The notes beneath the pieces were generated by a model, which worked only from the letters and a program-made list of their open reading frames with translations, made no database searches and was not told where the DNA came from. Shown here in pieces: positions 1-64,000 of a stretch of DNA of 64,000 nt. How positions within the stretch are numbered: position 1 is the stretch's first letter; each line of letters begins with the position of its first letter. Both the position numbers and the translations under genes were made by a program. Source of the DNA: Anaerolineae bacterium (GTDB taxonomy: Bacteria > Chloroflexota > Anaerolineae > B4-G1 > SLSP01). Location: the NCBI GenBank assembly GCA_049975205.1, contig JBNGDL010000013.1, positions 12,643 to 76,642 of the forward strand, in the 5' to 3' direction.

Positions 1-577
1 CGGCGTGGTCCTGGTAGAGGTACTTGGAGGTAAAGGGCTCCTGCTGATAGAGAACTTCGTCTGGCTCGATCCCTTCTGGAATGTGGATGGCAACGGCGAT
101 ATAACTCTGGCCTCGGACCGATGCAGCATCGAACCAAGTAGGCGTGATGCGCAACGAGGCGTACTCCCGGTCGGTCGTGTCCTGATAGACCATCTCGGGC
201 ATCGTAGCCTCGAAATGAAGCGTGCCACGCTCCCCTGAAGGGATTGCATGCTCGTGGAAATGGATCTCAACGCCGATGTCGATGAACTCGGAGGTCCGGA
301 TGTCTGTGAGACGGACACCATCGATGGAGGCCATCATGTTGCCGATGTTGTAGTTCCGATGTGGGAGGCCAATGTCGACAATGTCAATCGGAGATCCATA
401 GTTCTCAAAGGTGATGTCGTAGACGAGCCGGGCCGCGGCGTCGGGCTGGATGAAGACCTGCATCTTGAGATCCGGGACGGCGAACGAGTAGGACTGCGCC
501 TGGGCAGGCGCCGTGCCCAAGCCCAGGATCAGAACCAAGAGTCCCGCCAGCAAGAGTGACGACCAACGCTTAGGCAT
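1..577 (-). CDS. DUF2207-like secreted/membrane protein, N-terminal part only (C-terminus lies beyond the left window edge)
   Basis: Absent from the ORF track because it runs off the edge. Manual reverse translation from ATG at 575-577 (GGAGGA about 9 nt upstream) gives MPKRWSSLLLAGLLVLILGLGTAPAQAQSYSFAVPDLKMQVFIQPDAAARLVYDITFENYGSPIDIVDIG... with no stop down to position 1. It has a signal peptide. It is a clear paralog of the N-domain of the 643..2391 product (shared YDITFENYGSPIDIVD and ITPTWF). Confidence 0.65.
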   Translation of the reverse strand, partial: MPKRWSSLLLAGLLVLILGLGTAPAQAQSYSFAVPDLKMQVFIQPDAAARLVYDITFENYGSPIDIVDIGLPHRNYNIGNMMASIDGVRLTDIRTSEFIDIGVEIHFHEHAIPSGERGTLHFEATMPEMVYQDTTDREYASLRITPTWFDAASVRGQSYIAVAIHIPEGIEPDEVLYQQEPFTSKYLYQDHA

Positions 578-642
578 ATCGATAGGTTCCTCCACGAGGG
601 CAGTCGGCGGAGCCAAACCGCCCCAGGAATAATGTCAGACGA

Positions 643-2391
643 CTACCTTCCCCCACCGGCACATGCACACGCACACGCGCAGCCTGCGCAGGCGCACGCA
701 CAACTACTGCCACCGCCGGACCTGCTGCCAGAGGACCCGCTGGACACGCTGGGTTTCGATAGGGTGGTGGGCAAGATGGCGGCTGCCATACCGCCCATCG
801 TGTTCTCCGCCCACCCGGCAAAGGAGGCGGACACATCGCCAAAGGTCGTCGTGCCGCCACCGGATTTGCCGCCGGAAGGCCTGCTGCCTCCCGCTCCGGC
901 GGCGGTTGGGCCCGATGTTCGCGCCCAGGAGGGCCAGTAGTGATAGCCGCCAACCGTCAGGACAGGACGGTAGTCCCGACGCATCATCACCCACGGCAGG
1001 TACCTGTCGAGGTAGGCCTCCCGCTGTTCGATGTCCCCGATTGAGGAGGCCTGCTCCACGGCGCGGTCGATGACGCGCCGATAATAGTCTTGCGTGTCTG
1101 AGAGGTCAAACCCCTTCATCTTCGCGGCGACACCGTCCACGAGCTCCTGCATAGGCTTCACGACCGCGAGCTTGCTGACGGGTGTGTCAGGATGCGCTTC
1201 GATGAGATCGAGGAAGGATTGCTCATACTCGTGGATGACGGTTCCAGCTTCCTGCGCCGCACGCCGCCGGGCCTGCCGACGGCTCTCCTTATCGTCGAGA
1301 CCGGGTTTGTCGAGCACGCGAAAAGCCTCAACCACCTCGACGGTGAGCGGGTCGGGATCGGTCTGACGAATGAGGCCCTTCTCCAGCATACCAAAGATGA
1401 CAAGGCCCAGAATCTTGGTCAGCGGTAGCTCCAACAAGACGGCCGACTCAGGGGCGGTAAGCCCCCGCTTGATCCCACCCCCCTCAACCTGAGCGATGGG
1501 TGGCAGGTAGTTGGGCTTGATGCCCCGCACGACGGCACGCACAATCGAGAAAAGGATGAAGAGCGGGATGACCACCGGCAGGCATCCCAGTACTACGGCT
1601 CCCACACCGGGTAGGACTCTTCCCAGCCAACGTCCTACCAAGTCCCAGAAGGTGACGTTGATGACGTTGGTCATACCCTCGCGGGGAAAGGAGACGCCGA
1701 CGCGATAGACCTGGGTTGGTGCGACATCTTCGTAGCGCCAGACAGCCACGACGCGCCCCTGATCGTCGACGAACTTGTCGGTGAAAGGCTCGTCCTGGTA
1801 GATGACCGTCTCCGGGTCTAGGTTGGGTAGCGTCCTGACACGAATCTCGATGTCCCCGGTACCGCGCACCGATTCGCTTTCGAACCAGGTGGGCGTGATC
1901 TGCATCGAGGCCAGCTCCTCGTCCGTCGTGTCAGCATAGACCATGTCCGGAGAGACGAATTCGAGGTGTAGCGTGCCCGACTCGCCCGTCTGAATCGCCT
2001 GGCCATCCAAGTGGATCTCCACGCCGACGTCGATGTAGGTGGAGGGTCGGATATCACGCACTGGGGCGCCGTCGAGGGTGGCTGACATCTGCGATGTGTC
2101 GTAGTCCGAGTTGGGCGTACCAACATCCACAATATCGATAGGACTTCCGTAGTTCTCAAACGTGATATCGTAGACAATCTCCGCGGAGCCATCGGGTCGA
2201 ATGGTCGCATCCATCACTATCTCGGGCACGGCGAAGCTATAGGTCTGCAGAGATGGACGAGGGACGGCATCCGCAGCCGCCGGATGTGCTGAGAGTGACG
2301 TTGGCAACACGCCTGCCACCACCAAAAGAGAAGCCAGAAGCAGTGCAAAGCCGATCTTCTTTCCTCTATACATAGCGCCCATCCTATTCAT
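643..2391 (-). CDS. DUF2207-like membrane protein with Gly/Ser-rich linker and alternating Cys-Ala C-terminal tail
   Basis: Track ORF 643..2505. I prefer the internal start MNRMGAMYRGKKIGFALLLASLL (ATG at 2391), which gives a signal peptide. The N-domain is beta-rich and DUF2207-like. There is a strong TM (LPGVGAVVLGCLPVVIPLFILFSIV), then about 250 soluble residues, ending in GGGSSCACACAGCACACACAGGGR. Confidence 0.7.
   Translation of the reverse strand: MNRMGAMYRGKKIGFALLLASLLVVAGVLPTSLSAHPAAADAVPRPSLQTYSFAVPEIVMDATIRPDGSAEIVYDITFENYGSPIDIVDVGTPNSDYDTSQMSATLDGAPVRDIRPSTYIDVGVEIHLDGQAIQTGESGTLHLEFVSPDMVYADTTDEELASMQITPTWFESESVRGTGDIEIRVRTLPNLDPETVIYQDEPFTDKFVDDQGRVVAVWRYEDVAPTQVYRVGVSFPREGMTNVINVTFWDLVGRWLGRVLPGVGAVVLGCLPVVIPLFILFSIVRAVVRGIKPNYLPPIAQVEGGGIKRGLTAPESAVLLELPLTKILGLVIFGMLEKGLIRQTDPDPLTVEVVEAFRVLDKPGLDDKESRRQARRRAAQEAGTVIHEYEQSFLDLIEAHPDTPVSKLAVVKPMQELVDGVAAKMKGFDLSDTQDYYRRVIDRAVEQASSIGDIEQREAYLDRYLPWVMMRRDYRPVLTVGGYHYWPSWARTSGPTAAGAGGSRPSGGKSGGGTTTFGDVSASFAGWAENTMGGMAAAILPTTLSKPSVSSGSSGSRSGGGSSCACACAGCACACACAGGGR
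661..702 (-). repeat. Alternating Cys/Ala codon micro-repeat (TGY-GCN)n encoding CACACAGCACACACA
   Basis: The plus strand reads acatgcacacgcacacgcgcagcctgcgcaggcgcacgcaca. In the CDS frame this is 7 Cys codons alternating with Ala codons, plus one Gly. Confidence 0.85.
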
Positions 2392-2455
2392 AGACTTCAA
2401 CAGCTCTCCAGGTCTCAGAATTTCTGAATGTGCAAGACGGCGTCGCACGTCGTCC

Positions 2456-3748
2456 CTAGGTACTCTGTGCCCAACCGTGGGGATCGCGTGGGCAGTCCGC
2501 CGCACAGATGGCGAGCCCAGGGCACACCTCGCATCGTGTGGGAGCCTCTACACGCTCCCGGTAGCGTCGAAACACCGGGGCATTCCAGATGGCATCCCAA
2601 GACTCATGAAGGAGGTTCCCGGCGCTGTGATAGGGCCCGCGCGGCGGGATGACCTCACCCGTCGGTTCCACGCGTACCGCTACGTCGCCGGAGCAACGCG
2701 GCCCATCCAGCACCTGTTCCCTGAGGGGACGTGTTGGATCACGCTGGACGGGGGGATCCCAGATAAAGCGGGCCTGGGCCATATTGGCAGTCTCCTCGAC
2801 GGTTGTGGCAACTTGAGCCATCCCATCGCTGGTAAAGATCCCATCTGCGGTCGCGACGTCAGGATCGATGGTGGCATAGGCAACAAAGGAGAGATTGTCC
2901 GCGCCCTTTGCGATCAGGGTTTCGACGGTCTCCCCTAGTTGGTCCAGGGTTGTCTGAGTGAGAGGTACTTCCGCAACGGCGCTGATCTGATACCTTTCTA
3001 GCCAATCCAACACACTGCACGCCGCCGCCAGGTCGCCCTCCCCACAGAGTGCGTCGTGAATCTCGGGGTCATTCGCCGCAAAGAGGAAGGTCACGTGGTC
3101 CACGCCGGCCTGCCTGAGGTCGGCAAGGAACCCTTCGTCCTGGATATCACTGGCTCGGGCGCGGACCCCGGCAATCATCCCTAGGTCCTCGGCGCGCTCC
3201 ACGGCCTGGATCAAGTGCTTGGGGTCAAACCGGGACGGAGCGAGGAAGGTGACGTGAGGTATCCCCACCTCCCAAAGCCGATCCAGAAGCGGTGAGATCA
3301 CCGTAGGTTCGGCAAGCGACAGCGATGCCTGCAAAGGCGCGATCAACTCAGCGCTGTAGGGTGAGACGGCGGCGTCTTCGAGGTTGAAGACAGGGTAGGT
3401 GTCCCCCGGTGCCTTGATCTGCTCGATCAGGCCCCTGACCTTGGCGATGTCCGTGCGCAGCCTGTCTGTGTCGGTTCCCGAGAAGTGCTGTTTGAGCGCC
3501 GCGATGATCTCCGCTTCCGTTTGGCCTCTCAAGAGGCCTTTCGCAATCACCACGCCTGACGCCGTCAAGCGTGCAGCCGCCATAGCGTTGGCGATCAGTA
3601 TGCCACTGCCATCGTTTTCTACCCGCAGGTGGAATCGCGCAAAACCGCTCTCCGTCTCCTGCATCATGTGGTAGAGACCGGGCTCTACGGGGGGCGTAGC
3701 ATCGACCCGCTCAAAGGTCAGCAAGCGTCTGAGCCATTCTTTCACCAT
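2456..3748 (-). CDS. Pseudo-radical-SAM/SPASM-domain protein with N-terminal PqqD-like (RRE-type) domain
   Basis: Paralog of the 5133..6632 product: shared PGLY..HLR[VI][EQ][ND]DGSG N-terminus, EVGIPH[VI] core and C-terminal CxxCx5CxxxC (CEVCPGLAICAADC). The CxxxCxxC site is replaced by ASLSLAEP, and GGEP by APSRFDP. GGAGGG RBS lies 6 nt upstream of the ATG. Confidence 0.75.
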   Translation of the reverse strand: MVKEWLRRLLTFERVDATPPVEPGLYHMMQETESGFARFHLRVENDGSGILIANAMAAARLTASGVVIAKGLLRGQTEAEIIAALKQHFSGTDTDRLRTDIAKVRGLIEQIKAPGDTYPVFNLEDAAVSPYSAELIAPLQASLSLAEPTVISPLLDRLWEVGIPHVTFLAPSRFDPKHLIQAVERAEDLGMIAGVRARASDIQDEGFLADLRQAGVDHVTFLFAANDPEIHDALCGEGDLAAACSVLDWLERYQISAVAEVPLTQTTLDQLGETVETLIAKGADNLSFVAYATIDPDVATADGIFTSDGMAQVATTVEETANMAQARFIWDPPVQRDPTRPLREQVLDGPRCSGDVAVRVEPTGEVIPPRGPYHSAGNLLHESWDAIWNAPVFRRYRERVEAPTRCEVCPGLAICAADCPRDPHGWAQST

Positions 3749-3766
3749 CGGTACCCTCCTGAGGGT

Positions 3767-4507
3767 TTAGTCGGCTTGGGCTTTGTTATACTTTCTCTCG
3801 AACAGGTCGGGTTCATACGCTGCTCGTCTTCCGGGACAGATGTCCCGCGGACATAGCTGACAACTCTCAAAACGCTCTTCGGTGGGGAACCGGATGCCTG
3901 AGACCGTCTTGTTAGGAATCATCAGGAAGCTGTCTGTCAACTCGACCCCGATCGCGGCCTTAGGATCACCTAGGACTCGAAACAGGGGACGCTGCTCCCG
4001 AATCGGCCAATCTGCCAGCGAGCCAGGGGCCATTGTGGCGGTCTTGCCCAGCTCATAACAGGCATGTAGGTGCTCGTCTAGGGCCCGGATCGCGGCCCCC
4101 AGCGCTAACTCCTTGATGGCGTCCGCCCAGTATTGGTGCACCATATCGTCCAAGCCCTCTCCCCACGCCTGCAGCTCGGTGCCGCAGGTGGCGATGTAGG
4201 CAAAGACTCGGTGGGCGATCTCTAGGTTGACCCGGAGAACCCGGCTCCTTAGCTCAACCCCATCGATGAGGACCGAATCCGCACGCTTCTCATCAATAAA
4301 GGCGAGTCGGTACATCGCCTTTGGCCTGGCAAGGCTGGTCGCTTCGTTGAGTAACGGCTTCAGTTCGGAGATCTGCCCGCTGTCAGGCTTCAGCCTCAGT
4401 CGCTTCGCAAGAACGCTGATCTGAGGCTGGAAGGCGATGTCATCGAGCACAAAAGCCTGTTCGGATGATGCAGTGTCCATAAAGGTGTCAACTCCCGGTC
4501 TAGACAA
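3767..4507 (-). CDS. Methionine synthase activation-domain-like protein (Met_synt_B12-like, stand-alone)
   Basis: The architecture matches my memory of stand-alone B12-dependent methionine synthase activation-region proteins: ATCGTE..., MAPGSLADWPIREQRPLF, IGVELTDSFLMIPNKTVSGI. The C-terminal segment is Cys-rich (CQLCPRDICPGRR). The start is uncertain: TTG at 4507 or ATG at 4480. Confidence 0.5.
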   Translation of the reverse strand: MSRPGVDTFMDTASSEQAFVLDDIAFQPQISVLAKRLRLKPDSGQISELKPLLNEATSLARPKAMYRLAFIDEKRADSVLIDGVELRSRVLRVNLEIAHRVFAYIATCGTELQAWGEGLDDMVHQYWADAIKELALGAAIRALDEHLHACYELGKTATMAPGSLADWPIREQRPLFRVLGDPKAAIGVELTDSFLMIPNKTVSGIRFPTEERFESCQLCPRDICPGRRAAYEPDLFERKYNKAQAD

Positions 4508-4510
4508 CGG

Positions 4511-5044
4511 TCACTGCTGCTTTCGAAGGAGTCCACGCAGCAGAACGATTACGCCAAGGCCGATAAACAAAATGGGCCAGCCGATAAAGCCAAGGCCCAA
4601 GCCGCTGATGTTCAGAATCAGCTCAAAGAAGAAGAGACCGACCAGAAACATGATGACGCCGATGTTGACCAGCGTCGCACCTGTCCTGACTGCGCTGTCC
4701 CGATTCGAGATCCAACCGTAGAGCATCTCAGCCAATCCCACGCCGGTCGGCGCGATCAGTGTCCACGCGTAGGCCCAACTTGCCCAGTGCTCTGTGAGGC
4801 TCTGATACAGGAGCAGGATGCCAACCATGGTGATCATGCCGGCCACCATCGCCAGCGGCTCTCCTAGGGCACCTTCAACGCTGGTGGCAAAGACGAAGAG
4901 GAGCACACCCGGAAAGACGATCAGGAGCGGCCAGATGACTCTGCCGATGCTAATGGGAAGAAATTGCCCCGCGAGGGCCAGGATGCCGAGCACGATCAGC
5001 GTGATACCGACCGCGCGGACGAATTTCGCGACGTTCTGTGTCAT
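4511..5044 (-). CDS. Polytopic integral membrane protein (about 5 TM), unknown function
   Basis: Hydrophobic throughout with regularly spaced TM segments. AAGGGGG RBS is present. Its stop lies 3 nt from the next gene's start. No family recognised. Confidence 0.55.
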   Translation of the reverse strand: MTQNVAKFVRAVGITLIVLGILALAGQFLPISIGRVIWPLLIVFPGVLLFVFATSVEGALGEPLAMVAGMITMVGILLLYQSLTEHWASWAYAWTLIAPTGVGLAEMLYGWISNRDSAVRTGATLVNIGVIMFLVGLFFFELILNISGLGLGFIGWPILFIGLGVIVLLRGLLRKQQ

Positions 5045-5132
5045 AGGTTGCCCCCTTGTACTACGTGACGCTCAGGAACGCTGTCCATACGGCGGCGAGT
5101 CGGCTGGCCTACGCAACGCCGATCCTCCGCCG

Positions 5133-6632
5133 TCATTCTTCTGAGATCCTTACGTAGTCTGCTGCAGCCACCGGGTTCGGCTTTGAGACACCCTGGCCTG
5201 AGGCCCGCAGGCGAGCGCGGGCGCACCCGTGCTCTGCAGGCCTCAGACCGGCCCGTGTCTCTCGCTCCAACCGGCATCCGCCGCCGCACATCTCTAGGTC
5301 GGGACAGTCCCAACAGGCAGGCGGGAGGCCTGCGGCCTCGGGCGCTTCCTCGCGATTGCGGAAGCTTCGGAAGAGATCGCTCTCCCAGATGGCTTCCCAG
5401 GGATCAGCCAGGATGTTGCCTCCCGCGCCGTAATAGGACTGGCAGGGCAGGACATCGCCGTTCGGTTCGATACAGATTGAGTACTCCGCCGCATTACAGC
5501 GCTTCGGTGCAAGACCGAGGGCCACCGGCGAGAGACGACAATAGTCCGTCACGGTATACCATAAGAAGCGCATATCCAGCGCCTCAGCCTCATCGCGGAC
5601 TGCCACAAGCAGTCCTGCCATCTCCTCAACAGGGATGGCGTCTGGGGTTGTCGCTCCCCCCCCGGCGTAGATGATGCCGTTCATCGCGAAGGTCCTCAGG
5701 CCCAAATCGTGGAGGTAGCGGACGATATTCAGGGCATGGTCCTGGTTCTGTCGCGTCAACGTCGTGTTAGTGATCGTGTGGATTCCGGACTCTAGGGCGT
5801 TCTTGATGCCTGCTATGGTTTCTTCAAAAGCGCCAGGCGACCCGACCATCTCGTCGTGAATCCCTGGATAACAGGATTCCAAGGTAATCTGCACGTGATT
5901 GAGGCCAGCGCTGGAGAGCGTCTCCACAAGGGTGCGGTCTGAAAGGCGCCGTCCATTCGTGTTCATACCAACGATCTGGCCCAAGTTGTCGGCGTAACGG
6001 ATGAGCTCTGGGAGTGCCGAATGAAGCGTCGGCTCTCCGCCGGTCAGGATGATGTGGGGCACGCCGATCTCCACCAGCTTGTCCAGCACGCGAAACCAAT
6101 CTGCTCGCGACAAGGATTTCATGGCGAACCTGTCGGGCTCGTTATAGCAGTGCGGGCAGGCGTTGTTGCACGCGTAAGTTAAAGCCACGTCAGCCTTGTA
6201 AGGGGCTTTAGCCCGCCTGCTAAAGACGGGCTGAAACTCCAACATGGGCGCAATCTGACACGTGGGGCAGCCGTCTCCAGGCTCGCGCAGCTGCTGGGTC
6301 ATCTCGTACATCGATGAAACAGCCTGAGACAACTCGGACTTGCTCACGCCGCGATAATGTCGTGCCATCTGTGTCTCGGCCTCAGACTGGGGAATGCCAT
6401 CCAGCGCCAGCTTGATCATTTGTGCAGCAGTCTCGTTCAGGTGGATGACGTCGGTGACGTCGATGAAGAGCACGCCACTGCCGTCCTCTTGTATCCGCAG
6501 ATGGATTCGTCGTTGCCCGCCATTGAGGCGGAGTGGATAGGTGTAGAGTCCTGGCGCAGGGGAACTGAGCCCAGGCTGCAGAGCTTCCCGGACGGTGTCA
6601 AGTAGCTGATTCCATTGGGTGCGCAAACTCAT
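5133..6632 (-). CDS. Radical SAM/SPASM-domain enzyme with fused N-terminal PqqD-like RRE domain
   Basis: CxxxCxxC at ALTYACNNACPHCYN (6147..6170). GGEPTL SAM motif. SPASM CxxCx5CxxxC (ACWDCPDLEMCGGGC). The N-terminal HLNETAAQMIKLALDGIPQSEAETQMARHY is PqqD-like. Confidence 0.85.
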   Translation of the reverse strand: MSLRTQWNQLLDTVREALQPGLSSPAPGLYTYPLRLNGGQRRIHLRIQEDGSGVLFIDVTDVIHLNETAAQMIKLALDGIPQSEAETQMARHYRGVSKSELSQAVSSMYEMTQQLREPGDGCPTCQIAPMLEFQPVFSRRAKAPYKADVALTYACNNACPHCYNEPDRFAMKSLSRADWFRVLDKLVEIGVPHIILTGGEPTLHSALPELIRYADNLGQIVGMNTNGRRLSDRTLVETLSSAGLNHVQITLESCYPGIHDEMVGSPGAFEETIAGIKNALESGIHTITNTTLTRQNQDHALNIVRYLHDLGLRTFAMNGIIYAGGGATTPDAIPVEEMAGLLVAVRDEAEALDMRFLWYTVTDYCRLSPVALGLAPKRCNAAEYSICIEPNGDVLPCQSYYGAGGNILADPWEAIWESDLFRSFRNREEAPEAAGLPPACWDCPDLEMCGGGCRLERETRAGLRPAEHGCARARLRASGQGVSKPNPVAAADYVRISEE

Positions 6633-6655
6633 AGCTATCTATACTCTACGTGTGA

Positions 6656-6688
6656 GCGCCTCCAAAGTCGCATAGGCCTTGGAGGCGC
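6656..6688 (-). terminator. GC-rich hairpin between the zinc-ribbon gene and the rSAM gene (possible terminator or processing/regulatory stem)
   Basis: GCGCCTCCAA-13 nt loop-TTGGAGGCGC, a perfect 10-bp stem. There is no clear U-tract. Confidence 0.35.
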
Positions 6689-6822
6689 GTGGATGGAGCC
6701 AGATGTGACGATCGCCCGATGGCGGTATGGGTCGGAATCTGACGACTAGAGGACGACGGCCTGCGCGCGACGCGACTCAGACGGTCAGAGCGATCGCTGT
6801 GGCTGTCGTCGAAGCCAGCCTC

Positions 6823-7164
6823 CTACCATTTCGGAGCTTCCTCTATCTGATAAGAAGCGCCACAGTAAGGACACTCGACAAAGATGGCGCCCGCCTTGAC
6901 CTCCAGGTTCTCCTTGCTCAGCGCGCCGCCACAGGAGCGGCACTTGAGCTGCTCCAGCTGAACGTCGCCCGATAGATCAATCTGCTGGATGTGGGTAATC
7001 TCCTCTTTCTTGGGGCGCACGCGGGTGAGGTAGATAAGCACACCCGCTGCGACAAAGAGGATAAGGCCGACCGCGATACGGATGAACTGGCCCTGGCTCC
7101 CAACGACAAACATGAAGCCGAAGAATGCCAGGACGGCTGCAATCAGGTAGGTCACGATCTCCAT
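6823..7164 (-). CDS. Small membrane protein with C-terminal zinc-ribbon (CxxC...CxxC)
   Basis: Two N-terminal TM helices, then CRSCGG...CPYCGA. AAGGAGA RBS. Confidence 0.55.
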   Translation of the reverse strand: MEIVTYLIAAVLAFFGFMFVVGSQGQFIRIAVGLILFVAAGVLIYLTRVRPKKEEITHIQQIDLSGDVQLEQLKCRSCGGALSKENLEVKAGAIFVECPYCGASYQIEEAPKW

Positions 7165-7325
7165 TGCGTTCTCCTTGCAATGCTGTCAGGGTTGCAGGCG
7201 ATAGTATAGTTCATCCAGCCACGAGGTCAATGTGAGAGTCGTTGATGACGACCAGGGGCGGAGCGCGATTAATGTTGCCGCGCTCGCGCCCCCGGATTTC
7301 CGAAGACCGACGGAAGAGGATAGCC

Positions 7326-8645
7326 CTATTCGGCAGCCGGGTTGAAGATGCGTCCGACGAAGAGGACCGCCCCCGTTTGGTTGTCCCGAATCAGGAAGAT
7401 GAAGGGACGATCGATGGTCATCTCAACGGGCTCCCCGGGCATCGCCGAGGTGAGTCCCACGACGACGGCGGTTGCCGCTGCTGCCTCGGTTCCCTCCTCG
7501 TCGACGGAGACGAAAGCCTGATGGAAGACATCGGTGATCATCAGCTCCCGATTGCCGGTCATGCCAGAGAAATCGGCTTCCTCAGTAAACGCCGTGGGCA
7601 TGCCTAGTGCCGTCAGGGCATCGGTCAGACTGAATTTGGATCGCATCTCGAATCTCGGCATCGACAGGATCAGGCGCTGGCGTTCAAAATCCTCGAGAAT
7701 GGCGGTGAGCGTCTCAGAATCCAGGCTTTGCTCGAACTCGGTGAACTCACCGGTGTCAGGAAGCAGGATCACCATCGACAGCTCGTGGCCATCGTAGGGC
7801 AATGCCACAGCCTGATACCCTTCGCCTGCTGCGTAATCGAAGGGCGTGGTCTGGTGCATCATGGGCACCTCGACCGTGGTTCCATCCAGGAGATAGAAGG
7901 GCGCCTGCTCGGTCTGCCTTTCCTCGAAGGGCTCGGCCCACGCGGCGTTGAAGTAGATCGCGTTGGTCAGTACCAGACGGGTGAGTGCATCCAACGCACC
8001 CTGCGGAATCAAATCCTCGATCCGTCCCTCGGTCTGGTCGCTGACCCACTCGTTGATGGTCTGTCGAGCCGCCTCTGCGTCCTCGATGAAGTTTACAAGC
8101 CTGAGCCCCGCACCATAGTTCCGGGCAAGGACATCTAGGAAGGCCTGCTGGAACTCATAGTCCTTCTGCCCCCAAAGGGCGTTCACGATGTGGAGCCGGA
8201 ATCCCTCGCCGTCCTTCCCTTCGGCGCCTTCGCCGCGTTGGCTCAGGGCCTGGTCGAGAGCGTTGAAGGCTGGGTGCAGACGATCCTGGGGTAAGTTGAA
8301 GTGGAGGGTTTCAGCCATCTCCGCTTCTGTCTCCCCCCGGGCCCCGGCGTAGGTCATCGCAAGCGCCGCGGTGATACTGTGTGGCGATAGGAAGAGATCG
8401 CCGTCGGATATCTGGGCAAGGTAGTGGTAGAGATCGAGTGCGAAAGCCTGGTTCCCCTCGATCAGAGCAGCCAGATCCTCAGATGGAACCTCGGGATTGG
8501 TTACGCGAGACTCATCGGATGCGGCCAGAACAATCTGACCGCTTTGTGCTTGACCGTCATTCACCGGTGGACTCATCGTACACCCCACGATTCCCAACAG
8601 CGCTACCAACAGCAGCGAGCGCTTGAGTAAGTGTTTCATCTTCAC
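7326..8645 (-). CDS. Serpin family protease inhibitor, predicted lipoprotein
   Basis: Lipobox LLGIVGC. Serpin hinge EEGTEAAAATAVV. C-terminal signature DRPFIFLIRDNQTGAVLFVGRIFNP. Confidence 0.9.
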   Translation of the reverse strand: MKMKHLLKRSLLLVALLGIVGCTMSPPVNDGQAQSGQIVLAASDESRVTNPEVPSEDLAALIEGNQAFALDLYHYLAQISDGDLFLSPHSITAALAMTYAGARGETEAEMAETLHFNLPQDRLHPAFNALDQALSQRGEGAEGKDGEGFRLHIVNALWGQKDYEFQQAFLDVLARNYGAGLRLVNFIEDAEAARQTINEWVSDQTEGRIEDLIPQGALDALTRLVLTNAIYFNAAWAEPFEERQTEQAPFYLLDGTTVEVPMMHQTTPFDYAAGEGYQAVALPYDGHELSMVILLPDTGEFTEFEQSLDSETLTAILEDFERQRLILSMPRFEMRSKFSLTDALTALGMPTAFTEEADFSGMTGNRELMITDVFHQAFVSVDEEGTEAAAATAVVVGLTSAMPGEPVEMTIDRPFIFLIRDNQTGAVLFVGRIFNPAAE

Positions 8646-8752
8646 AAAAACCCTCCCTTGGAGTTTTGATCAACTCTCTATTCCCTAGACGTCGAAAAGG
8701 GGTTGAATGTTCCAGAGGAAGGCCGAGAAGACGGGCGAGCACCTCTGGTGCG

Positions 8753-9349
8753 TTAGCCGACACCGAATCCTGGGTGCCCCGGCGCCGGCATGCAGATGAT
8801 CTCAAGGAAGCAAAGGTCGAAGAAGGTCTGGGCGTGGGTGGGCTGTAGAATGACGGCCGTGTCGCTCCCCCTCCCCGTCCCGGCCACGGCGATGATGGGA
8901 TCTCCTTCGGGCACGAGCCCTGCGTCGGAGGCCATCAGCGTGATCTCGGCAGCGACCTTCATGCCCTCGCCAAAGCGACGGAGGGTATAGGCGATAATTT
9001 CCTCTGTCTCGTAAGTGCCGAGCTTCTTGCGGACGGCACGCCCCACGCCGCCGAAAGCATGCGTGGTCGTGAGCACCTTGGCCCCCAGCGCCTCGATCTG
9101 GCCGACAATCTCCGGATCGTGCTCGACGGCATAGGGCTCCCGGAACCCTGCAGAGTGGGTCACGGCGACTATATTCAGGGAGCTCAGCGATCTTGCGGCC
9201 CGCAGGCCGGTGGCACCGCTGGTTGTGGCGACCAACACAGTCTGAATATCGAGCGCTTGAGCGCGCTTAGCGACCAGGGCCAAGGCGCGGTCGGTATTGT
9301 CCGGGCCAGGCGCTGCGAAATAGACGGTGCTTGATGTCAGTTCGTCCAT
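8753..9349 (-). CDS. Pyruvate kinase C-terminal (alpha/beta) domain-like protein
   Basis: Start re-set to MDELTSSTVYFAAPG (AAGGAGGAA RBS). Family-like motifs are VLVATTSGATG, VTHSAGF, GMKVAAEITLMASDAGL and GSDTAVIL. Confidence 0.6.
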   Translation of the reverse strand: MDELTSSTVYFAAPGPDNTDRALALVAKRAQALDIQTVLVATTSGATGLRAARSLSSLNIVAVTHSAGFREPYAVEHDPEIVGQIEALGAKVLTTTHAFGGVGRAVRKKLGTYETEEIIAYTLRRFGEGMKVAAEITLMASDAGLVPEGDPIIAVAGTGRGSDTAVILQPTHAQTFFDLCFLEIICMPAPGHPGFGVG

Positions 9350-9635
9350 CGGTTCCTCCTTGTAAACATAGGTACGGTCCGTTGCGGCATAACCATCACG
9401 TACAAGCTTAGGCGCGGACTCTGCTATAACGTACTTCCTTAGTATAGAAGGGGCAGCGGATTGATCAATCATCACCTTCGCGGAGCCTTCAGCGATCTAG
9501 CTTCTGTGGTATCATAGGTGTGAGTCGCCCAACACAGCTAGATATGTACCTTGGCGGCACCAGTTGAGAGAGACGCTTCCCTATCCTCGGACGCGGCGAT
9601 CCTGAGCTTTGACACTTGGAGAGGAGTGAGCAGAG

Positions 9636-10514
9636 ATGTCGAAATTCGGAGCCTATCTGGCTACCAAAGAAGTCCTCGTTGCAGACGGAGCCACGGGGAC
9701 CATGCTTCAACAGGCGGGTCTGCCAGCCGGGGCAGCGCCGGAGCGCTGGAGCCTCGAGAATCCGGAGGCCATCCGCCGCCTGCACCAAAGCTATATCAGT
9801 GCCGGCGCTGACCTGATCCTCACCAACACCTTCGGCGGCACCCCGATTCGACTCAAGCGAGAAGGTCTGGCCGATCAGGCGGCGGAGATCAACCGCGCGG
9901 CGGCGCAACTAGCCCGTGAGGTAGCAGGCGACATTGCCCTGGTCGTGGGTGACATCGGGCCAACAGGCGAGATGTTAGCACCCTTGGGCACCCTGACCTA
10001 TGACGATGCGGTCTCTGCCTTTGCCGTGCAGGCCGGTGCGTTGGCGGAAGGTGGCGCACAGGCGATCCTGATCGAGACGATGAGCGATCTGACGGAGGTG
10101 CAGGCTGCCGTCGAGGCGGTACGGCAGGCCTGCAACCTGCCCCTGCTGGTGACCATGAGCTTCGATACAAAGGGACGGACGATGATGGGGGTGAAACCCG
10201 AGCGCGCAGCCGAGACGCTGCAGGCACTCGGTGTCGATGTTATGGGCGCCAACTGCGGACGCACGCTGACCGAGACCCTCGAGGCTGTCCTGAAGATGCG
10301 CCAGGTCGCTCCTGATGCGACGTTGATGGCCAAGCCCAATGCCGGGCTTCCGCACGCTGAGGGCGGTGAGCTCGTCTATGATGTCACGCCGGCGGTGATG
10401 GCTGAGTACGCCCTTCGGTTCGTTGAGGAGGCCGGTGTCAAGATCTTTGGCGGATGCTGCGGCAGTACCCCGGCGCACATTCAGGCGATTGCCGAGGTCC
10501 TGAAGTCCGCCTGA
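9636..10514 (+). CDS. Homocysteine S-methyltransferase domain protein (MetH N-terminal module-like, stand-alone)
   Basis: LVADGATGTML, ILTNTFG, and the zinc-site motif GGCCGSTPAHI near the C-terminus. GGAGAGGAG RBS. Confidence 0.85.
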   Translation: MSKFGAYLATKEVLVADGATGTMLQQAGLPAGAAPERWSLENPEAIRRLHQSYISAGADLILTNTFGGTPIRLKREGLADQAAEINRAAAQLAREVAGDIALVVGDIGPTGEMLAPLGTLTYDDAVSAFAVQAGALAEGGAQAILIETMSDLTEVQAAVEAVRQACNLPLLVTMSFDTKGRTMMGVKPERAAETLQALGVDVMGANCGRTLTETLEAVLKMRQVAPDATLMAKPNAGLPHAEGGELVYDVTPAVMAEYALRFVEEAGVKIFGGCCGSTPAHIQAIAEVLKSA

Positions 10515-10622
10515 TTTAGAACCTGTATTGCTCGTAGCCCTGACGTGGCCTGGGTACCGTCGTGCGAGAAAGAAGGCGGCGTGAGCTTCGGGATCAGGGA
10601 GGGCGCGGGACCTTGCGTGCTT

Positions 10623-10650
10623 TTGCTGGGTCCAGAGGCGGTGCTATAAT
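10623..10650 (+). promoter_or_regulatory. Candidate sigma70-type promoter upstream of the AIM24-family gene
   Basis: TTGCTG-16 nt-TATAAT, with TGc immediately upstream of the -10 (extended -10-like). Confidence 0.3.
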
Positions 10651-10755
10651 CGGCCTGCTCAATGGATGCACAGACCCCCGAGGCATGCGCTAGATCTTTC
10701 ACGACGATTGTGCGGCAGTTATTATCCTTTCTAGACATGGAACAGGAGAACTGAG

Positions 10756-11442
10756 ATGCGATACGAGATTCATGGCACGGTGATGCAGACCCTGGACGTC
10801 TACCTGGCCCAAGGTGAGACGATGTACACTGAGTCCGGGGGCATGGCGTGGATGAAGGGCAATGTGGAGATGAAGACCGATACCAAGGGCGGCCTGATGG
10901 CAGGGTTGGGACGCAAGCTTGCGGGAGAGTCTCTGTTCATGACCACCTACGTCAACAACGGCCCCGCTGAGGCGTTGGTCGTCTTCGCTCCGGAGGCTCC
11001 TGGCAAGGTTGTCCCCGTCAAGCTGGGCCCGAACCAGAGCATGATTTGCCAGCGGGACGCTTTTATGTGTGCTGAAAGTTCCGTGGAATTGAGCATGCAC
11101 TTCAGGAAGCGACTCGGCACCGGCTTCTTCGGTGGTGAGGGATTCATCCTCCAGAAGATCACGGGGCCGGGCTATGCGTTCCTTGAGATCCCAGGAGAGG
11201 TTCGCGAGTACTCCCTAGCAGCCGGGGAGACGATGCGCGTCGACCCAGGGCACATCGCGCTCTTTGAACCCTCGGTCAACTACGACATCACGATGGTTAA
11301 GGGGCTGACCAACGTGCTCTTCGGCGGCGAGGGCCTCTTCCTGGCCACACTCACCGGCCCGGGAAGGGTCTGGCTGCAAAGCCTCCCGCTGTCGAATCTG
11401 GCGGGGAAATTGGCCAAGTACCTACCTACCAAGTCATCTTGA
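10756..11442 (+). CDS. TIGR00266/AIM24 family protein
   Basis: MRYEIHGTVMQTLDVYLAQGETMYTESGGMAWM..., GESLFMTTY and GEGFILQKITGPG are typical of the family as I remember it. Confidence 0.75.
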   Translation: MRYEIHGTVMQTLDVYLAQGETMYTESGGMAWMKGNVEMKTDTKGGLMAGLGRKLAGESLFMTTYVNNGPAEALVVFAPEAPGKVVPVKLGPNQSMICQRDAFMCAESSVELSMHFRKRLGTGFFGGEGFILQKITGPGYAFLEIPGEVREYSLAAGETMRVDPGHIALFEPSVNYDITMVKGLTNVLFGGEGLFLATLTGPGRVWLQSLPLSNLAGKLAKYLPTKSS

Positions 11443-11453
11443 CGCAAGCCCGG

Positions 11454-11484
11454 GGTTGGGGCTCCTCAGCGAGGAGCCCCAACC
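11454..11484 (+). terminator. Intrinsic terminator-like hairpin after the AIM24-family gene
   Basis: GGTTGGGGCTCCTC-AGC-GAGGAGCCCCAACC, a perfect 14-bp stem 12 nt after the stop. The U-tract is weak. Confidence 0.55.
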
Positions 11485-11779
11485 TAACCTGAAGGACCTT
11501 AACAACGATATTCTGACCTCTGACGGCGTTCCGTCGCACGATGTCGTTTTCTCACGCTGGTTCGTAGTGACCCACCCGCGTGCCTGCTTCCTGGTGCCCT
11601 TATCTTTCATTTATCGCTGGACGCTTACCTTGTCGCTAGGAGCTGCCGCAGGGCGGGCTTTCTGCTGTCAAACGGGATGTGCCCAGCACAACTTACACGC
11701 GGTAGGTGTCAGGCGGCATTATGTAGAGGGCTGTGGAGGACTGTCCATCAGAACTCGCAGCTGGAAGGAGTAAGGCATT

Positions 11780-12634
11780 ATGGTTAAGGTCGTTGGTGAT
11801 ACCACGTCGGGCCTGTCGGAATCCTTTGCGGAAGAGCACGGTATCCCTATTGTCCCTCAAGTCATCATCTTTGGTGAGGAATCATACCTCGAGAATGTCG
11901 AGATCACGTACGATACGTTTATGGAGAAGCTCAGGTCGGCGACTGAGCTTCCCAAGACGGCTGCGCCACCTCCAGAGCTGTTTGCCGAAGTCTTCGAGGA
12001 GTTTGCCCCTGGTGGTGAGGCCATTGTCTGTATTCTGCCTTCAGCACACCTGAGTGGCACGGTTCGCTCTGCGGTTGTTGGGCTCCAGATGGCGCAGGAG
12101 GAGGGGGTCGGTGATCTTGACGTGCGCATCATTGACACGCAGCTAGTCGCCAGCCCGGTGGCGACCCTCTTGCGTCTGGCGAGCCGTTGGGCCGAGGAGG
12201 GCGAAAGCGCGGACACGATCGAGGCTCGCGTGGTCGAGATGAGCCGCCGATGCAAGGTCTACTTCATGGTCGATACACTTAAATACCTAGCTATGGGCGG
12301 TCGGATCGGGGGCGCGGCGGCACTGCTGGGGAGCGTGCTCCAGGTCAAGCCGGTGCTCACCCTTAATGAAGGGCAGGTCGATACGCTCGAGAAGGTCCGC
12401 ACGCATAAGCGGGCCAAGGATCGGCTAAAGCAGCTGGTACTCGAGCAGATCCCACCCGGGGATGAGGGATACCTGAGTATCATGCACGCCGCTGCTGAGG
12501 AGGAGGCCGATGAGCTTGTGACGTTCTTCTCGCGAGAGTTGGGCCTCTCGCACATTCCTGTCCTGACCGTGCCACCTGCTGTTGTCACCCATGGCGGACC
12601 GGGTGTCCTGGGCGTGGGATTCTTCACGGAGTAG
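11780..12634 (+). CDS. DegV family fatty-acid-binding protein
   Basis: VVGDTTSGL, the DTLKYLAMGGRIG motif, and typical length. Confidence 0.85.
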   Translation: MVKVVGDTTSGLSESFAEEHGIPIVPQVIIFGEESYLENVEITYDTFMEKLRSATELPKTAAPPPELFAEVFEEFAPGGEAIVCILPSAHLSGTVRSAVVGLQMAQEEGVGDLDVRIIDTQLVASPVATLLRLASRWAEEGESADTIEARVVEMSRRCKVYFMVDTLKYLAMGGRIGGAAALLGSVLQVKPVLTLNEGQVDTLEKVRTHKRAKDRLKQLVLEQIPPGDEGYLSIMHAAAEEEADELVTFFSRELGLSHIPVLTVPPAVVTHGGPGVLGVGFFTE

Positions 12635-12637
12635 CTT

Positions 12638-13756
12638 ATGAAAGTCCGCCAACTCAATACGGATGACCGACGTGACGTAGCGAAGTTCATCCAAGTATCC
12701 TTTGATCTCTACCAACAGTGCCCGCAATGGGTTCCGCCGCTGATCACCACGCTCAAGCAGGCGATGGATCGGCGACGGCACCCTTTCTATAATCATTCTG
12801 AGGCTGCCTTCTTCCTGGCTGAGGAGGGGGACCGCCTGCTGGGTCGCATCGCTGTGTTGGATCATCGGCGCTACAATGACTACACCAACGAGAAGGTCGC
12901 GTTTTTCTACTACCCCGACTTTGTCGACGACGCCGATGCGGTCGAGAGACTCATCTCAGCGGCTGCGGAGTGGGCGCACAATCGAGGCTTGACCACGTTG
13001 TTAGGCCCAAAGGGAATGCTACGTTCCGATCCCTACGGGGTATTGATCGAGGGTTTTGAGTATTCAGCAGGCATGGTTCTCCCGTACAACTATCCCTACT
13101 ACGCTCAGCGCCTTGAAGAGGTTGGGCTCCAGAAGGAAGTGGACTACCTCACGGGATATGTGACAGCGGAGGATCAACTTTCTGAGCGCTTCTTCCGAAT
13201 CGTCGAGCGGATCAAGAAGCGCTGTGATTTCTGGGTCAAGTCCTTCTCGACCAAGCGGGAGATGCGAAGCTGGATCCCGGAGATTCAGCGGGTGAATAAC
13301 AAGGCCTTCACAGAGGTGTGGGGCTATTATCCCATCGATGAGGCCGAGGTTAGGATGATCGGTGATCAGTTGCTGATGATCGCTGATCCGCAATTGATGA
13401 AAGTGGTCATGAGCGGGGAGGAGATTGCGGGATTCGCCTTTGTCTTCCCGGATGTGGCCGAGGCGCTCAAAGCCGTCGGTGGGCGGCTGTGGCCCTTTGG
13501 CTGGCTTCGGCTCTTGATCGCGATGAAGCGCACCAAACGCCTGCTCGGCAACGGGGTCGGTCTGCTGCCGCAGTACCAAGGTTTGGGCGCCAGCGCTATG
13601 CTCTATGCCGAGATCCACGACACGTTGCGCAGCCGCGGGGCGGAGCACATGGAGCTCATTCAGGTCATGGAGTCCAATATCAAGAGCCTGGGCGACATGA
13701 ATAGGCTCGGGGCGAAATGGCATAAGCGACATCGCGTCTATCGGCTTGAGTTCTAG
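12638..13756 (+). CDS. Hypothetical protein, possible GNAT-fold acyltransferase
   Basis: Q-x-x-G-x-G acetyl-CoA motif candidate (QYQGLGASAMLY). It lies 3 nt after the DegV stop. The assignment is weak. Confidence 0.4.
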   Translation: MKVRQLNTDDRRDVAKFIQVSFDLYQQCPQWVPPLITTLKQAMDRRRHPFYNHSEAAFFLAEEGDRLLGRIAVLDHRRYNDYTNEKVAFFYYPDFVDDADAVERLISAAAEWAHNRGLTTLLGPKGMLRSDPYGVLIEGFEYSAGMVLPYNYPYYAQRLEEVGLQKEVDYLTGYVTAEDQLSERFFRIVERIKKRCDFWVKSFSTKREMRSWIPEIQRVNNKAFTEVWGYYPIDEAEVRMIGDQLLMIADPQLMKVVMSGEEIAGFAFVFPDVAEALKAVGGRLWPFGWLRLLIAMKRTKRLLGNGVGLLPQYQGLGASAMLYAEIHDTLRSRGAEHMELIQVMESNIKSLGDMNRLGAKWHKRHRVYRLEF

Positions 13757-13826
13757 ACCCTGCGGTCGCTGCGTAGGCTGAGCCCTGCGGTGTAGGCGCG
13801 ATAGCGGTGGACGGAAAGAGTGAGTC

Positions 13827-15281
13827 ATGGAGAGAACTGAGCGCGTTCCTGTTCTGACAAAGATCATCTATGGCAGCGGTGACTGGGGCGTCGCGGCCTT
13901 TAACACGCTCCGGCAGATCTTCTACGCAATCTTCTTGACCGACGTCGTCGGCCTAGATCCACGACTGGCCTCCTTTGCCGCCTCTGTCGGCGTGATCTGG
14001 GACGCCATCAATGATCCCTTAGTCGGCGTCCTAAGCGACAAGCTGCGGACACGTTGGGGGCGCCGGCGCCCGTTTCTCCTGCTCTTCGCCATTCCTTATG
14101 GCTTAGCGTTTATGATGCTGTGGTGGGCTCCCCCGTGGGAAAGCCAGCTGCTCCTAATGATCCATGTGACCATCGCCTATGCCTTGAGTGACACCTTCCA
14201 AACGCTGGTGGTTGTGCCTTTCCATGCCATGACGCCAGAGTTGACCTCGGACTACGACGAGCGGACCTCCCTAGCAAGCTATCGGATGTTCTTTAACTTC
14301 CTCGCCTCGCTGGCGGGCGGCGTGGTGGCCCCGATGATCGTGGATGCTACCCTGGCGAGGGGCGGCACACAGCAGCAAGGGTACTTGTTGGCAGCCACCA
14401 TCTTTGGCGCCTCGTCGATCCTGCCTTACCTGCTGATTTTCTTCTTCGTGCGCGAGAAAGCGAAACCCGTGGACCAACCGGAATTGGTCTCCCTCCGGAA
14501 GACGCTCAGAAGGGCCTGGGAGAATGTGCCCTTCCGGTACGCGACCGCGCTTTATATGCTGAACTGGGTGACGTTCGATCTCGTCGCCGCCGTCCTGCCG
14601 TTTTTCGTCGTCTACTGGGTGGCACAGGGCGACTTGCTCTTGACTGTACCTGGGATTGGGTTGCCGATTGAGTCGGCTGTATTGGGCGTGATGGCGGTCG
14701 TAGCTGTGCCCGTGCTCCCGATGTGGTCGTGGTTGGCACAGAGACTCGGGAAACGCATTGCCTACTTGATCGCGCTTGCCCTCTGGACGGTGATTCTGAT
14801 GGCGCTGATCTTCCTACCTCCGATGGCGATCGGTATCGCGATGGGGATGTCGGTCTTGATGGGCTTCAGCTACTCCGCCGCCCATATGCTGCCAGACGCC
14901 ATCTTTCCTGACGTTATCGACTGGGACGAACTGCGCACCGGCGAGCGTCACGAGGGTGTTTACTACGGGGCCAAGAACTTCATCCGAAAGCTGACGACAG
15001 CATTTGCTATCTTTGTGGTCCTCCAGGTTCTCGGGTGGTTGGGGTACCAGAAGCCCCCGGATGGCGCGACGTTCTTTATGCAGCCTGCCAGCGTCGTCCA
15101 AGGCATCCGGATCCTAATCGGCCCCGTCTCGTCGGTTCTGCTGATTGCGCTGATGGTCGTGACCTGGTACTATCCGCTCAATCGTCGGCGCTACGAGCGA
15201 CTTCAGAGACTCCTGATCCGCCGCCAGCAGCGCGATGCGCGACGCGCGGCGGCGAAGCCAGCCCGAGTCATATCCCAATAG
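13827..15281 (+). CDS. MFS transporter, glycoside-pentoside-hexuronide (GPH):cation symporter family
   Basis: About 12 TM helices. The N-terminal YGSGDWGVAAFNTLRQIFYAIFLTDVVGLDP and DKLRTRWGRRRPF loop are typical of GPH. Confidence 0.8.
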   Translation: MERTERVPVLTKIIYGSGDWGVAAFNTLRQIFYAIFLTDVVGLDPRLASFAASVGVIWDAINDPLVGVLSDKLRTRWGRRRPFLLLFAIPYGLAFMMLWWAPPWESQLLLMIHVTIAYALSDTFQTLVVVPFHAMTPELTSDYDERTSLASYRMFFNFLASLAGGVVAPMIVDATLARGGTQQQGYLLAATIFGASSILPYLLIFFFVREKAKPVDQPELVSLRKTLRRAWENVPFRYATALYMLNWVTFDLVAAVLPFFVVYWVAQGDLLLTVPGIGLPIESAVLGVMAVVAVPVLPMWSWLAQRLGKRIAYLIALALWTVILMALIFLPPMAIGIAMGMSVLMGFSYSAAHMLPDAIFPDVIDWDELRTGERHEGVYYGAKNFIRKLTTAFAIFVVLQVLGWLGYQKPPDGATFFMQPASVVQGIRILIGPVSSVLLIALMVVTWYYPLNRRRYERLQRLLIRRQQRDARRAAAKPARVISQ

Positions 15282-15297
15282 GCGGCGTGCTTACGCT

Positions 15298-16632
15298 ATG
15301 ATGACTACCTATCGCAACGAGCGCCCCTATGGTTTCTGCCCCGGATGCAGCCACCGCTTGGTGCTGGATGCGCTGGACCGGGCCCTCGTCCGCCTGCAGT
15401 GGCCTTTGACGGATGTGGTGCTGGTCACCGATATCGGCTGTGTGGGGCTCTCTGATCAGTACTTCCGGACCAGTGGCTTTCACGGTCTTCACGGACGCAG
15501 CCTGACCTACGCGACGGGGATCAAGCTGGCGCGCCCTGATCTTCACGTTATCGCGTTGATCGGTGACGGTGGCTGTGGCATCGGGTTCACGCATCTCGTG
15601 AACGCGGCGCGGCGCAACATCGGCGTCACGACTCTGGTCTTCAACAACCTCAACTTCGGGATGACCGGCGGGGAGCACAGTGTCACAACCCCGATCGGGA
15701 AGCGGACGGCGACCACCCCTTGGGGTAATACGGAGCGCCCTCTGGATATCGCCCAGACGGTCGCAGTTAACGGTGCGAGCTACGTGTGGCGCGGCACTGC
15801 CTTCGAGCCAGATCTCGACGAGCAGATCGAGACGGCACTCACGCATAATGGCTTTGCGCTGCTCGACATCTGGGAACTCTGCGTCGCCTACTATGCCTCT
15901 GTCAACAGAGTGAACCCGAAGCAGCTCAAGGCGACCATGTCCGAGTTGGATCTTCAAGAGGGCGTGATATGCAGATCGGACCGCGTCGAGGGCACGCAGG
16001 CGCTGCAGGAGGGCTGGGCCTCGCTTCGAGATGCACCAGCCGCGCTAAGCAATGCGTTGGAGGTGCAGTACAGCTCTGAGTTGGATCGCGCGTTCTCGGT
16101 GGTCATCGGCGGAGCTGCCGGAGCACACGTGCGGACGGCCGGGCACCTGTTGACGACGGCGGCTACGATGTCGGGACTTTGGACGACCCAACGCGATGAG
16201 TACGGCGTGACCGTGCGCTCTGGGCACAGTATCAGCGAGGTCATCCTCTCACCGGAGCCGATCCAGTACACAGGGATCACCGAGGCGGACGTGATCTTCC
16301 TGTTCTCTGAGGAGGCGGTTGCGAAGACGACGGCCCGACTTGGTGGGTCGGGTCGGGGACAGACGCTCTTCGTGATGCAGGACTTGGTGCCGCTTCTGCC
16401 AGACGACGTTATGAAGAAGAGTGAGGTGCGTGTTCTCGCCGCCGACCGGCTGCGGGGCGTGGCGCGATCCAGCATCACGTTGGCCCTGGTTGCAGCTGCG
16501 GCTGTCCACCAAGGTTTTCTCTCCCCTGAGTCACTTATCACCTCCGCCGGTCGGCTCAACCCGGCCTATGCGGAGGCGAACCAGGACGCGGTCCGCAAGG
16601 CCCTGGCATCGCTCGATGCGCTCTTTCCTTGA
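15298..16632 (+). CDS. 2-oxoacid:ferredoxin oxidoreductase beta (TPP-binding) subunit fused to a gamma-like domain
   Basis: Start re-set to MMTTYRNERPYGFCPGCSH. TPP motif IGDGGCGIG...NNLNFGMTGG. The C-terminal roughly 190 aa are POR-gamma-like. No alpha subunit gene is adjacent. Confidence 0.7.
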   Translation: MMTTYRNERPYGFCPGCSHRLVLDALDRALVRLQWPLTDVVLVTDIGCVGLSDQYFRTSGFHGLHGRSLTYATGIKLARPDLHVIALIGDGGCGIGFTHLVNAARRNIGVTTLVFNNLNFGMTGGEHSVTTPIGKRTATTPWGNTERPLDIAQTVAVNGASYVWRGTAFEPDLDEQIETALTHNGFALLDIWELCVAYYASVNRVNPKQLKATMSELDLQEGVICRSDRVEGTQALQEGWASLRDAPAALSNALEVQYSSELDRAFSVVIGGAAGAHVRTAGHLLTTAATMSGLWTTQRDEYGVTVRSGHSISEVILSPEPIQYTGITEADVIFLFSEEAVAKTTARLGGSGRGQTLFVMQDLVPLLPDDVMKKSEVRVLAADRLRGVARSSITLALVAAAAVHQGFLSPESLITSAGRLNPAYAEANQDAVRKALASLDALFP

Positions 16633-16779
16633 CAGTTTGGCTCCTCGCGCTAATATAACCATGGCTTGACGTTGCAGGCCGTCACCCTAGAGAGCGAAGC
16701 TCAGTCGTGGGCGAGCCCCCGGCACTCAGCTTTGCTCTTTTCACGTGGGTACTACTTTATCTTGAGGGAGGATGGATCT

Positions 16780-17751
16780 ATGATCGACGTACGTGACTTA
16801 ACCAAGTATTATGGTCCTATCCGCGCCTTAGAAGGGGTCTCTTTCACCATTGATAGTGGTGAGATTGTCGGTCTCCTGGGTCCCAACGGGGCCGGCAAGA
16901 CGACCTTCATCAAAATCCTCACAGGTTATCTCCAGCCCGATGCGGGCGAAGTGACTGTCGACGGTCTGGATGTCCAGGACCACACCCGCGAGATCCAGGC
17001 CCGCATTGGCTATCTACCCGAGACAGCTCCTCTCTATCCCGAGCTGTCGGTACAGGCCTATCTGCAGATGATGGCCGACTTGCGGAGAGTCCCTGAAGAG
17101 GAACAGGTGCGACGGATCTCTGAGGCGGTCTATGCCACCGGCCTCGAGGACCATCTGGCCCGCCCAATCGGCGAGCTCAGTAAGGGGTTCCGGCAGCGTG
17201 TGGGTCTGGCTCAGGCCATTCTCCATCGCCCCAAGCTGTTGATCCTTGACGAGCCCACCGTCGGATTGGACCCGACGCAGATCGTTGAGATCCGGCATCT
17301 GATTCGACGTCTGGCACGTCACAGCACGGTGCTCTTTTCGACCCATATTCTCTCTGAGGTGGAAGCACTCTGCGATCGCGCCATTATCCTGATCAATGGT
17401 CAGGTGAAGGCCGACGCCAGGCTTTCAGAGCTGGCAGCGACGTCGGATGCCGTGTTGGTGTTGGATCGCCTAGTCTCTGGCGTGGAGACCAGTCTGAAGC
17501 GTCTGGAGCAAGCTCGGGACGTGAGGCCCTTTGAGAATTTCGATGGCTATCCCGCCTTCCAGATCTTTGGCTCCCCGGAGGCAGGGGAGGGACTGACCCC
17601 GGCGATCTACGCTATGGCGCGAGAGCACGCATGGCCCGTCCGAGAGTTGCGACGAGATGTGCGAACTCTGGAGACCGTTTTCAACGAGTTGGCCACGGCG
17701 TCGGAGCCGACGGCCCAGGATCGTACGGCGGTTGCGGAGGTGGCAGCATGA
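16780..17751 (+). CDS. ABC transporter ATP-binding protein (GldA-like, ABC-2 type)
   Basis: Start re-set to MIDVRDLTKYYG (GAGGGAGGA RBS). Walker A GPNGAGKTT, signature LSKGFRQRV, Walker B LLILDEP. Confidence 0.9.
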   Translation: MIDVRDLTKYYGPIRALEGVSFTIDSGEIVGLLGPNGAGKTTFIKILTGYLQPDAGEVTVDGLDVQDHTREIQARIGYLPETAPLYPELSVQAYLQMMADLRRVPEEEQVRRISEAVYATGLEDHLARPIGELSKGFRQRVGLAQAILHRPKLLILDEPTVGLDPTQIVEIRHLIRRLARHSTVLFSTHILSEVEALCDRAIILINGQVKADARLSELAATSDAVLVLDRLVSGVETSLKRLEQARDVRPFENFDGYPAFQIFGSPEAGEGLTPAIYAMAREHAWPVRELRRDVRTLETVFNELATASEPTAQDRTAVAEVAA

Positions 17752-20700
17752 GGGATTGGATTCAACAGACGCTGACCGTCACCCGGAAAGAGCTACGCGG
17801 TTACTTCAGCTCGCCTATGGCGCTGATCTTTGTAGGCAGCTTCCTCGCTGCTGTACTCTTCTCGTTCTTCTGGGTTGACACGTTTTTTGCTCGGGGTATC
17901 GCGGACGTGCGTCCCTTGTTCCGTTGGATGCCCATTTTGATGATTTTCCTGGTCGCCGCGCTGACGATGCGGCAGTGGAGCGAGGAGCAGCGCTCGGGAA
18001 CCCTCGAGATTCTGCTGACCCTCCCCGTCTCGACGACGCAGTTGGTGATCGGGAAGTTCCTGGCTGTGGTGAGTTTGGTGGTCGTCGCGCTCTCTCTGAC
18101 GATCTTCCTCCCCATTACGGTCTCCTTGCTGGGGAATTTGGACTGGGGTCCTGTGGTTGGCGGGTATGTCGCCGCGACCTTGCTCGCAGGCGCTTATGCA
18201 GCAATCGGGCTCTTTATCTCGTCCCGGACGGATAACCAGATTGTTGCCTTGATCTCAACCGTCCTTCTGTGCGGCCTACTCTATCTAGTAGGCTCCGCCG
18301 GTGTGACGGACTTCTTTGGAAATGAGGTGGGTGAGGTCCTGAGAGCGATCGGTGCGGGCAGCCGCTTTGAGTCTATTCAGCGCGGTATCATCGATCTGAG
18401 AGACCTTGTCTACTATGTATCGCTTGCCGGGCTCTTCCTTACCCTCAATGTTATCTCGCTCAAAGCCAAAGGATGGAGCGAGGGAGAGCAGACGCTGCCG
18501 AAGCGACGGGGCGTCGCGATTACGTCGGCGTTGCTTGCGGTGAACTTGCTTTTTGCTAACGTCTGGATGTTCCCCCTGCGTGGTCTGCGGCTCGACCTCA
18601 CGGAGTACAACGAGTACACGCTGTCGGACACGACGAAGGAGCTGCTGAGCGCCTTGCAGGAGCCGTTGCTGATTCGGGGGTACTTTAGCGAGAAGACGCA
18701 TCCTCTGTTGGCGCCGCTGGTCCCGCGGGTGAGGGATATGCTTCGAGAATACCAGGTGGCGTCCGGCGGCACCGTTACGTTGGAGATCATAGATCCCGCC
18801 GAGGAGCCAGAGAAAGAGGCTGAGGCCAATCAGGTCTACGGCATCCAGCCCACGCCTTTCCAGGTCTCCGGGCGCTATGAGGCATCGGTGATTAACTCCT
18901 ACTTCAATATCCTCATTCAGTATGGGGATCAGAGCGCAGTGCTCGGCTTCAACGATCTGATCGAGGTGGAGCCCTTGCGCGACGGAGGTATTGACGTCCG
19001 GCTGCGCAACCTGGAGTATGATCTCACCAGCAGCATCAAGAAGGTCGTCTATGGGTTCCAGAGCGCGGACGCTATCTTGGCTTCGCTCACAGAACCCGTC
19101 CAGATGACGGTCTATATCACGCCTGACACGCTTCCCGAGTGGCTCTCCGAGGTCCCGAACACGATCGACACGGTCTTGCAGGATCTGGCTGAGCGCTCCG
19201 GCGGGCAGTTCACCTATGAGTTTGTGGATCCTGATGATCCAGATAGCGATGTCGGTCGGCAGGAGCTCTACGATCTCTACGGACTTCGTCCGCTTGCGGT
19301 CTCGCTCTTCTCTGATCAGAGCTACTATCTTTACATGGTGATGGAGTCGGGAGACAACATGCAGGTTGTCTACCCGCAGGGGGACGTGAGCGAGGCCGAT
19401 GTCCGGTCGGCGGTTGAGTCGGCCCTGAAGCGCACTGCGTCAGGGTTCCTGCAGGTCGTTGGTCTGTGGGTGCCACCCTCAACGCCTACCCAGGATATGT
19501 TCGGGCAGACGCAACAACCAATCTCCTCGTGGCAGCAGATTCGCGAGACCCTTGCGCAGGAGTATGAGGTTCGCACGATCGACCTTAGCACCGGCAACGT
19601 GCCGGCTGATGTCGATGTGCTTGTCCTCATTGGCCCTCAGGGTCTGGACGATAAGGCCCGTTATGCCATCGACCAACACCTGATGCGGGGAGGCTCTGTG
19701 GTGGTCGCCGCGGGTAACATGACGATTATGCCCGACCAGATGACCGGCAGTATTGCCGCACGCCCTCTTGAGGGAAGCCTCAAGGAGATGCTCGCGCACT
19801 ATGGGTTCACGGTCGAGGCGTCTCTGGTGCTGGACACTCAGAATGAGCCCTTCCCGATCCCCGTGACTCGACAGGTCGGGGGATATCAGGTGCAGGAGAT
19901 CCAGGCGTTGGACTATCCGATGTTCGTGGATATCCGCTCGGACGGCATGGCCAAGGACAGCCCCATCGTCAGTGGGTTGCCCGCGGTGACGCTCAACTGG
20001 GCTTCGCCGATCACGGTAGATGCAACGAAGAACGCCGAGCGTGAGGTGACGGCGCTCTTGAAGTCGTCACCCCAGTCCTGGCTGCAGGAAGGCTACGACA
20101 TTCAGCCGGACTTCGAGCTCTATCCTGAGACAGGCTTCCCGAGCTTGGGTACTACGCAGTCTTACACGTTGGCCGTCTCGGCCCGCGGTGTCTTTGAGTC
20201 CTACTTCGCAGACAGGGCCTCACCTTTGGAGGAAGCTGCCCAAAGCGAGGCTGAGGTTGCAGGGGAGGGCACCCCAACCCCGGAGACGCCGACGACGGTC
20301 GGCACCATCGAGGTGTCGCCCGATACGGCTCGTCTCGTGGTGATCGGGAGTCTGGAGTTCGTCGATGACATCGTGTTGGAGCTTTCTCAGACGCTGGGCG
20401 GCGACCGCTACCTGAACAATCTGAAGTTCGTGCAGAATGCGGTGGCGTGGAGTGTCGAGGATCTAGATCTGTTGAACATTCGATCGCGCGGCACCTCTGC
20501 GCGGGTGCTGATCCCGATGGAGGAGAATGAGCAATCGTTCTGGGAGATCCTGAACTATGCGCTGGCGCTGGCGGCCCTTGTGGTCATTGGCGGCGCCTCC
20601 GCAGTGCGCCGTCGTAGTGAGGCGCCGATGGCGTTGCTTCCTCGTGAGGAGGTAGGCTACGAATCATCGCGTCGTTGGAGCGCTGACGGCATGCAAGAGG

Positions 20701-20765
20701 CAAAGGCCTCTGGAGGAGTTCGCGGTGAGGCCCCTGAAGGGGCTTCGGAGGAGGTTGTGAGATGA
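17748..20765 (+). CDS. ABC-2 permease (GldF-like) fused to a GldG-like auxiliary domain
   Basis: Start ATG overlaps the upstream stop (ATGA). About 6 TM in the N-terminal roughly 270 aa. A large GldG/ABC_transp_aux-like extracytoplasmic region follows, then a C-terminal TM (ILNYALALAALVVIGG). Confidence 0.75.
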   Translation: MRDWIQQTLTVTRKELRGYFSSPMALIFVGSFLAAVLFSFFWVDTFFARGIADVRPLFRWMPILMIFLVAALTMRQWSEEQRSGTLEILLTLPVSTTQLVIGKFLAVVSLVVVALSLTIFLPITVSLLGNLDWGPVVGGYVAATLLAGAYAAIGLFISSRTDNQIVALISTVLLCGLLYLVGSAGVTDFFGNEVGEVLRAIGAGSRFESIQRGIIDLRDLVYYVSLAGLFLTLNVISLKAKGWSEGEQTLPKRRGVAITSALLAVNLLFANVWMFPLRGLRLDLTEYNEYTLSDTTKELLSALQEPLLIRGYFSEKTHPLLAPLVPRVRDMLREYQVASGGTVTLEIIDPAEEPEKEAEANQVYGIQPTPFQVSGRYEASVINSYFNILIQYGDQSAVLGFNDLIEVEPLRDGGIDVRLRNLEYDLTSSIKKVVYGFQSADAILASLTEPVQMTVYITPDTLPEWLSEVPNTIDTVLQDLAERSGGQFTYEFVDPDDPDSDVGRQELYDLYGLRPLAVSLFSDQSYYLYMVMESGDNMQVVYPQGDVSEADVRSAVESALKRTASGFLQVVGLWVPPSTPTQDMFGQTQQPISSWQQIRETLAQEYEVRTIDLSTGNVPADVDVLVLIGPQGLDDKARYAIDQHLMRGGSVVVAAGNMTIMPDQMTGSIAARPLEGSLKEMLAHYGFTVEASLVLDTQNEPFPIPVTRQVGGYQVQEIQALDYPMFVDIRSDGMAKDSPIVSGLPAVTLNWASPITVDATKNAEREVTALLKSSPQSWLQEGYDIQPDFELYPETGFPSLGTTQSYTLAVSARGVFESYFADRASPLEEAAQSEAEVAGEGTPTPETPTTVGTIEVSPDTARLVVIGSLEFVDDIVLELSQTLGGDRYLNNLKFVQNAVAWSVEDLDLLNIRSRGTSARVLIPMEENEQSFWEILNYALALAALVVIGGASAVRRRSEAPMALLPREEVGYESSRRWSADGMQEAKASGGVRGEAPEGASEEVVR

Positions 20766-21718
20766 AACGACATCAGCAGATCCTGTTAGGTGTGCTGGTC
20801 GTTCAGGTGATCCTGACCGCCGTGGTTTTCTGGCCGCGAGAGGCAGCGGTAAGCTCGGGAGAGCTGCTCTTTCCCGAGCTGACGACCGACGATATCGTGG
20901 CCCTGACGGTGATCGACAATGCAGGGGAAGAGATAACGCTGCGGAAGGTAGATGGGACCTGGGTCTTGCCTGACGGCGGCAACTACCCGGTCAAGGAAAG
21001 CACCATTACCCCGGTCCTGGAGAAGATCGTGGCTTTGGACACCGCGACACTCGTGGCTCGCACCGAGTCCAGCCATAAGGCGCTGCAGGTGTCTGACGAC
21101 ACCTTCCAACGGCGACTCGACATCGAGACGGCCGAGGGAGAGAGGCACACGATTTTCGTTGGCTCGGCTCCGCGCTACACCGCAACGCACTTCCGAGTTG
21201 CTGGGCAGCCGGAGACGTATCTGACGAGTGGGCTTTCCACCTGGGAGTTGAACCCGGCGGCCTCAGGATGGATCGACACCGCTTACACCGATGTCGACGC
21301 AGAGACGCTCACGAGCGTGGTCCTTGAAAACGGCCAGGGTGTCGTCACGTTGGTGAAGGACGGAGAGAACTGGACACTTGCCGACCTCGCCGAGGACGAG
21401 ACCATCGCGACCACCAAGACCAACGCCATCGTGCGGAATGCGACGGGGCTTTCGATGATGCGCCCCTTGGGCAAGACGGAAGAAGAGGCCTATGGGATGG
21501 CGTCGCCGAATGCCGTGGTCACGCTCGAGGCCGAGGACGGCGGGACGTATGTGCTCATGATCGGAGCAATCGATCCAGCTGACAATAGCTATGTGGCCAA
21601 GTACTCTGAGTCGCCGTACTACGTGCGCGTGCAGGAGTTCAACGTCAAGGCCATGGTTGAGAACAGTCGTGAGGACTTCCTCACCGTGCCCGCCACACCG
21701 ACGCCCGCGTCAGAGTAG
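20762..21718 (+). CDS. DUF4340-like protein (N-terminal anchor), partner of GldG-like systems
   Basis: ATGA start/stop overlap with the upstream gene. N-terminal TM. Position and composition fit the DUF4340 proteins that follow GldG-like genes. Confidence 0.6.
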   Translation: MKRHQQILLGVLVVQVILTAVVFWPREAAVSSGELLFPELTTDDIVALTVIDNAGEEITLRKVDGTWVLPDGGNYPVKESTITPVLEKIVALDTATLVARTESSHKALQVSDDTFQRRLDIETAEGERHTIFVGSAPRYTATHFRVAGQPETYLTSGLSTWELNPAASGWIDTAYTDVDAETLTSVVLENGQGVVTLVKDGENWTLADLAEDETIATTKTNAIVRNATGLSMMRPLGKTEEEAYGMASPNAVVTLEAEDGGTYVLMIGAIDPADNSYVAKYSESPYYVRVQEFNVKAMVENSREDFLTVPATPTPASE

Positions 21719-21776
21719 GGGTCGACGACCGGGCCGTGAGCTTCGACTCTGCTTGAACAGGAAGTTTGAATGAAAA

Positions 21777-21808
21777 GACGGAGGCGAGGAAGATTCCTCG
21801 CCTCCGTC
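21777..21808. terminator. Bidirectional terminator hairpin between convergent genes
   Basis: GACGGAGGCGAGGA-AGAT-TCCTCGCCTCCGTC, a 14-bp stem. It is flanked by AAAA on the plus strand, which is a U-tract for malQ on the minus strand. Confidence 0.6.
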
Positions 21809-21865
21809 TGTCGTACCGGCATTGTCTCTAGGGCGACTCAGGGCAAGCGCCTCGGTCGCTCGTAG

Positions 21866-23392
21866 CTACATCCACTTGGGGCGCTCCTGCTTCTCCTCGG
21901 GCTCGATACGTCCGTACGTGAGGGCGAACTCCTTGAGCTTCTCCTGCAGCTCTGTCGTGAAAGCCCCCCGCTCGAAGCGCCAGGTCCAGTTGTGCCCGAA
22001 CTTTCCGGGGGTGTTCATCCGCGCCTCACTCCCAAGTCCCAGGACGTCCTGAAGCGGCACGATCGCAAGGTCGGCCACGGAGCGACAGGCCATCCTGATC
22101 AGGGCCCAGTTGATGGGTTCGTCGATCGGGCCGAGGTAGCGGTGGCATGCTTCGAGCTCCTCCTCGTCCCGGCTCTCGTACCACCCGACGGTTGTGTCAT
22201 TGTCGTGGGTCCCCGTGTAGATTACGGCGTTGCGCTCCAGATTGTGGGGAAGGTACGGATTGCTGGCGTCCATTGTGAAGGCAAAATGCAGCACATTCAT
22301 CCCGGGGAAGGCGAACTCGTTCCGCAGCTCGGTGACGTCCTCGGTGATGTGACCCAGGTCCTCTGCGATAATCGGGAGCTCGCCCAGAGCGTCCCTGACC
22401 GCGTGGAAGAAGGCGACGCCTGGGCCCTCCTCCCAGTGACCATTGATAGCGGTAGGTTCCCCGGCGGGAATGGCCCAGTAGGCGGCGAATCCTCTGAAAT
22501 GGTCGAGACGCACGATGTCAACGGTCGTTAGGATCTGCTCGAAGCGGCGGACCCACCACTGGTAGTCATTTTCTGCGACGGCGTCCCAATCGTAGATGGG
22601 ATTGCCCCAGAGCTGCCCGGTAGGGCTGAAGTAGTCCGGCGGGACGCCCGCGACCTTGGTGGGGAGCAGGTCCTCGTCGAGGTAGAAGAGGTCGGGATGC
22701 GCCCAGACGTCGACGCTGTCATAGGCCACGAAGATGGGGATATCGCCCACAATCTGGATGCCATAGTCGTTTACGGTCTGCTTCAGGGCTTCCCACTGGC
22801 GGAAAAACTGGAACTGGAAGTAGCGATGGGCGAAGACGGTTTCGTCCAGTCGCTCGCGCCATTCTTGGAGCACCTCGGGGTCGCGTTTGACCAACCCCCT
22901 TTCCCACGTGTTCCAGACGGATCCGCCGTGCGCGTCCTTCAGGGCCATGAACAGGGCGAAGTCCTCCAGCCAATCCGCGTTCTCGTCACAGAAGTGGTCG
23001 AAGGCTGCCCGGCGGTCACCATGCTCGCGCTCGCGAAACGTCCTGGCTGCTCGCTGCAGGATCGCTGTCTTGAAGGAGATGACAGGCCCGAAGTCAACCT
23101 TATCCTCCGGGAAATCAGGCGCTTCCTCCAGATCCCCTTGAGCGACGTCACCTTCCTCCCTCAACTGCGTGAGATCGATGAGCATGGGATTCCCAGCCAG
23201 CGCGGAGAAACATGCGTAAGGGGAGTCCCCATAACCCGTTGGCCCCAGCGGCAGGATTTGCCAGAGGGTCTGTCCGCTCTCCTTGAGCTGCTCGGCGAAC
23301 TTGAAGGCGCTATCGCCGACTTCGCCAATGCCGAACCCGCCCGGCAGTGAGGTTGGATGTAGCAGAATTCCTCCGGACCGTCGGAAGCGCAT
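21866..23392 (-). CDS. malQ: 4-alpha-glucanotransferase (amylomaltase, GH77)
   Basis: MRFRRSGGILLHPTSLPGGFGIGE, WGNPIYDW, VRLDHFRGF, IAEDLG. Start re-set to the ATG with a GGAGGA RBS. Confidence 0.9.
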   Translation of the reverse strand: MRFRRSGGILLHPTSLPGGFGIGEVGDSAFKFAEQLKESGQTLWQILPLGPTGYGDSPYACFSALAGNPMLIDLTQLREEGDVAQGDLEEAPDFPEDKVDFGPVISFKTAILQRAARTFREREHGDRRAAFDHFCDENADWLEDFALFMALKDAHGGSVWNTWERGLVKRDPEVLQEWRERLDETVFAHRYFQFQFFRQWEALKQTVNDYGIQIVGDIPIFVAYDSVDVWAHPDLFYLDEDLLPTKVAGVPPDYFSPTGQLWGNPIYDWDAVAENDYQWWVRRFEQILTTVDIVRLDHFRGFAAYWAIPAGEPTAINGHWEEGPGVAFFHAVRDALGELPIIAEDLGHITEDVTELRNEFAFPGMNVLHFAFTMDASNPYLPHNLERNAVIYTGTHDNDTTVGWYESRDEEELEACHRYLGPIDEPINWALIRMACRSVADLAIVPLQDVLGLGSEARMNTPGKFGHNWTWRFERGAFTTELQEKLKEFALTYGRIEPEEKQERPKWM

Positions 23393-23622
23393 GGTATCCT
23401 CCATTCGTCGTCGTGATCTTGCGCTTGACTATACTGCCAATGCGCCACCGGCGCAAGAGAAGCTATGCACATACTTACGTGCGAGGGCGGTGATCGGAAT
23501 GACGGTCAAGCACGTTCTGCCGCATGCTCAGCTCGCCCTAAGAAGGAAGTGAACTCGGGGCGAATCTAGCTTTGTCGCTGAGGTTGATTGGCGCTACAAT
23601 AGATCGACGGAAAGGAGGAGCT

Positions 23623-24429
23623 ATGGTTGCGTTCTTTCGGATGTTCTCGCCGGTGGTGCAAGCGCTCATCGCCACGATGTTCACATGGTTTGTGACGGCG
23701 CTGGGCGCTGCCTCGGTCTTCATGACCAAGGAGGTGGACCGACGGGTCCTCGACGTGATGCTGGGTTTCGCCGGTGGTGTCATGGTTGCCGCGAGCTATT
23801 GGTCGCTTCTGGCCCCAGCCCTTGAAATGTCGGCGGGCATGGGCGTGCCGGAGTGGTTTCCCCCCGCGATTGGATTCCTGCTCGGGGGCGCTTTTCTCCG
23901 GCTCCTGGATCGTCTGTTGCCCCATCTTCACGTCGGCGAGGATCAACCCGAGGGGCTGAAGGTGACCTGGCAACGGATCACTCTTCTCATTCTCGCCATC
24001 ACGCTGCACAATCTACCGGAAGGGTTGGCGGTCGGGGTCGCTTTTGGGGCCTCCGGTGCGGGCATCCCCGGCGCCTCGGTGGCCGGCGCGATCGCCCTGG
24101 CATTGGGAATCGGTATTCAGAACTTCCCGGAAGGGGTCGCTGTTGCTATGCCGCTCCGCACTACAGACGTATCTCCGGCGAAGTCTTTTATGTTTGGGCA
24201 GCTTTCGGCGATCGTAGAGCCTATCGCGGGTGTTCTGGGGGCAGCTGCCGTGCTGATATTTCGCCCGATCCTGCCGTATGCGATGGCGTTCGCCGCGGGC
24301 GCGATGATTTTCGTGGTCGTGGAGGACCTTATCCCCGAAGCCCATGCTGAGGGCAACGTGGACCTCGCCACCCTGGGTGTGATGTTTGGCTTCGTAGTCA
24401 TGATGATCCTGGACGTCGCGCTGGGCTAG
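23623..24429 (+). CDS. ZIP family divalent metal transporter (ZupT-like)
   Basis: HNLPEGLAVG and QNFPEGVAVA motifs with multiple TM helices. Start re-set using the AAGGAGG RBS. Confidence 0.85.
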   Translation: MVAFFRMFSPVVQALIATMFTWFVTALGAASVFMTKEVDRRVLDVMLGFAGGVMVAASYWSLLAPALEMSAGMGVPEWFPPAIGFLLGGAFLRLLDRLLPHLHVGEDQPEGLKVTWQRITLLILAITLHNLPEGLAVGVAFGASGAGIPGASVAGAIALALGIGIQNFPEGVAVAMPLRTTDVSPAKSFMFGQLSAIVEPIAGVLGAAAVLIFRPILPYAMAFAAGAMIFVVVEDLIPEAHAEGNVDLATLGVMFGFVVMMILDVALG

Positions 24430-24512
24430 TAGATAGGATAAGCCGCAGCGTGCCGCGGGAACTTATCGGCTCCAACGTGGAAGACGGAGCGCGAGCTTAG
24501 GATGGAGGCGCT

Positions 24513-25196
24513 ATGGCGCAGAAGATACTGGTTGTGGATGATGAGGTCCAGATCGTGCGAGTCGTTCGGGGCTACCTGGAGAAGGCCGGCTATCGGGTCT
24601 TGACGGCTAGCAATGGGCGGGATGCCCTGTTTGTCGCCAGGGACGAGCACCCAGACCTCGTCGTTCTCGATCTGCAGATGCCGCAGATGGACGGGCTCGA
24701 GTTCACCCGTCGGATTCGGGCCGAGCAGCCCGATGTAGCCATCATTATGCTGACGGCTCGCGTTGAGGAGATGGACCGCGTTCTCGGGTTGGAGCTGGGG
24801 GCCGACGACTACGTGACGAAGCCCTTTAGCCCCCGGGAGTTGGTGGCGCGCGTGCGTGCCGTGCTGCGGCGCACGCAGGCCGAGCCTCAAGCGCCGAAGG
24901 TGCTGGAGGAGAAGGGTGTCGTGCTCGACCCGGGGCGTCGGGAGGTCTGGAAGGATGGGAAGGTGGTCGACCTGACCCCCACGGAATTCGAGCTTCTCGC
25001 AGAGCTGATGGGCGCCCCGGGTCGGGCCTTCTCCCGAGCGGAGCTGCTGGAGGCGGTCCAGGGGGTGGCGTTCGAGGCCTACGAGCGCACGGTGGACGTC
25101 CACATCAAGAATTTGCGCCAGAAGCTTGAGGATGACCCCTCGGATCCGCAGTATATCGGCACGGTCCGCGGTGTAGGGTATCGGTTCAACGATTGA
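24513..25196 (+). CDS. OmpR-family response regulator
   Basis: Receiver domain (DLVVLDLQMPQMDG) plus winged-helix domain (TVRGVGYRF). Confidence 0.9.
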   Translation: MAQKILVVDDEVQIVRVVRGYLEKAGYRVLTASNGRDALFVARDEHPDLVVLDLQMPQMDGLEFTRRIRAEQPDVAIIMLTARVEEMDRVLGLELGADDYVTKPFSPRELVARVRAVLRRTQAEPQAPKVLEEKGVVLDPGRREVWKDGKVVDLTPTEFELLAELMGAPGRAFSRAELLEAVQGVAFEAYERTVDVHIKNLRQKLEDDPSDPQYIGTVRGVGYRFND

Positions 25197-25200
25197 AGCC

Positions 25201-26589
25201 ATGAACCTTTACCAGAAGGGCCTGCTGGCCTTCGCTATTGTGATTCTCGTTGCCATCGTCGTGGTCGCGATCTTCGCCGGCTATCGCACGGAGACAGCCT
25301 TTCGGCGATATGCCGTGCTGTACAGCGGACGGATCCAGATGGTGGCTGAGGCTTTGGAAGTTTATTATGTTGAGCAGGGAACCTGGGCGGGGCTTCAGGA
25401 GGCGCTGCCCCAGTTGACGCTTCCGGGGCGGGGTCGCGCAGGTAGAGGAAACGGCTCCCTCGCTCAGCCAGAGGGGGAGACCACCTATCTTGTGGCCAAC
25501 GCTCAGCGCAACCTCGTGGCTAGCACCGAGGGCGCGCCGGAGGGTCACCTTTCCACGGCTGAGGTGCAGGCCGCCTTACCGCTGGTTGTCGATGGCGAGA
25601 CCGTCGGCTACCTCTTGCCGACCCAGGAGGGCGGTGCCCACATGGCCTTGGACGAGCCCGCCGCAGCCTTCTTGACCCGGTTGCGCTGGGCGCTGGCGCT
25701 GGGCGGTGGTACGGCGTTCCTCGTTGCGCTGTTGATGGCGGGACTGCTCACGCGCAGCATCGTAAGGCCCGTTCGGGAGCTGACACAGACCGCGGAGACC
25801 GTCGCCCAGGGCAAGTTTGACGTCCGCGTTGAGGTGAAGGGAGAGGACGAGATCGGGCGTTTGGCGACGACCTTCAATGAGATGGCTGCTTATTTGGAGC
25901 GTGCTGAGCGCGCACGCCGGGCACAGACGGCGGACATCGCCCACGAACTGCGCAACCCCTTGGCCGTCTTACAGAGCACCCTTGAGGCCCTCGCCGATGG
26001 CGTCTATCCGCCTACGGAGGAGAACATCGAGCCGGCCCTCGACCAGGTTCAGACGCTGAATCGGTTGGTGGAGGACCTTCGCACGTTGGCGCTGGCCGAC
26101 GCGGGGCAGCTTCAGCTCGACCTTCAACCCCTCGACCTCGGTCACTTGGCAGAGCACGTGACGGAAGCTTACCGGGATTCGTTGCGCGAGCAGGGCGTCA
26201 CGCTCCTCCTGGAGACGGCGTTGGAGGAGCGTGAGGTGGCGCTCGTCTTGGCCGACTACGCGCGAGTGACACAGGTGCTCAATAACATTCTAGGCAATGT
26301 CGCGCGGTATGTGCCGGCTGGCTCTACAGTGCGGATAAAGGTAGCCTCTGAGAACCGCGGCGGGACCTTGTGTGTGGCAGACAATGGTCCGGGGATTTCG
26401 GAGGAGCTGTTGCCAAGGCTCTTTGAGCGGTTCTGGCGTGGCGATCCGTCGCGCAGCCGTGCTACAGGGGGATCCGGTCTGGGGCTGGCCATCGCCCATC
26501 AGATCATCAAGGCGCATAGCGGGCGCATCTGGGCGGAGCCCACCCCCGGTGGAGGCCTGACCATCTGCTTCTGGCTGCCCAGCGCCTAG
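25201..26589 (+). CDS. Sensor histidine kinase (TM-sensor-TM-HAMP-HisKA-HATPase)
   Basis: H-box IAHELRNPL. G-boxes DNGPGI and GGSGLGLAI. Two TM segments flank a region of about 130 aa. Confidence 0.9.
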   Translation: MNLYQKGLLAFAIVILVAIVVVAIFAGYRTETAFRRYAVLYSGRIQMVAEALEVYYVEQGTWAGLQEALPQLTLPGRGRAGRGNGSLAQPEGETTYLVANAQRNLVASTEGAPEGHLSTAEVQAALPLVVDGETVGYLLPTQEGGAHMALDEPAAAFLTRLRWALALGGGTAFLVALLMAGLLTRSIVRPVRELTQTAETVAQGKFDVRVEVKGEDEIGRLATTFNEMAAYLERAERARRAQTADIAHELRNPLAVLQSTLEALADGVYPPTEENIEPALDQVQTLNRLVEDLRTLALADAGQLQLDLQPLDLGHLAEHVTEAYRDSLREQGVTLLLETALEEREVALVLADYARVTQVLNNILGNVARYVPAGSTVRIKVASENRGGTLCVADNGPGISEELLPRLFERFWRGDPSRSRATGGSGLGLAIAHQIIKAHSGRIWAEPTPGGGLTICFWLPSA

Positions 26590-26790
26590 CCGGATTCACA
26601 TCTTTGTAGCCAGCTCAATTTGCTTGTCCGCAAGCCCGATCCGCGGTTGCTTGACCGCGCGATTGGGCTTTTCGTTGTCTGGCACCGGCTTTACGCGACC
26701 CACATCCTTTCTTCATCATATCTTCACAGTGTGCTGATAGGCTATAGGGTAGTTGTAGATCATGCTTAATGGGTATCTTGGAGGTAGGAA

Positions 26791-27114
26791 ATGAATAAAA
26801 CTCTGCTCAACTACTGGCTCGACGTTGTGATTGGATTGGCCTTCATCGGCGCTGCTGTCACGGGTATTGCCTTTCTCTTTATGGGCTCTGGCGGTTATCA
26901 GGGTGGCCGGAATGCCGCCTATGCTGCTGCCTTCCTTAGCCTCAGTCGTGAGACCTGGAAGGACCTGCACACTCTGACCAGCCTCGTGATGACGGCCGGG
27001 GTGGGGACTCACCTGGTGTTTCATTTTAACTGGATCGTCTGCGTGACCAAGCGCATGCTGCCGAAGCTGCCGGTCATCGGTAAGCGGGAAGAGCCTTGCG
27101 AGGTCATGGCCTGA
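26791..27114 (+). CDS. DUF4405-like small membrane protein
   Basis: Three TM helices with conserved-looking His residues (HTLTS..GTHLVFHFNW). GGAGGTAGG RBS. Confidence 0.5.
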   Translation: MNKTLLNYWLDVVIGLAFIGAAVTGIAFLFMGSGGYQGGRNAAYAAAFLSLSRETWKDLHTLTSLVMTAGVGTHLVFHFNWIVCVTKRMLPKLPVIGKREEPCEVMA

Positions 27115-27170
27115 CCTATGTTGTCGCACAACAATCCAGGACTTAGTCGATTATTGTTAAGGAGTTTGTG

Positions 27171-27890
27171 ATGGTCAAGATATTGAAGTTCGGTGTGGTG
27201 ATAGGGTTGCTGGTTGCCCTGATAGGGGGCGTCGTCTATATCCTAGCGAGCCCGTCAGAGGCACAGGCAGGTCTGGGCGAGCGCGGCGGCGCGATTGCCT
27301 CCGCGACGTCTGACGACGGATTCGCCTATGGTCAGGGTGGCCTACGAGGGGCGGGGCGCTACGGCGACCTGACTGACGCGTGCGATGGCACCGGTGACTG
27401 TGAGATGGTCGCTGCTGAGCTGGCCCGCGGGCGAGTCGGCGGGCAGAGCGTGTCGCGAGGCACAGGCTTTGATGGTGCGGCCCGTTGGCCGGAGGCTGCG
27501 CTAGCCGCCCGTGGATCTGGCTATCAGGGAGGGGGACGTCTTGCCGATTCCGACGTCGCACCCCGTGGCGGCTACGGTTCGGTGCCTCTGGCCGAGTCGC
27601 CCGACTGGGAAACTCTCACCGGAGAGGTGGTGGAGAGCGGCAACGAGATTTTCGTTGCCACCGCCAATGGCGAGACCGTCATGGTTGGACTAGGGCAGGC
27701 CTTCTACCGCGAGGAGATGGGCTTCGTGGTGAGCGTTGGCGATCAGGTGTCGGTGGAGGGCTACCTTGAGGACGGTGAGTTCAAAGCAGGTACCGTCGAG
27801 AACCTAACGACCGGTGAGACCATTGTCTTGAGAGATGCCTCAGGTCGTCCGATGTGGGCAGGCCGCGGCAATCGTCAGAATGCTCCTTGA
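27171..27890 (+). CDS. N-terminally anchored/secreted protein with Gly/Arg-rich linker and C-terminal OB-like domain
   Basis: TM/signal MVKILKFGVVIGLLVALIGGVVYILA. C-terminal pattern LTGEVV...VMVGLGQAFY...VGDQVSVEGY...IVLRDASGRPMW. AAGGAG RBS 6 nt upstream. Confidence 0.5.
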   Translation: MVKILKFGVVIGLLVALIGGVVYILASPSEAQAGLGERGGAIASATSDDGFAYGQGGLRGAGRYGDLTDACDGTGDCEMVAAELARGRVGGQSVSRGTGFDGAARWPEAALAARGSGYQGGGRLADSDVAPRGGYGSVPLAESPDWETLTGEVVESGNEIFVATANGETVMVGLGQAFYREEMGFVVSVGDQVSVEGYLEDGEFKAGTVENLTTGETIVLRDASGRPMWAGRGNRQNAP

Positions 27891-27915
27891 GCTGCTGTAG
27901 GGACAGCACCCTGCC

Positions 27916-27947
27916 GGGGTACGGCGAGCGACCGCTCGCCGTACCCC
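27916..27947. terminator. Bidirectional terminator hairpin between convergent genes
   Basis: GGGGTACGGCGAGC-GACC-GCTCGCCGTACCCC, a 14-bp stem followed by a T-rich GTTCTGTGTTT. Confidence 0.6.
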
Positions 27948-27956
27948 GTTCTGTGT

Positions 27957-28904
27957 TTAGATCCGGCTAAGCTCGTCTAGCTCCGCCACCTCATCGGGCG
28001 TCAGCCGCCACCCCAGGGCCTTGGCATTCGACGTCACGTGGGCTGGCGTCTTCGCGCCCGGGATGGGGACCGCGCCTTTGCAGATGGTCCAGTTCAGCGC
28101 CACCTGCGCCGGGGTCCGGCCCCCGTGGTTCTCGCCAATCTCGCGCATTCTGCTGAGCAACGGCTGCACACTCTCTAGATAGGTCGGAGGATACCGCAGC
28201 CGGCGCGTACGAGGTGGTGGGTTCTCCGGTGTATACTTCCCCGTCAGGACCCCCATCTCAAGGGGGCTGTACGCGATCAGGGTCACCCCGAGGTCGCGGC
28301 ATAGCTGCAAAACGCCGTCAGTCTCAGGCTCTCTGTGCAGCAGGCTATAGTGCACCTGATTTGACGCTAGGACGATATCCCGCTTGTTGAGCGCGTTGTG
28401 AGCGCGTCCCATCTGCGCCATCGTGTAGTTGGAAACGCCCACCGCTCGGGTGAGGCCGGCTTCTACGGCGTCAGCCATAGCATCCATCCAAGTCTCGATC
28501 GACCGGAGATGGAGCGGTACGTGGATCTGATAGAGGTCGACGCGGTCGAGCCCCAGACGGTCGAGGCTCGCTCGCAGGGCCCTCAGCAGTGCTCCCTTGG
28601 TCAAGCGCCAGGGGAAGGGGACGAACTTCGTCGCCACGACCGGGCGTGCATTGTCTTGGGCGATGAACCGGCCTAGCAACTTCTCGGACCGCCCCAATCC
28701 ATACATCTCTGCCGTGTCGAAGAAGGTCAGGCCGGCCCCGATCGAGGCGTCGAAGGCCTCGCGCAGATCCCGATCGGTATAGTCGCCGCCGCCATATCCC
28801 CAGATCCAGCGGTCGCCCCAGGCCCAGGTGCCCACGCCCATGGGCGGGACGCTGATGTCGGTTGCGCCGAGCTGCACCCGCTCAGGCTTCGTCTGAGACG
28901 TCAT
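27957..28904 (-). CDS. Aldo/keto reductase
   Basis: Start re-set to MTSQTKPERVQLG. This removes the overlap with the Rieske gene. AKR motifs present: FDTAEMYG and LDRVDLYQIH. Confidence 0.85.
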   Translation of the reverse strand: MTSQTKPERVQLGATDISVPPMGVGTWAWGDRWIWGYGGGDYTDRDLREAFDASIGAGLTFFDTAEMYGLGRSEKLLGRFIAQDNARPVVATKFVPFPWRLTKGALLRALRASLDRLGLDRVDLYQIHVPLHLRSIETWMDAMADAVEAGLTRAVGVSNYTMAQMGRAHNALNKRDIVLASNQVHYSLLHREPETDGVLQLCRDLGVTLIAYSPLEMGVLTGKYTPENPPPRTRRLRYPPTYLESVQPLLSRMREIGENHGGRTPAQVALNWTICKGAVPIPGAKTPAHVTSNAKALGWRLTPDEVAELDELSRI

Positions 28905-28965
28905 ACGCGTTGGCTCCAGCCTATCGCGCCTTCGATGAGGAAAACCGGAGCTAGCCGACCCACGC

Positions 28966-29331
28966 TCATTGACCTTCCCCGCCGATCTGGATCCAAATAC
29001 TGCCATCCTCGACCTTGGTCGCGTAGGTGGGCAGGGGGCGCTCCTCCTTGACCGCGCCCAGCACCTTACCGACCACGGGCGGCCACGGACTCCACGCCTT
29101 CACCTCACCTGTCTCCAGGCTAAAGCGACTGTGATGCAGGGGGCAGACGATTTCATCGTCCTCCGTGATCTTGCCGCGCTTCATCGGCGCCCCCATATGA
29201 GGGCAGGCATTGAGCACCGCGTAGACGTTGTTCTCGTGACGTAACAGCAGGATCTTGTGCTCCTGCACCTCGACGACCCGCCGTTCATCGGGCCCCAACT
29301 CGCTCTCATCCAAAACTCTGATCCATTCCAT
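28966..29331 (-). CDS. Rieske [2Fe-2S] domain protein
   Basis: CPHMGAPM...CPLHHSRF (CxH...CxxH). The ATG start lies 5 nt after GGAGGG. Confidence 0.8.
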   Translation of the reverse strand: MEWIRVLDESELGPDERRVVEVQEHKILLLRHENNVYAVLNACPHMGAPMKRGKITEDDEIVCPLHHSRFSLETGEVKAWSPWPPVVGKVLGAVKEERPLPTYATKVEDGSIWIQIGGEGQ

Positions 29332-29507
29332 TGTCACCCTCCTCTGTCGTTCTCGAACTCTCTAAGCACATACGCCGTTTCATCGTCGCTACGTTACAAC
29401 CCCACGTCACGTTTATTGTAGAGTGCTTGTCATCGTTGTGCCAACGGGAACCCGCTACGCAAGACTCGTGGCTGATCCGCCTGGGCGCTGCCTCAACCCG
29501 AGCCCTC

Positions 29508-30443
29508 TCATCGCTCGCCGCCGACGGTTGCAGGCGTCGTCAGCAAGTCCTCGAGGGCCTGCCGTAGGCGAGGATAACGAAACTCGAAGCCGAGGTTGCT
29601 AAGTCCGCGGGGTACCGCACGCTGGCCATCTAGGATCAGCGTCGCCATCTCCCCGAGTGCAAGCCGCAGCGCGAAGCCCGGAACGGGGAACCAGAAGGGA
29701 CGCCGCATCACAGAGGCGAGCGTTCGGCCGAATTCGGCGTTCGTCACGGGATTGGGGGCGCTCAGGTTGAAGGGCCCCTGAGCTTCCGGGGTCTCCAGCA
29801 GAAAGCGGATCGCCCGCGCCTCGTCCTGAATGTGGATCCAGGAGATCACCTGGTTACCGCTGCCGATTCTGCCGCCGACGAACACCTTGAAGGGCAGCAT
29901 CATCCTGGGGAGAACGCCGCCGCGTCGGCTCAGAACCGGGCCGGAGCGAAGAAGGACGCGTCGCACGCCATAGCGCTCGACCGGCTCGGTCGAGGACTCC
30001 CAGCGGACTCCCACGCCGGCCAGCCAATCCTTCCCCGCCGGGGCAGTCTCGTCCAGCGATTCGGTCCGATCTGTGCCGTAGTAGCCTGTGCCCGAGGCTT
30101 GGAGCAAAACGCCGGGTTTTCGCTTCGCCATAGCGATGGCCTCGGTCACTGCGTGCCCTGCGTTTTCTCGGCTTTCGACGATCCGTACTTTCTTGGCCTC
30201 AGTCCAAAGCCCAGAGCCGATATTCTCCCCCGCCAGATTGATCACAGCGTCCGCCGACTCAAGGACATGAGCCCAACCTGTGGGCGTGTGTGCGTCCCAC
30301 TGGATCACCGACACTTCTTCAGGGCGTGCTCCCGCCTTCTGAGGGTGGCGGCTCAGCACAAGGACCTCGTGATCGTGCGCCCTGAGTTCGGGAATGAGGG
30401 CACGACCGATCAAGCCGCTGCCTCCTGTGATAAGTACCCGCAT
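29508..30443 (-). CDS. TIGR01777-family (YfcH-like) NAD-dependent epimerase/SDR with DUF1731-type C-terminus
   Basis: MRVLITGGSGLIGRAL Rossmann motif. The C-terminal GQRAVPRGLSNLGFEFRYPRLRQALEDL is typical. Confidence 0.8.
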   Translation of the reverse strand: MRVLITGGSGLIGRALIPELRAHDHEVLVLSRHPQKAGARPEEVSVIQWDAHTPTGWAHVLESADAVINLAGENIGSGLWTEAKKVRIVESRENAGHAVTEAIAMAKRKPGVLLQASGTGYYGTDRTESLDETAPAGKDWLAGVGVRWESSTEPVERYGVRRVLLRSGPVLSRRGGVLPRMMLPFKVFVGGRIGSGNQVISWIHIQDEARAIRFLLETPEAQGPFNLSAPNPVTNAEFGRTLASVMRRPFWFPVPGFALRLALGEMATLILDGQRAVPRGLSNLGFEFRYPRLRQALEDLLTTPATVGGER

Positions 30444-30504
30444 CGCGTGATATCTCCTCTATTGTTGACCGACATCTTCGCTGACACCGACCTCAAGCGC
30501 AGGG

Positions 30505-30533
30505 AGTATAGCACGTAATGACTATACTGTCAA
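30505..30533 (-). promoter_or_regulatory. Consensus sigma70-type promoter driving the SDR gene
   Basis: The minus strand reads TTGACA-gtatagtcattacgtgc(17)-TATACT. These are the same hexamers and spacing as the photolyase promoter. Confidence 0.5.
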
Positions 30534-30559
30534 TATCTTGAAGACTTTTTGACTATCTT
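30527..30559 (-). promoter_or_regulatory. Three tandem 11-bp direct repeats resembling a CarH-type operator (nAnnTnnACAn)
   Basis: Minus strand: aAgaTagTCAa / aAagTctTCAa / gAtaTtgACAg. The last unit contains the -35 of the SDR promoter. The array abuts the -35 of the divergent regulator promoter. Confidence 0.4.
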
Positions 30560-30562
30560 TGG

Positions 30563-30591
30563 TTGACATTGGCTCGGGGATGTGCTATCAT
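30563..30591 (+). promoter_or_regulatory. Candidate promoter of the CarH/LitR-like regulator gene
   Basis: TTGACA-17 nt-TATCAT, about 90 nt upstream of the ATG at 30679. Confidence 0.45.
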
Positions 30592-30678
30592 ATATTAGCT
30601 TGTGTCTATCGTTCACCAGGCTTGTACGATGACTCAAGATCAAATGAGAGAACGAGAGCGCGTCAAAGTGAGGACAAG

Positions 30679-31665
30679 ATGGCTCAGGATGAACCTATCT
30701 ACAATATCGGCGTAGTCTCCAGAATGACGGACATTCCGGCGGCGACGTTGCGGGTCTGGGAGCGACGTTACGGATTCCCCGACACGGCACGCACCGAGGG
30801 GGGGCACCGCCTCTATAGTGAGAACGATATCCGCCGCCTCCGCTGGGTCAAGTCGAAGATCGACGAGGGGATGCAGACGCGACAGGCGGTTCGGGCCTTG
30901 CGGACCCTGGAGGAGGAGGGGGCCTTTCCCGAACCCACCTTGCCCAGCGTCGGCGCGCCGTTTCCCAGTCTCCAGGGGGAGACCGTGCGAGATCGCGGTG
31001 TCGATTCCTATATCGAGCTGCTTCAGGATCGCCTCTTTGATTCGTTAGTGGAGCACCAGACCTCTGACGCCGACGAGATCTTCAGCGAGGCGCTAGCCCT
31101 CTACTCCCCTGAGGACGTGATGTTGCACCTCGTCCGCCCGACGCTGACCGAGATCGGCGAGGGCTGGGAGGAAGGCGACGTCAGCATCGGGACCGAGCAT
31201 CTAGCAACCAGCTATCTGCGGCAGCGCCTGCTCGTGTGGCTCCGGACGGGGCCACCGGCCTTCTCAGTGCCGTCCACGGTGCTGGCCTGCGCCCCTGGGG
31301 AATATCACGAGGGGGGCCTGATGATCTTCGGCGCCCTGCTTCGCCGCCGTCGATGGCCCGTCGACTACCTAGGCCAGTCCATTCCACTGCCCGACCTCGC
31401 GAGCTTCGTGAAAGAGACGCAGCCGGTGGCGATTGTGACGGTAGCTATGACTGAAGAGCCCGCCGCGGCCCTGACCACGTGGCCCAAGCACCTACCCGAG
31501 GCCTCAGAGCAGGGGCGCCCAGTCTTTGCCTATGGCGGTCGTATCTTCAATCAGAACCCAGAGTGGCGAGCGCGTGTTCCGGGTCTCTTCCTGGGCGCGA
31601 CGCTCACAGAGGGCGTCGAGACCCTAGAGCGGACCCTGCGCCGATTGAGCCCTCCGCTGGACTAG
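30679..31665 (+). CDS. MerR-family, B12-binding light-responsive regulator (CarH/LitR-like)
   Basis: Start re-set to MAQDEPIYNIGVVSRMT, a MerR HTH. Wx9EH motif (GWEEGDVSIGTEH, 31165..31200). ExHxxG lower-ligand motif (GEYHEGG, His codon 31306..31308). Downstream TVAMT and YGG elements of a B12-binding Rossmann domain. Confidence 0.8.
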   Translation: MAQDEPIYNIGVVSRMTDIPAATLRVWERRYGFPDTARTEGGHRLYSENDIRRLRWVKSKIDEGMQTRQAVRALRTLEEEGAFPEPTLPSVGAPFPSLQGETVRDRGVDSYIELLQDRLFDSLVEHQTSDADEIFSEALALYSPEDVMLHLVRPTLTEIGEGWEEGDVSIGTEHLATSYLRQRLLVWLRTGPPAFSVPSTVLACAPGEYHEGGLMIFGALLRRRRWPVDYLGQSIPLPDLASFVKETQPVAIVTVAMTEEPAAALTTWPKHLPEASEQGRPVFAYGGRIFNQNPEWRARVPGLFLGATLTEGVETLERTLRRLSPPLD

Positions 31666-31731
31666 AGAGGCACTGAACCGAACCCAGAGGTTCTGTCGCG
31701 GCTACGTCTGGACCCAGGACGTCCTGGAGGG

Positions 31732-32217
31732 CTACAGGAGGCGCCCCGCATCTGGCATCACGCCAGGCTCCAGTAGCTCCACAACCTCCTCGTACCCTTC
31801 TGCCGTCATCGCGGCGGGGTTCGCGGCCCTGACCCGTGCCACGGCCTGAGCGGGCGCTACCTCTCGATAGATGATTAGGTACCCGGCTAGGATCACCCCC
31901 GTGCGGTCTTTTCCCTCGTAGCAATGCACTAGCGTCGGCATCCCTGCCTCCAGCTGCGCGTGGATGAAACGCCAAACCGGCAGCGCCTGGTGGATAAAGG
32001 CCTTGCGCATCCCTTTCGAAAAGAGCCTGACCGGCGGGAACTCGGCCTGGTAGTGAGTGAAGCCGTAGTCGACCAGGTCGTCGATAGCCTCCTCGGCAGC
32101 TAAGGAGACGATGGTCCGTATCCCGCCTGCGTAGAGCTCGGCGGGATCCCATGGATGCCGGCTAGGGCCGGGACGCCCGGCCAGAAGACGATCGATGATC
32201 CAGTAGACATATCGCAT
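31732..32217 (-). CDS. Protein tyrosine/dual-specificity phosphatase
   Basis: The active-site loop VHCYEGKDRTG matches HCxxGxxR[ST]. Confidence 0.75.
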   Translation of the reverse strand: MRYVYWIIDRLLAGRPGPSRHPWDPAELYAGGIRTIVSLAAEEAIDDLVDYGFTHYQAEFPPVRLFSKGMRKAFIHQALPVWRFIHAQLEAGMPTLVHCYEGKDRTGVILAGYLIIYREVAPAQAVARVRAANPAAMTAEGYEEVVELLEPGVMPDAGRLL

Positions 32218-32289
32218 ACCGTCATTCTACCGGGGTCATAGGCGCTGTCAACGATATCCATCGAAGGGTCCCTGTTAGGTTGTAGACTT

Positions 32290-32322
32290 AAACTATTCAT
32301 ATACTTGACAAAATATCTACAA
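32290..32322 (+). promoter_or_regulatory. Three tandem 11-bp direct repeats resembling a CarH-type operator, overlapping the photolyase promoter
   Basis: aAacTatTCAt / aTacTtgACAa / aAtaTctACAa. The middle unit contains the -35 hexamer. Confidence 0.45.
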
Positions 32323-32333
32323 TCGGCTATACT
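32305..32333 (+). promoter_or_regulatory. Consensus sigma70-type promoter upstream of the photolyase gene
   Basis: TTGACA-aaatatctacaatcggc(17)-TATACT. The region is locally AT-rich within a GC-rich window. Confidence 0.55.
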
Positions 32334-32505
32334 ACAGTGGCTGCAGGAGGGTTCGGAGCCGCGCTCGCGATGGTGTTGGCGCCAGCAAGTCTTGATCTGC
32401 TGGCAGGGTTCGCCGAGTTGTCACCCATCTGGTTAAGCTATAGGTCTCCGAGAAACAAGCGCGAGCGCAGCAGGGCATCGCCGTCCCGCGGGGGCAGCGT
32501 TGCAG

Positions 32506-32533
32506 GAGGAGGTGGGCCAGAGCCCACCTCCTC
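32506..32533 (+). other. Strong GC hairpin inside the roughly 280-nt photolyase leader
   Basis: GAGGAGGTGGGC-CAGA-GCCCACCTCCTC, a perfect 12-bp stem about 85 nt upstream of the photolyase ATG. There is no U-tract. Confidence 0.4.
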
Positions 32534-32619
32534 GGCACGGAAGGCATGATGAGAGAAAAGCGCTATCATAGTTGGGTAAGATGGCTGTCGGGAGCGGATC
32601 TCGCGAAAGGAGCAGACTT

Positions 32620-34023
32620 ATGGGCACGACCATCTGGTGGATACGCAGGGACCTGAGGTTAGCGGATAACCGCGCGCTTGAGCGCGCGCGGGCGTCCGAC
32701 GCACACGTTGTCCCGGTCTTTGTCCTCGATCCGGCGCTCCTCGAGTCACCGTACGTGGGTGGCAAACGAACGGCGTTTCTCTTCGACGGCCTGCGCGCGC
32801 TCGATGCAGGCCTTCGCGAGCGCGGGAGCCATCTCGTCGTCCGCCGCGGCACTCCGGCTGAGGTCTTAGCCACGCTGGTTCAGGAGACCAAGGCCGAGGC
32901 CATATACGCCGAGGCCGATTTCTCCCCCTATGCGCGGCAGCGCGATGCGCAGTTGGGCGAGGAGCTTCCCCTGCACCTTACGGACGGATTGACGATTCAT
33001 CCTCCGGAGGCCGTGCACAAGGACGATGGCGATCCCTATATCGTCTACACCTATTACAGCCGGACATGGAAGGAACTGCCGCTTCCTCAGGCCGGCGAGC
33101 TCACCGAGGCCCCGGCGTCCATCGACACGCCTGAGGGATTGGAGAGCATTGCGATTCCTGAATCCCCGGCCCTGCCCTCGTCGGTGCCCTTCGTCGCCGG
33201 CGAGGCGGAGGCCCGGCGTCGCCTGCGGGCGTTCGCCGATGACCTCATCTATAGCTACGATGCCCAACGTGACCGCATGGACCTCGACGGCACCTCGGGC
33301 CTCTCCCCCTATCTGAGGTTCGGCATGGTCTCGGCGCGGCGGGCAGCCGTGGCGGCACTGGAGGCTAAAGAGGTTGCTGGATCGGAGGGCGGTCGTGAGG
33401 GCGCTCAGACGTGGCTCGACGAGCTCATCTGGCGTGAGTTCTATATCTCCATTCTTTTCCACTTCCCAGAGGTACGACAGCACAGTTTCCGCGAGGAGTA
33501 CCGCGATCTCCGGTGGGACAACGATCCCGATGCCTTCGGCGCGTGGCGAGAGGGCCGCACCGGCTACCCAGCCGTCGACGCTGCGATGCGCCAGCTTCAG
33601 GCCACCGGCTGGATGCACAACCGCGCGCGCATGATCGTCGCCTCCTTCCTGACGAAGGACCTGCTCATCGACTGGCGCTGGGGCGAGCGACACTTTATGC
33701 AGCACCTCATCGATGGCGACCCCGCTGCCAACAACGGCGGCTGGCAGTGGTCCGCGGGCACCGGAACGGACGCCGCGCCTTATTTCCGCATCTTCAACCC
33801 GGCGCTCCAGAGCGAAAAGCACGATCCCCACGGGGATTACATCCGACGGTGGGTGCCTGAGCTGGAAAAGGTGAGCGACGAATACATCCACGAGCCGTGG
33901 ACGATGCCGGAGGACGCGCAGAAGGCGAGTGAATGCCGGATCGGAGACGACTATCCCCAACCCATCGTCGACCACGGCGAGGCGCGCGAGCGTACGCTGG
34001 CGGCTTACAAACGAGTCCGTTGA
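32620..34023 (+). CDS. phr: Deoxyribodipyrimidine photolyase (class I CPD type)
   Basis: Start re-set to [20 protein letters not shown] (AAGGAG RBS). [39 protein letters not shown]. Confidence 0.9.
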
Positions 34024-34268
34024 CGAAAGCCGTCTATCGCGACGAGGTCGGGGGCACGCTGGGCCTCTCGGCCTCCCTGCAGACGTTGGCGCAGATTGTG
34101 GCGCCAGGCCTCGGCGGGCTTTTGCTGGATCTGCTGGGGACCTGGTCCGTGGGGCTTGTGGCCGGCCTCATCATGGTCTGGACCCTGTCCGTGGCGCGCC
34201 GTCGGATGGTGCGTATCTCGGAGTCTGATATGGTCAGCTGCCGCCAGGCACCGGCGGCGGTCCGCTAG
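34024..34268 (+). pseudogene. Probable remnant of the C-terminal end of an MFS transporter
   Basis: The frame-3 translation [53 protein letters not shown] resembles the last two TM helices of MFS_1 transporters. There is no upstream body and no convincing start, and it begins at the photolyase stop. Confidence 0.35.
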
Positions 34269-34292
34269 GCAGGCAAGGGTGCGGAGGTTGCG

Positions 34293-35093
34293 ATGAAGAT
34301 TCACAAACGTCTGCTGCGATGGCTCTTGGGCGGGCTGCTGCTCACGCTGGTGCTCGCCAGCGGCGCCTTCGTCGTCTGGGGGAGCACGCCGCTCGGCCCT
34401 ACGGACGCGGCCTTAGCGGCGCTGACCTCGGAGGGTCCGGTGACGGTCGTGCAAGACCGCTGGCTCGCGTTTCAGCCTGCGGGTCAGGACCCTACCACAG
34501 GCCTGGTCTTCTACCCTGGCGGTCGCGTCGACCCCAGGTCCTACGCGCCCCTCGCTTGGGAGATCGCGGCTCGCGGACACCTGGTGGTCATCGTCCCGAT
34601 GCCGCTGAACCTGGCGGTCCTCGCGCCCGATCGGGCCGACAGTGTCATCGCCGCCTATCCCTCCGTGGGCCTCTGGGCGTTGGGGGGACACTCGCTGGGC
34701 GGGGCGATGGCGGCGCGCTATGTTTACCAGAACGAGCAGGCTGTCGACGGCCTCGTGCTATGGGCGGCCTATCCCGCCTCGACGGATGACCTCTCGGAGC
34801 GACGGGACCTTGCCGTACTGTCTGTCACCGCGACGCGAGATGGCTTGATGACAGACGAGGAGCTATCCAACTCGCGGGAGCTTCTGCCCGAGAGCACCTG
34901 CTGGGTCACGATCGAGGGCGGTAACCACGCCCAGTTCGGCAGCTACGGCCCGCAGCGCGGCGACAACCCCGCCACGATCCCTCAGGCTGCACAGCACGCC
35001 GCGGTCGTGGACGCGACGGCGTCCTTCCTGGCGAGTCTCGCCACGAGCGGTGATGAGGCCACCGACTGTGCCGGAATTGGAGGTGCGGAATGA
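34293..35093 (+). CDS. Alpha/beta hydrolase with N-terminal anchor
   Basis: Nucleophile elbow GGHSLGG. N-terminal TM/signal. Confidence 0.7.
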   Translation: MKIHKRLLRWLLGGLLLTLVLASGAFVVWGSTPLGPTDAALAALTSEGPVTVVQDRWLAFQPAGQDPTTGLVFYPGGRVDPRSYAPLAWEIAARGHLVVIVPMPLNLAVLAPDRADSVIAAYPSVGLWALGGHSLGGAMAARYVYQNEQAVDGLVLWAAYPASTDDLSERRDLAVLSVTATRDGLMTDEELSNSRELLPESTCWVTIEGGNHAQFGSYGPQRGDNPATIPQAAQHAAVVDATASFLASLATSGDEATDCAGIGGAE

Positions 35094-36064
35094 AACCTTG
35101 GCTCAAAGCCGTCCTGGCTGCGCTGGCCCTGCTCCTCGTCGCTCTCTTGGTCGGGCCCTTCCTGATCCCCGTGCCCCCGCTGGAGGACACGGTCCCGCTG
35201 GAGCAACTCGCCGACCCCGACAGCCGCTTCGTCGAGGTGGAGGGGGTCGAGATCCACTACAAGCAGACGGGTACCGGCGATCCGGTCTTCCTCCTGCTGC
35301 ACGGCTTTGGCGCGAGCACCTTCTCCTGGCGCGAGGTGATGGCGCCCCTGGCGGAGCTTGGCACGGTGATTGCCTTCGACCGTCCCGCCTTCGGCCTGAC
35401 CGAGCGTCCGATGCGCAACACCGACGATTGGCCCGGCTACAATCCCTACAGCTACGCGTCGCAGCCCCGCCTGACCGTGGGGCTGATGGACGCGATCGGT
35501 GTGGAGACCGCCATCCTTGTGGGGAACTCGGCAGGCGGCACCGTCGCGATGCTCACGACGCTGGCCCATCCCGATCGCGTCGAGGCCCTCATTCTGGTGG
35601 ACGCGGCGGTCTACGTGGGTGGCGGCTCGCCGGCCTTCCTCCAACCGCTCTTTAACACGCCGCAGCTCCGCCACCTCGGCCCCCTGATCGCCCGGCGCAT
35701 CCGCGATTGGGGCGTGGACTTTGGGCGCTCAGCCTGGCACGATCCGGATCGGATCCCGCCGGAGTTCTGGGAGGGCTACACGCGCCCGCTCCAAACCGAT
35801 AACTGGGACCGCGCCTTGTGGGAGCTCACCGCGAGCGCGGAGCGCCCCGACCTACCGTCGCGCCTCAACGAGCTGACCCTGCCTACGCTCGTGATCACCG
35901 GCGACGACGACCGCATCGTTCCGACGGAGCAGAGCGTGCGCCTGGCGGGGGAGCTGCCCAATGCCGAACTCGTTGTGCTCGAGGCGTGCGGTCACGTTCC
36001 GCAGGAGGAGTGCCCGGGCCCGTGGCTCGACGCGGTGCGGGGGTTTGTGGCGCGGGTGCGGTGA
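35090..36064 (+). CDS. Alpha/beta hydrolase with N-terminal anchor
   Basis: ATGA overlap with the upstream gene. HGFGAS oxyanion motif. GNSAGG elbow. C-terminal ACGHVPQEE provides the catalytic His. Confidence 0.85.
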   Translation: MKPWLKAVLAALALLLVALLVGPFLIPVPPLEDTVPLEQLADPDSRFVEVEGVEIHYKQTGTGDPVFLLLHGFGASTFSWREVMAPLAELGTVIAFDRPAFGLTERPMRNTDDWPGYNPYSYASQPRLTVGLMDAIGVETAILVGNSAGGTVAMLTTLAHPDRVEALILVDAAVYVGGGSPAFLQPLFNTPQLRHLGPLIARRIRDWGVDFGRSAWHDPDRIPPEFWEGYTRPLQTDNWDRALWELTASAERPDLPSRLNELTLPTLVITGDDDRIVPTEQSVRLAGELPNAELVVLEACGHVPQEECPGPWLDAVRGFVARVR

Positions 36065-36156
36065 AGGCTGGACGCGGGGTCGCCCCCTGCCTTTCACCGT
36101 CCGAGACGTTCGGGTAGAATGGGGCCACTTCACCCATACGCCCTAGGAGGAACTCG

Positions 36157-37092
36157 ATGTTGACCCAGACGATCCAGCTCTACGATGACCGCAAGTATGT
36201 GACACTGACCATCTATGTCCTGTCCGATTCCCCTGAGCTCCTGAACGGAAAGAAACGTCCGGCTGTTCTGATCTGCCCCGGCGGCGCCTATCTCTCCTGC
36301 TCTGACCGTGAGGCCGAGCCTGTCGCCCTGCGCTTCGCCGCGATGGGCTACCATGCCTTCGTGCTGCGCTATTCGACCTACAGCGAAGGGCAGCCGGGCT
36401 TGGACTATCTCAATTCCGATATGGCTGCCAATCCAAAGAGTGTCTATCCTGCGCCCATGCGGGACATCGGCAAGGCGTTTCTCACGATTCGTGGACGTGC
36501 CGATGAATGGCTCGTGGATATGGACAAGATCGCTCTCTGTGGCTTCTCCGCAGGCGCGCACAACTGCGCGATGTACGCTGTGAACTGGCGGGATCCCGTC
36601 ATCGGCGAGTTCTTCGGCGAAGCGCCGGCAGCCTTTAAGCCCGCGGCTGCAATCCTGGCCTATGGGCTCGGCGACTATCACCTGATGGTCGAGGAGATGG
36701 ATGAGCCTTGGGCCCAACAGGTCTCGGAGGCCGCCACCGTTGCCCTCCTGGGGACCAAATCCCCAACGGAGGAGCAGCTTGATGCCGTGAGCCCGGCCCT
36801 GCACGTAACGCAGGAGATGCCGCCCACCTTTCTTTGGGCGACAGCAACAGATGCGTTGGTCCCCGTAGAAAACACCATTCGGATGGCGGACGCACTGGCG
36901 CGCGCCAGGGTGCCCTTTGAAGTGCACATCTTCGAAGAAGGCGAGCATGGTCTGAGCCTTGCCGACCAATCGACGGCGAGTTCCCGGATGCAGGTGGATG
37001 CGGATGTCTCCAAATGGGTGGAGCTGGTGGAAGCTTGGCTCCAGAAGCGGTTTGCGCTGCCACTGCCGGAGAAGCCAGCATGGATGCCCTGA
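36157..37092 (+). CDS. Alpha/beta hydrolase, esterase/lipase-type
   Basis: CPGGAY oxyanion-hole region. GFSAGAH elbow. The C-terminal EGEHG supplies the His. Confidence 0.8.
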   Translation: MLTQTIQLYDDRKYVTLTIYVLSDSPELLNGKKRPAVLICPGGAYLSCSDREAEPVALRFAAMGYHAFVLRYSTYSEGQPGLDYLNSDMAANPKSVYPAPMRDIGKAFLTIRGRADEWLVDMDKIALCGFSAGAHNCAMYAVNWRDPVIGEFFGEAPAAFKPAAAILAYGLGDYHLMVEEMDEPWAQQVSEAATVALLGTKSPTEEQLDAVSPALHVTQEMPPTFLWATATDALVPVENTIRMADALARARVPFEVHIFEEGEHGLSLADQSTASSRMQVDADVSKWVELVEAWLQKRFALPLPEKPAWMP

Positions 37093-37203
37093 TGGCACCG
37101 ACTATCCGGAAGGTCACGCGGTTCAGGGTCTGGTGGTCGCTGGCGCCTCTCTGTTGCTCTCCCCCAACCGGATGGTAGAATCCGCATGGGAGGAGACGAC
37201 ATC

Positions 37204-38397
37204 ATGGAAAGACTGATCGGCACCACCGCAAGAGGCATCCGCGCCCCCATCATCCGTGAGGGCGATGACATCGTGGACATCGTCGTCGATAGCGTCATAG
37301 ACGCCGCGGGGCAAGCGCCCTTCGAGTTGCGCGACCGCGACGTGATCGCGGTCACCGAGGCCGTGGTCGCCCGCGCGCAGGGCAACTATGTCACCATCAA
37401 CCAGATTGCGTCCGATATCCAGGCCAAGTTTGGCGACGGTGGCCCCCTTGGCGTGGTCTTCCCGATCCTCAGCCGCAACCGTTTCGCCATCTGCCTGAAG
37501 GGGATCGCGGCTGGCGTCGATAAGATCGTGCTGATGCTCAGCTACCCGTCCGACGAGGTCGGCAACAGCTTGATGGACCTCGACGCGCTCGATGAGAGCG
37601 GCGTGAATCCGTGGACCGACGTCCTGACCGAGGCGGAGTACCGCGAGCGCTTCGGCGTCTACCTGCACCCCTATACCGGCGTCGACTACGTCGCATATTA
37701 CAAAGAGCTGATCACCGAGGCCGGAAGTGAGGCCGAGATCCTCTTCGCCAACGACCCTCGCGCGATTCTCGACTACGCCCAGCGCGTGCTCTGCTGCGAC
37801 ATCCATACCCGCGCTCGCACCAAGCGCCTGCTCGAGGCTGCCGGCGCGGAGAAGGTCCTTACCCTCCATGAGATCCTCGACGCGCCCGTCGATGGCAGTG
37901 GCTACAATGAGGCTTACGGTCTGCTGGGGAGCAATAAGGCCACCGAGGACACGGTGAAGCTCTTCCCTCGGAATTGCGACGCGGTGGTCGACGAGATCCA
38001 GCGTCGCATCCTCGAGCGCACCGGTAAGCATGTCGAGGTGATGATTTACGGGGATGGGGCCTACAAGGACCCCGTCGCCAAGATCTGGGAGCTGGCTGAC
38101 CCCGTGGTCTCGCCCGGCTATACGGATGGCCTACAGGGCCGCCCCAATGAGGTGAAGCTGAAGTACTTAGCCGACACCGAGTTCGCCCACCTAAGCGGGG
38201 AGGCCTTGAGAGAGGCCATCAGGGACTACATCCGCGATAAGGAGAAGGACCTGGTCGGGAAGATGGTGGCGGAGGGCACGACGCCCCGCCACCTGAGCGA
38301 CCTGATTGGGTCGTTAGCCGACCTCGTCTCCGGCAGCGGGGACAAGGGCACCCCGATTGTGGTCGTGCAAGGCTACTTCGACACCTACGCAAGCTGA
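37204..38397 (+). CDS. Coenzyme F420:L-glutamate ligase (CofE)-like protein
   Basis: Start re-set (GGGAGGAG RBS). DRDVIAVTEAVVARAQGNY and GLLGSN...VKLFP...VEVMIYGDG resemble the CofE fold. Moderate certainty. Confidence 0.55.
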   Translation: MERLIGTTARGIRAPIIREGDDIVDIVVDSVIDAAGQAPFELRDRDVIAVTEAVVARAQGNYVTINQIASDIQAKFGDGGPLGVVFPILSRNRFAICLKGIAAGVDKIVLMLSYPSDEVGNSLMDLDALDESGVNPWTDVLTEAEYRERFGVYLHPYTGVDYVAYYKELITEAGSEAEILFANDPRAILDYAQRVLCCDIHTRARTKRLLEAAGAEKVLTLHEILDAPVDGSGYNEAYGLLGSNKATEDTVKLFPRNCDAVVDEIQRRILERTGKHVEVMIYGDGAYKDPVAKIWELADPVVSPGYTDGLQGRPNEVKLKYLADTEFAHLSGEALREAIRDYIRDKEKDLVGKMVAEGTTPRHLSDLIGSLADLVSGSGDKGTPIVVVQGYFDTYAS

Positions 38398-38402
38398 GAG
38401 CA

Positions 38403-38428
38403 GCAGCTCACCGTCGTCGGTGAGCTGC
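38403..38428. terminator. Hairpin between convergent genes
   Basis: GCAGCTCACCG-TCGT-CGGTGAGCTGC, an 11-bp stem. Confidence 0.5.
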
Positions 38429-38451
38429 CACCTCCTGGGCCCTTCCGGAGC

Positions 38452-38940
38452 CTACGCCTCGAACACGAACTTCGTGGGGTCATCGATGAAGCTGGTCCAG
38501 GCGATGGCGGAGCGCGGTGTTACCTCATATAACCCGCCCTCATCCCACGAGGCGGGCTCCGGCGCGTAGCCCTCGTACTTCCGCGCGTACTCGCGGGCCA
38601 GGTGCGTTCCTAGCTCGGCTGAGGGCTTTCCGGCCGGCGCGCAGATTCCCTCGACGATCACCACCTGATCCCCGCTCTCCAGATGCACAACGATGTGAGA
38701 GTTCTGTGCAAGGTTTCTGGCGTGGCGGGTCTCGGAGCTCCCGTCGTAGTAGAGCCGGTCATTCACCCAGACGCCCCAGACAGGGACGGCGTGTGGTCGC
38801 CCGTCGGGCCGGACCGTGCAGAGCCAGTAGTTACCAGCGTCGATCAGGCGCGACACCACCTGGTCCCAGGACAGCAAAGCCTTTGGATTGCTGACGTAGC
38901 CTTCGGGGAAAGACGGTCGCATTACCCTCGGTGTTGCCAT
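38452..38940 (-). CDS. Pyridoxamine 5'-phosphate oxidase-family (split-barrel flavin/deazaflavin-binding) protein
   Basis: YWLCTVRPDGRPHAVPVWGVWVNDRLYY and typical length. Confidence 0.65.
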   Translation of the reverse strand: MATPRVMRPSFPEGYVSNPKALLSWDQVVSRLIDAGNYWLCTVRPDGRPHAVPVWGVWVNDRLYYDGSSETRHARNLAQNSHIVVHLESGDQVVIVEGICAPAGKPSAELGTHLAREYARKYEGYAPEPASWDEGGLYEVTPRSAIAWTSFIDDPTKFVFEA

Positions 38941-39025
38941 AGGGCCTCCTTTCCTGGCCTATCTGTCCAGACTATACGCCCGACCGGGGCGGGTGCAATG
39001 CGGCCTCCCCGCGCTTCTCAGCCCT

Positions 39026-40744
39026 CTACCACTGATAGTCCCACTTCTGCCCCGCTGCCGTGGTACAGGGCATCACAAGTGCCCCTGCGCCGTTCTGGGT
39101 GCTGATTCCGCCCAGGGCTAGGCACTTGCCGCCGGAGACGACATGCCCGCTGAAACTCCAGTTCTGAGTCAGCTGCGTGTCGGTGCTGCATTCGATAAAG
39201 CGCACCCTCTGTCCGGCAACAGGACCACCGTCGCCCAACGTGTAGGCGCGATCCAGCACGTCCTCCACATCCAGGCATAGCGCGCCGTGCGTGAAGCTGA
39301 TCAAGCCGATCTGCCCGCCCGTCCCGAGCAAGAAGTCCTGGATATCGCTCGTGGTGCCGGCGGTACACGGTGCAGCCAAGGCGTCGCTGCCCGAGCCGCC
39401 GCTCTGCGTCAGACAGAGGTCACCGGTCAGAGTCCGCACACGTACGGCTCCCGGAATCTCACTTGGCTCGATCCGCCACCTCTGCGTGACGAACCCCGTG
39501 GCGGCGGAGGTCGATGCGGCGCTCGCTGGGGCAGTGGAGGCTGCGCCGCCACCGGACGCCCTCAACACCAGCGGAAGGAAGACGGTATAGGTGGTGGAGC
39601 AGGGCTGCATCGTCAGCGCACTCGTCCCCATCCCCGAACGTGTGAGGCACAGGCCTCCGAAGCCACGCACCACCACATCTTCGAAACGCCACTGCTGGTT
39701 TGACCCTTGAAGGCAATCCCACGTTTGCACAATGCTCCCGCTGACCGTGTCCACGTCAAGGCAGCGGGGGGTTTCGCTCGGATCCGTGGGCGATTGGATG
39801 TAGAGCGCCTGAGTGGCGATGTTGTAATGCCACTCCTGATCATCCAGCGCTTCATCGCATTCCCAGCCGAAGGCCCTGGCGCCATTGGCGGCATCGGCGT
39901 GAGCGCTCAGACAGAGCGACCCGGGCAGCGAGAGCAGGGTGCCGGGCAGGTGCCGTTCGTACGCGCGTTGGATTCCCGCGACGTCGCGAGAACTGAGCTC
40001 CGTGGGTCTGTTGGAACAGTAGGCCATGATCGAATAGCGGTCGGGGGCGCCCCAGAGCCTTTCGCCCGGGACGGGCCACCATGGCCAGCTCTCTTCGTGG
40101 GTCTGGGGCAGGCAGCCGGGGATATCAGTAGGCCAGTCGCTGCGCTCCTCGCCGTGATAGAGGCCCAGCACGTGCCCGAACTCGTGGATGGTCAGAAACT
40201 CGATGCATTCCCGGCTGCCGCAGTGCAGGTTGAGGCGGACGCCCGATTGCATATAGTCGCCCCACGACCCGTGGCCCGGATTCTGGCCACCACTGTCAGC
40301 CGTGATGTAGATCTTGATGTTCTCGTCCGCAGTGCCGGGCCGTCTGGGCCCCAGCGTGTAGGGAGGGGGCTCGGCGTTGGCCTCGTCTTGACACTCCTGC
40401 CAACCGGTAAATAGGACCCGCGCCTCTCGCTCCCAGCTGTTCTTTAGGGCCAGGCGCGCCCATTCGCGTCGCAGCGCACCGGACGTCTGATCGACTTCGC
40501 CCGGCAGCGGGTTGGCATCATCAGGGTTCTCCCAGCAGACCACCAGCTTCACCGGGGCCGATTGCCACACGGTCCACATAAGCCCATCGCCACCCATCAG
40601 CGCGTTGACGATAGAAGGCGATAGCAGCAGGATCGTGAGGGCGAGTACCACCGCCCCTACGACCCGCCACCGACCACGCGCCCTTGGCATGCCTGCCAAC
40701 CGGGCCCTGCTCCGTTCATCGATATGGCTGCCATCCTCGTGCAT
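39026..40744 (-). CDS. Secreted metzincin-type zinc metalloprotease with two ricin-B (beta-trefoil) lectin domains
   Basis: HEFGHVLGLYH (HExxHxxGxxH). Met-turn candidate SIMAY. Repeated QxW motifs (QEWHY, QQWRF, QRWRI, QNWSF, QKWDY). N-terminal TM/signal. Confidence 0.8.
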   Translation of the reverse strand: MHEDGSHIDERSRARLAGMPRARGRWRVVGAVVLALTILLLSPSIVNALMGGDGLMWTVWQSAPVKLVVCWENPDDANPLPGEVDQTSGALRREWARLALKNSWEREARVLFTGWQECQDEANAEPPPYTLGPRRPGTADENIKIYITADSGGQNPGHGSWGDYMQSGVRLNLHCGSRECIEFLTIHEFGHVLGLYHGEERSDWPTDIPGCLPQTHEESWPWWPVPGERLWGAPDRYSIMAYCSNRPTELSSRDVAGIQRAYERHLPGTLLSLPGSLCLSAHADAANGARAFGWECDEALDDQEWHYNIATQALYIQSPTDPSETPRCLDVDTVSGSIVQTWDCLQGSNQQWRFEDVVVRGFGGLCLTRSGMGTSALTMQPCSTTYTVFLPLVLRASGGGAASTAPASAASTSAATGFVTQRWRIEPSEIPGAVRVRTLTGDLCLTQSGGSGSDALAAPCTAGTTSDIQDFLLGTGGQIGLISFTHGALCLDVEDVLDRAYTLGDGGPVAGQRVRFIECSTDTQLTQNWSFSGHVVSGGKCLALGGISTQNGAGALVMPCTTAAGQKWDYQW

Positions 40745-41026
40745 CTCTGTCCTCTTTCCTGGTTGAGGTGTGACGTGTGCGGAAACTGGAGTTGGACCAC
40801 CCGCCCTGCCGGATATGAACCCTGATCCTTTTGGAAAGAAGGGGTGGGATGGCGTTTGGCGCCTCGATGATCAGATCCGTTGGAGCTATCCTATCTAGAA
40901 ACCGTCCTAATGTCAATCACGGGTGATCGAGCTTGCGGTCTCTTCAATCGGCGGTGCTCGAGCCCGAAGGGTTTCGCATCTTGCCTTTTCATCGGATGCA
41001 ACCATACTGAATCGTGGGGTGAAGCT

Positions 41027-42763
41027 ATGATAAAAACCAAAATCTTGGACGAGACCGAGGAAGCCATCTTAGGGATCGAGCGCTATTGGCTCACGCGCCT
41101 CCAGGTGGCGATGGCGCAGTTCCCGGCGACGGATGAGGATCGCGCCGCGCTGGAGCGGTCGGTGCAGCAGCTGGACGAGCTCTTCCTGCTCGTCGTTGTG
41201 GGAGAGTTCAACTCCGGCAAGAGCGCGCTGATCAACGCCCTCTTCGGCGAGCCGCTCCTGGAGACCGGCGTCACCCCCACGACGACGCGCATCCACCTCC
41301 TGAAGCACGGCAAGGAGAGCGCGCACGTGGCGGTGGAGGCCGATGTCGACGTCATCTCCGTGCCGGCGTCTCTGCTGGAGGAGATCACCATCGTCGACAC
41401 GCCCGGGACGAACGCCATCTACCGCGAGCACGAGGCGATGACGCGCGAGTTCCTGCCCCGCTCGGACCTGGTGCTCTTCGTCACTTCGGTCGACCGCCCC
41501 TTTACTGAGAGCGAGCGAGCCTTTCTCGCCCTGATCCGCGAGTGGGGCAAGAAGGTCGTGGTCGTGCTCAACAAGATCGATATCCTTCAGGAGCCGGAGG
41601 ACCTTGCCGCCATTGAGCGGTTTATCAGGGAGAGTGCTCAGCAGCTGCTCGGCTTCACGCCCGAGGTGCTGCCCGTGTCGGCCCGTTTGGCGCTGAAGGC
41701 CAAGCAGACCGGCGCGGAGGCGTTGCTCTCGGAGAGCCGTATCGAGGAGCTGGAGTCCTACATCGTCGATCGTCTGGACGAGCGAGAGCGGGTCCGTCTC
41801 AAGTTGCTGAATCCGGTGCGGGTCGGCCTACATCTGACGGGGAAGTACCTTCAGGTGATCGAAGACCGGCTGGGCCTGCTGCGGGATGATTTCGCCGTGA
41901 TTGACAACGTCAAGCAGCAGCTGGCGACCTATCGGGCGGAGATGGCCCGGGAGTTCCGGCTGCGGCTCTCTGACGTCGACCGGGAGCTCCAGGCCTTCGA
42001 GAACCGGGGTATCGCGTTCTTCGACGAGACGATGCGGTTGGCGCACTTCTTCGACCTGCTCGACCGCAGCAAGCTCGAGATGCAGTTCCGGGAGCAGGCC
42101 ATCGCCGATGCCCCGGAGGCCATTGAGTCCCGCGTCGAGGAGATCACGGCGTGGCTCGTCGAGCGGAACCAGGGTCTATGGCAGATGGTGATGGAGAGCG
42201 TCCGGCAGCGGAAGCAGGCCCACGCCGACCGCGTCCTGGGCGATATCCCGACGGCTTTTGACGCGGATCGCCGGCGCGTCATCGAGAGCGTCGGTATGGC
42301 GGCCCAGCAGGCCTTGCAGACCTATGACCGGCGGGCGGAGGCCCAACGCATCGCGCAGTCGCTGCAGTGGGCGGTCGCGAGCACGGCGCTGGTGGAGGTC
42401 GGAGCCGTCGGCCTCGGCACCCTGATCACCATCCTCGCGTCGACGACCGTCCTGGACGTGACCGGCATCCTCGCCGCCAGCACGATGGCGGTCCTGGGTT
42501 TCCTCGTGATCCCCAGCCGCCGCCGGCGGTTCAAGAACGAGCTGCGAGAGAAGATCGAGGAGGTCCGCCAGACGCTGATGCCGACGCTGACCTCCCAGTT
42601 CGAAACCGAGGTGGAGCGGGGGGTCCGCGAGATCGAGGCGGCGATCTCGCCCTACACGCGCTTCATCCACTCGCAGCAGGCGCATTGGGACGAGACCCGC
42701 GATGGGCTGGTGAATATTGAGAAGTGGCTCAAGCGGCAGGAAGGCGAAATCGAGGCGCTTTGA
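41027..42763 (+). CDS. Bacterial dynamin-like GTPase
   Basis: Start re-set to MIKTKILDE. P-loop GEFNSGKSALINAL, DTPG, NKID. Hydrophobic paddle ALVEVGAVGLGTLITILAST...LGFLVIP near the C-terminus. Confidence 0.8.
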   Translation: MIKTKILDETEEAILGIERYWLTRLQVAMAQFPATDEDRAALERSVQQLDELFLLVVVGEFNSGKSALINALFGEPLLETGVTPTTTRIHLLKHGKESAHVAVEADVDVISVPASLLEEITIVDTPGTNAIYREHEAMTREFLPRSDLVLFVTSVDRPFTESERAFLALIREWGKKVVVVLNKIDILQEPEDLAAIERFIRESAQQLLGFTPEVLPVSARLALKAKQTGAEALLSESRIEELESYIVDRLDERERVRLKLLNPVRVGLHLTGKYLQVIEDRLGLLRDDFAVIDNVKQQLATYRAEMAREFRLRLSDVDRELQAFENRGIAFFDETMRLAHFFDLLDRSKLEMQFREQAIADAPEAIESRVEEITAWLVERNQGLWQMVMESVRQRKQAHADRVLGDIPTAFDADRRRVIESVGMAAQQALQTYDRRAEAQRIAQSLQWAVASTALVEVGAVGLGTLITILASTTVLDVTGILAASTMAVLGFLVIPSRRRRFKNELREKIEEVRQTLMPTLTSQFETEVERGVREIEAAISPYTRFIHSQQAHWDETRDGLVNIEKWLKRQEGEIEAL

Positions 42764-42780
42764 GGGCGCGGGAGGGCTAG

Positions 42781-43764
42781 ATGACCGAGAAGACCGATCT
42801 GTGCAAGGCCTCGCCGACCATCCGGCTGGGCGTCAGCACCTGTCTGCTTGGTGAGCGCGTTCGCTACGACGGCGGGCACAAGCACGACCGCTACGTGACG
42901 GACGTGCTGGGCGCCTACGTCGACGAGTGGGTACCCGTCTGTCCCGAGGTGGAGTGCGGGCTGCCGATCCCGCGGGAGAGCATGCGCTTGGTCGGCGATC
43001 CGGAGAACCCCCGACTGATCATGCCCAAGTCGGGGCGGGACCAGACGGAGCTGATGCAGACCTGGATCGAGCAAAAGCTGCCGGAGCTCGCGACCCTCGA
43101 TCTGAACGGCTTCATCTTCAAGAAGGGTAGCCCCTCCTCCGGTGCCTGGCGCGTCAAGGTCTACGACAAGAACGGCGTGCCCAGCGCGTCGGGCAGCGGG
43201 GTGTTCGCCGGGGCCTTTATGAAGCGGTTTCCCTATCTCCCGGTGGAGGAGGAGGGACGCCTTCACGACCTGCCCCTGCGCGAGAACTTCATCGAGCGCC
43301 TCTTCGCCCACGCGCGGTGGCTCTGCCTGCTGGACGAGGATCCCACGCCGGGTGGGTTGGTGCGGTTCCACTCCTCGGTGAAGCTGGCCCTGATGGCGCA
43401 CAGCCCCGCTCACTATCAGGAGCTCGGGCGCCTGGTTGCCAAGGCGGGGACGCTGCCGTGGGATGAGTTGGTCGACCGCTACTACGCGGGCTATATGACG
43501 GGGATGAACGTGCTCGCCACGCGCGGTCGCCACGTCAACGTGCTCCAGCACCTAATGGGCTACTTGAAGGATGATCTCTTGTCCGAGGATAAGCAGGAGC
43601 TCCTCAGCCTCTTCGAGGACTACCGCGAGGGCCTCGTGCCCCTCGTCGTGCCGGTCACGCTATTGAAGCACCACCTGGCGCGCCACAACGTGCCCGATTG
43701 GGTCCACATCCAGACCTACCTGAACCCCTATCCGAAGGAGCTGATGCTGCGCAATCACGTGTAG
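42781..43764 (+). CDS. DUF523-DUF1722 fusion protein (YbbK/YbgA-like)
   Basis: The N-terminal GVSTCLLGERVRYDGGHK is DUF523-like. The C-terminal helical half is DUF1722-like (YbgA). Confidence 0.8.
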   Translation: MTEKTDLCKASPTIRLGVSTCLLGERVRYDGGHKHDRYVTDVLGAYVDEWVPVCPEVECGLPIPRESMRLVGDPENPRLIMPKSGRDQTELMQTWIEQKLPELATLDLNGFIFKKGSPSSGAWRVKVYDKNGVPSASGSGVFAGAFMKRFPYLPVEEEGRLHDLPLRENFIERLFAHARWLCLLDEDPTPGGLVRFHSSVKLALMAHSPAHYQELGRLVAKAGTLPWDELVDRYYAGYMTGMNVLATRGRHVNVLQHLMGYLKDDLLSEDKQELLSLFEDYREGLVPLVVPVTLLKHHLARHNVPDWVHIQTYLNPYPKELMLRNHV

Positions 43765-43827
43765 GCGCAGTCTCTGTGACCTGAGGGCTAGCCAGATCGG
43801 CGCACGCGAACGGTGTTGCTGAGAAGA

Positions 43828-43883
43828 GGAAGGATCTTGTGGTTGCTGGCGTCGGCTGACGCTTTCGAACCACAAGATCCTTC
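43828..43883. other. Long hairpin between convergent genes (terminator or REP-like element)
   Basis: GAAGGATCTTGTGGTT-24 nt-AACCACAAGATCCTTC, a 16-bp perfect stem. The loop contains a nested GCGTC-GGCT-GACGC hairpin. Confidence 0.4.
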
Positions 43884-43981
43884 GCTAACTTCCCTTCGCT
43901 CCCGAGGTACCTACTTAACCCGCTCACGATGACAGCCTACAGGCGGGTGTAGGCCGGGGGCATACACACTACTGCGTCGTG

Positions 43982-45820
43982 CTAAGGCGCGGTCACTGTG
44001 ATTTTGGTCACGCTTGGGACGTATTCATAGCCCGCCAGGACCACGTCGTTCACCGTAAAGGTGATCGAAGCGGTCGTACCAGTCCTGACGTTGGTTGTGA
44101 CCGCGCACTTGCCTGATGTGTCAGTTGTGCAGGTTGCCGCACTGCCATCATCCCAAGAGCCACTCACCACTGCACCCGACAGAGCGGGATCGATCGTCGC
44201 GATGACCGTCGCCCTCCAGAAGTTCTTGTTGATCGTGGTGCTGATGTCCGCGAGGGACGCCACCGTGATCGTATCACCCGTGCCTCCGCCGCTGCTGACC
44301 GTTACTTGCTTGCTTATGTTACCGGTCGCGCCGTCATCGTCGGTAACGGTCAAGCTCACAGTGTACGTACCGTCTGCGGCGTAGGTGTGCGACGGATTCT
44401 GGGCCGTCGAGGTCGCCCCGTCTCCAAAGGCCCAGCTCCAGGAGGCGATGCTGCCATCCGAGTCCGTGCTTGCATCGGTGAAATCGACCGTGAGGTCGGA
44501 TGTAGTGTACGTGAAGTCAGCGGTTGGCGGCTGGTTGGTCTCGCCGCCCCCGCCTGCCTCGACTAGAACGGGGTTGAAGGTGCTCACATCCAGCAAGGGC
44601 TCCTGGATGCCGTCGCCCGAGTCGTCCGTCCAGTCGTAGTTCCCGGCGTTCTTGACCTGATTGTACAGATTGATGACATCCGTGGCGTTCCCTGGGTTGC
44701 TCGCGCTCGCTAGCAGCGCCAGGGCTCCCGCCGCGTGGGGGCTGGCCATCGACGTGCCGCTGATGGTGCCATACTCGCCCTCCTCCAGCGGGAAGGTGGA
44801 CAGGATGCACGCGCCGGGCGCAGCGATATCGACTGCACTGCCCCAGTTGCTGAAGTAAGCCAGCGTGTCGTCCTGATCTGTGAAACAGGTCGGGCTGCCG
44901 AGGCCACCTGGCTCACCGTCGAAGTCGGCCAGCGCGCTCACGGACAACACGTTGTCGAACCCACCGGGGCTGTAGTTGTTGGCGTCGTCGTCCTCGTTGC
45001 CCGCGGCGACCGCAAAGGCCACGCCCGCGGCGACCGCGCCCTGGATGGCGTCGTACTCGGCCTGGCTGAAGCCCTCGCCGCCCAGGCTCATATTCGCGAC
45101 TTCAATGCTGCTCGCATTGGCGGTGACGTGGTCAATCCCGGCGACGATCGCGGAGCTGGGGCAGCTGCCCGAGGCATCGCAGACCTTCACGGCCCACAGA
45201 CGAGCGCCGGGGGCGACTCCGACGACGCCAAAGTCGTTGTCCAGCGCGGCGATCGTGCCGGCCACGTGCGTGCCGTGATAATGATCGTCGTCCCCGCCGG
45301 CACCACAGCTGTATGTGCGGTTCCACGGCGCACCGGTCCCGCTGCTGATCAAACAGGTCGTGCTGCTGACGACGTTGAGGTCGGGATGGTCGAGATCGAT
45401 GCCCGTGTCGATGACGGCGACGTCCACGTCGACGCGATAGTCGTCACTCCCGTCGATATCAATGCCGCCGTTGGTGTCCGCGAAGATGCGGCTGATGCCC
45501 GTGGGCACCGTCTGGGCGCTGATCGAGCGCTCCATATCCTCCACGACGTAGGCTACGCGTGGATCACGCTGCAGGGCCGCCAGTCGCCCCGCGGGCACAA
45601 CCGCGGACATACCCTTGAGCGCGTGCTGATAGATGAAGCCCGGCTGCAAGCCGTAAGCGCGTGCCAGACCGTGCGCCTCAGCCACCGGGCTCGTCGTGTC
45701 CTTGAACACGATGATGTACGGCGCCGCCGTCGGGTCGGCTGCCATGACGGGGCCGACAGCCCCGCCCACGAGTGTTGCCAACAGCACCAAGATCGTCACC
45801 AAATTCCACTTGCTTCTCAT
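43982..45820 (-). CDS. Secreted S8 subtilisin-family protease with I9 propeptide, PKD domain and C-terminal beta domain
   Basis: Catalytic triad motifs VAVIDTGID, HGTHVAGT and GTSMASPH. PKD domain (ADFTYT...WSWAFGDG...YTVSLTVTDDDG). Signal peptide. Confidence 0.9.
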   Translation of the reverse strand: MRSKWNLVTILVLLATLVGGAVGPVMAADPTAAPYIIVFKDTTSPVAEAHGLARAYGLQPGFIYQHALKGMSAVVPAGRLAALQRDPRVAYVVEDMERSISAQTVPTGISRIFADTNGGIDIDGSDDYRVDVDVAVIDTGIDLDHPDLNVVSSTTCLISSGTGAPWNRTYSCGAGGDDDHYHGTHVAGTIAALDNDFGVVGVAPGARLWAVKVCDASGSCPSSAIVAGIDHVTANASSIEVANMSLGGEGFSQAEYDAIQGAVAAGVAFAVAAGNEDDDANNYSPGGFDNVLSVSALADFDGEPGGLGSPTCFTDQDDTLAYFSNWGSAVDIAAPGACILSTFPLEEGEYGTISGTSMASPHAAGALALLASASNPGNATDVINLYNQVKNAGNYDWTDDSGDGIQEPLLDVSTFNPVLVEAGGGGETNQPPTADFTYTTSDLTVDFTDASTDSDGSIASWSWAFGDGATSTAQNPSHTYAADGTYTVSLTVTDDDGATGNISKQVTVSSGGGTGDTITVASLADISTTINKNFWRATVIATIDPALSGAVVSGSWDDGSAATCTTDTSGKCAVTTNVRTGTTASITFTVNDVVLAGYEYVPSVTKITVTAP

Positions 45821-46000
45821 GATCTAATCCCCCCTGATTGAGTGTGAACTGCTATGCTAGACAGAGGCACTGTTTTCCATCCACGGTCGGGGCAGCGTTA
45901 TCGGTGCCTGGCCCTCCGCAGATTCACATAGTATATGCCCGTTTCTTGGTGCGTGCAAAAGCGGCGAGGGCCGAGGGCCGGGACCTCCGGTATCGGGGGA

Positions 46001-46036
46001 GCCGAGGGCACCAAGACCTTCTCAGGTGCCCTCGGC
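46001..46036 (-). terminator. Hairpin downstream of the 46088..48364 gene
   Basis: GCCGAGGGCACC-12 nt-GGTGCCCTCGGC, a 12-bp stem about 50 nt after the stop on the minus strand. Confidence 0.5.
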
Positions 46037-46087
46037 CGTGAGGGGTTTCTGCCCAAGCTGAGGGTAGCAGCCTGCTTGCTTGAGAGC

Positions 46088-48364
46088 TTAGGGCTGCGGT
46101 AGGGTTATTTGGGTGCCGTCACTGTCCCCGTCGGGGTCGGTGTTGGCTGATGAATCATACGTCATCTCGATGTGGGAGATCGCCTCGACCGTAAAGATCA
46201 CAAGGCTGACGTTTTTCTTGATGTCCTGGTTGCTGAGACTGCACGCGCCGGTTGCGTCAGTCGCGCACGAGACCGTGCCGGAGACCCCGTCGCTCCAAAC
46301 GCCGTCGACCGTGGCGTCAGGCACGGGGTTGCCGTTGGCATCGAGGACCATCACGACAACGACGGCCTCCCAGCGACTGCGGTTGGCGCTCGACGATCCA
46401 TCCAGATCGCCGATGTGCATCGTAACCCCTGGGTCAGGCGTCGGCGTAGGGCTGGGTGTTGGGGTCGGCGTGGGCGTGGGACTCGGTGTTGGCGTTGGGG
46501 TCGGGCTCGGTGTCGGCGTGGGGTCACCGCCACCGCTGTAGACCTCGAACTCGCTCAACCAATTGCGCCAGCCGTCGTGGCTCCAGGCTGTGGATTCCAG
46601 CCTCACGTAGCGCGCTGAGTATGGCCCGAAGCTGGCGGAGTCCACGCCACCATCCCCGGCGGTCGTGCTGAAGACAGGTGTCCACGCGGCCCCGTCCGGT
46701 GAGACGGCGATCGCATAGCTGGTGGCGTAGTAGTCGCCCCACGTCAGCACAACCCTGCCGACGGGCACGCTGGCCCCGAGGTCAACTGTGATCCACTCCG
46801 AGGGTAGCTTGTTCCTCCCCACCGCCTTCTCTGTCATCCAGTAGGTGACGGGATCTCCATCTACCGCCATCTCCCCGCTGTGGTCGCCGTCCTCGAAAGA
46901 GGAGGCCGTGACGGCGCTGTTCAGCGCCAGGTTGACCGTTGGGTCTGGCGTCGGTGCGTTCAGAAGCCATTCGTACGCGGCCCAGAGGTCGAGCCGACCG
47001 TACCCGAAATCGTTATCCGGTCCGACAGGTCCCAGATCGACGGCGCTGTTGAGGAGTGCGGCTTCCTGTTCAGCGATCGATGACGCCGGGAACGCGGACA
47101 GAAGAAGAGCCAGCCCGCCTGCGACGTGCGGTGCTGCGAGAGAGGTGCCCGTAGCATCGGTGTAGGATCCGTACAGATCTGTCGTATGGATGCTCACCCC
47201 AGGCGCCACCAGCTCGGGGAAAATCATCTCCATTTCCCCGCATCCTGAGGGGCCGCGGCTGCTGACCACGTAGACCTGGTCACTGTTATCTGTGGCCCCC
47301 ACCGCGAAGGCGGATGGATTGTTCGCCGGGCTGAAGCTCGTCTGCGGGTCGGGTCCGCCGTTGCCTGCGGCGAAGACCGGCAAGATGCCGGCAGCGCGCA
47401 AAGACTGAAGATCCAACTCGAACTCGAGATCACAACCGGGTGACGCCATGGTCCAGGAGTTGTTGACCGTGTGAGGGGCATCCGGTGTGGAGGGATCGCC
47501 GTCGGGATCCAGCAGCCACTGGAATCCCTGATGGATGGCTGTGGCCGTCGCTCCACCTTGATCGTCAAAGATCTTGACGGCAATCCATTCTGCGCCAGGT
47601 GCGACGCCGACGGCTGTCCCGCCTTCATTGCCGCCGACCATCACACCCATGGTCCACGTACCGTGACCGCTTAGATCTACGGGTGTATCGGGATGCTCGC
47701 CGTATGGGTCGAACCAGCTGTTTGCCCCGCCTCGCCAGCGACTGCTCAGGTCTGGGTGGCTGACGTCTACGCCGCTATCCATGTTGGCGACCACCGCTCC
47801 CTGACCCGAGATGCCCAAATCCCACAATTCGGGTGCGCCGACGACGGATAGGTTTGGTTCCGGAAGTCCGGCTGTCTGCGTGGTCGTGATTTCGATGGCG
47901 TCCGGTGTGATCTTTGCCACGTCGGCTCGCGCGGCCAATTCCTGAATCACATCTCGTGTCGCCGTCACCGCGAGGCCATTGAAGGCCCAGAAGGAAGCGA
48001 CGTGGCTGACCTTGCCTTTGGCCTGCCGGGCCGCCAATAGGGCTCTGATCTGGCGCTGAGACGCCTCCGCCTTGGCTTGCAGAGCGCGAATCACGCCCTC
48101 CTGACGGGCGGCTCGACTTGCGCCCGGTATCTCGCTCAGATCTGCCTGGTCGACAAGGGTGACGATGACGGTTGTCATCTCCCCCTCTTGCAGCGAGGCC
48201 ATCGCGGCATGCACCGAGGGGGCGATCTTGTCATCTCCCGCCTGCCCATATTGAGATGTCGGCTCGAAATCCAAGGCAGACAGTTGGGCCCCGACAGGGC
48301 CGGCGGTCAAGACAAATGACAACACCAAGAGAACCAACGGGATTCGGGCAGCTATCGTCCGCAT
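46088..48364 (-). CDS. Secreted S8 subtilisin-family protease with F5/8 type C (discoidin) domain, Pro/Thr linker and C-terminal beta domain
   Basis: Start re-set to MRTIAARIPLVLLV (AAGGAGAG RBS). This removes the apparent overlap with the upstream gene. VANMDSGVD, HGTWTMG, GTSLAAPHVAGG. Discoidin domain (AVDGDPVTYW...WITVDLG...ARYVRLE). Confidence 0.9.
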   Translation of the reverse strand: MRTIAARIPLVLLVLSFVLTAGPVGAQLSALDFEPTSQYGQAGDDKIAPSVHAAMASLQEGEMTTVIVTLVDQADLSEIPGASRAARQEGVIRALQAKAEASQRQIRALLAARQAKGKVSHVASFWAFNGLAVTATRDVIQELAARADVAKITPDAIEITTTQTAGLPEPNLSVVGAPELWDLGISGQGAVVANMDSGVDVSHPDLSSRWRGGANSWFDPYGEHPDTPVDLSGHGTWTMGVMVGGNEGGTAVGVAPGAEWIAVKIFDDQGGATATAIHQGFQWLLDPDGDPSTPDAPHTVNNSWTMASPGCDLEFELDLQSLRAAGILPVFAAGNGGPDPQTSFSPANNPSAFAVGATDNSDQVYVVSSRGPSGCGEMEMIFPELVAPGVSIHTTDLYGSYTDATGTSLAAPHVAGGLALLLSAFPASSIAEQEAALLNSAVDLGPVGPDNDFGYGRLDLWAAYEWLLNAPTPDPTVNLALNSAVTASSFEDGDHSGEMAVDGDPVTYWMTEKAVGRNKLPSEWITVDLGASVPVGRVVLTWGDYYATSYAIAVSPDGAAWTPVFSTTAGDGGVDSASFGPYSARYVRLESTAWSHDGWRNWLSEFEVYSGGGDPTPTPSPTPTPTPSPTPTPTPTPSPTPTPDPGVTMHIGDLDGSSSANRSRWEAVVVVMVLDANGNPVPDATVDGVWSDGVSGTVSCATDATGACSLSNQDIKKNVSLVIFTVEAISHIEMTYDSSANTDPDGDSDGTQITLPQP
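46436..46522 (-). repeat. Imperfect hexanucleotide repeat encoding a 29-residue (PTPTPS)n linker
   Basis: Encodes PTPTPSPTPTPTPSPTPTPTPTPSPTPTP. The plus strand shows GGCGT[CG]GG-type periodicity. Confidence 0.9.
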
Positions 48365-48380
48365 AGAGTCTCTCCTTTGC

Positions 48381-48878
48381 TCACTGCGCGACGATTGGCT
48401 CAAGCCGCACGTCGCCGAACTCTACGATCACAGGGGTGCCGGGTTGGATAAGGCCTCCGTTATTGGCGAAAAAGATGAATAAAATCCCGCCTTCTTCCCA
48501 TCGGATGCCATCGGCCAAGCCCTCGGCTCTAGGTAAGGCCTCGCCGCTCTCTGCGGCGATCAGCCTTGGCATGTTGTTCGGATCCTCCAGGAACCTGCGG
48601 GCCTTCTCCACGTTGTGGATCTTCAGACGGACATCGATCATGCCGCCTCCGGCGGTCACCCCGATCAATCGCACGCCTAGCCCGTGGCGCGCCTCCAGTT
48701 GTGCCGCGGACACAAACTGCGTCCCTCCGAGCGTCCCCTCAGCCGGCGTGGCCTTCCACACGCTGTAACCAAGGAATCCTACGGTGGCGAGCACCACGAG
48801 GACGATAAGCAGCACCGGTCTGACGCGCCGGTGAGTCGATGCTGGCATAGGTTCATAGCTAGTGATCTGTTCACTCAT
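48381..48878 (-). CDS. Single-pass membrane-anchored protein, unknown function
   Basis: TM VRPVLLIVLVVLATVGFLGYSVW, then a domain of about 120 aa. GGGAGG RBS. Its stop lies 16 nt before the next gene's start. No family recognised. Confidence 0.55.
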   Translation of the reverse strand: MSEQITSYEPMPASTHRRVRPVLLIVLVVLATVGFLGYSVWKATPAEGTLGGTQFVSAAQLEARHGLGVRLIGVTAGGGMIDVRLKIHNVEKARRFLEDPNNMPRLIAAESGEALPRAEGLADGIRWEEGGILFIFFANNGGLIQPGTPVIVEFGDVRLEPIVAQ

Positions 48879-49014
48879 ATCAAGTTACCTCCCGCACGGC
48901 GAGAGGCCATCACGTGTCGTGTGGCCCCCTGCCGTACACGCTCTGCTGACTTGGGACTGGAGGCGCAGGCGATTGAAGCACCCACGCCTCCGGTCCCAGT
49001 GAGATGGCCCCGGT

Positions 49015-52000
49015 TCACGGGCCGATGACTGTCTGCCGTCTCGACACAAAGGCATCGAAGTACAGCGTGCCCGATGCATTGCTGGTCAGGCCGTCGGAGG
49101 GTCCTAGATGGACCGCTTCCAACAGGTAGGCGCTGGTGTCCAGCCCTGTCAGCGTCTCCACCGACGTGCCACTGTCGATGTAGAGGCTGAAGGATGCGTT
49201 TGCCCCCGAGGCCCAGTCGATCTCGATCCAGTGTGGCGTGGTGGGATCGATGGTATACCAGGCGGTGTTGGTGAACGCACCACCTGACAGTGCTGAGGCA
49301 CGTATCTGGTAGGTGCCGCCGGCCTGGTTCTGACGCCGGTACTGCACCCGGAAGATCGTGGTGTTCACCGCGTCCACGCCGGCGAAGATCGTGTATGCTT
49401 GATTCTGGCCGGTCAGGGCGCTGTTGGCGTTGAAGTAGAAACGGGCGTGGTAGCTCGGCTCTTGAGCGGGCGTGAGGTCCGTGACGTAGCCCGGCGTGAT
49501 GCCGGCCATGACCGCTTCCATCCCAAATCCATCGCCATCGATTGCTGCTGTGGCAGCCGCGCTCACAGGACCTACTGCACCGCCGTTCCAGGTCGTGAGG
49601 TCGCCGGACGCGAAGCTATCGGCGAAGATGTCGTCAGGAGGCACCACGGCGAGCACGACGCTTTGCGCAGCGCTCCAGTTCCCCGCGGCGTCCTGCGCCC
49701 GCACATAGAGCGTATGATCGCCGGCGCTGAATCCGCTCATGTCGATCGACGCTGTCAGGCCCTCCGTCATGCTATCGAAGGCGCCATCCGTGGCAGCCAT
49801 CGGGATGCCATTGCTCATGCCGGGATCAACGCCTGCATACCACTCCGCCTTGACGATGATCGCGTCGGCGTCGGTGGCGTTCGCCGTCAGCGCTACGGTG
49901 CTCGCGCCATCCGTCGGGTTGGGGTCAGCAACGACGTTACTGACCGTCGGTGAGGTTTTGTCGATCACCAGGTCCGTGGCTGTGGCTGTGCCCCAGTTGC
50001 CCGAGGCGTCCTGACCGTGGACCCAGATCTGATGCGTACCTTCCGCAAGTTGGTTGATGGTCGAGAGCGGGATGTAGGCATACGCCGCTTCCAGCAGCTC
50101 GTCGAACAATCCATCACCTGGTGTCAGTGGGAAGCCGGTGCCATCCGTGCCGACGGTATCGATGAAGCCCTCGACTCGTGAGAGCGTGGAGGCTGTATCG
50201 CTGAGGGTGGCATCCACTCTCACGGCGTACCGAGTTGGGTTGTAGGGAAGGGCGCCGTTGTTGGGGTTGGGGGTCGCCGTGACGTCGCTTGCCGTCGGCC
50301 CTGTCACATCCACGACCAACGTGGTCGTGACGTAATCCCCCCACCATCCAAAGGCATCCATGCTGTGGACGTAGACGGTGTGTTCTCCTTCTGAGAGTGT
50401 GCCCATCGTTGCCGCGTCGATGCTGCCCTCGAGTCCCGCGATCGGTGCTGTGACGTTGGTGGTCAACGGTAGGCCGTCGCCATTGATCCCGGTGGCATCG
50501 ATGAAGTATTCGGCGGCGGCGATGTCGCTGTTGCCGGTAGCCGAGTCATCGCCGGTAGCGGTGATCAGCACCTCCGCGCTACCGTCGCTTGGGTTGGGTG
50601 CAAGGGAGACATCGCTGGTCGCGGGCCCCAGCTTGTCGAGATGGAGCACGCTGAAGTTGAACGCGCCCCAGTTGCCCAGGGCGTCTTGCCCGTGCACGTA
50701 GATGGTGTGATCGCCAGACGGCCAGTTGGCCAACGAGGCTGTGGAGATGGCTACGCTCACATCCTCCGTTGGTGAATCGAAGGCGCCATCGGCGGCAACC
50801 AACTGTATGCCCGTCCCAGGAACGCCCGCTGTGTTGGTGAAGTACTCAGCGGCTTGGATGTTGGCGCCTCCAGTGGCGGCATCGCTTACCGTCGCGCTTA
50901 GGCTCACGTCTACCGAGCCGTCTGCGGGGTTGGGCGCCAGCGCCATCGCGCTGGTCGTCGGCCCGGCGATGTCATCCGTTGGGACGCCATCCGTGACGGT
51001 GATGAAGGTCAGCATCCCGCCAAAGCCTGCCGCTCCATTGTTGTGCAGCAGCATACTGGTGTCATAGAGGGCGTAGCGGGTGTCGCCGACCGTGCCTGCT
51101 TCTGCGGGCACCGTGACCAAGCGATCACTCGTCTGGCCCGATCCGACCGTGGCGGATGCTACCTCATACGGGTAGGAGAGCGGGCTCCCGTCCACCGCTA
51201 TTACCTTCTGATGCATCCCGAGCACGCCTAGCGAGTGTTGCACGATCCCGGCGTTGACGATGCGCAGCAAAATCGTGTTGCCGGCCATGCTGAGGATCTC
51301 ATCCGTCTGCGGATAGGCCTTCCCGTTGATCAGGAAGTACTTCGGTGCGTAATCCCGCATGTCGAAGGCGGCAGGATCCGCGCTGTTGTTCAGCGCAGGA
51401 TCGATCTCGCTGAGTACCAACAACTCCTCATCGACGAAGGTGGTGGCCGCGTCGGTGTACGCCTGGTTGATGGCGGCCGCGGGCCGCACGACCAGAGCGC
51501 CGAAGAGGCCCATCGCCACCTGATGCTGAGCGTTGGGTAGCAAGCCGGCCTCATAGAGGTAAGTGCCGGGGTTGCTGGCGGTGAAGCTGTAGGTCTTGGT
51601 GCCGCCGGGAGCCACGCCTGTCAAGTCCGGCATCATCGCCTGACCTGGGAAGACCAGCGCGGTGTTGTCCGCAAGGTCGTTGTGCAGAACCACTTGGACG
51701 GTCTCGCCCTGGTGGGCGATCAGGGCCGGTCCGGGAAGCGAGGGGGCCCCGCCAACTGTACTTGCGTAACCCCAGATCGTCACCGTGGCCCCGTCTGGCA
51801 AGTTGAGCGAACCGGTGGTTGCCCAGACCTCGCAGGTGCGGGTGTTGGTACCTCCATCATAGGTGCAGGTACTATCGGGTAGGGTGGCCGCTCGGACTGC
51901 GCTGGCGGGCGCCTCGGGTGGTGCAGCCAGGGTCAGAAACACCTGACTCAGGCTGACAACTGCGAGCGCCACGACCAGCAGGATTGGGACGCTGATGCTA

Positions 52001-52026
52001 GCGATTCGTCGCAATTTGGTGTTCAT
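49015..52026 (-). CDS. Secreted multidomain protein: copper-ligand-free two-cupredoxin (MCO-like) module, four Ig-like repeats and a C-terminal jelly-roll (LamG/ConA-like?) domain
   Basis: N-terminal signal/anchor. Residues about 45-345 are paralogous to the 52067..53392 product (ALVFPGQ vs SIMFPGQ; GTYLYEAG..MGLFGALVVRP vs GTFVYQSG..MGLFGVLIVRP) but lack HxH/HCH motifs. Four repeats of about 110 aa follow. Confidence 0.8.
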   Translation of the reverse strand: MNTKLRRIASISVPILLVVALAVVSLSQVFLTLAAPPEAPASAVRAATLPDSTCTYDGGTNTRTCEVWATTGSLNLPDGATVTIWGYASTVGGAPSLPGPALIAHQGETVQVVLHNDLADNTALVFPGQAMMPDLTGVAPGGTKTYSFTASNPGTYLYEAGLLPNAQHQVAMGLFGALVVRPAAAINQAYTDAATTFVDEELLVLSEIDPALNNSADPAAFDMRDYAPKYFLINGKAYPQTDEILSMAGNTILLRIVNAGIVQHSLGVLGMHQKVIAVDGSPLSYPYEVASATVGSGQTSDRLVTVPAEAGTVGDTRYALYDTSMLLHNNGAAGFGGMLTFITVTDGVPTDDIAGPTTSAMALAPNPADGSVDVSLSATVSDAATGGANIQAAEYFTNTAGVPGTGIQLVAADGAFDSPTEDVSVAISTASLANWPSGDHTIYVHGQDALGNWGAFNFSVLHLDKLGPATSDVSLAPNPSDGSAEVLITATGDDSATGNSDIAAAEYFIDATGINGDGLPLTTNVTAPIAGLEGSIDAATMGTLSEGEHTVYVHSMDAFGWWGDYVTTTLVVDVTGPTASDVTATPNPNNGALPYNPTRYAVRVDATLSDTASTLSRVEGFIDTVGTDGTGFPLTPGDGLFDELLEAAYAYIPLSTINQLAEGTHQIWVHGQDASGNWGTATATDLVIDKTSPTVSNVVADPNPTDGASTVALTANATDADAIIVKAEWYAGVDPGMSNGIPMAATDGAFDSMTEGLTASIDMSGFSAGDHTLYVRAQDAAGNWSAAQSVVLAVVPPDDIFADSFASGDLTTWNGGAVGPVSAAATAAIDGDGFGMEAVMAGITPGYVTDLTPAQEPSYHARFYFNANSALTGQNQAYTIFAGVDAVNTTIFRVQYRRQNQAGGTYQIRASALSGGAFTNTAWYTIDPTTPHWIEIDWASGANASFSLYIDSGTSVETLTGLDTSAYLLEAVHLGPSDGLTSNASGTLYFDAFVSRRQTVIGP
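49636..50964 (-). repeat. Four tandem protein-level repeats of about 110 aa (Ig-like)
   Basis: Each unit contains [LA]xPNPxDGS...AAEY[FW]...G.G..L...DG.FDS..E......S....L..G[DE]HT[IVL][YW]VH[GS]xDAxGNWG. Approximate residues 355-797. Confidence 0.75.
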
Positions 52027-52066
52027 AGCTAACTCCTAGATTCGTATCGTGTCCACAGATGGCCAC

Positions 52067-53392
52067 CTACGGGCACCCACCGGGCGGGTCGATCCGCAGG
52101 AAGGTGATGGGACCCGTCATGGGTGCGCCCCAGGACGTGATCTTGTGTAACGCATGGATGTGCGAGATGACGTAGTACTCTCCGCATTCGTTAAGCGTGG
52201 TGAAGTCGACCGGGAAGACGCCCTGCTCGCCCAGGTAGGGGCTGCCGCTGTAGAGCGGGCCGAAGCCCACGTCCACCGGGCTGGGGATGTCCACCGTGAC
52301 CGGGTTGGTCTCAGGATCGTATCCCTCTGAGTCGGACCACCTGAAGAGGCCGTCCCATGTCTGGCCCGGGCCCATAGGCACAGAGAAATTCTCGTAGGCG
52401 AGATCCTCTCCGGCAGGCCCTTCCAGCGTGCGCCCGTCGCGGCTGGTAATCAGCGCGCTCTTGCTGTGCGGGTGCATTGGGAGGTCTACGGTGCCGACGC
52501 TGACGTATCGCCCCAGCGACCAGTCAGGGTTGTAGTTGGGCAGGCCAGGGTCGTCCTGGAAAGGTTCGACACGCGCCAGCGCACCGTATGGCTGAGACGG
52601 CAGCCAAGAGGCGTAGTTAGGCGCGAAGCTGTCGGGAAAACCGCGGCCGTTGATCAGCCAGTAGCGGGGATGGTAGTTGGCCATATCGAAGGTAAACTCC
52701 TCACCGTAGAGCATCTGGCGCTCAACCGCTTGGTTCAGGTAGGGGTCGATCTCCGACAGCAACACCAGGAACTCCGTGTCGGGGTTGAACTCGCTGTCCG
52801 GACGGTTGTTGACGTAGTTTGGTCCAAGGCTCGGGCGCACGATGAGTACGCCGAACAACCCCATACGGACCTGCTTGGCGGGGTTTGTGCCGCTCTGATA
52901 GACGAAGGTGCCTGGGCTGGTGGCCGTGAAGCTGTACGTCACGCTGCCGCCGTTGGCAGGCGCCACGTTTGTGAGTGAAGTGAGCTCGCCCGTGACGGCG
53001 TCAAACTGAGGTTGCGCCGGTGCACCATCCGCCAACACGTTCTCCTGCCCGGGGAACATAATCGAGACGTCCTCTGGCAGCGTATTCTGCAGGATGATGG
53101 TCACTGTGTCCCCCTCAGTGACGCACAACACCGGGCTTGGGTGCTGGAAGGGCTCGTCGCTTTCCGAGTAGCCCCACATGTAGACCACGTTGTCGTCGGG
53201 GGTTCCGATATAGCCCGTCTTCGTGGTCAGGGTGAAGGTGGCGTCCGGGCTCGTGGTACAGACAATGCCCCCGGTGGGGCCTGCCTGTGCGGCTGCGAGC
53301 TGGACGTTTATCGCCGGAGCGACAAAGACGAGCAGCAAGATCACCGCGAGTGCCGGTCTCCACCGTATCTGCTTGAGTAGTTGTGTATGCAT
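52067..53392 (-). CDS. Secreted two-cupredoxin multicopper-oxidase-like protein lacking a type-1 site but keeping two HxH pairs in domain 2
   Basis: Sec signal peptide. Domain 1 has no His motifs. Domain 2 has LPMHPHS (H307, H309) and ISHIHALH...M (H411-I-H413), i.e. HCH with Cys replaced by Ile. Confidence 0.75.
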   Translation of the reverse strand: MHTQLLKQIRWRPALAVILLLVFVAPAINVQLAAAQAGPTGGIVCTTSPDATFTLTTKTGYIGTPDDNVVYMWGYSESDEPFQHPSPVLCVTEGDTVTIILQNTLPEDVSIMFPGQENVLADGAPAQPQFDAVTGELTSLTNVAPANGGSVTYSFTATSPGTFVYQSGTNPAKQVRMGLFGVLIVRPSLGPNYVNNRPDSEFNPDTEFLVLLSEIDPYLNQAVERQMLYGEEFTFDMANYHPRYWLINGRGFPDSFAPNYASWLPSQPYGALARVEPFQDDPGLPNYNPDWSLGRYVSVGTVDLPMHPHSKSALITSRDGRTLEGPAGEDLAYENFSVPMGPGQTWDGLFRWSDSEGYDPETNPVTVDIPSPVDVGFGPLYSGSPYLGEQGVFPVDFTTLNECGEYYVISHIHALHKITSWGAPMTGPITFLRIDPPGGCP

Positions 53393-53426
53393 TTTCTGAC
53401 TCCTTTTTGTTACGTGTGGGTCCAGC

Positions 53427-54770
53427 CTAAGTGTTGGGCAGCGCTTGCGGGCCCAACGTGTTGCTCGGATACACCCGCACCTCTGTCATAGGTCCTCCGA
53501 AGCCGGAGGGATCCCGGTTGTTGATGTGGCGGTAGTTGCGGTTGTAGAGCAGGTAGGTGTCGTACGGCCCGGGGCCATGGTAGGGGGGCGCCTCAAAGAT
53601 GGCGTCATAGCTCTCGCCGACCCCGATGAAGATGCTGTTTGTCTCGTAGGTGAGATCGGTGTCGTCCCTTCCACGCAGTAGCGTGGCATCCTTGCCGACA
53701 ACCCGCATTCTGATGCCACTCAGGGTCATGTTCTGCTTGCTGAATCCTAGGTTCGAGAAGCGGAGTAGCACCCGCTCCCCCTCGTTAGCTTGCACCAGCG
53801 AGGAGAGGGGCTGGTACTTGAGATGCTCGTAACCGGGTGTTGGAATCAGATCCCCGGTGCTGTTCTCATACTCGGGGTTCCGGAAATCGATCGAGCCATT
53901 AGGCGCGATGGTGTCCGGGTAGACCCGACCGTTGAGCAGGTGGAAGTCGGCTCGATATTCATCCCAGTTGGGCAGCTGCACGTGAGAGAAGGCCCAGTGG
54001 GCCTCGGCCCAGATCTCGGTGAGCAGCATGGCGAATTCGCGATCGTACCCCGTTGAACCATCGCCATCGTTATAGGCGTATTTGCCGCTGGGATAGAATG
54101 TCGTGTCGCCGTTCTGCATCGGTCGCACGAACACCAGGCCTGTCATACCGAGATGCACGTGCTCGACGTCTTCCACGTGGCAGTGGTACATATAGGTGCC
54201 CGGTTCGCGGACCCGATAGGCGTAGGTGAACTCGCCCGCAATGGGTACTGCCAAGGACGTGTTAGGCTCGCCGTCGAAGAAGGGGATGACGTTCCGCAGG
54301 CCGTGGAAGTGGACTGTGTGCTCGTCGATCAGGTCCGGGCGCATGGTCAGGCCAAGATTGGTGATCGTCAGCCTGAATTCGTTGGGATTCCCGACCTCGT
54401 CATATTGATCGATCCAGAACAAAGGGGACGGATGCGTCGCCTTGCCCTTCTGGGCTTCCTTACGCTTCTGATTCATCCCGGTCACGTTGCGGAATCCGAA
54501 CATATAGGTCGTGAAAGGAGCGGGCGCTAGGTTGTCCGGATGGTATGGCGAGATAGCCGGCGATGACGGCAGCGAGATCCACGCATCCGTACCCGCCAGG
54601 TACATATCCGGGTCGCCGTTCGCCGCCTCCACGACCTCGATCGGCTTCAGCACATTTCGCCCTAGAGAGCTGGGCAGCAGCCGGGTTCCTGCTGCAGCGA
54701 CTAGGCCACCGCCGACGAGCTTGAGAAAGCTCCGTCTGTTGAGTCTACGGCTAGATAGTTGTTCAGTCAT
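53427..54770 (-). CDS. Tat-exported two-cupredoxin multicopper oxidase with type-1 site and two HxH pairs in domain 1
   Basis: Twin-arginine signal NRRSFLK. HTVHFHG (H151, H154, H156). YMYHCHVEDVEHVHLGM (H196-C197-H198, H204/H206, M209). Domain 2 has no HxH pairs. Confidence 0.85.
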   Translation of the reverse strand: MTEQLSSRRLNRRSFLKLVGGGLVAAAGTRLLPSSLGRNVLKPIEVVEAANGDPDMYLAGTDAWISLPSSPAISPYHPDNLAPAPFTTYMFGFRNVTGMNQKRKEAQKGKATHPSPLFWIDQYDEVGNPNEFRLTITNLGLTMRPDLIDEHTVHFHGLRNVIPFFDGEPNTSLAVPIAGEFTYAYRVREPGTYMYHCHVEDVEHVHLGMTGLVFVRPMQNGDTTFYPSGKYAYNDGDGSTGYDREFAMLLTEIWAEAHWAFSHVQLPNWDEYRADFHLLNGRVYPDTIAPNGSIDFRNPEYENSTGDLIPTPGYEHLKYQPLSSLVQANEGERVLLRFSNLGFSKQNMTLSGIRMRVVGKDATLLRGRDDTDLTYETNSIFIGVGESYDAIFEAPPYHGPGPYDTYLLYNRNYRHINNRDPSGFGGPMTEVRVYPSNTLGPQALPNT

Positions 54771-54845
54771 TGGTATTTCTCCTTAGCTAATCTCGGGGTT
54801 GGGGATCGGCCATCGGACCGATCCCCAACCCATCGTGTCGATAGT

Positions 54846-57800
54846 CTAGGGCGCTACCACTACTTCGTCGGCGCCCGCGTCGTAGAGATTTCCCTGCGGA
54901 CGGAGATCGCCGTCGATGTCGTCCGCGGGGGCGCTGATACCGTCCTTCGCCATCGCGCCGAGGTCAATCGCGGGTGAGCCAGTCTGTAGATGGAAGTCAC
55001 CCAGCCGATCCACTCGGGTCTCCACTGCGACGATCAGGGCATCGACGAAGTTGGGGTTGCCGCGCCAGGGCATTGCCTGCACGCTGACGTCGAACTCCTC
55101 GAGGACTATCGGATCGCTGCCCACGATGTTAGAGGTGTCGAGAATGGTGCCCGTGGCGACCTGAAGTAGCGAGTTGGTCGGTGCCAGCAAACCCGTGCCA
55201 TCAGCCACGCCTAGGTCCCAGTGGTAGATGGGCGTCAGGTCCCCGGGCTGGCCGATGCCGGCGATGCCGCCGCCGGTCCACGTGCCGGCCCTGTTGTCCC
55301 AGAAGATGTTGTTGAACAGCAGAGGGGAACTGAAGATGGGCGATCCCACCGGCAGGGTGGCCTGCAGAAGCGCGCTGTTGCGCGAGCTGGACAGGCCGGC
55401 CGGAGCGGGTTGCCCGTTGCTGGTCACGGCTGTGGCCGTCGTAACGTTCTTCATCACGGTGTTGTTGTAGAAGCGAACATCTGGTGCGTCGTTGAGCGAC
55501 ACGCCGCCTCCCTCGTGAGTCGAGATGTTGTTGATGATGATGTTGTTGTAGACGTTGTAGGGGAAGTCCCCGGCCATCAGGAAGCGCAGGCCGCCACCAT
55601 CGTCATTGCCCAGATTGGCCTGGATCAGGTTGGCGTAGACGTCCACGGGGCCTGCACCAGGCGAGAGGGTGGCCGGATCGGCCGGCAGTTCGCCGGCGAT
55701 CATGAGGCCGCCGCCCTCGTCGTAGGCGCGGTTGAAGGTAATCCGATTGTGATGGATCGCGCCATTGGGGCTGAGTCCGTAGTGGCTGATGCCCCCACCG
55801 TACTCGGCCGAGAAGTTGCCGCAGATGTCGTTGTAGGCAATCTCGTATCCCTCGGACCCAGAGAACAGACCGATGGCACCCGCCAAGTTCGTGCCGGCGT
55901 TCGCCAGGATACGGTTGTGCGCGATGCGTACGAAGTCGTTCTGGTTGTCGTTGAGCGCGCCCGGTAGGTGCGGCGTGCCCAGGCGAATCGCGCCTGCATA
56001 GGCACCGCCGTTGCTTTGCAGGATGTTGTTCGTGATCTGCAGATAGCGCGCGTAACCGTTGGCGAAGATGCCGCCGCCCTGCACAGCTTGGGCCTCTTTC
56101 AGGGCCGGATCGACGGTTAGGTTGTTAGGGAAGCCCTGTTGATCGCCACCCTGGATCGTGAAGCCGTCGATGCCGGAGGGGCGGCTGGTGCTGAAGTCGC
56201 CATCTTCGGCCAGGATGTAGACCACGGGGCCCTCATAGATGGCCTGGTTGCCGTCCCAGTTCAGGCTTGCCACGAGGGTGCGCCACGCTTCAGCGTAATC
56301 GGTATCGCCTGCCACGCCGCGCCCGTCGATGATGGAGCCGAGGACAGCTTCGTTGGTGTCCGTGTAGACGCCGCCCGGCCCAACACCTTGGAGCATAACC
56401 GGCTCGTACATCACCACGTTCTCATAGTAGACGCCCAGGGGGTTCCACTGAGCGGGTGTGTCGGGGTAGACCACCACGAGCGCCTCGCGATTACTGTTAC
56501 CTCGGGACGCCCTGTCCACACCGGCCTGGATCGTAGGATAATCCCGACCGGGGCCGACCTCGACGACGAGTGGGTTGTAGCCCTGTCCGATGATGTGGAA
56601 GGTCAGACCGTTGACCGTGCTCGCACCAGCTGCATTCGTGATAGCGAGTTGATAACGACCCGCCGCGGTCCCTGCAGGCACCTCCACGTCGATCTGTTGA
56701 TCGGTCCAGTTCAGAATCGTCAGCGGGAGATCTCCAAGCGTGACCTGGCCTTGTACCTCACCGAAGCCGAGGCCCTGGATCGTGAAGATCCCGCTGCTGT
56801 TGCCCCTCAGTTCGAGGTACGGTTGAGAGACGGCGAACAGCTGTGGTTTGGTCGGATCGACGCTGCAATCCGGTGGCGCCTGTTGCGTCGTCGAGGGGTT
56901 CAGCACCCCCGGAACCATCCGCGTGGGCGCTAAGTCAGAAGGCACCATGAGGCCAGACCAGATCTCAAACGTGGCCCCGATCGTGCGGTATTGTGGGTTG
57001 TAGTTCGGGTTGAGCTGTCCAGGCTGCCCGGGGTCGTTGCCCAGCATATAGTACATGCTGGCGCAGACGCCTGAAGGAGAGGGGCAGTTGACTGTGTGCG
57101 TTGAGGGCAAAAGCACCTCGAACGTACCGTTGAAGTCGGAGGTCACCGTGGTAACCAACCGATTGTTGAAGTCATAGATGCCAATGGCGGCATCGGGTAG
57201 GCCGGCCTTCTCCCCGAAGTAGAGACTGCGCTTGTCGGTGGACAGCGTCAGGTCGGAGATAATGTATCCCTTCCACTTTCCGGGGATTGGGACCTCGGTG
57301 AAGAGGGTGAAGGCAGGCGCAATTGACTTGCCGTTGTTCAAGGTGACGAGCTTGGTATCGCAGAGCGGCTTCTCCATACCCTCAAAGGGGCTGCCGCCCT
57401 CAGCCGCGAAGCTGGGGTTCTCGACAGCGTTCGGGCCATCGACGCCGACGCCCGCGACGTCCACCGTGTGAAGCGAACCGGCGCAAGCCGACGGTGGCAC
57501 CGCAGGCTCGTACTGATCGCCACCGAAGACGTTGACGTCCTCCTCGCGCACTACCTGGTACATGGGCCGCCCCAGGGCATCCTCAGGGATGACCACCTCG
57601 ACGAGGTAGTCGCCCGCCGGGATGTCTACCGGCGATGCCAGAGGGGCACCGGTGACCGGATCGGTCACGATCTCAGTGAAGCCCCAGTTTCCGTCCAGGG
57701 TGGCAAAGCCAGACTGGAACTGCGTGCCCATGACGGGGCCCTCCAAACAGCGGTAACCATCGAGATTGTCTGCATCGGGACCATATGGTGGCAGGACTTC

Positions 57801-59810
57801 CTGAACTCCGTCAGGACCAAAGGTCAGGGGATTGCCGTTGGCATCCCGCGCGGTACAGTTCTTGGGCTGCTCCCAGATCTCGGTCTCGGTCTGGTTGAGC
57901 AGGAAACCCTTCTTCAGGGCGCCATCCGCCTCGATCTCGAACTGGCCCGTAGGGTCACATTCCGCACCGGCATTGGTCCCACAGGGCACGGTGGCGTAGA
58001 GGTTCATCGTCAGGCCAGGGATGCCGGGTGACCAGGGCTCAACGGCCTGATAGCGCGGATCATACTCGTTGCGGGTGACGTCGTAGAAGACGGAGCCCAC
58101 GATACCGCCGTTGGTACCGGCCTCGTAGGCGTGAACGCCCCAGTCAAGGCGACCGGGTTGGCCTAGGATGGGCAGGAATCCAACGTCCACCCCATCGCCC
58201 AACACCGTGGTCGGCTCAGGTTGATTGTCGACCTGGTAGGTGATGCCGGTGGTGTAGTAGCGGTCGTTGTAGGCCTCGAGGACCATCCACGAGCCCATAG
58301 GGTAGGCTCTCTCAAAGACGTAGTATCCGGTCGGGTCGGTCGTGGCGGCCACCGTCATGCGGTCGATCTCGCTGTTGTCTCGATCTCGCAGGACGATTGG
58401 GTAGTTCGCCAGGCCGGGCTCACCTGCGTCCTTCTTTCCGTTCTTGTTCAGGTCGTTGAAGACGTAGCCTTCGACCTGTGTGAACCAGCCGGTGAGCATC
58501 TGGGTGCCCATGTCGTAGACTTGGCCATCGGAGACGGTGATTTGGGTCCAGTCGAGGATATAGTGCAGTTTCTCGTCCCACCAGGTGAAGAGGTAGTTGC
58601 CGTCGGGCACGCCCGGAATGTAGAAGGTGCCATCAGGATTGGCCGGGCCGACATATACGGCTGTGTCGCCAGCCTGCAAGTCGGAGAGGGCCACCCAGGC
58701 GTCCTCAATGGGCCCGGTGACCTTGGCACCATTTAGGCCACCCCAGGTGCCGCCCTGGTAGGGTAGGGCGTTCTGCTGGGGTAGATAGACTGAAGCTGCT
58801 GCGATGGTGCCGGAGACGCCTCCGGTGCCGCCCGCCAGGGTGTTCATCGGCTTGGTGAAGCCGAACCAGGTCCACGGGAAAGGTTCGGCGCCGACGACGA
58901 ACTCGTTATCCAGGCCGGTGCCGCCCTCAGCTAGCCAAGTATCGAAGCTCCACGAGCCCTCCAACGTCGTGGTGTGGAGCCAGCCTTCGCCGGCCGGCGG
59001 GGCCACTTCGACGTCATAGCGGTTGGGGCCCAGGTTGGGGATGACGATGTCACCGTTTGCGTCGCTGTAGAGGCAGTCGGTGGTTCCCGTCCCAGGGATG
59101 GGATCTCCGTTGGCGTCGTATTCGGTGCAGAGCGGATTCCCGAAGACGTCCGTGGTGATGTCCCCCGCGGGATCCTTGACAATCGCCATGAAACCGTCCA
59201 GGCCACCCTCAGCCGGGGCGTCATATTGGCCATTGACCGGCGAGATGTCTTCGAAGACTTTGATCCGCATCGTGGCGCCGGGCAGCGGATGGGGCTGTAG
59301 CTCGACCGTTACCGGTCCCTCGAGCGGGACGCTGAAGTGGGCGCCGCCCATCTTGTAGTCCTCTGCCAACACGGAGATGAGGTACTTGCCCGGCGGCAGA
59401 TCGATGCCGGTGCCCAGCACCCCGTTGAAGTCATCTTGATCGCCCTGGGCGTAGATCGGCGCCGCGCCTGGGACCTCCCGAATTGAGGGCCAGTCGCAGC
59501 TATCGGGGTAGTTCGGATCCCTGGTTACGCCATCTTCCAGGTAGGGCGAACACCCGGCCTCGTAGGGTTGGGTGGGGTTGCCCGTGTTGTCGACGTTGAT
59601 AAGGTACTTGTACTCGTTCACGGGGTCACCCTTGAGCACCGCGCCGCCGGGATGGTCCGGTTCGTCGCGGGCACTGACCACGCTCAGGCTCAGCGTGTTG
59701 GTCGCTTGGGCCTCGGCATTCGGCACGTTGGCCCCAATGGCCGGAAGGACGACCATCAGCAGCAGCGCCAGACGAAAGGCAAGCGATAGGATAGATCTCT
59801 TACGTGTCAT
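54846..59810 (-). CDS. Giant (1654 aa) secreted surface protein: Cna-B/SdrD-B-like and carboxypeptidase-regulatory-like domains, IPT/TIG-like domain, right-handed parallel beta-helix
   Basis: Signal peptide ending AEAQA. SdrD-B motif GYVFNDLNKNGKKDAGEPGLANYPIVLRD...TDPTGYYVF. IPT-like segment (IQGLGFG...QIDVEVPAGTAAGRYQL). PbH1-type repeats (NNIIINNISTHEGGGVSL, NRILANAGTNLAGAIGL). C-terminal DIDGDLRPQGNLYDAGADE. Confidence 0.85.
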   Translation of the reverse strand: MTRKRSILSLAFRLALLLMVVLPAIGANVPNAEAQATNTLSLSVVSARDEPDHPGGAVLKGDPVNEYKYLINVDNTGNPTQPYEAGCSPYLEDGVTRDPNYPDSCDWPSIREVPGAAPIYAQGDQDDFNGVLGTGIDLPPGKYLISVLAEDYKMGGAHFSVPLEGPVTVELQPHPLPGATMRIKVFEDISPVNGQYDAPAEGGLDGFMAIVKDPAGDITTDVFGNPLCTEYDANGDPIPGTGTTDCLYSDANGDIVIPNLGPNRYDVEVAPPAGEGWLHTTTLEGSWSFDTWLAEGGTGLDNEFVVGAEPFPWTWFGFTKPMNTLAGGTGGVSGTIAAASVYLPQQNALPYQGGTWGGLNGAKVTGPIEDAWVALSDLQAGDTAVYVGPANPDGTFYIPGVPDGNYLFTWWDEKLHYILDWTQITVSDGQVYDMGTQMLTGWFTQVEGYVFNDLNKNGKKDAGEPGLANYPIVLRDRDNSEIDRMTVAATTDPTGYYVFERAYPMGSWMVLEAYNDRYYTTGITYQVDNQPEPTTVLGDGVDVGFLPILGQPGRLDWGVHAYEAGTNGGIVGSVFYDVTRNEYDPRYQAVEPWSPGIPGLTMNLYATVPCGTNAGAECDPTGQFEIEADGALKKGFLLNQTETEIWEQPKNCTARDANGNPLTFGPDGVQEVLPPYGPDADNLDGYRCLEGPVMGTQFQSGFATLDGNWGFTEIVTDPVTGAPLASPVDIPAGDYLVEVVIPEDALGRPMYQVVREEDVNVFGGDQYEPAVPPSACAGSLHTVDVAGVGVDGPNAVENPSFAAEGGSPFEGMEKPLCDTKLVTLNNGKSIAPAFTLFTEVPIPGKWKGYIISDLTLSTDKRSLYFGEKAGLPDAAIGIYDFNNRLVTTVTSDFNGTFEVLLPSTHTVNCPSPSGVCASMYYMLGNDPGQPGQLNPNYNPQYRTIGATFEIWSGLMVPSDLAPTRMVPGVLNPSTTQQAPPDCSVDPTKPQLFAVSQPYLELRGNSSGIFTIQGLGFGEVQGQVTLGDLPLTILNWTDQQIDVEVPAGTAAGRYQLAITNAAGASTVNGLTFHIIGQGYNPLVVEVGPGRDYPTIQAGVDRASRGNSNREALVVVYPDTPAQWNPLGVYYENVVMYEPVMLQGVGPGGVYTDTNEAVLGSIIDGRGVAGDTDYAEAWRTLVASLNWDGNQAIYEGPVVYILAEDGDFSTSRPSGIDGFTIQGGDQQGFPNNLTVDPALKEAQAVQGGGIFANGYARYLQITNNILQSNGGAYAGAIRLGTPHLPGALNDNQNDFVRIAHNRILANAGTNLAGAIGLFSGSEGYEIAYNDICGNFSAEYGGGISHYGLSPNGAIHHNRITFNRAYDEGGGLMIAGELPADPATLSPGAGPVDVYANLIQANLGNDDGGGLRFLMAGDFPYNVYNNIIINNISTHEGGGVSLNDAPDVRFYNNTVMKNVTTATAVTSNGQPAPAGLSSSRNSALLQATLPVGSPIFSSPLLFNNIFWDNRAGTWTGGGIAGIGQPGDLTPIYHWDLGVADGTGLLAPTNSLLQVATGTILDTSNIVGSDPIVLEEFDVSVQAMPWRGNPNFVDALIVAVETRVDRLGDFHLQTGSPAIDLGAMAKDGISAPADDIDGDLRPQGNLYDAGADEVVVAP

Positions 59811-59904
59811 CTTGACCTCCTAATAGTTTTTCTCGATCATTAGATGGGTGAGTCTCGAAGGTAGGTTTCGCATTTTCACCTCCCAGGAAACCCCAGGATC
59901 CTTG

Positions 59905-60285
59905 TCAGGGTTGTGGACCTTGAGCGATCTTGATGTGTGTCAGCCGACGTAGTTCGGCCAGCAGTTGCTCTGGCCCCTCGGCTTTGGAGAGAAAGCCATC
60001 GGCGCCGGCGGCCAAGGCAGCCTCCTCAGTCTCAGGCCGCCAGCTCAGAACAATGATTCGAGCTGGCAGCTCCAGCGCACGCAGCGCGGACAGCAGTTTG
60101 CCTGCCGGCCAGCCCCTCAACTCCCATTCGAGTAATATCAAGTCCGGCTTGAGCGCCAACGCTTCGGACAACAGGGTGTTGGCTCCTGAGACCTCACCGA
60201 CGATGCTCAGTTCGGGCTCCTCGGCGAGGAACATTCGCAGAGCGTGTCGTACCTTCGGATGGCCATCGGCCAACAACACACGCAT
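59905..60285 (-). CDS. Stand-alone receiver (REC) domain protein, NarL-type, with Glu at the phospho-acceptor position
   Basis: MRVLLADGHP...KPDLILLEWELRG aligns with [12 protein letters not shown] of the 63311 regulator. The acceptor Asp is replaced by Glu53 (codon 60127..60129). There is no output domain. Confidence 0.8.
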   Translation of the reverse strand: MRVLLADGHPKVRHALRMFLAEEPELSIVGEVSGANTLLSEALALKPDLILLEWELRGWPAGKLLSALRALELPARIIVLSWRPETEEAALAAGADGFLSKAEGPEQLLAELRRLTHIKIAQGPQP

Positions 60286-60807
60286 TCGGCGTTTCCTTTC
60301 GACATGCCATAGCCTAGCGCCGGTCGAGGAGCGGCACCCTCACGCTGTCCCGCCTCCCACAACCCTTCTTTCACACGGTCTTAGAGTAAGACAGCGACGC
60401 CTTGAGCACAACGGGCAAAGGGATAGATCGCAGGTCTAGTTAGCCCCTAGACGAAAGGATAGGCCCGGACGCAGCGGCAAGAAGGTCCCCCGTCAACTCC
60501 AAGCGTCAGCAAACCAAAATCAATCGTGTTCCCAACCTAGGTCATCAGCAGACACGCCAAAGCCCTGATAGACTTGAAGGGCAGACAGGCCAAGCGTTAG
60601 CCATCCTGCCGCAGGGAGCACCTTAGGTGATCGACATCAGACTGGGGGCGGATACTTGCTAAGCTGCTTGGAAGGCATTAGGATATGGGTGCACCCCGGA
60701 AGTTGGAGCCACAAGCGAGCTAATCTGACGAAGGGATCCTGGACCATCCGCAAACTCTCTTGGCACTGAAGCCCTCGCAGGGAAAACTGGTGGAGGAGGA
60801 CGAGTAA

Positions 60808-63261
60808 GTGACGCACGCGAAAGCGGAATCGGAGAGAGACGTTCAAGACAAACAAGCGACGCGTCTAGAGGATCACAGCGTCTCTGGAGACCGCCTCATA
60901 GGGTCTGTGTTTGAAGCGCCGGTGGACGCGATCGAACGCAGACCTGTGGAAGACCGCCATCTAGTCTCGGCTCTCCTCAATACCGTGGGGGCGATGGTCG
61001 TCGTACTCGACAGGCAGGGACGTATCATTCTCTTTAACCGAGCGTGCGAGCGCATCACCGACTATTCGGTGGAAGAGGTGGTCGGTAGACGTGTATGGGA
61101 TCTGTTTCTGCTACCCGAAGAGGTGCCAGCGGTTAAAGCTGTCTTCGAGCGACTTCTAAGTGGCGAGTTTCCCCAGGAACACGAGAATCGTTGGGTGACC
61201 AAGGCGGGCGACCGCCGCCTGATTGCCTGGTCGAACACCTCCCTTCATGATGCTGAAGGCGAGGTCGCCTACGTGGTTGGTACCGGCATTGATATCACGG
61301 AGCGTCGGCAAGGGGAGCAGGAGATTGAGAGGCTAGCTAGGTTCCCCAGTGAGAACCCGAACCCCGTTTTGCGAGTCTCAGAGAGTGGTATCCTCCTCTA
61401 TGCCAACCGAGCGAGCTCATCCTTGTTGGATCACTGGGGGTGTCGAGTAGGCTATCCGCTGCCTGACCACTGCCAGGCGTCCGCCTCTGAAGCTCTGCGC
61501 ACCGGATCACGTCAAGACGTTGAAGTGGCGGTGGGGGATCGTGCTCTTGTTCTGGCCTTCGCGCCGGTGGTCGAGCATGGTTACGTGAATGTCTATGGGC
61601 TAGATATCACCGACCGGAAACGCGCGCAGGAGCAGATTCGGCAGCAGAACGAGTTCCTGAGCTCGATCTTGGAATCTGTGACGCACCCCTTATATGTGGT
61701 GAATGTCGCCGATCACACCATCCAGATGGCGAACAGCGCTGCCTATGCCGGTGACTTGCCAGACGGGGCAACGTGTTATCAGCTTTTTCACGGTCTGAGT
61801 GTCCCTTGCTCAGAGGCTGGCTATGCCTGCCCGCTCGAGGAGATCCGAAGAACCAAGGAATCTGTCACTGCCGAGCATGTTCACAGGGAAGATGACGGCT
61901 CCTTGAGGAACGTGGAGGTGCACGGGTATCCTCTCTTGGACGATAGAGGTGAGGTGACCGCGGTGATCGAGTATTGCCTCGACATCACCGAGCGCAAGCA
62001 GATGGAGACAGCGCTGCGTGTAGCCAAAGATGCCGCCGAAGTCGCCCGGCTTGAGGAGCAGCAACGACGTCAGGAGGCGGAGAGGCGCCGCCAGATCGCT
62101 GAGAGCCTCACCGATGTGCTGGCTGCTCTCAACTCCAATCAACCTCTGGAGCGAATCCTGGATGCGATCGCGGAGCAGGCCAGTCAGTTGCTCGAGACCG
62201 AGGGGGTGGCTATCTGCCGGCTTGATAGAGAGCAGAATGCTCTCGTCGTCGAGGCAACTCGCTGTCTGTCGCACTATCTTTACCGCGGCAGCGATTCCCC
62301 TCCGGGTGGCGAGGTGCTGTTGGAGGCGGTGGCGCGCCGCGAACCAGCGGTGGTGTCGGATCTGACCATGGACCAGCCCGCGGAGGCGCCGGTGGGGGAG
62401 GCGTCTGGCGCGGTGGATGAATGTGACGCATATCCGTTCAGGGCCGTGCTCGCCACGCCCGTTGTCGTACAGGATGAGGTCTATGGCGGGATTCTGCTCT
62501 ATCACCGGCACCCGCGTTCGTTCGACGCTCAAGAGATCGAGCTGGCTGCTGTCTTCAGTGATCAGGTCGCCCTCGCCGTGGAGAATGCGAGATTGAGAGA
62601 GCAGATCCAGGAGGCGGCCACAACCGCGGAACGACATCGTCTGGCTCGCGATCTGCACGACTCAGTGACCCAAGCGCTTTTCTCAGCCAGCCTGGTGGCT
62701 GAGACCTTGTCACGCGTATGGGACCGGGATCCAGGGGAGGCGAAGCAGGGTCTCGAAGAGCTTCGCGATCTTACGCGTGGCGCGCTAGCCGAGATGCGGA
62801 CCCTGCTCGTCGAGCTCCGTCCCTCTGCTTTGCTGGAAGCGAAGTTGGATGACCTGCTCCTACAGCTGTCCAAGGCGGTTACCAGTAGGGCTCAGTTGCC
62901 TGTTGTGACGGAGATTGCGCCCAGCCCGGCTTTGCCGCCGGATGTTCAGGTCACGTTCTATCGTGTCGCTCAAGAGGCGCTCAACAACGCCGTCAAGCAT
63001 GCAGGAGCCAAGCGTCTGACAGTCAGTTTGCAGGTGGCCCCTCCGTTATCCGGTCAGCGGGGAGACGGTTGGCAGGGTCAGCTGGTGTTGTGTGTTAGCG
63101 ACGACGGCAAGGGCTTTGAGGTAGATCGGATACCCCCAGCCCATCTTGGGTTGGGCATTATGCGCGAGCGGGCCGAAGCCATTGGGGCGCGTCTGAGCGT
63201 TGAGAGTCGAGTTCATAAGGGGACGGACGTGACCCTCGTCTGGGAAGGGAGGCAGCCGTGA
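60808..63261 (+). CDS. Cytoplasmic multi-PAS/GAF sensor histidine kinase (HisKA_3/NarL-type)
   Basis: GTG start with a GGAGGAGG RBS. Three PAS-like modules, one with ENPNPV and one with CY..H....PC......CP. GAF domain. H-box LARDLHDSVTQ. DDGKGF and GLGIMRERA. Confidence 0.9.
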   Translation: MTHAKAESERDVQDKQATRLEDHSVSGDRLIGSVFEAPVDAIERRPVEDRHLVSALLNTVGAMVVVLDRQGRIILFNRACERITDYSVEEVVGRRVWDLFLLPEEVPAVKAVFERLLSGEFPQEHENRWVTKAGDRRLIAWSNTSLHDAEGEVAYVVGTGIDITERRQGEQEIERLARFPSENPNPVLRVSESGILLYANRASSSLLDHWGCRVGYPLPDHCQASASEALRTGSRQDVEVAVGDRALVLAFAPVVEHGYVNVYGLDITDRKRAQEQIRQQNEFLSSILESVTHPLYVVNVADHTIQMANSAAYAGDLPDGATCYQLFHGLSVPCSEAGYACPLEEIRRTKESVTAEHVHREDDGSLRNVEVHGYPLLDDRGEVTAVIEYCLDITERKQMETALRVAKDAAEVARLEEQQRRQEAERRRQIAESLTDVLAALNSNQPLERILDAIAEQASQLLETEGVAICRLDREQNALVVEATRCLSHYLYRGSDSPPGGEVLLEAVARREPAVVSDLTMDQPAEAPVGEASGAVDECDAYPFRAVLATPVVVQDEVYGGILLYHRHPRSFDAQEIELAAVFSDQVALAVENARLREQIQEAATTAERHRLARDLHDSVTQALFSASLVAETLSRVWDRDPGEAKQGLEELRDLTRGALAEMRTLLVELRPSALLEAKLDDLLLQLSKAVTSRAQLPVVTEIAPSPALPPDVQVTFYRVAQEALNNAVKHAGAKRLTVSLQVAPPLSGQRGDGWQGQLVLCVSDDGKGFEVDRIPPAHLGLGIMRERAEAIGARLSVESRVHKGTDVTLVWEGRQP

Positions 63262-63310
63262 CGCTTGGTCGACCGTGGTCCTTGAAGATGTGCCGAGATA
63301 GGAGGATCTA

Positions 63311-63955
63311 GTGGCTGGAACAGGTCCGATTCGCGTTCTCATTGTTGATGACCATGCCATGCTGCGTAGGGGATTGAAGTTCTTCCTACGGGGTTTTGAC
63401 GACCTTGAACTGGTGGGCGAAGCGGCTTCCGCGGAGGAGGCGATAAGGCTGTGTGCCGAGATCGAACCGGATGTGGTTTTGATGGATATGGTCTTACCCG
63501 GGATCGATGGGGCTGAGGCTACTCGGATGATTCGCAGTCGGTTGCCCGCTGTCCAGGTCATTGCGCTGACCAGCTTTCAGGAGGAGGATTTGGTCGAGAG
63601 GGCGCTGCAGGCGGGCGCCATCGGCTACCTGCTAAAGAACGTAGAGGCGGATGATCTAGCTGCCGCTATTCGGGCGGCCCATCATGGTCGGTCGACTCTG
63701 GCGCCGGAGGCTACCGAGATCCTGATCCAGGCCACGCGCGAGCGGGCAGACCAACCGCACTACGATCTCACAGAGCGGGAGGCCGAGGTTCTGGATCTGA
63801 TGGCTGAGGGGCTTTCGAATGCCGAGATTGCCGAACGGTTGGTGATCAGCGTCGCCACGGTCAAGTTCCACGTGAGCGGCATCCTCTCAAAGCTGGGGGT
63901 TGACAGCCGGACGGAGGCCGTGAGCCTGGCATGGCGGGAGCACCTCGTCTCCTAA
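63311..63955 (+). CDS. NarL/LuxR-family response regulator
   Basis: Receiver domain ([19 protein letters not shown]) plus LuxR HTH ([36 protein letters not shown]). GTG start with an AGGAGGA RBS. Confidence 0.9.
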
Positions 63956-64000
63956 CGGCATCAACTATCCCAACGCTCCGTTGTAGCTTCACGTAGCCCT

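Follow-up and report, generated by a model that had tools for sequence, protein, structure and literature searches.

Because RiPP mining expects a small precursor gene beside a radical SAM (rSAM) enzyme that carries a RiPP recognition element (RRE), clusters that do not show such a gene are discarded as 'orphans'. One cluster of this kind occupies positions 1-7164 of the window, the 64,000-nucleotide stretch of Anaerolineae DNA analysed here, where an operon encodes two RRE-bearing rSAM-like proteins, raising the question of what these proteins act upon. A preliminary description had proposed a protein segment encoded in the operon itself, namely the Cys-Ala tail of a large membrane protein, and this proposal is strongly supported at the level of sequence by the selection acting on the tail, by its retention down to 30% body identity across domains and by its linkage to the rSAM gene.

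Operon Layout and the Conserved Gene Module

All seven co-directional minus-strand genes at 1-7164 were confirmed as open reading frames, separated, beginning at the end of the zinc-ribbon membrane protein (ZnR), by 190, 88, 3, 18, 64 and 65 nt, and the gene count and small gaps described earlier were thereby reproduced exactly. The features are, from the start of the operon:

7201..7230, minus strand: sigma-70-like promoter match, TTGACC-16-TATACT, 10/12 positions, consensus match only
6823..7164, minus strand: ZnR, 113 aa, first gene of the operon; two N-terminal TM helices and a CxxC...CPYC ribbon
6633..6822, minus strand: intergenic gap of 190 nt; GC-rich 12-bp hairpin, not conserved
5133..6632, minus strand: active rSAM/SPASM enzyme, 499 aa; N-terminal RRE, CNNACPHC, 7-Cys SPASM
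4511..5044, minus strand: polytopic membrane protein, 177 aa; LiaF-TM similarity at E=2e-4, below cutoff
3767..4507, minus strand: stand-alone MetH-activation-like protein, 246 aa, with a C-terminal CxxCx4C motif
2456..3748, minus strand: pseudo-rSAM paralogue, 430 aa; RRE kept, CxxxCxxC lost, partial SPASM
643..2391, minus strand: Cys-Ala-tail membrane protein, 582 aa, ATG at 2391
643..702, minus strand: tail coding segment, CACACAGCACACACAGGGR plus stop codon, the candidate modification site
1..577, minus strand: second Cys-Ala-tail paralogue, first 192 codons, continuing past the left edge of the window

The promoter match, ~40 nt ahead of the start codon of ZnR, is a plausible operon promoter. 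Comparison with 49 genome loci, found via the rSAM gene, and with 80 metagenome loci, returned by a scan with the tail codon pattern as the sole query, indicates that the operon is one version of a widespread bacterial and archaeal gene set that was previously undescribed, and no description of this gene system was found in curated families or the literature. As judged from these loci, the conserved module is composed of ZnR, the Cys-Ala-tail protein, the RRE-rSAM/SPASM enzyme, the RRE-pseudo-rSAM and a class-I methyltransferase, the conserved gene of the latter, just left of the window, having been overlooked earlier. In relatives, the second copy of the tail protein ends in the same terminal tail and is followed by the methyltransferase gene and then by unrelated genes. 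A relative at 31% identity (L050) has the same five genes in a different order, and the ZnR-rSAM and pseudo-rSAM-tail-protein adjacencies recur among the genome loci. Neither a conserved protease or exporter was found in the module nor, among the metagenome loci, a conserved metal transporter or cofactor-pathway gene.

The remaining two genes appear to be lineage-specific extras. The LiaF-like gene is present in some Anaerolineae loci only and in 1 of the 80 metagenome loci, and the MetH-activation-like gene occurs only where a locus has the gene order of the window; among metagenome loci of at least 6 kb it was found in 1/38, as against 34/38 for the rSAM gene. Since most versions of the system lack it, the MetH-activation-like protein cannot be a general accessory, although an accessory role had been suggested. 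Its label is itself weakly supported, as the protein scores 23.7 bits against PF02965 (cutoff 25), the family profile matches TM0269 (PDB 1j6r), a stand-alone activation domain, at E=0.003 and six further MetH chains at non-significant E values of 0.06-0.3, and its segment MAPGSLADWP...LF..LG aligns by eye with APGYPACP of MetH, in the SAM-binding P-G-x-x-x-x-P region.

Among the codon-pattern matches of the metagenome scan, all that could be checked terminate proteins of the Cys-Ala-tail family, while ~10 short loci do not reach far enough upstream for family membership to be judged. An rSAM/SPASM gene is present in 48 of the 53 metagenome loci that extend for 1.5 kb or more downstream, and its start lies a median of 66 nt past the tail stop codon, the classic layout of precursor and maturase. 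Co-occurrence of rSAM and tail-protein genes, which the preliminary description had proposed to examine, is seen both here and in the recurrent adjacencies of the genome loci. Several Anaerolineae loci contain ZnR and rSAM without a nearby tail gene (among them L035, L039 and L044, whose flanks span 8-10 kb), in two Hodarchaeota loci ZnR and the tail protein are encoded with no rSAM inside 7-10 kb, and one tail gene is an orphan (L107). The ZnR-rSAM-only and rSAM-less loci show that the linkage of tail and rSAM is not absolute, and on gene order it is best described as near-obligate.

The Radical SAM Enzyme and Its Inactive Paralogue

The window enzyme matches the radical SAM (PF04055, 1.3e-26) and SPASM (PF13186, 4.8e-10) families of Pfam. 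CNNACPHC is kept across 44 homologues, and the conserved 7-Cys SPASM pattern Cx8Cx9C...CxxCx5Cx3C...C supports two auxiliary clusters. Among solved structures, the sactisynthase SkfB is closest (1.4e-19), and the membrane-lipid rSAM enzyme GDGT-MAS is found among the PDB matches at 3e-8. The top NCBIfam matches are heme-type AhbD/NirJ families, and the enzyme matches heme- and PQQ-type families as well as sactisynthases. None of the curated NCBIfam rSAM family cutoffs is reached, the scores being far below them, including those of the sactisynthases AlbA (72.5 vs 850 bits), SkfB (79.7 vs 300) and StsB (77.9 vs 625). As several family types are matched and no curated cutoff is reached, the sequence is silent on chemistry.

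In the paralogue, CxxxCxxC is missing from all 35 of the 35 aligned homologues and five SPASM cysteines remain (C...CxxCx5Cx3C), which marks it as catalytically dead. It was also considered as a member of TIGR04347, with which it shares the loss of the Cys triad; at 23 bits against a cutoff of 525, it belongs to a different family. In the window-type gene order, the pseudo-rSAM gene is always directly upstream of the tail-protein gene, and one natural fusion of the two proteins exists (P0142/L051), which fits an N-in topology.

PqqD-like N-termini had been reported for both SPASM proteins. The window proteins taken singly are below threshold (E about 1e-3; 19 bits for the rSAM N-terminus against PF05402, cutoff 23.4), whereas at the family level the assignment stands, with 29/43 homologous N-termini matching PF05402 (best 6.4e-8) and the joint N-terminal profile matching the lasso-peptide RRE TfuB1 (6jx3_B) at 6.6e-7.

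An Invariant Tail on a Membrane Protein

The Cys-Ala-tail protein, which is present in the protein database in a 576-aa form, belongs to a family of 674 representatives (50% clustering) and is matched by no Pfam or NCBIfam family. It consists of a signal/anchor helix, a beta-sandwich ectodomain similar to ribophorin I/OST1 and to the N-domains of M1 aminopeptidases, one transmembrane helix and a cytoplasmic part, in which a winged helix and helical bundle are followed by a Gly/Ser spacer and the invariant tail. In the AF2 model (pLDDT 83), the tail is disordered and the sole transmembrane helix is followed by a positively charged stretch; the ZnR ribbon likewise follows a positive stretch, and from this both the tail and the ribbon are predicted to face the cytoplasm, the site of rSAM enzymes.

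The protein had been labelled DUF2207-like, which does not hold at Pfam thresholds. The window protein has no match even at E<=10, no DUF2207 match was found in 10 relatives scanned at E<=0.1, and PF20990 matches in 5 of 10 relatives at E<=10 stay at or below 14 bits (cutoff 33), the recurrent weak matches falling on the juxtamembrane winged-helix region; one family member carries the label in UniRef. All members tested fall short of every Pfam and NCBIfam cutoff of the DUF2207/TIGR04222 type. There may be a likeness in architecture, as DUF2207 (PF09972/PF20990) and TIGR04222 proteins have a similar signal/anchor, ectodomain, TM helix, cytoplasmic region and low-complexity tail, an order that is also seen in the AF2 model of the tail protein. 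However, their tails are of low-complexity Gly or Gly/Cys-rich sequence, whereas the Cys-Ala tail is exact and invariant. We know of no rSAM linkage for DUF2207, and none was found in the literature.

The protein terminates in CACACAGCACACACAGGGR, of which the last 17-19 residues form an alternating Cys-Ala repeat, (CA)3G(CA)4GGGR, whose seven cysteines, spaced as CxC, lie at a flexible end in the cytoplasm. In 55 homologous genes with bodies 45-70% identical, 17 tail residues are invariant, while TGT/TGC, the four GCN, four GGN and six Arg codons and the three stop codons vary freely; since the residues are fixed and the synonymous codons are not, selection acts on the peptide rather than on the DNA. 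The tail was found in 230 of 269 sampled family proteins, the remainder being, as far as the printed sequences show, mostly fragments or frameshifted calls, and it is retained by representatives down to ~30% identity and in Asgard archaea, with a slightly altered form in Bathyarchaeota. Its codon pattern occurs once in the 64,000-nt window (expected 0). Upstream of the tail, conserved clade-specific motifs are followed by the spacer, which has a median length of 16 residues where an xNP motif is present and is 53% Gly+Ser over its last 15 residues; motif, spacer and tail follow the leader-spacer-core layout of a RiPP precursor.

A Possible Maturation Pathway

Most likely, on the sequence data, the Cys-Ala tail rather than a small peptide is the target of the enzyme, for which it counts that both rSAM-like proteins carry a peptide-binding RRE and that the cluster leaves no space for a small precursor gene. 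Whole proteins are known to be modified by rSAM/SPASM enzymes, as by anSME on sulfatases and QhpD on QhpC, and AlbA-type enzymes make Cys thioethers (PMC10114670). The observed gene content, linkage, tail invariance, domain identities and topology can be joined in a pathway, in which we infer that the tail is the substrate and assign roles to ZnR and the pseudo-enzyme and, with the greatest latitude, a chemistry. The tail protein would cross the membrane once, with its C-terminal domain, spacer and tail in the cytoplasm, where the RRE of the active enzyme would bind the clade-specific motif, which precedes the tail by a few dozen residues, as might that of the dead paralogue. The rSAM/SPASM enzyme would then perform radical chemistry on the repeat, most likely forming sactionine- or ranthionine-type sulfur-to-carbon thioethers from the cysteines to neighbouring Ala or Gly carbons, and the methyltransferase would add methyl groups, while ZnR would keep the soluble enzymes at the membrane beside their substrate. 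As no protease or exporter is conserved, the product would remain on the membrane protein. Thioether cross-linking and methylation are a guess, based on the class of the enzyme and on a proposed substrate rich in Cys. We consider it on balance probable that the five genes form a conserved, membrane-associated protein-maturation system acting on the tail, and propose more tentatively that the rSAM/SPASM enzyme and the methyltransferase turn the tail into a structure of a new kind, covalently modified and tethered to the membrane, such as a methylated poly-thioether ladder or a built-in redox or metal site.

Alternative Explanations

The tail could instead be a metal- or Fe-S-binding element (metallothionein-like CxCxC), with the rSAM enzyme, pseudo-rSAM and methyltransferase acting on a small molecule, a lipid or a cofactor that is built on the tail or passed to it, and the membrane protein serving as scaffold or acceptor. 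The CxC-spaced cysteines at a flexible end would suit such a role, rSAM enzymes that build or insert cofactors or act on membrane lipids exist, as the GDGT-MAS match and the leading AhbD/NirJ families recall, and in some loci the tail protein has no adjacent rSAM gene. However, metal ligation needs no invariant Ala, Gly or terminal Arg, and these are as fixed as Cys. The retention of a peptide-binding RRE by both rSAM-like proteins, the tail stop abutting the rSAM gene in most loci in a substrate-enzyme layout and a module devoid of conserved metal transporter or cofactor-pathway genes likewise speak against this explanation, which we regard as unlikely.

ZnR could be the true or a second substrate, either at its four ribbon cysteines or at its invariant C-terminal ...EExKW, with the tail protein as a partner. 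ZnR had been described as set apart by the 190-nt gap; it is instead the tightest-linked partner, adjoining the rSAM or tail-protein gene almost everywhere. It lies upstream of rSAM in 45/49 genome loci (three of the four exceptions start where a contig begins) and precedes the tail protein in 37/41 metagenome loci, and it is the sole partner in ZnR-rSAM-only loci. It is also more conserved than the enzyme (63-96% identity across Anaerolineae vs 61-74%), distant bacterial and Asgard homologues retain CxxCG, C(P/K/T)YC and the terminal Trp, and rSAM/SPASM enzymes that cross-link Lys to Trp are known. Yet the C-terminus, YQIEEAPKW, is unlike a flexible core peptide, as in the AF2 model two helices (2-21 and 27-48) are followed by the ribbon strands, YQIEE being a strand of the folded ribbon that leaves only the four residues APKW free. 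In Asgard homologues another residue takes the place of the Lys (PRW, PIW), and conservation over the full length, TM helices included, together with a length of 113 aa in nearly all Anaerolineae homologues, is what is usually seen in structural or adaptor proteins rather than in a leader plus core. A role of ZnR as substrate is therefore distinctly improbable.

A conventional small precursor, missed within the cluster or a little beyond the edge of the window, is very improbable: small peptides are the usual substrates of RRE-bearing rSAM/SPASM enzymes (PMC10114670) and the window edge falls inside the cluster, but the window gaps contain no operon-strand ORF of at least 20 aa, the corresponding junctions in relatives are only 7-30 nt, so that a conserved small precursor gene cannot fit there, and no further conserved gene was found across the 129 related loci (49 genome + 80 metagenome). 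The earlier impression that no classical precursor is evident thus holds, and the search beyond the window that had been advised, made through the flanks of relatives, returned the second tail gene, the methyltransferase and unrelated genes. The 190-nt gap itself has no significant fold (z = -1.6) and no Rfam match.

Relation to Known Systems

The preferred reading, modification of the tail, places the system beside the maturases AlbA, SkfB, ThnB, CteB and PapB, which likewise combine an N-terminal RRE, rSAM core and SPASM domain with a Cys-rich substrate. In sactipeptide and ranthipeptide systems the coding end of the substrate adjoins the enzyme gene, as in the window module. Their precursors are 30-60 aa long, whereas the candidate here is the C-terminus of a ~580-aa integral membrane protein, and the module differs in having no protease or exporter, with a dead paralogue, ZnR and the methyltransferase as its conserved partners; thioether chemistry is only a guess for the module, which scores far below the family cutoffs. 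In QhpD/QhpC and anSME/sulfatase, cysteines are modified in a protein whose function keeps the modification (PMC10114670). QhpC, however, is small and soluble, a subunit that carries Cys-Asp/Glu links, unlike the membrane protein proposed here, and both systems lack a membrane substrate and an alternating Cys-Ala repeat as well as ZnR and a pseudo-enzyme. The tail was rejected as an anSME substrate, as the required C/S-x-P/A-x-R is missing (CACACAGCACACACAGGGR is without C-x-[PA]-x-R).

Further parallels are found among the target-peptide systems of NCBIfam, such as FibroRumin (TIGR04135/TIGR04133), ACGX-repeat (TIGR04340), the SynChlorMet cassette and the rSAM and pseudo-SAM pair TIGR04053/TIGR04347, which, by their family names, use PqqD-type recognition, pair an active with an inactive rSAM/SPASM protein and have targets that are rich in Cys or made of short repeats. 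Their substrates are stand-alone small peptides, unlike the window tail, and the matches to these families are generic and far below cutoff (tail vs TIGR04135, E=0.17-0.29).

Implications

The orphan cluster is explained by an exact motif of 17-19 residues, unchanged in hundreds of bacterial and archaeal sequence clusters, and conservation of this kind calls for a specific chemical role. The codon pattern of the tail is a simple handle for locating complete systems in metagenome data. Should the tail be modified, integral membrane proteins would form a new substrate class for rSAM/SPASM enzymes, probably with new chemistry, a function would be given to a large family of 'hypothetical' proteins, and a short, easily synthesised test substrate would be at hand. 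If the proposed pathway is true, it would be the first RiPP-style pathway with a large integral membrane protein as precursor, conserved from Chloroflexota to Asgard archaea and equipped with a dedicated zinc-ribbon adaptor and a pseudo-enzyme chaperone.

Operon architecture and the invariant C-terminal tail

Seven minus-strand genes occupy positions 1-7164, and their gaps of 190, 88, 3, 18, 64 and 65 nt match those of the preliminary description.

Genes of the operon (all ORFs; window coordinates)
6823-7164, minus strand: ZnR, 113 aa, two transmembrane helices and a zinc ribbon
5133-6632, minus strand: radical SAM/SPASM enzyme (rSAM), 499 aa
4511-5044, minus strand: membrane protein (LiaF-like), 177 aa
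3767-4507, minus strand: MetH-activation-like protein, 246 aa
2456-3748, minus strand: rSAM-like protein without cluster motif (pseudo-rSAM), 430 aa
643-2391, minus strand: membrane protein with C-terminal end SSCACACAGCACACACAGGGR (tail protein), 582 aa
1-577, minus strand: paralogue of the tail protein, first 192 codons

The Cys-Ala tail was compared among homologous genes taken from the 49 Anaerolineae loci that a search with the rSAM had yielded. In these, (CA)2-3G(CA)4GGGR closes every complete copy of both paralogue lineages. The 55 tails share 17 identical residues, although identity in the protein bodies is only 45-70%. With the tail removed and the body as query, an exhaustive, profile-free search yielded 674 representatives at 50% clustering; of the full-length ones, nearly all, to as low as about 30% identity, end in (CA)3G(CA)4GGGR or (CA)4G(CA)3GGGR. 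A third form, CACACAC(V/A)SCACACAGGGR, is found in Asgard archaea (Hodarchaeota, Promethearchaeota, Ranarchaeia and Helarchaeales), and the tail end is slightly altered in Bathyarchaeota. Only two family proteins, P0469 (Bathyarchaeota) and P0479, clearly deviate from the terminal GGGR; their variant tail has Val in place of some Ala and ends ...CACVCACVSCACACAGGGVG. Upstream of the tail lie clade-specific conserved motifs, and between them and the tail is a Gly/Ser-rich spacer, with a median length of 16 residues from the xNP motif to the tail where xNP occurs; RiPP precursors follow the same leader-spacer-core logic.

The Ala, Gly and Arg residues are as fixed as the Cys, which argues for their recognition by, or participation with, an enzyme and not for mere metal binding. 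That the tail serves as a metal or cluster ligand, with another substrate for the enzyme, is the less likely reading. At the codon level, TGT and TGC are about equally frequent in the 55 tails, and four Ala, four Gly, six Arg and three stop codons are all used. Since synonymous sites vary freely, selection acts on the tail peptide and not on a DNA or RNA element, and a DNA-level cause of the GC/TG-rich repeat (simple repeat or structure) was rejected.

The tail protein had been described as DUF2207-like, a label that fails, as the window protein has no Pfam match at E<=10 and no NCBIfam match at E<=0.01. An NCBIfam scan of ten relatives gave nothing at E<=0.1; PF20990 matches five of ten other relatives at E 0.04-1.8, always on the same juxtamembrane region, and one family member is named DUF2207 in UniRef. 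By these sequence scores a remote kinship with DUF2207 is possible and membership is not supported. Sequence searches of Pfam, NCBIfam and PDB with the tail protein returned no significant family, and a fold search gave generic beta-sandwich ectodomain matches only (ribophorin I, M1 peptidase N-domains). The AF2 model (pLDDT 83) begins with an anchor or signal helix and a beta-sandwich ectodomain resembling ribophorin I/OST1 and M1 aminopeptidase N-domains, followed by one transmembrane helix, a basic stretch, a cytoplasmic winged helix and helical bundle, a disordered Gly/Ser spacer and the tail. One relative, P0207 (L054 102-2618; 838 aa), has two tandem beta-sandwich ectodomains before the transmembrane helix and tail.

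Gene linkage across relatives

The preliminary description had set ZnR apart; it belongs instead to the core, as it immediately precedes the rSAM in 45 of the 49 loci; of the other four, three start at a contig edge. The pseudo-rSAM is always directly upstream of a tail gene in these enzyme-side loci. Past the left edge of the window, the relatives carry the remainder of the second tail gene and then a conserved class-I methyltransferase, which had been missed. Unrelated genes sometimes lie between the module halves, namely a Ser/Thr kinase, GNAT, dehydrogenase or nitroreductase-like gene. The kinase (~420-510 aa), inserted between the rSAM and the following module gene in L011, L013-L016, L021, L022, L024, L029, L031 and L049, occurs in one Anaerolineae sub-lineage and is accompanied by a ~190-aa GNAT-like gene in L015, L022, L024, L029 and L049; in other loci this position is taken by a short-chain dehydrogenase or a nitroreductase-like gene.

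From the tail side, metagenome contigs were scanned solely with a degenerate codon pattern for CACACAGGGR-stop, which gave 80 loci; all checkable matches close a tail-family protein, about ten short loci having too little upstream sequence. Where the sequence extends at least 1.5 kb downstream (53 loci), the rSAM is present in 48, its start lying a median of 66 nt after the tail stop codon, and ZnR is present in 37 of 41 loci with upstream sequence. The genes most commonly run in the order ZnR, tail protein, rSAM, pseudo-rSAM, methyltransferase; the second tail register accompanies this order, and the window's register accompanies the window's order. The five-gene set also occurs on an Asgard contig (Ranarchaeia) and in the distant locus L050 (31% identity, 3.6-Mb contig). 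In L050 a second group, three further radical-SAM genes and a 156-aa gene (18467-21713), follows the module after about 3 kb.

Linkage is not absolute, as ZnR-rSAM stands alone in several Anaerolineae loci, of which three (L035, L039, L044) have 8-10 kb of flank, and one orphan tail gene was seen. The pair of ZnR and tail protein is retained in L176 (9147-11743) and L178 (8088-10455) of Hodarchaeota and in L177 (1465-4935) of Ranarchaeia; no rSAM lies within 7-10 kb of the pair in the two Hodarchaeota loci, and it is adjacent in Ranarchaeia. In the P0203 clade (L176, L177) the tail is CACACACVSCACACAGGGR, and in L176 an additional gene, for a 118-aa CxxC...CxxC protein, separates ZnR from the tail gene. 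A 948-aa protein, P0142 (L051 486-3332), joins a pseudo-rSAM that lacks the SPASM part to a full tail protein, with the methyltransferase gene after it; this single instance is a Rosetta-stone fusion or else an artefact of read-through.

Enzymes and partner proteins

The active rSAM carries CNNACPHC and a complete SPASM motif, and its nearest solved structure is the sactisynthase SkfB. Its paralogue is correctly called a pseudo-rSAM, because CxxxCxxC is absent in all 35 aligned homologues and only five SPASM cysteines are retained. The PqqD-like N-termini (RRE) reported earlier are below threshold in the window proteins themselves and clear at the family level, where 29 of 43 homologous N-termini match PF05402 and a joint profile matches the lasso-peptide RRE TfuB1 at 6.6e-7. 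The methyltransferase gave generic class-I matches only (DVU_1556-, BioC- and UbiE-like), all below cutoffs.

In the AF2 model of ZnR, two transmembrane helices are joined to a cytoplasmic zinc ribbon, in which the conserved YQIEE is one strand, and no more than the final four residues are free. By this model ZnR therefore has the appearance of a folded adaptor, and a role as a substrate of the enzyme is rather improbable.

The MetH-activation label is weakly supported. The family profile matches TM0269 (1j6r, a stand-alone activation domain) at E=0.003, its sole significant PDB match, with six other MetH chains at non-significant E values of 0.06-0.3, and the Pfam score falls just short of its cutoff (23.7 versus 25 bits). 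A role as general accessory was not borne out, as the LiaF-like and MetH-like genes occur only in some loci. A divergent, stand-alone homocysteine S-methyltransferase domain gene (292 aa; PF02574, 1e-74) lies at 9636-10514 on the plus strand, with no pterin- or B12-binding gene adjacent to it, and the gene between it and the operon (8753-9475, minus strand) encodes a 240-aa protein that has a pyruvate-kinase C-terminal-like domain; both genes are syntenic with the operon in many relatives. Judged from sequence, the MetH-activation-like and homocysteine S-methyltransferase genes could form a split MetH or tie in with the SAM cycle.

No small precursor had been seen in the cluster, and the gaps, ORFs of at least 20 aa, Rfam and gap sizes in relatives all speak against one, so that this hypothesis was rejected and a hidden precursor is effectively excluded. 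The 190-nt gap contains no operon-strand ORF of at least 20 aa and no Rfam match, and the hairpin in it is not significant as a structure; in the whole window (1-64000), no tRNA or tmRNA and no match to an Rfam family was found. Immediately 5' of ZnR is a sigma-70-like match. Directly upstream of the operon is a serpin gene (7326-8645, minus strand; 439 aa; PF00079, 1.5e-121), syntenic in several, not all, related Anaerolineae loci, whose product has an N-terminal hydrophobic stretch that ends in Cys (LLGIVGC) and looks like a lipoprotein signal.

Proposed function of the module

The module is best read as a membrane-associated system for the RiPP-like maturation of a protein tail. The earlier proposal of the tail as substrate survives, with its side labels (ZnR, MetH-like, DUF2207) corrected and the methyltransferase added. 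The RRE-bearing rSAM/SPASM enzyme would modify the invariant Cys-Ala end of the membrane protein on the cytoplasmic side, with help from its dead RRE paralogue and with ZnR as its tether; tailoring of the product would fall to the methyltransferase. The product would remain on the protein, because no protease or exporter is conserved. Whole-protein substrates have precedent among rSAM/SPASM enzymes in anSME and QhpD, and Cys thioether formation in AlbA-type enzymes (PMC10114670). Thioether links and methylation are a guess at the chemistry; the rSAM reaches no curated family cutoff and heme- and PQQ-type families match it equally well.

Neither Pfam nor NCBIfam has a model for the tail protein, ZnR, the rSAM clade or the pseudo-rSAM, the module proteins are labelled 'hypothetical' in their sources, and a literature search (DUF2207 with radical SAM, Cys-Ala tails) returned nothing relevant to the system. 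What would be new here is the maturation of a membrane protein's tail by an rSAM/SPASM-RRE enzyme, together with new, apparently obligatory partners.

Follow-up and report, generated by a model that had tools for sequence, protein, structure and literature searches.

In two-domain multicopper oxidases (MCOs) of the type represented by 3G5W and 2ZWN, the trinuclear cluster is located at a subunit interface between domain 1 and domain 2, and in the known two-domain MCO trimers domain 1 of each subunit packs on domain 2 of the next. An evolutionary route has been proposed that leads from such trimers to six-domain oxidases such as ceruloplasmin, and the six-domain MCOs (ceruloplasmin, hephaestin and MnxG) are metallo-oxidases. 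In the Mnx complex, the complete six-domain MCO is MnxG, and its small partners MnxE/F are not MCOs; CopA and PcoA are single-chain, three-domain and Met-rich proteins. To our knowledge, one gene product is enough to form a complete catalytic centre in every known MCO. Other systems of more than one component are also described. Iodide oxidase is made up of IoxA and IoxC at the least; its six-ORF cluster includes SCO1/SenC-type genes for copper handling, and IoxA itself carries all four copper-binding regions. Nmar_1354 of Nitrosopumilus maritimus (PDB 9CCK) is an αααʹ trimer of two-domain MCOs with an extra pendant domain; this 'heterotrimer' comes from a single gene, whose product either keeps or lacks a dangling cupredoxin unit, and fragmentation on SDS-PAGE was noted. 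Here we describe a bacterial locus that we consider fairly probable to encode an extracytoplasmic oxidase module (positions 46088-59810) whose core would be an obligate hetero-oligomer of three two-domain paralogs.

The locus lies in a 64,000-nt stretch of DNA from an Anaerolineae bacterium, hereafter the window. All ten ORFs called in an earlier, sequence-only reading were recovered at the same positions by an ORF check of the window. Its gene gaps (75, 34, 40, 136 and 16 nt) and its assignment of a separate Shine-Dalgarno sequence to each gene were reproduced as well, with a GGAGG- or AGGAG-type motif 5-12 nt 5' of every gene. The gaps hold with ATG 48364 as the start of the discoidin protease; a AAGGAGAG motif is found upstream of this codon and none at TTG 48403, the start picked by the ORF lister. 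Of the eight genes, one contradicts the claim that every product carries an anchor or a Sec or Tat signal: the receiver has neither. The locus had also been taken as a 20-kb unit. The conserved unit is smaller than that and consists of six genes (46088-59810); this core is kept, whereas the PKD protease, the lone receiver and the HK/RR pair are lineage-specific.

The order of genes in the cassette is giant secreted protein, MCO1, MCO2, MCO3, small anchored protein and I9/S8 protease, and the same order is found in Chloroflexota, Actinomycetota and some Proteobacteria/Myxococcota (at least three phyla). Among genome loci searched from MCO1, the giant gene is directly upstream of it in 76/76, MCO2 is adjacent in 76/78 and MCO3 in 71/71, the small protein is present in 59/61, and an I9+S8 ortholog is present in 48 of the 57 MCO1-anchored loci with enough flank. 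Independent metagenome contigs searched from MCO2 gave MCO1 adjacent in 50/50, MCO3 in 41/41 and the giant in 35/35, again directly upstream of MCO1. With the core order thus kept across phyla in searches from both MCO1 and MCO2, it is well supported that the cassette genes form a co-functioning module, predicted from their sequences to be an extracytoplasmic oxidase. This result goes decisively against the refuting condition named in the sequence-only reading, a gene order confined to this one genome. At least 445 species-representative genomes and at least 529 metagenome contigs were confirmed to carry relatives of the cassette; Chloroflexota and Actinomycetota from soil, sludge, groundwater and marine settings are among them. 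The annotation of cassette genes in these relatives consists of generic domain names only. Furthermore, an exact-sequence lookup with the window MCO1 matched no contig, no window protein reaches a specific curated family cut-off (NCBIfam), an Rfam scan of positions 43000-64000 gave no match, and promoter and terminator scans yielded hits at chance level only.

The genes flanking the cassette have a narrower distribution. The S8+PKD protease (43982..45820, minus strand; Pfam), which has an intact D/H/S triad, lies outside the conserved cassette beyond a 267-nt gap; no ortholog of it was found in related loci, which gave only cross-matches to the other S8 gene at 23-35% identity. On the other side is a stand-alone receiver (59905..60285, minus strand), a cytoplasmic protein that had been called atypical and in which Glu indeed replaces the phospho-acceptor Asp. 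Among related loci, only that of the closest relative seen has a separate receiver gene. The divergently transcribed NarL-type HK/RR pair of the sequence-only reading was confirmed by domain matches to a PAS/GAF/HisKA_3 kinase (60808-63261, plus strand) and a NarL/GerE regulator (63311-63955, plus strand), and the intergenic region measures 522 nt (previously about 520). Repeats within this divergent region are short two-copy matches of no demonstrable significance. Of 42 Chloroflexota loci, 25-30 have a HisKA_3/NarL pair beside the cassette, and the regulator is present in 30; among 32 Actinomycetota loci, the regulator occurs in none and the kinase in one. The pair is largely a Chloroflexota feature.

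Of 32 Actinomycetota loci, 18-22 have a CopC-CopD fusion gene within the cassette, and in several Chloroflexota loci such a gene lies near it; the NCBIfam model copper_res_A (TIGR01480) matches all three MCOs weakly. Both features would suit a copper resistance or homeostasis island, in which a cuprous oxidase like CopA, PcoA or CueO works with CopC/CopD and the giant protein is a bystander or a surface sink that binds copper. We regard such an island as improbable: the copper_res_A scores are 31-46 bits against a cut-off of 479 bits, the MCOs have two cupredoxin domains and no Met-rich segments, the giant protein has few conserved His, Met or Cys besides apparent Cys pairs, the flanking regulators are NarL/HisKA_3 proteins with cytoplasmic PAS/GAF domains and not of the CopRS, CusRS or CueR types, and the window's own cassette contains no CopCD. 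Copper uptake for the maturation of cuproenzymes is another role of CopCD/YcnJ-type proteins. The island reading concerns the substrate and is compatible with a heteromeric oxidase.

The sequence-only reading had listed three separate MCOs, one ligand-bearing, one with a half site and one ligand-free. The trio stands, with the amendments that the 'ligand-bearing' MCO1 holds only half of a trinuclear site and that the ligand sets are exactly complementary. MCO1 (447 aa; 53427..54770, minus strand) has two cupredoxin domains and a Tat signal, in which the twin arginines R12 and R13 are conserved in at least 95% of orthologs. Domain 1 contains a complete type-1 (T1) Cu site (H151, C197, H204 and M209) and four trinuclear-cluster histidines (H154, H156, H196 and H198), and none of these eight ligands varies among the 141 orthologs compared (81 from genomes, 60 from metagenomes). 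Domain 2 has no HxH motif. The closest PDB relatives, via the HTxHxHG and HCH motifs, are the two-domain MCOs 2ZWN and 3G5W. An acidic loop, HCH-V-E-D-V-E-H, lies beside the T1 His; among the metagenome orthologs E200 is kept in 59/60, E203 in 60/60 and D201 in 54/60, with Glu in the other six.

MCO2 (441 aa; 52067..53392, minus strand) is a paralog with a Sec signal and two cupredoxin domains, of which domain 1 has no ligands, and it lacks a type-1 site. Domain 2 contains FHPHG (H307 and H309) and SH(I/N)H (H411 and H413) motifs, whose four histidines reach 96-100% conservation among 75 genome orthologs and occur in 79/79 metagenome orthologs. On the evidence of these motifs and of transitive alignment, they are probably the four trinuclear-cluster histidines missing from MCO1. 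MCO2 also has four conserved Cys. Its best PDB matches include 9CCK; domain 1 of the MCO2 profile aligned well with PDB sequences and the domain-2 histidines were not placed, and a search with domain 2 alone found no relative among PDB sequences. MCO3 (1003 aa; 49015..52026, minus strand) starts with a signal or anchor, followed by a ligand-free two-cupredoxin module (residues ~65-345), four tandem Ig-like repeats of ~110 aa that align with one another (residues 346-800) and a C-terminal domain of ~200 aa; no Cu ligand is conserved across 62 orthologs. The type-1 Cu site is therefore confined to MCO1, and all eight trinuclear-cluster histidines are complete only across MCO1 and MCO2, in no single chain.

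All three MCOs match the Pfam families Cu-oxidase_3, Cu-oxidase and Cu-oxidase_2 and the PDB entries 2ZWN, 3G5W and 4KNS. Profile alignments indicate that they are mutual paralogs. With hhalign, each of the three pairings covers the two domains, with E values of 6e-41, 3e-37 and 9e-79 (for MCO3, ~1e-78 against MCO2 and 3e-37 against MCO1), and matches to any solved MCO are weaker, at E 1e-9 to 1e-12. The same alignments place each ligand motif opposite non-ligand residues in the other two proteins. The domain-2 'MHSHGH' of 2ZWN aligns with 'NMTLSG' of MCO1, which itself aligns with 'MHPHSK' of MCO2. Two natural MCO2~MCO3 fusions (P0333 and P0335), in which the MCO3 cupredoxin pair is joined to MCO2 in the same gene order, belong to a divergent branch of the same cassette. 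Their loci read MCO1 with intact ligands, fusion, small protein, CopCD and S8-like gene; a giant-like gene lies upstream in fusion locus L086, and the L085 contig opens inside a gene that was too short to be scored.

The three proteins could also be independent paralogs, with MCO1 self-sufficient (for example, as a homotrimer with an unusual or reduced site) and MCO2 and MCO3 reduced to dead binding or structural proteins. The restriction of the Tat signal and the T1 site to MCO1 would be in line with this, and ligand-free cupredoxin domains are common as structural modules. We nevertheless find it quite improbable. Without the domain-2 HxH pair, a homotrimer of MCO1 would be unable to build a trinuclear cluster, and the ligand distribution argues against a functional one. 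The histidines of MCO2 are found in canonical FHPHG and SHNH motifs, and their conservation with no adjacent T1 site is hard to explain unless MCO2 is paired with MCO1. The strict co-occurrence in both search directions and the MCO2~MCO3 fusions also speak against independent proteins.

Instead, the exactly complementary ligand sets of MCO1 and MCO2 suggest one active site shared in a heteromer. Following the domain-1/domain-2 packing of the known trimers, MCO1, MCO2 and MCO3 would form a ring of six cupredoxin domains, presumably with 1:1:1 stoichiometry, in which a single T1/trinuclear centre would be located at the interface between domain 1 of MCO1 and domain 2 of MCO2. Such a layout would be that of a ceruloplasmin-type six-domain oxidase, unfused. 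MCO1 would leave the cytoplasm in folded form through Tat, and its two partners through Sec, so that the interface cluster would be metallated outside the membrane, plausibly aided by the CopC-CopD protein found in many cassettes. Assembly of an interface cluster from Tat- and Sec-exported partners would be non-trivial. The conserved Cys pairs of MCO2 and the giant protein appear to fit an extracytoplasmic location. We speculate that electrons from the substrate enter at the T1 site of MCO1 and reduce O2 to water at the shared cluster. On the fuller claim, that the trio is an obligate αβγ two-domain MCO (an 'unfused ceruloplasmin') within a new, horizontally spread cell-surface oxidase machine that also includes the giant protein, we lean narrowly towards doubt.

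Analogy with the six-domain MCOs, together with the one acidic loop, tentatively points to a metal cation (Fe2+, Mn2+ or Cu+) as the substrate, a reading that is possible though far from secure. A role in oxidative cross-linking of the giant protein or the envelope is speculative and somewhat unlikely. Phenolic or polymeric organics are an equally speculative and unlikely substrate, and the same grade applies to substrates of any other kind. Metal or phenolic oxidation, sheath cross-linking and proteases acting in maturation had already been proposed in the sequence-only reading, and these roles stay conjectural.

The giant secreted protein (1654 aa; 54846..59810, minus strand) has a signal peptide and Pfam/NCBIfam matches to CarboxypepD_reg, SdrD_B, TIG and a choice-of-anchor-Q C-terminus. 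It contains several prealbumin/Cna-B-like beta-sandwich domains, and the SdrD_B domain has a Ca-binding DxNxNG motif. Residues ~1100-1600 probably form a right-handed beta-helix with stacked [DE][DE]GGG rungs. The beta-helix described in the sequence-only reading is partly borne out: the rung repeats are visible and Beta_helix (PF13229) matches recur, but all of these are sub-threshold (E 5e-3 and 17 bits against a gathering score of 25.9 in the window protein; down to E 6e-5 and up to 23 bits at the same position in orthologs). NosD (PF05048) gave E 0.24-0.48, below its gathering score. A search of PDB sequences with the giant profile returned the SdrD B domain only, full-length MSCRAMM/SdrD models (NF012181/NF000535) scored 15-20 bits against cut-offs of 1700-2500, and no LPXTG motif was apparent on reading the C-terminus. 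An AF2 model of the central region (residues 545-1005; 30-sequence alignment) had a pLDDT of 46 and was judged unusable.

Across cassettes the giant protein ranges from 1,650 to 2,500 aa, with generic source names and full-length identities of 50-78% across phyla that peak at residues 1300-1500, and some orthologs add SLH, DUF11 or PKD anchors. Its adhesin-like modules and these anchors, with the Ig-repeat tail of MCO3, might suggest a surface layer, sheath or adhesin locus in which the giant is the main product and the cupredoxins and proteases are non-catalytic or accessory, but this is most improbable given that all twelve copper ligands are invariant or near-invariant across phyla, that the full-length identity is atypical of fast-evolving adhesins and S-layer proteins, and that monoderm and diderm lineages both carry the cassette. 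In the heteromeric oxidase that we favour, the Ig-repeat tail and/or the giant protein would hold the complex at the cell surface.

The small membrane-anchored protein (165 aa; 48381..48878, minus strand) has an N-terminal TM helix and an Ig-like beta-sandwich, the latter modelled by AF2 with a pLDDT of 81. It has no Pfam/NCBIfam match, and its homologs are all named 'hypothetical'. Foldseek comparison of the model with the PDB gave generic, non-significant matches; one of these, to the Cu(I) chaperone 3ZK0 (rank 16, prob 0.41), was not counted, as no His, Cys or Met is conserved in the family. The protein may be an assembly or anchoring factor. The I9/S8 discoidin protease (46088..48364, minus strand) has a signal peptide, Inhibitor_I9 (E 1.5e-4), Peptidase_S8 (E 2e-47) and F5/8-type-C domains, and a C-terminal part with a Pro/Thr-rich linker and a Big_1-like domain; its C-terminal modules vary among orthologs. 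The catalytic triad is D209/H247/S421 (numbered from TTG 48403; minus 13 for ATG 48364), in DSG, HGT and GTSLA motifs. Two S8 proteases with discoidin and PKD modules had been described earlier, and both D/H/S triads are intact. The cassette protease may act as a maturase.

Neither a three-gene heteromeric two-domain MCO nor the cassette itself is described in the literature searched, nor is a family that divides one T1/trinuclear site between two paralogs with a ligand-free third, in agreement with the earlier statement that no described system matches this architecture. If our model is correct, the trio would illustrate in nature the step of duplication and subfunctionalisation on the route to six-domain oxidases, as a living intermediate between two-domain homotrimers and MCOs with six domains in one chain. 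A new extracellular redox function in Chloroflexota and Actinomycetota would then be defined by its substrate, be it a metal cation that is mineralised away from the cell or the envelope protein itself. The same cassette is present in the cultured genera Nocardioides, Cryobacterium, Xylanimonas and Actinotalea, which makes the hypothesis directly testable.

Among known systems, NirK is distinct: the MCOs score 25-55 bits against the NirK (TIGR02376) cut-off of 296, and MCO1 has HxHxH and HCH motifs of the trinuclear type, whereas NirK has a T2 site. The copABCD/pcoABCD operons share with many cassettes a Tat-exported MCO with CopC/CopD, but contain no giant protein, S8 protease or paralog trio. 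Iodide oxidase and the Mnx complex are heteromeric MCO systems too, but neither is known to split one catalytic site, and IoxA was rejected as a split-site precedent on account of its four copper-binding regions. Nmar_1354 resembles our proposal in being a trimer with non-identical subunits and differs in having full ligands in every subunit; as a single gene product, it was rejected as a precedent for a three-gene heteromer.

The type C two-domain MCOs (3G5W of Nitrosomonas europaea and the metagenomic mgLAC, 2ZWN) likewise have two cupredoxin domains per chain, and MCO1 shares with 2ZWN the HTxHxHG and HCHx5Hx4M spacing and the placement of T1 and HxH/HCH in domain 1. In these enzymes one chain holds all 12 ligands and each trimer has three identical sites, whereas in the cassette the ligands are distributed over two genes, the third paralog is empty and there would be at most one site per assembly. 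Ceruloplasmin, hephaestin and MnxG resemble the proposed ring in having six cupredoxin domains and a single trinuclear cluster, although sequence similarity to ceruloplasmin is marginal (E 5e-3). The ceruloplasmin-type enzymes achieve this in a single chain with several T1 sites, whereas the cassette would do so with three chains (2+4 domains if fused) and one T1 site.

The MCO1 gene of the window (447 aa; 53427-54770) belongs to a conserved six-gene module. More than 5,600 MCO1 relatives occur in a metagenomic protein collection, the best 120 of which share 61-89% identity and carry generic names only. The contexts of three relatives hold, in identical order, genes for a giant secreted protein (1654 aa in the window, 54846-59810), MCO1, MCO2 (441 aa, 52067-53392), a long MCO3 (1003 aa, 49015-52026), a small ORF (165 aa, membrane-anchored, 48381-48878) and an S8 protease (46088-48364), all on the minus strand in the window. 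At least 445 MCO1 relatives were confirmed in species-representative genomes, and 80 loci among them were compared. Carriers include Chloroflexota (Anaerolineae, Caldilineaceae, Ardenticatenaceae and Promineifilaceae) and Actinomycetota (Nocardioides, Cryobacterium, Xylanimonas, Actinotalea and Marmoricola), along with a few Anaeromyxobacteraceae or 'delta', Burkholderiales and Sphingomonadaceae. Counted only over loci with sufficient flank, MCO1 has the giant as an adjacent gene in 76/76, MCO2 in 76/78, MCO3 in 71/71, the small protein in 59/61 and the I9/S8 protease in 48/57. In the reciprocal test, run from MCO2 on metagenome contigs, MCO1 preceded MCO2 in 50/50 and MCO3 followed it in 41/41, and the giant was found in 35/35.

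The sequence-only reading had treated a 20-kb block as one cluster. Its order is kept elsewhere for the six genes at 46088-59810, but not for the second, PKD-bearing S8 protease (43982-45820, minus strand), whose matches in related loci are cross-matches to the other S8 gene, nor, outside Chloroflexota, for the divergent HisKA_3 kinase (60808-63261, plus strand) and NarL-type regulator (63311-63955, plus strand). Of 42 Chloroflexota loci, 25-30 have this pair beside the cassette, while among 32 Actinomycetota loci a NarL-type regulator was found in none and a HisKA_3 kinase in one. Next to the cassette, the window has a dynamin-like GTPase gene and a 2-thiouracil desulfurase gene, both unrelated to it. 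Given the neighbour counts, the PKD protease without counterpart, the unrelated flanks and the lineage-bound regulators, the conserved unit is therefore 46088-59810. Judged by its closest relatives, the cluster points to Chloroflexota as the source of the window.

Just beyond the cassette lie the dynamin-family GTPase (40880-42763, plus strand) and a 572-aa protein (39026-40744, minus strand) that bears a ricin-type beta-trefoil lectin domain; neither recurs in related loci. Elsewhere, the window encodes a full-length bacterial serpin (7326-8645, minus strand; Pfam Serpin, E 1.5e-121). At 30559-34023 (plus strand), a gene for a MerR-type regulator that carries a B12-binding domain precedes a DNA photolyase gene by about 0.9 kb, on the same strand. 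A radical SAM/SPASM enzyme (5133-6632, minus strand) sits near two large ORFs without a Pfam match (643-2505 and 2456-3748), and 643-6632 (minus strand) may be a peptide-modification cluster.

An ORF listing of the window reproduced all coordinates claimed for the ten genes, each of which has a GGAGG- or AGGAG-like motif 5' of it. The intergenic gaps of 75, 34, 40, 136 and 16 nt are also correct, provided that translation of the discoidin protease begins at ATG 48364, which is preceded by a AAGGAGAG motif; TTG 48403 is not. Checked against Pfam and NCBIfam, the domain content comprises three cupredoxin/MCO-like proteins, a giant with CarboxypepD_reg, SdrD_B, TIG and choice-of-anchor-Q, a small protein without any family match, a receiver-only protein (59905-60285, minus strand), a divergent PAS/GAF/HisKA_3 kinase with its NarL-type regulator, and two S8 proteases with intact triads, one with PKD and the other with an I9 propeptide and an F5/8-type-C domain. 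The receiver is indeed atypical, with Glu at the position aligned with the phospho-acceptor Asp of the regulator. It also lacks an export signal, so that the statement that every product bears a Sec or Tat signal or an anchor was too broad. The four tandem repeats of MCO3, each of about 110 aa, and its C-terminal domain were confirmed. The proteases differ in their middle modules (PKD versus discoidin) and apparently share a C-terminal Big_1-like Ig domain of about 100 aa; both C-termini match one stretch of a related locus (L061, 4077-4421). Within the 522-nt divergent intergenic region, short direct repeats at 60499-60606 (GCAGACAsGCCAA twice, spacing 33 nt; CCAAGCGTyAGC twice, spacing 91 nt) are possible regulator sites, indistinguishable from chance.

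Ortholog alignments show a complementary split of what is predicted to be one MCO catalytic centre among paralogs. Domain 1 of MCO1 holds H151, H154 and H156 (HTxHxHG) together with H196, C197, H198, H204 and M209 (HCHx5Hx4M), which make up the ligands of a complete T1 site and four of the trinuclear-cluster His; all eight are invariant in 81 sequences, in which no HxH motif was found in domain 2. MCO2 has the converse pattern, with H307/H309 (FHPHG) and H411/H413 (SH[N/I]H) in domain 2 conserved in 96-100% of 75 sequences and no conserved copper ligands in domain 1, and none were found in the MCO3 cupredoxin pair (62 sequences). In an independent metagenome set, each MCO1 ligand was present in 60/60 and the four His of MCO2 in 79/79. 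Judged by profile-profile alignment, the three proteins are mutual paralogs across both domains (pairwise E 6e-41, 3e-37 and 9e-79), with solved MCOs much more distant (E 1e-9 to 1e-12), and the ligand motif of each MCO sits opposite non-ligand residues of the other two. The closest solved relatives of MCO1 are the two-domain MCOs 2ZWN and 3G5W, with identical motif spacing; the domain-2 'MHSHGH' of 2ZWN aligns with 'NMTLSG' in MCO1, which itself aligns with 'MHPHSK' in MCO2. MCO1 domain 2 also carries H258 and H263 (EAHWxxSH), outside every canonical MCO motif and conserved at about 100% (80/81 and 81/81; 59/60 and 60/60), which might bind a further metal ion or a substrate, or belong to an interface; when the divergent L085/L086 branch was aligned by eye, a His fell at the H258 position only.

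In trimers of two-domain MCOs, the cluster is built where domain 1 of a subunit meets domain 2 of the next. Since the cluster lies between domains 1 and 2, neither MCO1 nor MCO2 would be able to form a trinuclear centre alone; jointly, they supply exactly 4+4 predicted trinuclear-cluster His. Purifying selection on both half-sites across phyla is hard to explain without a shared site, and the ever-present, ligand-free MCO3 is consistent with a six-domain ring in which it takes the third place. Furthermore, an exhaustive MCO2 search (211 representatives at E<1e-30) returned among its top matches P0333 and P0335, long proteins of 1156 and 884 aa, respectively, in which MCO2 with intact HxH pairs is joined to an MCO3-like ligand-free cupredoxin pair. 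Their contigs (L085 and L086) have the order MCO1-like, fusion, small protein, CopC-CopD and S8-like gene, and the MCO1-like protein retains HTVHWHG and HCH...H...M. Upstream of the L086 cassette lies a giant-like gene (34% identity); the L085 contig starts within a gene too short to be scored. In a divergent branch of this cassette, two of the three subunits have thus become a single chain, an argument for their physical association.

Giants from different phyla share 50-78% identity along their full length, a constraint unusual for an adhesin that suggests a fixed partner or activity. Conservation peaks at residues 1300-1500, within the probable beta-helix, whose consecutive rungs read AEYGGG, YDEGGG, NDDGGG and THEGGG; the proposed fold is backed by these repeats and by positionally recurrent Pfam matches, although the latter are sub-threshold. 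No solved sequence relative was found other than an SdrD B domain. Added modules in orthologs (SLH, DUF11 or PKD) agree with display on the cell surface. The small protein combines a TM helix with an Ig-like sandwich, for which neither conserved metal ligands nor a significant structural match was found. Sec-type N-termini can be read on MCO2, MCO3, the giant and both proteases, the twin-arginine motif of MCO1 is invariant among orthologs, and conserved Cys pairs of MCO2 and the giant would fit an extracytoplasmic location.

Related loci contain accessory genes. In Actinomycetota, the genes of the small protein and the S8 protease are separated by one for a CopC-CopD fusion of about 620 aa (for example, L033:16251-18122), at equivalent positions in about 22 loci; further copies occur in L003, L009, L011, L025, L076, L083, L085 and L086. 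In some Chloroflexota, CopCD or a second beta-helix protein follows the cassette. The latter, secreted, was seen in 11 Chloroflexota loci (for example, L076:16448-19228 and L001:18841-20865), with a choice-of-anchor-Q-like C-terminal motif and at times DUF11, and is absent from the window.

We propose that MCO1, MCO2 and MCO3 would form a ring with one T1 site and one trinuclear cluster, assembled and metallated outside the membrane, possibly with the help of CopCD. The complex would be tethered through the MCO3 tail or the giant, and the S8 protease would act in maturation. The layout of ceruloplasmin-type metallo-oxidases (six domains, single cluster) and the conserved acidic loop beside the T1 His of MCO1 (HCH-VEDVE-H) lean weakly towards a metal cation as substrate; alternatively, the complex may cross-link the giant or oxidise organic polymers. 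The chief functional rival, a role in copper resistance, is weakened by NCBIfam family scores far under the cut-offs, by regulators that are not of copper-sensing types and by the lack of any CopC-CopD copy in the window, its cassette included.

No Pfam or NCBIfam model specifically names any of the six cassette proteins, source annotations of their relatives are generic, and a full-text literature search found no description of a three-gene heteromeric two-domain MCO or of this cassette. MCO chemistry is known; the split-site, multi-gene architecture has no precedent in the literature searched, and the cassette is widespread and uncharacterised. The nearest precedents are of a different kind. 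The αααʹ trimer of Nmar_1354 is built from one gene product, whereas the window trio comes from three genes. In iodide oxidase, IoxA is a complete MCO and IoxC its partner, and in Mnx small subunits join a six-domain MCO that is itself complete; in the window trio, by contrast, the predicted catalytic site is divided between MCO1 and MCO2.

Follow-up and report, generated by a model that had tools for sequence, protein, structure and literature searches.

The window analysed here, a stretch of 64,000 nucleotides from an Anaerolineae genome, carries genes in the order D-A-B-C-E-subtilase, a fixed operon that the sequence-only reading of this DNA missed. All coordinates in the operon refer to the reverse (minus) strand. 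The first gene, D (54846..59810), encodes a secreted protein of 1654 aa that has a signal peptide, CarboxypepD_reg, SdrD_B and TIG domains, and a C-terminal parallel beta-helix with a choice-of-anchor-Q end, as recognized by Pfam and NCBIfam. It is followed by A (53427..54770), B (52067..53392) and C (49015..52026), three open reading frames that each have a start codon and a signal peptide and lie 34 and 40 nt apart. Annotation pipelines name A and B simply 'multicopper oxidase'. E (48381..48878) encodes 165 aa with an N-terminal membrane anchor and belongs to an uncharacterised family recognized by its alignment, without a match in Pfam or the PDB; its end is overlapped by 23 nt by the gene for an S8 subtilase (46088..48403; Pfam) with an I9 propeptide, an F5/8 type C domain and a Pro/Thr linker. 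Directly upstream of D is a response-regulator receiver gene (59905..60285, minus strand), and a PAS-GAF-HisKA_3 histidine kinase (60808..63261, plus strand) is divergent from the operon (both by Pfam). The clusters of loci L085-L087 are also flanked by Receiver/GerE regulators and PAS-HisKA_3 kinases.

Protein A (447 aa, Tat-exported) consists of two cupredoxin domains, with Pfam profiles PF07732, PF07731 and PF00394 all above cut-off, and on PDB matches and conservation it holds a type 1 (T1) copper site and half of a trinuclear cluster in domain 1. Its twin-arginine signal, LNRRSFLKL (54717..54743), has invariant R12, R13 and F15 and a nearly invariant K17, and an RRxFL-like motif is present in 75 of the 79 A orthologues of the window's clade. 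The motif HTVHFHG (residues 151-157; 54300..54320), which aligns to HTIHWHG of the solved structures 2ZWN and 3G5W, provides the T1 ligand H151 and the cluster doublet H154/H156; HCHVEDVEHVHLGM (residues 196-209; 54144..54185) provides the cluster doublet H196/H198 and the T1 ligands C197, H204 and M209. Motif reading thus confines the T1 set and the two HxH doublets of A to domain 1, and a scan of the 447-aa sequence found no HxH past residue 209. Where type-C two-domain multicopper oxidases (2dMCOs) have the first HxH of domain 2, A has T349-L-S351 (53718..53726), aligned to the HSH of AMHSHG in mgLAC and to H307-P-H309 of B; at the inferred position of the second it has N410-R-N412 (53535..53543), by manual alignment of YLLYNRN with YYVISHIH of B. 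The ligands are lost at both positions, and N410 and R411 are invariant or nearly so. Two further His residues of A, H258 and H263, are invariant.

Protein B (441 aa, Sec-exported) also has two cupredoxin domains, with PF07732 above cut-off, and on Pfam matches, alignments and conservation it holds the other half-cluster in domain 2, without a T1 site. By motif reading its domain 1 is free of HxH doublets and its domain 2 holds two. Domain 1 has SIMFPGQ (53045..53065) and YQSG (52889..52900) as degenerate counterparts to HTVHFHG and YHCH of A. The first doublet, H307/H309, lies in MHPH (52466..52477), which is aligned with MHSHG in 2ZWN and with IHTHG in 3G5W. The second, H411/H413, lies in SHIH (52154..52165), where Ile412 takes the place of the T1 Cys; the other T1 position of this domain is Leu304. 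HMMER and hhalign did not span an insert of about 50 residues in B. SHIH was matched to MIHDH of 3G5W by pattern only, and to the second domain 2 HxH of type-C enzymes in general by pattern and manual alignment. A database protein annotated from an Anaerolineae metagenome-assembled genome (P0121) is 100% identical to B.

Profile-profile alignment of A with B by hhalign (probability 99.8%) pairs HTVHFHG of A with VSIMFPG of B, YHCHVEDVEHVHLGM of A with YQSGTNPAKQVRMGL of B, and MHPH of B with MTLS of A. Because each motif is paired with a degenerate counterpart, the ligand losses of A and B are truly reciprocal, and as judged from these alignments and from conservation the split is far beyond chance. 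Orthologues of A (79) and B (73) were collected from 80 genomes; in subset alignments of the two families, identity per column averages 54-63%. H151, H154, H156, H196, C197, H198 and H204 of A are kept in 79/79 orthologues, and M209 is invariant in the alignments of the A family; H307 and H309 of B are kept in 73/73, H411 in 71/73 and H413 in 72/73, the exceptions being gaps. Among the same 79 and 73 sequences, the positions that would hold ligands in domain 2 of A and in domain 1 of B have no conserved His. This invariance of all 12 ligand residues, over 71-79 orthologues, spans Chloroflexota, Actinomycetota, Myxococcota and Proteobacteria; of 150 cluster representatives, 117 have the complete HHHHCHHM set, as does the window. 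These results bear out the claims of the sequence-only reading that the ligand set is split over two adjacent genes, both of which were found with their motifs as described, and that the two proteins have only together one T1 site and four HxH doublets. Cupredoxin domains matching Cu-oxidase profiles are present, the T1 set His-Cys-His(-Met) is found in A only, and eight His in four doublets occur in no single polypeptide, only in A plus B. On this ligand content, neither A nor B can be a complete multicopper oxidase by itself.

The earlier model of A and B as partners holds for the ligand split, but it overlooked C, a third paralogue. C is a secreted protein of 1003 aa in which two N-terminal cupredoxin domains (about residues 60-347; 50986..51849) are followed by Ig-like repeats and a C-terminal domain. 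Its Cu-oxidase_3 (PF07732) and Cu-oxidase (PF00394) profiles are above cut-off, and hhalign matches the core to B with a probability of 100% and 37% identity, and to A with a probability of 99.7%. Conservation among its orthologues revealed no invariant His and no conserved copper ligands in C. At two loci (L087 and L088) C is reduced to the two-cupredoxin core alone, with 334-335 aa, which indicates that the conserved part of C is the subunit-like part.

The arrangement of these genes is strictly conserved. A is followed by B in 76/76 loci, with a median gap of 40 nt, which supports the pairing that had been proposed; C is present in 63/63 loci, all 65 loci that leave room for it have D upstream of A, E is present in 56/58, and the subtilase is downstream in 48/55 and also in a second clade. 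Relatives of A are encoded by at least 445 species-level genomes, and two database searches of the A clade returned 5652 and 7916 proteins. The second clade, distant at about 44% identity and large (Proteobacteria, Planctomycetota), has the same A/B/C split in Methylocaldum, Desulfuromonas, Phycisphaerales and Steroidobacteraceae; there the counterpart of SHIH in B is WHSH. In other lineages D is fused to an A-like domain (P0292 matches D by BLASTP with E=1e-132) in proteins of 1000-2800 aa, and no A-B or B-C fusions were seen among the homologues listed. The mixed Tat and Sec targeting of the two partners that had been described is a property of the Chloroflexota/Actinomycetota clade; it does not extend to the proteobacterial clade, where A either carries a Sec signal itself or forms part of a fusion with Sec-exported D. 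Pairwise distances of A, B and C are correlated (0.75-0.78), and this in-step divergence is weakly suggestive of a partnership and would also follow from shared phylogeny. Four copper-less variants were found: in L082, L089 and L090 ligands have been lost from both A and its partner, whereas L088 retains three of the four ligands in B, so that co-loss is a tendency and imperfect. L089 and L090 have two cupredoxin genes only; L088 retains an A'-B'-C' triple.

The closest characterised relatives of A are type-C 2dMCOs. The best PDB matches of A are the metagenomic mgLAC (2ZWN, E=2e-9) and the blue copper oxidase of Nitrosomonas europaea (3G5W, E=2.5e-8), and by Foldseek 2ZWN ranks first for A, matches to multicopper oxidases having E values of 1e-9 to 1e-12; predictions of monomer structure were of low confidence (pLDDT 60 and 57). 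Like A, these enzymes have two cupredoxin domains with T1, HxH and HCH motifs in domain 1, and the HCHxxxxxH spacing; like B, they have two HxH doublets in domain 2, and their cluster lies across a subunit interface, as is predicted here. Of the four HxH motifs, three align with residues that are known ligands in the solved type-C structures. The spacing from Cys to His and Met, thought atypical in the sequence-only reading, is in fact that of type-C enzymes (YHCHVNVNEHVGVRGM in mgLAC against YHCHVEDVEHVHLGM in A), with a His at Cys+7 in A, mgLAC and the N. europaea oxidase alike. Type-C 2dMCOs differ in having both halves on one polypeptide, which forms a homotrimer with three clusters, whereas here each half is encoded by a gene of its own, C carries no half at all, and there would be at most one cluster per trimer. 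The chains encoded here are also about 100 residues longer, with conserved inserts. The trinuclear cluster of 2dMCOs is formed from two protomers of the trimer (PMC13151041), and a half-site on each of two chains fits a mixed trimer for that reason.

These comparisons suggest that A, B and C are probably the three paralogous two-cupredoxin subunits of a single extracellular multicopper oxidase with a shared active site. By analogy with the homotrimeric 2dMCOs, they would form a pseudo-threefold ring of six cupredoxin domains, assembled at a 1:1:1 stoichiometry, in which only one of the three inter-subunit interfaces, that of A domain 1 with B domain 2, is catalytic. Domain 1 of A would supply the T1 blue copper site (H151, C197, H204, M209) and four cluster ligands (H154, H156, H196, H198), and domain 2 of B the other four (H307, H309, H411, H413), together binding one trinuclear copper cluster; the ligand count permits exactly one such cluster per A-B-C set. 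Electrons from a putative substrate would enter at the T1 site of A and pass over the bridge of Cys197 to His196 and His198 to the cluster, where O2 would be reduced to water. C, free of ligands, would close the ring, and its Ig-like and C-terminal domains would tether the complex, with D (adhesin/beta-helix), membrane-anchored E and the subtilase as accessory parts of the same apparatus. From the ligand distribution, homotrimers of A or of B would be incapable of a complete cluster. Export of A by Tat and of B by Sec in this organism implies that a shared cluster would be assembled and loaded with copper outside the cytoplasm, and such extracellular metallation of an inter-chain cluster is plausible. 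The obligate hetero-oligomeric oxidase put forward in the sequence-only reading is backed by indirect tests (invariance, alignment to 2dMCOs, adjacency, the second clade and co-loss) that point to an assembly of this kind. The likely unit is an A-B-C heterotrimer rather than an A-B pair, because 2dMCOs and NirK nitrite reductases are trimers and C is always present; paralogy, synteny and this trimeric precedent argue for the membership of C in the ring.

C may instead stand outside the catalytic ring, as a separate surface or adhesion protein of shared ancestry, with A and B forming a genuine hetero-oligomer as a dimer or as a trimer in which one subunit is doubled. Ligands are found only on A and B, long Ig/cadherin-like extensions are usual on C, which is also the most divergent of the three proteins (mean pairwise distance 0.52, against 0.34 for A and 0.39 for B), and the two-gene loci L089 and L090 lack a third cupredoxin. 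This arrangement is unlikely, however, as the characterised 2dMCOs and NirKs are all trimers (PMC13151041), C occurs at every one of the 63 loci and in the second clade, some forms of C are just two cupredoxin domains, and the copper-less L088 still has its triple.

NirK resembles the proposed A-B-C heterotrimer in being a trimer of two-cupredoxin chains with a T1 site in domain 1 and a Cys-His bridge to an inter-subunit copper, but has a single His where A has HxH or HCH, and three His in total, against eight from A plus B. The NirK model TIGR02376 scores 25.5 bits with A, 37.8 with B and 55.1 with C, against a cut-off of 296, and identity with NirK was rejected. The earlier argument that the doublets speak against a simple NirK-like enzyme is upheld by the invariance of H154-x-H156 and H196-C-H198. 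A and B could still act separately, A as a homotrimer in which four domain-1 His build a novel or NirK-like site beside the T1 copper, and B in a four-His assembly of its own or a non-redox role. Such a working mononuclear site is made in NirK by a T1 domain with fewer interface His; the weak matches to NirK models, the Tat export of A and Sec export of B in the window's clade, and the extra invariant H258 and H263 of A would also agree with separate roles. Against this, A retains both His of each doublet, B has four invariant His at the domain 2 positions of multicopper oxidases yet no T1 site or electron entry, the two genes are strictly adjacent, the same split occurs in a clade in which both proteins use Sec or A forms a fusion with D, and L082 has lost its ligands jointly, all of which makes separate action improbable. 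A third alternative makes A, B and C pseudo-enzymes comparable to FtsP/SufI or to coagulation factor A domains, with a mainly structural or adhesive role as a cupredoxin scaffold and with copper chemistry secondary or absent. It would suit the wholly or largely ligand-less sets (L082, L088-L090) and the adhesin-like partners (D and the extension of C), but is highly improbable given the complete HHHHCHHM set in the window and most cluster representatives, its invariance in orthologues, and the SCO1/SenC and CopC/CopD genes beside related clusters.

Copper-handling genes are also part of a cluster already known from Sideroxydans lithotrophicus ES-1. The 'three cupredoxin' cluster Slit_1812-1818 (He et al. 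2017, PMC5566968; Keffer et al. 2025, PMC12016527) consists of three tandem genes for extracellular cupredoxin/multicopper oxidase proteins, two with multicopper oxidase motifs and a larger third without, together with small hypothetical proteins, SCO1/SenC and a cytochrome. Its genes were treated as three separate cupredoxins, induced on magnetite (PMC12016527), and neither a ligand split nor a heteromer was described. Similar clusters were reported in Anaeromyxobacter and Steroidobacteraceae (PMC5566968, PMC12016527), which are among the related loci of this study (L026 and L081, respectively). The gene set of Slit_1812-1818 is that of L081 and L085, and this composition and the shared taxa point to the same family. 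SCO1/SenC and cytochrome c genes are present in L081, L085 and L086; A, B and C of the window fit the same description, two with motifs and a larger third without, but SCO1/SenC and cytochrome c genes were not found among the Pfam-scanned ORFs that flank the cluster in the window. Large secreted multicopper proteins of the MofA/OmpB type are encoded beside a MofC-like cytochrome and SCO1/SenC (PMC5566968), a neighbourhood that resembles L081 and L085. MofA is reported to have all four of its copper motifs on a single chain, motifs A and B being N-terminal and C and D C-terminal (PMC3618234), whereas the fusions of protein D to A have both motifs in one C-terminal domain and are missing the domain 2 half. 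One of the best PDB matches of B, 9CCK, is Nmar_1354 of Nitrosopumilus maritimus, described as an alpha-alpha-alpha' 'heterotrimer' of chains that differ by proteolytic loss of a domain and have a full ligand set each (PMC11761707). It is like the proposed enzyme in being a 2dMCO trimer of non-identical chains, and unlike it in being the product of a single gene.

The predicted architecture also resembles that of six-domain multicopper oxidases. Ceruloplasmin and the related MnxG are pseudo-threefold rings of six cupredoxin domains with a single trinuclear cluster, the other interfaces being free of cluster ligands, and factor VIIIa is a heterotrimer built from 'A' units of two cupredoxins each, with extra C-terminal domains on one unit, as on C. 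The six-domain oxidases and factor VIII are encoded by single genes, the chains of factor VIII arising by proteolysis, and ceruloplasmin retains three T1-type sites. A, B and C differ from the ceruloplasmin type in coming from three genes rather than as one polypeptide, each product with its own signal peptide, and in having only one T1 site. In the literature searched, two-domain enzymes are known only as homotrimers, and three- and six-domain enzymes as monomers (PMC13151041). A more far-reaching reading, offered tentatively, is that A-B-C is an obligate heterotrimer and an extant link between the two-domain homotrimers and the six-domain oxidases made of one chain, and might be the catalytic core of a widespread extracellular machine (with D, sometimes fused to A, the anchor E, the subtilase, copper supply by SCO1 or CopCD, and a cytochrome in Proteobacteria) that oxidises insoluble or surface-bound donors such as mineral Fe(II).

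If the shared active site is real, an O2-reducing cluster divided between two gene products, in a ring closed by a paralogue that is free of copper, would be a quaternary architecture of a new kind, and a concrete evolutionary intermediate between two-domain trimers and six-domain proteins of the ceruloplasmin type. The split-site model would be relevant to extracellular mineral oxidation, since the related cluster of S. lithotrophicus is induced on magnetite (PMC12016527). It may also account for the failure of single genes to give activity; if the operon does encode such a machine, 'multicopper oxidase' genes of this family would be bound to fail when expressed singly.

Three adjacent genes of the window encode proteins with two cupredoxin domains each: A (53427..54770, 447 aa), B (52067..53392, 441 aa) and C (49015..52026, 1003 aa). 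All three belong to a closely spaced run of genes on the minus strand that begins with the large protein D (54846..59810, 1654 aa) and continues through the small protein E (48381..48878, 165 aa) to two subtilases, an S8 subtilase (46088..48403) with an I9 propeptide, an F5/8 type C domain and a long (Pro-Thr)n linker, and a second subtilase (43982..45820) with PKD domains. Intergenic gaps are 75 nt (D-A), 34 nt (A-B), 40 nt (B-C) and 136 nt (C-E), and E overlaps the first subtilase by 23 nt. Pfam Cu-oxidase domains were identified in A, in B and in the N-terminal third of C, a paralogue that the sequence-only reading had not mentioned. An NCBI protein 100% identical to B is labelled as belonging to an Anaerolineae MAG. 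Immediately upstream of the operon is a receiver-only response regulator (59905..60285, minus strand), beside a PAS-GAF-HisKA_3 kinase (60808..63261, plus strand). In three other contexts (Methylocaldum, a Desulfuromonas MAG and Phycisphaerales), the genes D-A-B-C-E are flanked by a nearby PAS-HisKA_3/GerE two-component system of the same kind as that of the window (59905..63261), which suggests that the pair is a conserved, dedicated regulator of the cluster.

The copper ligands are divided between A and B. Domain 1 of A, which has a twin-arginine signal, contains HTVHFHG (residues 151-157) and HCHVEDVEHVHLGM (residues 196-209), and there is no further HxH on the C-terminal side of residue 209. 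In domain 1 of B, SIMFPGQ and YQSG occupy the positions that match these motifs; domain 2 of B contains MHPH (306-309) and SHIH (410-413), with Leu replacing His and Ile replacing Cys at the type 1 (T1, blue copper) positions. A profile-profile alignment of the two families (probability 99.8%) places HTVHFHG of A over VSIMFPG of B, YHCHVEDVEHVHLGM of A over YQSGTNPAKQVRMGL of B, and MHPH of B over MTLS of A. Because the motifs superpose in this way, the ligand losses of A and B are reciprocal at homologous positions. The open reading frame motifs, the profile alignment and the conservation of orthologues bear out the claim of the sequence-only reading that the ligand set is split across the two proteins.

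Searched against the PDB, A gave its best matches to two type-C two-domain multicopper oxidases (2dMCOs), mgLAC (2ZWN) and the blue copper oxidase of Nitrosomonas europaea (3G5W). In HMMER alignments, HTVHFHG of A pairs with HTIHWHG, YHCHVEDVEHVHLGM pairs with YHCHVNVNEHVGVRGM, and T349-L-S351 of A lies beneath the H-S-H of domain 2 of mgLAC. Since the motifs align with those of solved structures, the distance from Cys to His in A, previously thought atypical, is normal for the type-C subclass, with identical spacing. A profile of 38 B orthologues pairs FHPHG with MHSHG (2ZWN) and IHTHG (3G5W). YYVISHIH of B was matched to LWMIHDH of 3G5W by pattern and by hand only, because a conserved insert of approximately 50 residues in B defeated both HMMER and hhalign; the global hhalign comparison of A and B misaligned this C-terminal motif, and a PDB search with domain 2 of B alone gave no match. 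AlphaFold models of the monomers, from an alignment of 37 sequences each, were of low confidence (pLDDT 60.1 for B and 56.7 for A), B being poor in domain 2 and A in its central part, with the ligand motifs among the low-confidence parts. Foldseek matched these models to multicopper oxidase and NirK folds, 2ZWN being first for A, at the level of the fold and without residue detail. Identity as a NirK-like nitrite reductase was rejected because A has His doublets where NirK has single His, the total is eight His, and scores against the NirK family model were 25-55 bits, compared to a cut-off of 296.

Several other features of A and B are strongly conserved. A nearly invariant loop of A, YNDGDGSTGYD (residues 233-243, 54042..54074, minus strand), resembles a calcium-binding loop and is retained even in a distant clade of fused proteins; the motif AEAHWxxxH (53982..53999, minus strand) contains invariant H258 and H263, and both lie inside an insert that is missing from mgLAC-type enzymes. 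B has four nearly invariant cysteines, C45/C90 and C403/C440, which look like two disulfide pairs, one in each domain, the second bracketing the SHIH motif. These pairs fit with folding of B after Sec export.

At least 445 loci that encode a relative of A came out of a scan in which each species was represented by a single genome, and the best 80 provided 79 sequences of A, 73 of B and 73 of C. All 79 A sequences share H151, H154, H156, H196, C197, H198 and H204, and M209 is invariant; H307 and H309 of B are present in 73/73, H411 in 71/73 and H413 in 72/73, the exceptions being gaps. No conserved His was found at the ligand positions of domain 2 in the 79 A sequences or of domain 1 in the 73 B sequences, and the 73 C sequences have no invariant His at all. 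By hhalign, C matches B (probability 100%, 37% identity) and matches A over both domains (probability 99.7%); on these profile comparisons C is a true paralogue of A and B.

Searching the 80 loci by tblastn with the six proteins of the window gave the gene order D-A-B-C-E-S8 wherever the contig is long enough; the counts that follow include only loci with room on the contig. D is upstream of A in 65/65 loci, B directly follows A (median gap 40 nt) in a raw count of 73/76, C follows B in a raw 62/63, E follows C in 56/58, and the subtilase follows E in 48/55. The three misses of B and one of C are frameshifted genes in draft MAGs, so the true counts are 76/76 for B, which adjoins A at every such locus, and 63/63 for C. 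The hosts include Anaerolineae, Caldilineaceae, Ardenticatenaceae, Nocardioides, Cryobacterium, Xylanimonas and Actinotalea, as well as Anaeromyxobacteraceae, a Candidatus Ideonella and a Sphingomonadaceae MAG. Mirror-tree distance correlations among A, B, C and E are 0.69-0.78, values compatible with co-evolution and equally with shared descent, between which they do not separate.

An exhaustive search of cluster representatives revealed A-like domains (40-45% identity) at the C-terminal ends of giant proteins of 1000-2800 aa, the N-terminal parts of which are homologous to D (P0292 versus D, BLASTP E=1e-132). Such D-A-like fusions (P0292, P0302, P0311, P0320, P0323, P0345 and P0370; L081:10001-17374) are single polypeptides and therefore constitute a Rosetta-stone link between the beta-helix/adhesin protein D and the oxidase A. 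At the fusion junction of P0311 and P0304, a hydrophobic stretch like a sorting signal is followed by one like a signal peptide. In the Steroidobacteraceae locus of P0292, the fusion precedes B-like, C-like and E-like genes, with SCO1/SenC and a cytochrome c on the flank, and a profile of the A-like domains retrieves 7916 further proteins, which brings the homologues of the two clades to more than 10,000. At the loci of this second clade that were examined in context, the split is identical: A has HHHHCHHM in domain 1, B has HPFHxHG and WHSH in domain 2, and C has no ligands; WHSH, the fourth motif, fits the canonical pattern directly. The mixed Tat/Sec targeting described as unusual is real in the Chloroflexota/Actinomycetota clade, an RR motif being present in 75/79 of its A proteins, and is peculiar to it because A of the second, proteobacterial clade has a Sec-type signal; the mixture was accordingly rejected as a defining oddity.

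Genes for SCO1/SenC, a cytochrome c of approximately 500 aa, and CopC/CopD occur in related clusters (L081:9032-9652, L081:7401-9053, L085:16230-18562, L086:19088-19218, L083:12980-15686 and L084:14384-17086) and are absent from the window. SCO1/SenC accompanies the cytochrome in Proteobacteria, and CopC and CopD are added at two other, actinobacterial-type loci. The Methylocaldum and Desulfuromonas loci both have a subtilase and SCO1/SenC, and the former has a cytochrome c also. The SCO1/SenC and CopC/CopD neighbours fit with an exported enzyme that has to be loaded with copper, and the cytochrome is possibly its electron partner. The subtilase downstream of E is kept in most loci, those of Proteobacteria included, and that of locus L086 has a weak match to MopE-type copper-binding proteins.

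E belongs to a conserved, membrane-anchored family of approximately 150-170 aa, found in both clades, with motifs VTAAGGLVDLRY..DP.KA and YF.L..N; E has no match in Pfam or the PDB, and its family has no conserved Cys, His or Met. D matches only generic adhesin and beta-helix domains in Pfam and the PDB. The beta-helix of D-like proteins (P0292, residues 1143-1192; P0302, residues 201-246) matches the start of the NosD model at 23-29 bits, compared to a cut-off of 300. NosD is a periplasmic beta-helix protein needed for maturation of the copper centre of N2O reductase. A role for D in copper-site maturation is a possible lead from this very weak match, which probably reflects merely a shared fold.

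The trinuclear cluster of a 2dMCO consists of residues from two protomers of a trimer (PMC13151041). A retains the domain 1 half of such a cluster and B the domain 2 half, and therefore each could complete it only with the other. C is sometimes reduced to two cupredoxin domains alone. The most economical arrangement is an A-B-C heterotrimer, because the relatives are trimeric and a ligand-free third paralogue, sometimes a bare two-domain core, is always adjacent. Judged from the sequences, an oxidase of this pseudo six-domain form, containing a single T1 site and a single cluster, is likely; that A and B share a cluster is somewhat likelier, and the placement of C as third member of the ring is more tentative than either. 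The single catalytic cluster would lie at the interface of A domain 1 with B domain 2, the interfaces of B domain 1 with C domain 2 and of C domain 1 with A domain 2 would be structural only, and electrons would pass, as in established multicopper oxidase chemistry, from T1 through the Cys197-His bridge to the cluster and to O2.

Among 150 cluster representatives of A, 117 have the complete ligand set and seven have an axial Leu; the remainder are mostly fragments and a few are degenerate. Leu replaces the axial T1 Met in P0256, P0276, P0291, P0326, P0335, P0389 and the fragment P0325, a substitution that raises the redox potential of other multicopper oxidases. Four degenerate loci were examined in context. 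The ligand string of A is AHHYSGHM in L082 (8001-13723), where the partner B has YHRN, and HYEHCNNM in L089 (5733-7785) and LDRYCPRM in L090 (6001-8972), where B has no His at its ligand positions; thus both halves are lost in three of the four. In L088 (6001-9735), A has RHDRCHQM and B keeps three of four ligands (HHHY), and the A'-B'-C' triple is retained. Joint loss points in the direction predicted by a shared site, in a small sample (n=4). The copper-less copies resemble pseudo-enzymes that descend from the same scaffold.

The literature searched contained no account of a 2dMCO that is heteromeric or heterotrimeric. The alpha-alpha-alpha' 'heterotrimer' of Nmar_1354 differs in that a single gene encodes all of its chains, which are made unequal by proteolysis and each retain every ligand (PMC11761707). 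A link to MofA was rejected because all four motifs are reported in one chain (PMC3618234), an architecture unlike that of A and B. The gene cluster was previously noticed by He et al. (PMC5566968), and similar clusters in Anaeromyxobacter and Steroidobacteraceae were noted by Keffer et al. 2025 (PMC12016527), who found a higher abundance of Slit_1812-1818 with magnetite than with Fe(II)-citrate. Slit_1812-1818 comprises three cupredoxin proteins, two with canonical multicopper oxidase motifs and a third, larger one without, together with SCO1/SenC, a cytochrome and small hypothetical proteins (PMC12016527). This agrees with A, B and C and with loci L026 and L081, as compared by description, from which membership of the same family may be presumed. 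Neither PMC5566968 nor PMC12016527 mentions division of the ligands between two chains; what was known before is the gene cluster, not the mechanism. The heteromeric oxidase proposed in the sequence-only reading is supported, and extended to a putative three-subunit enzyme within a conserved six-gene apparatus. The genes are widespread and would encode a multicopper oxidase whose active site is heteromeric, split between chains; induction on magnetite in S. lithotrophicus is the sole functional lead.
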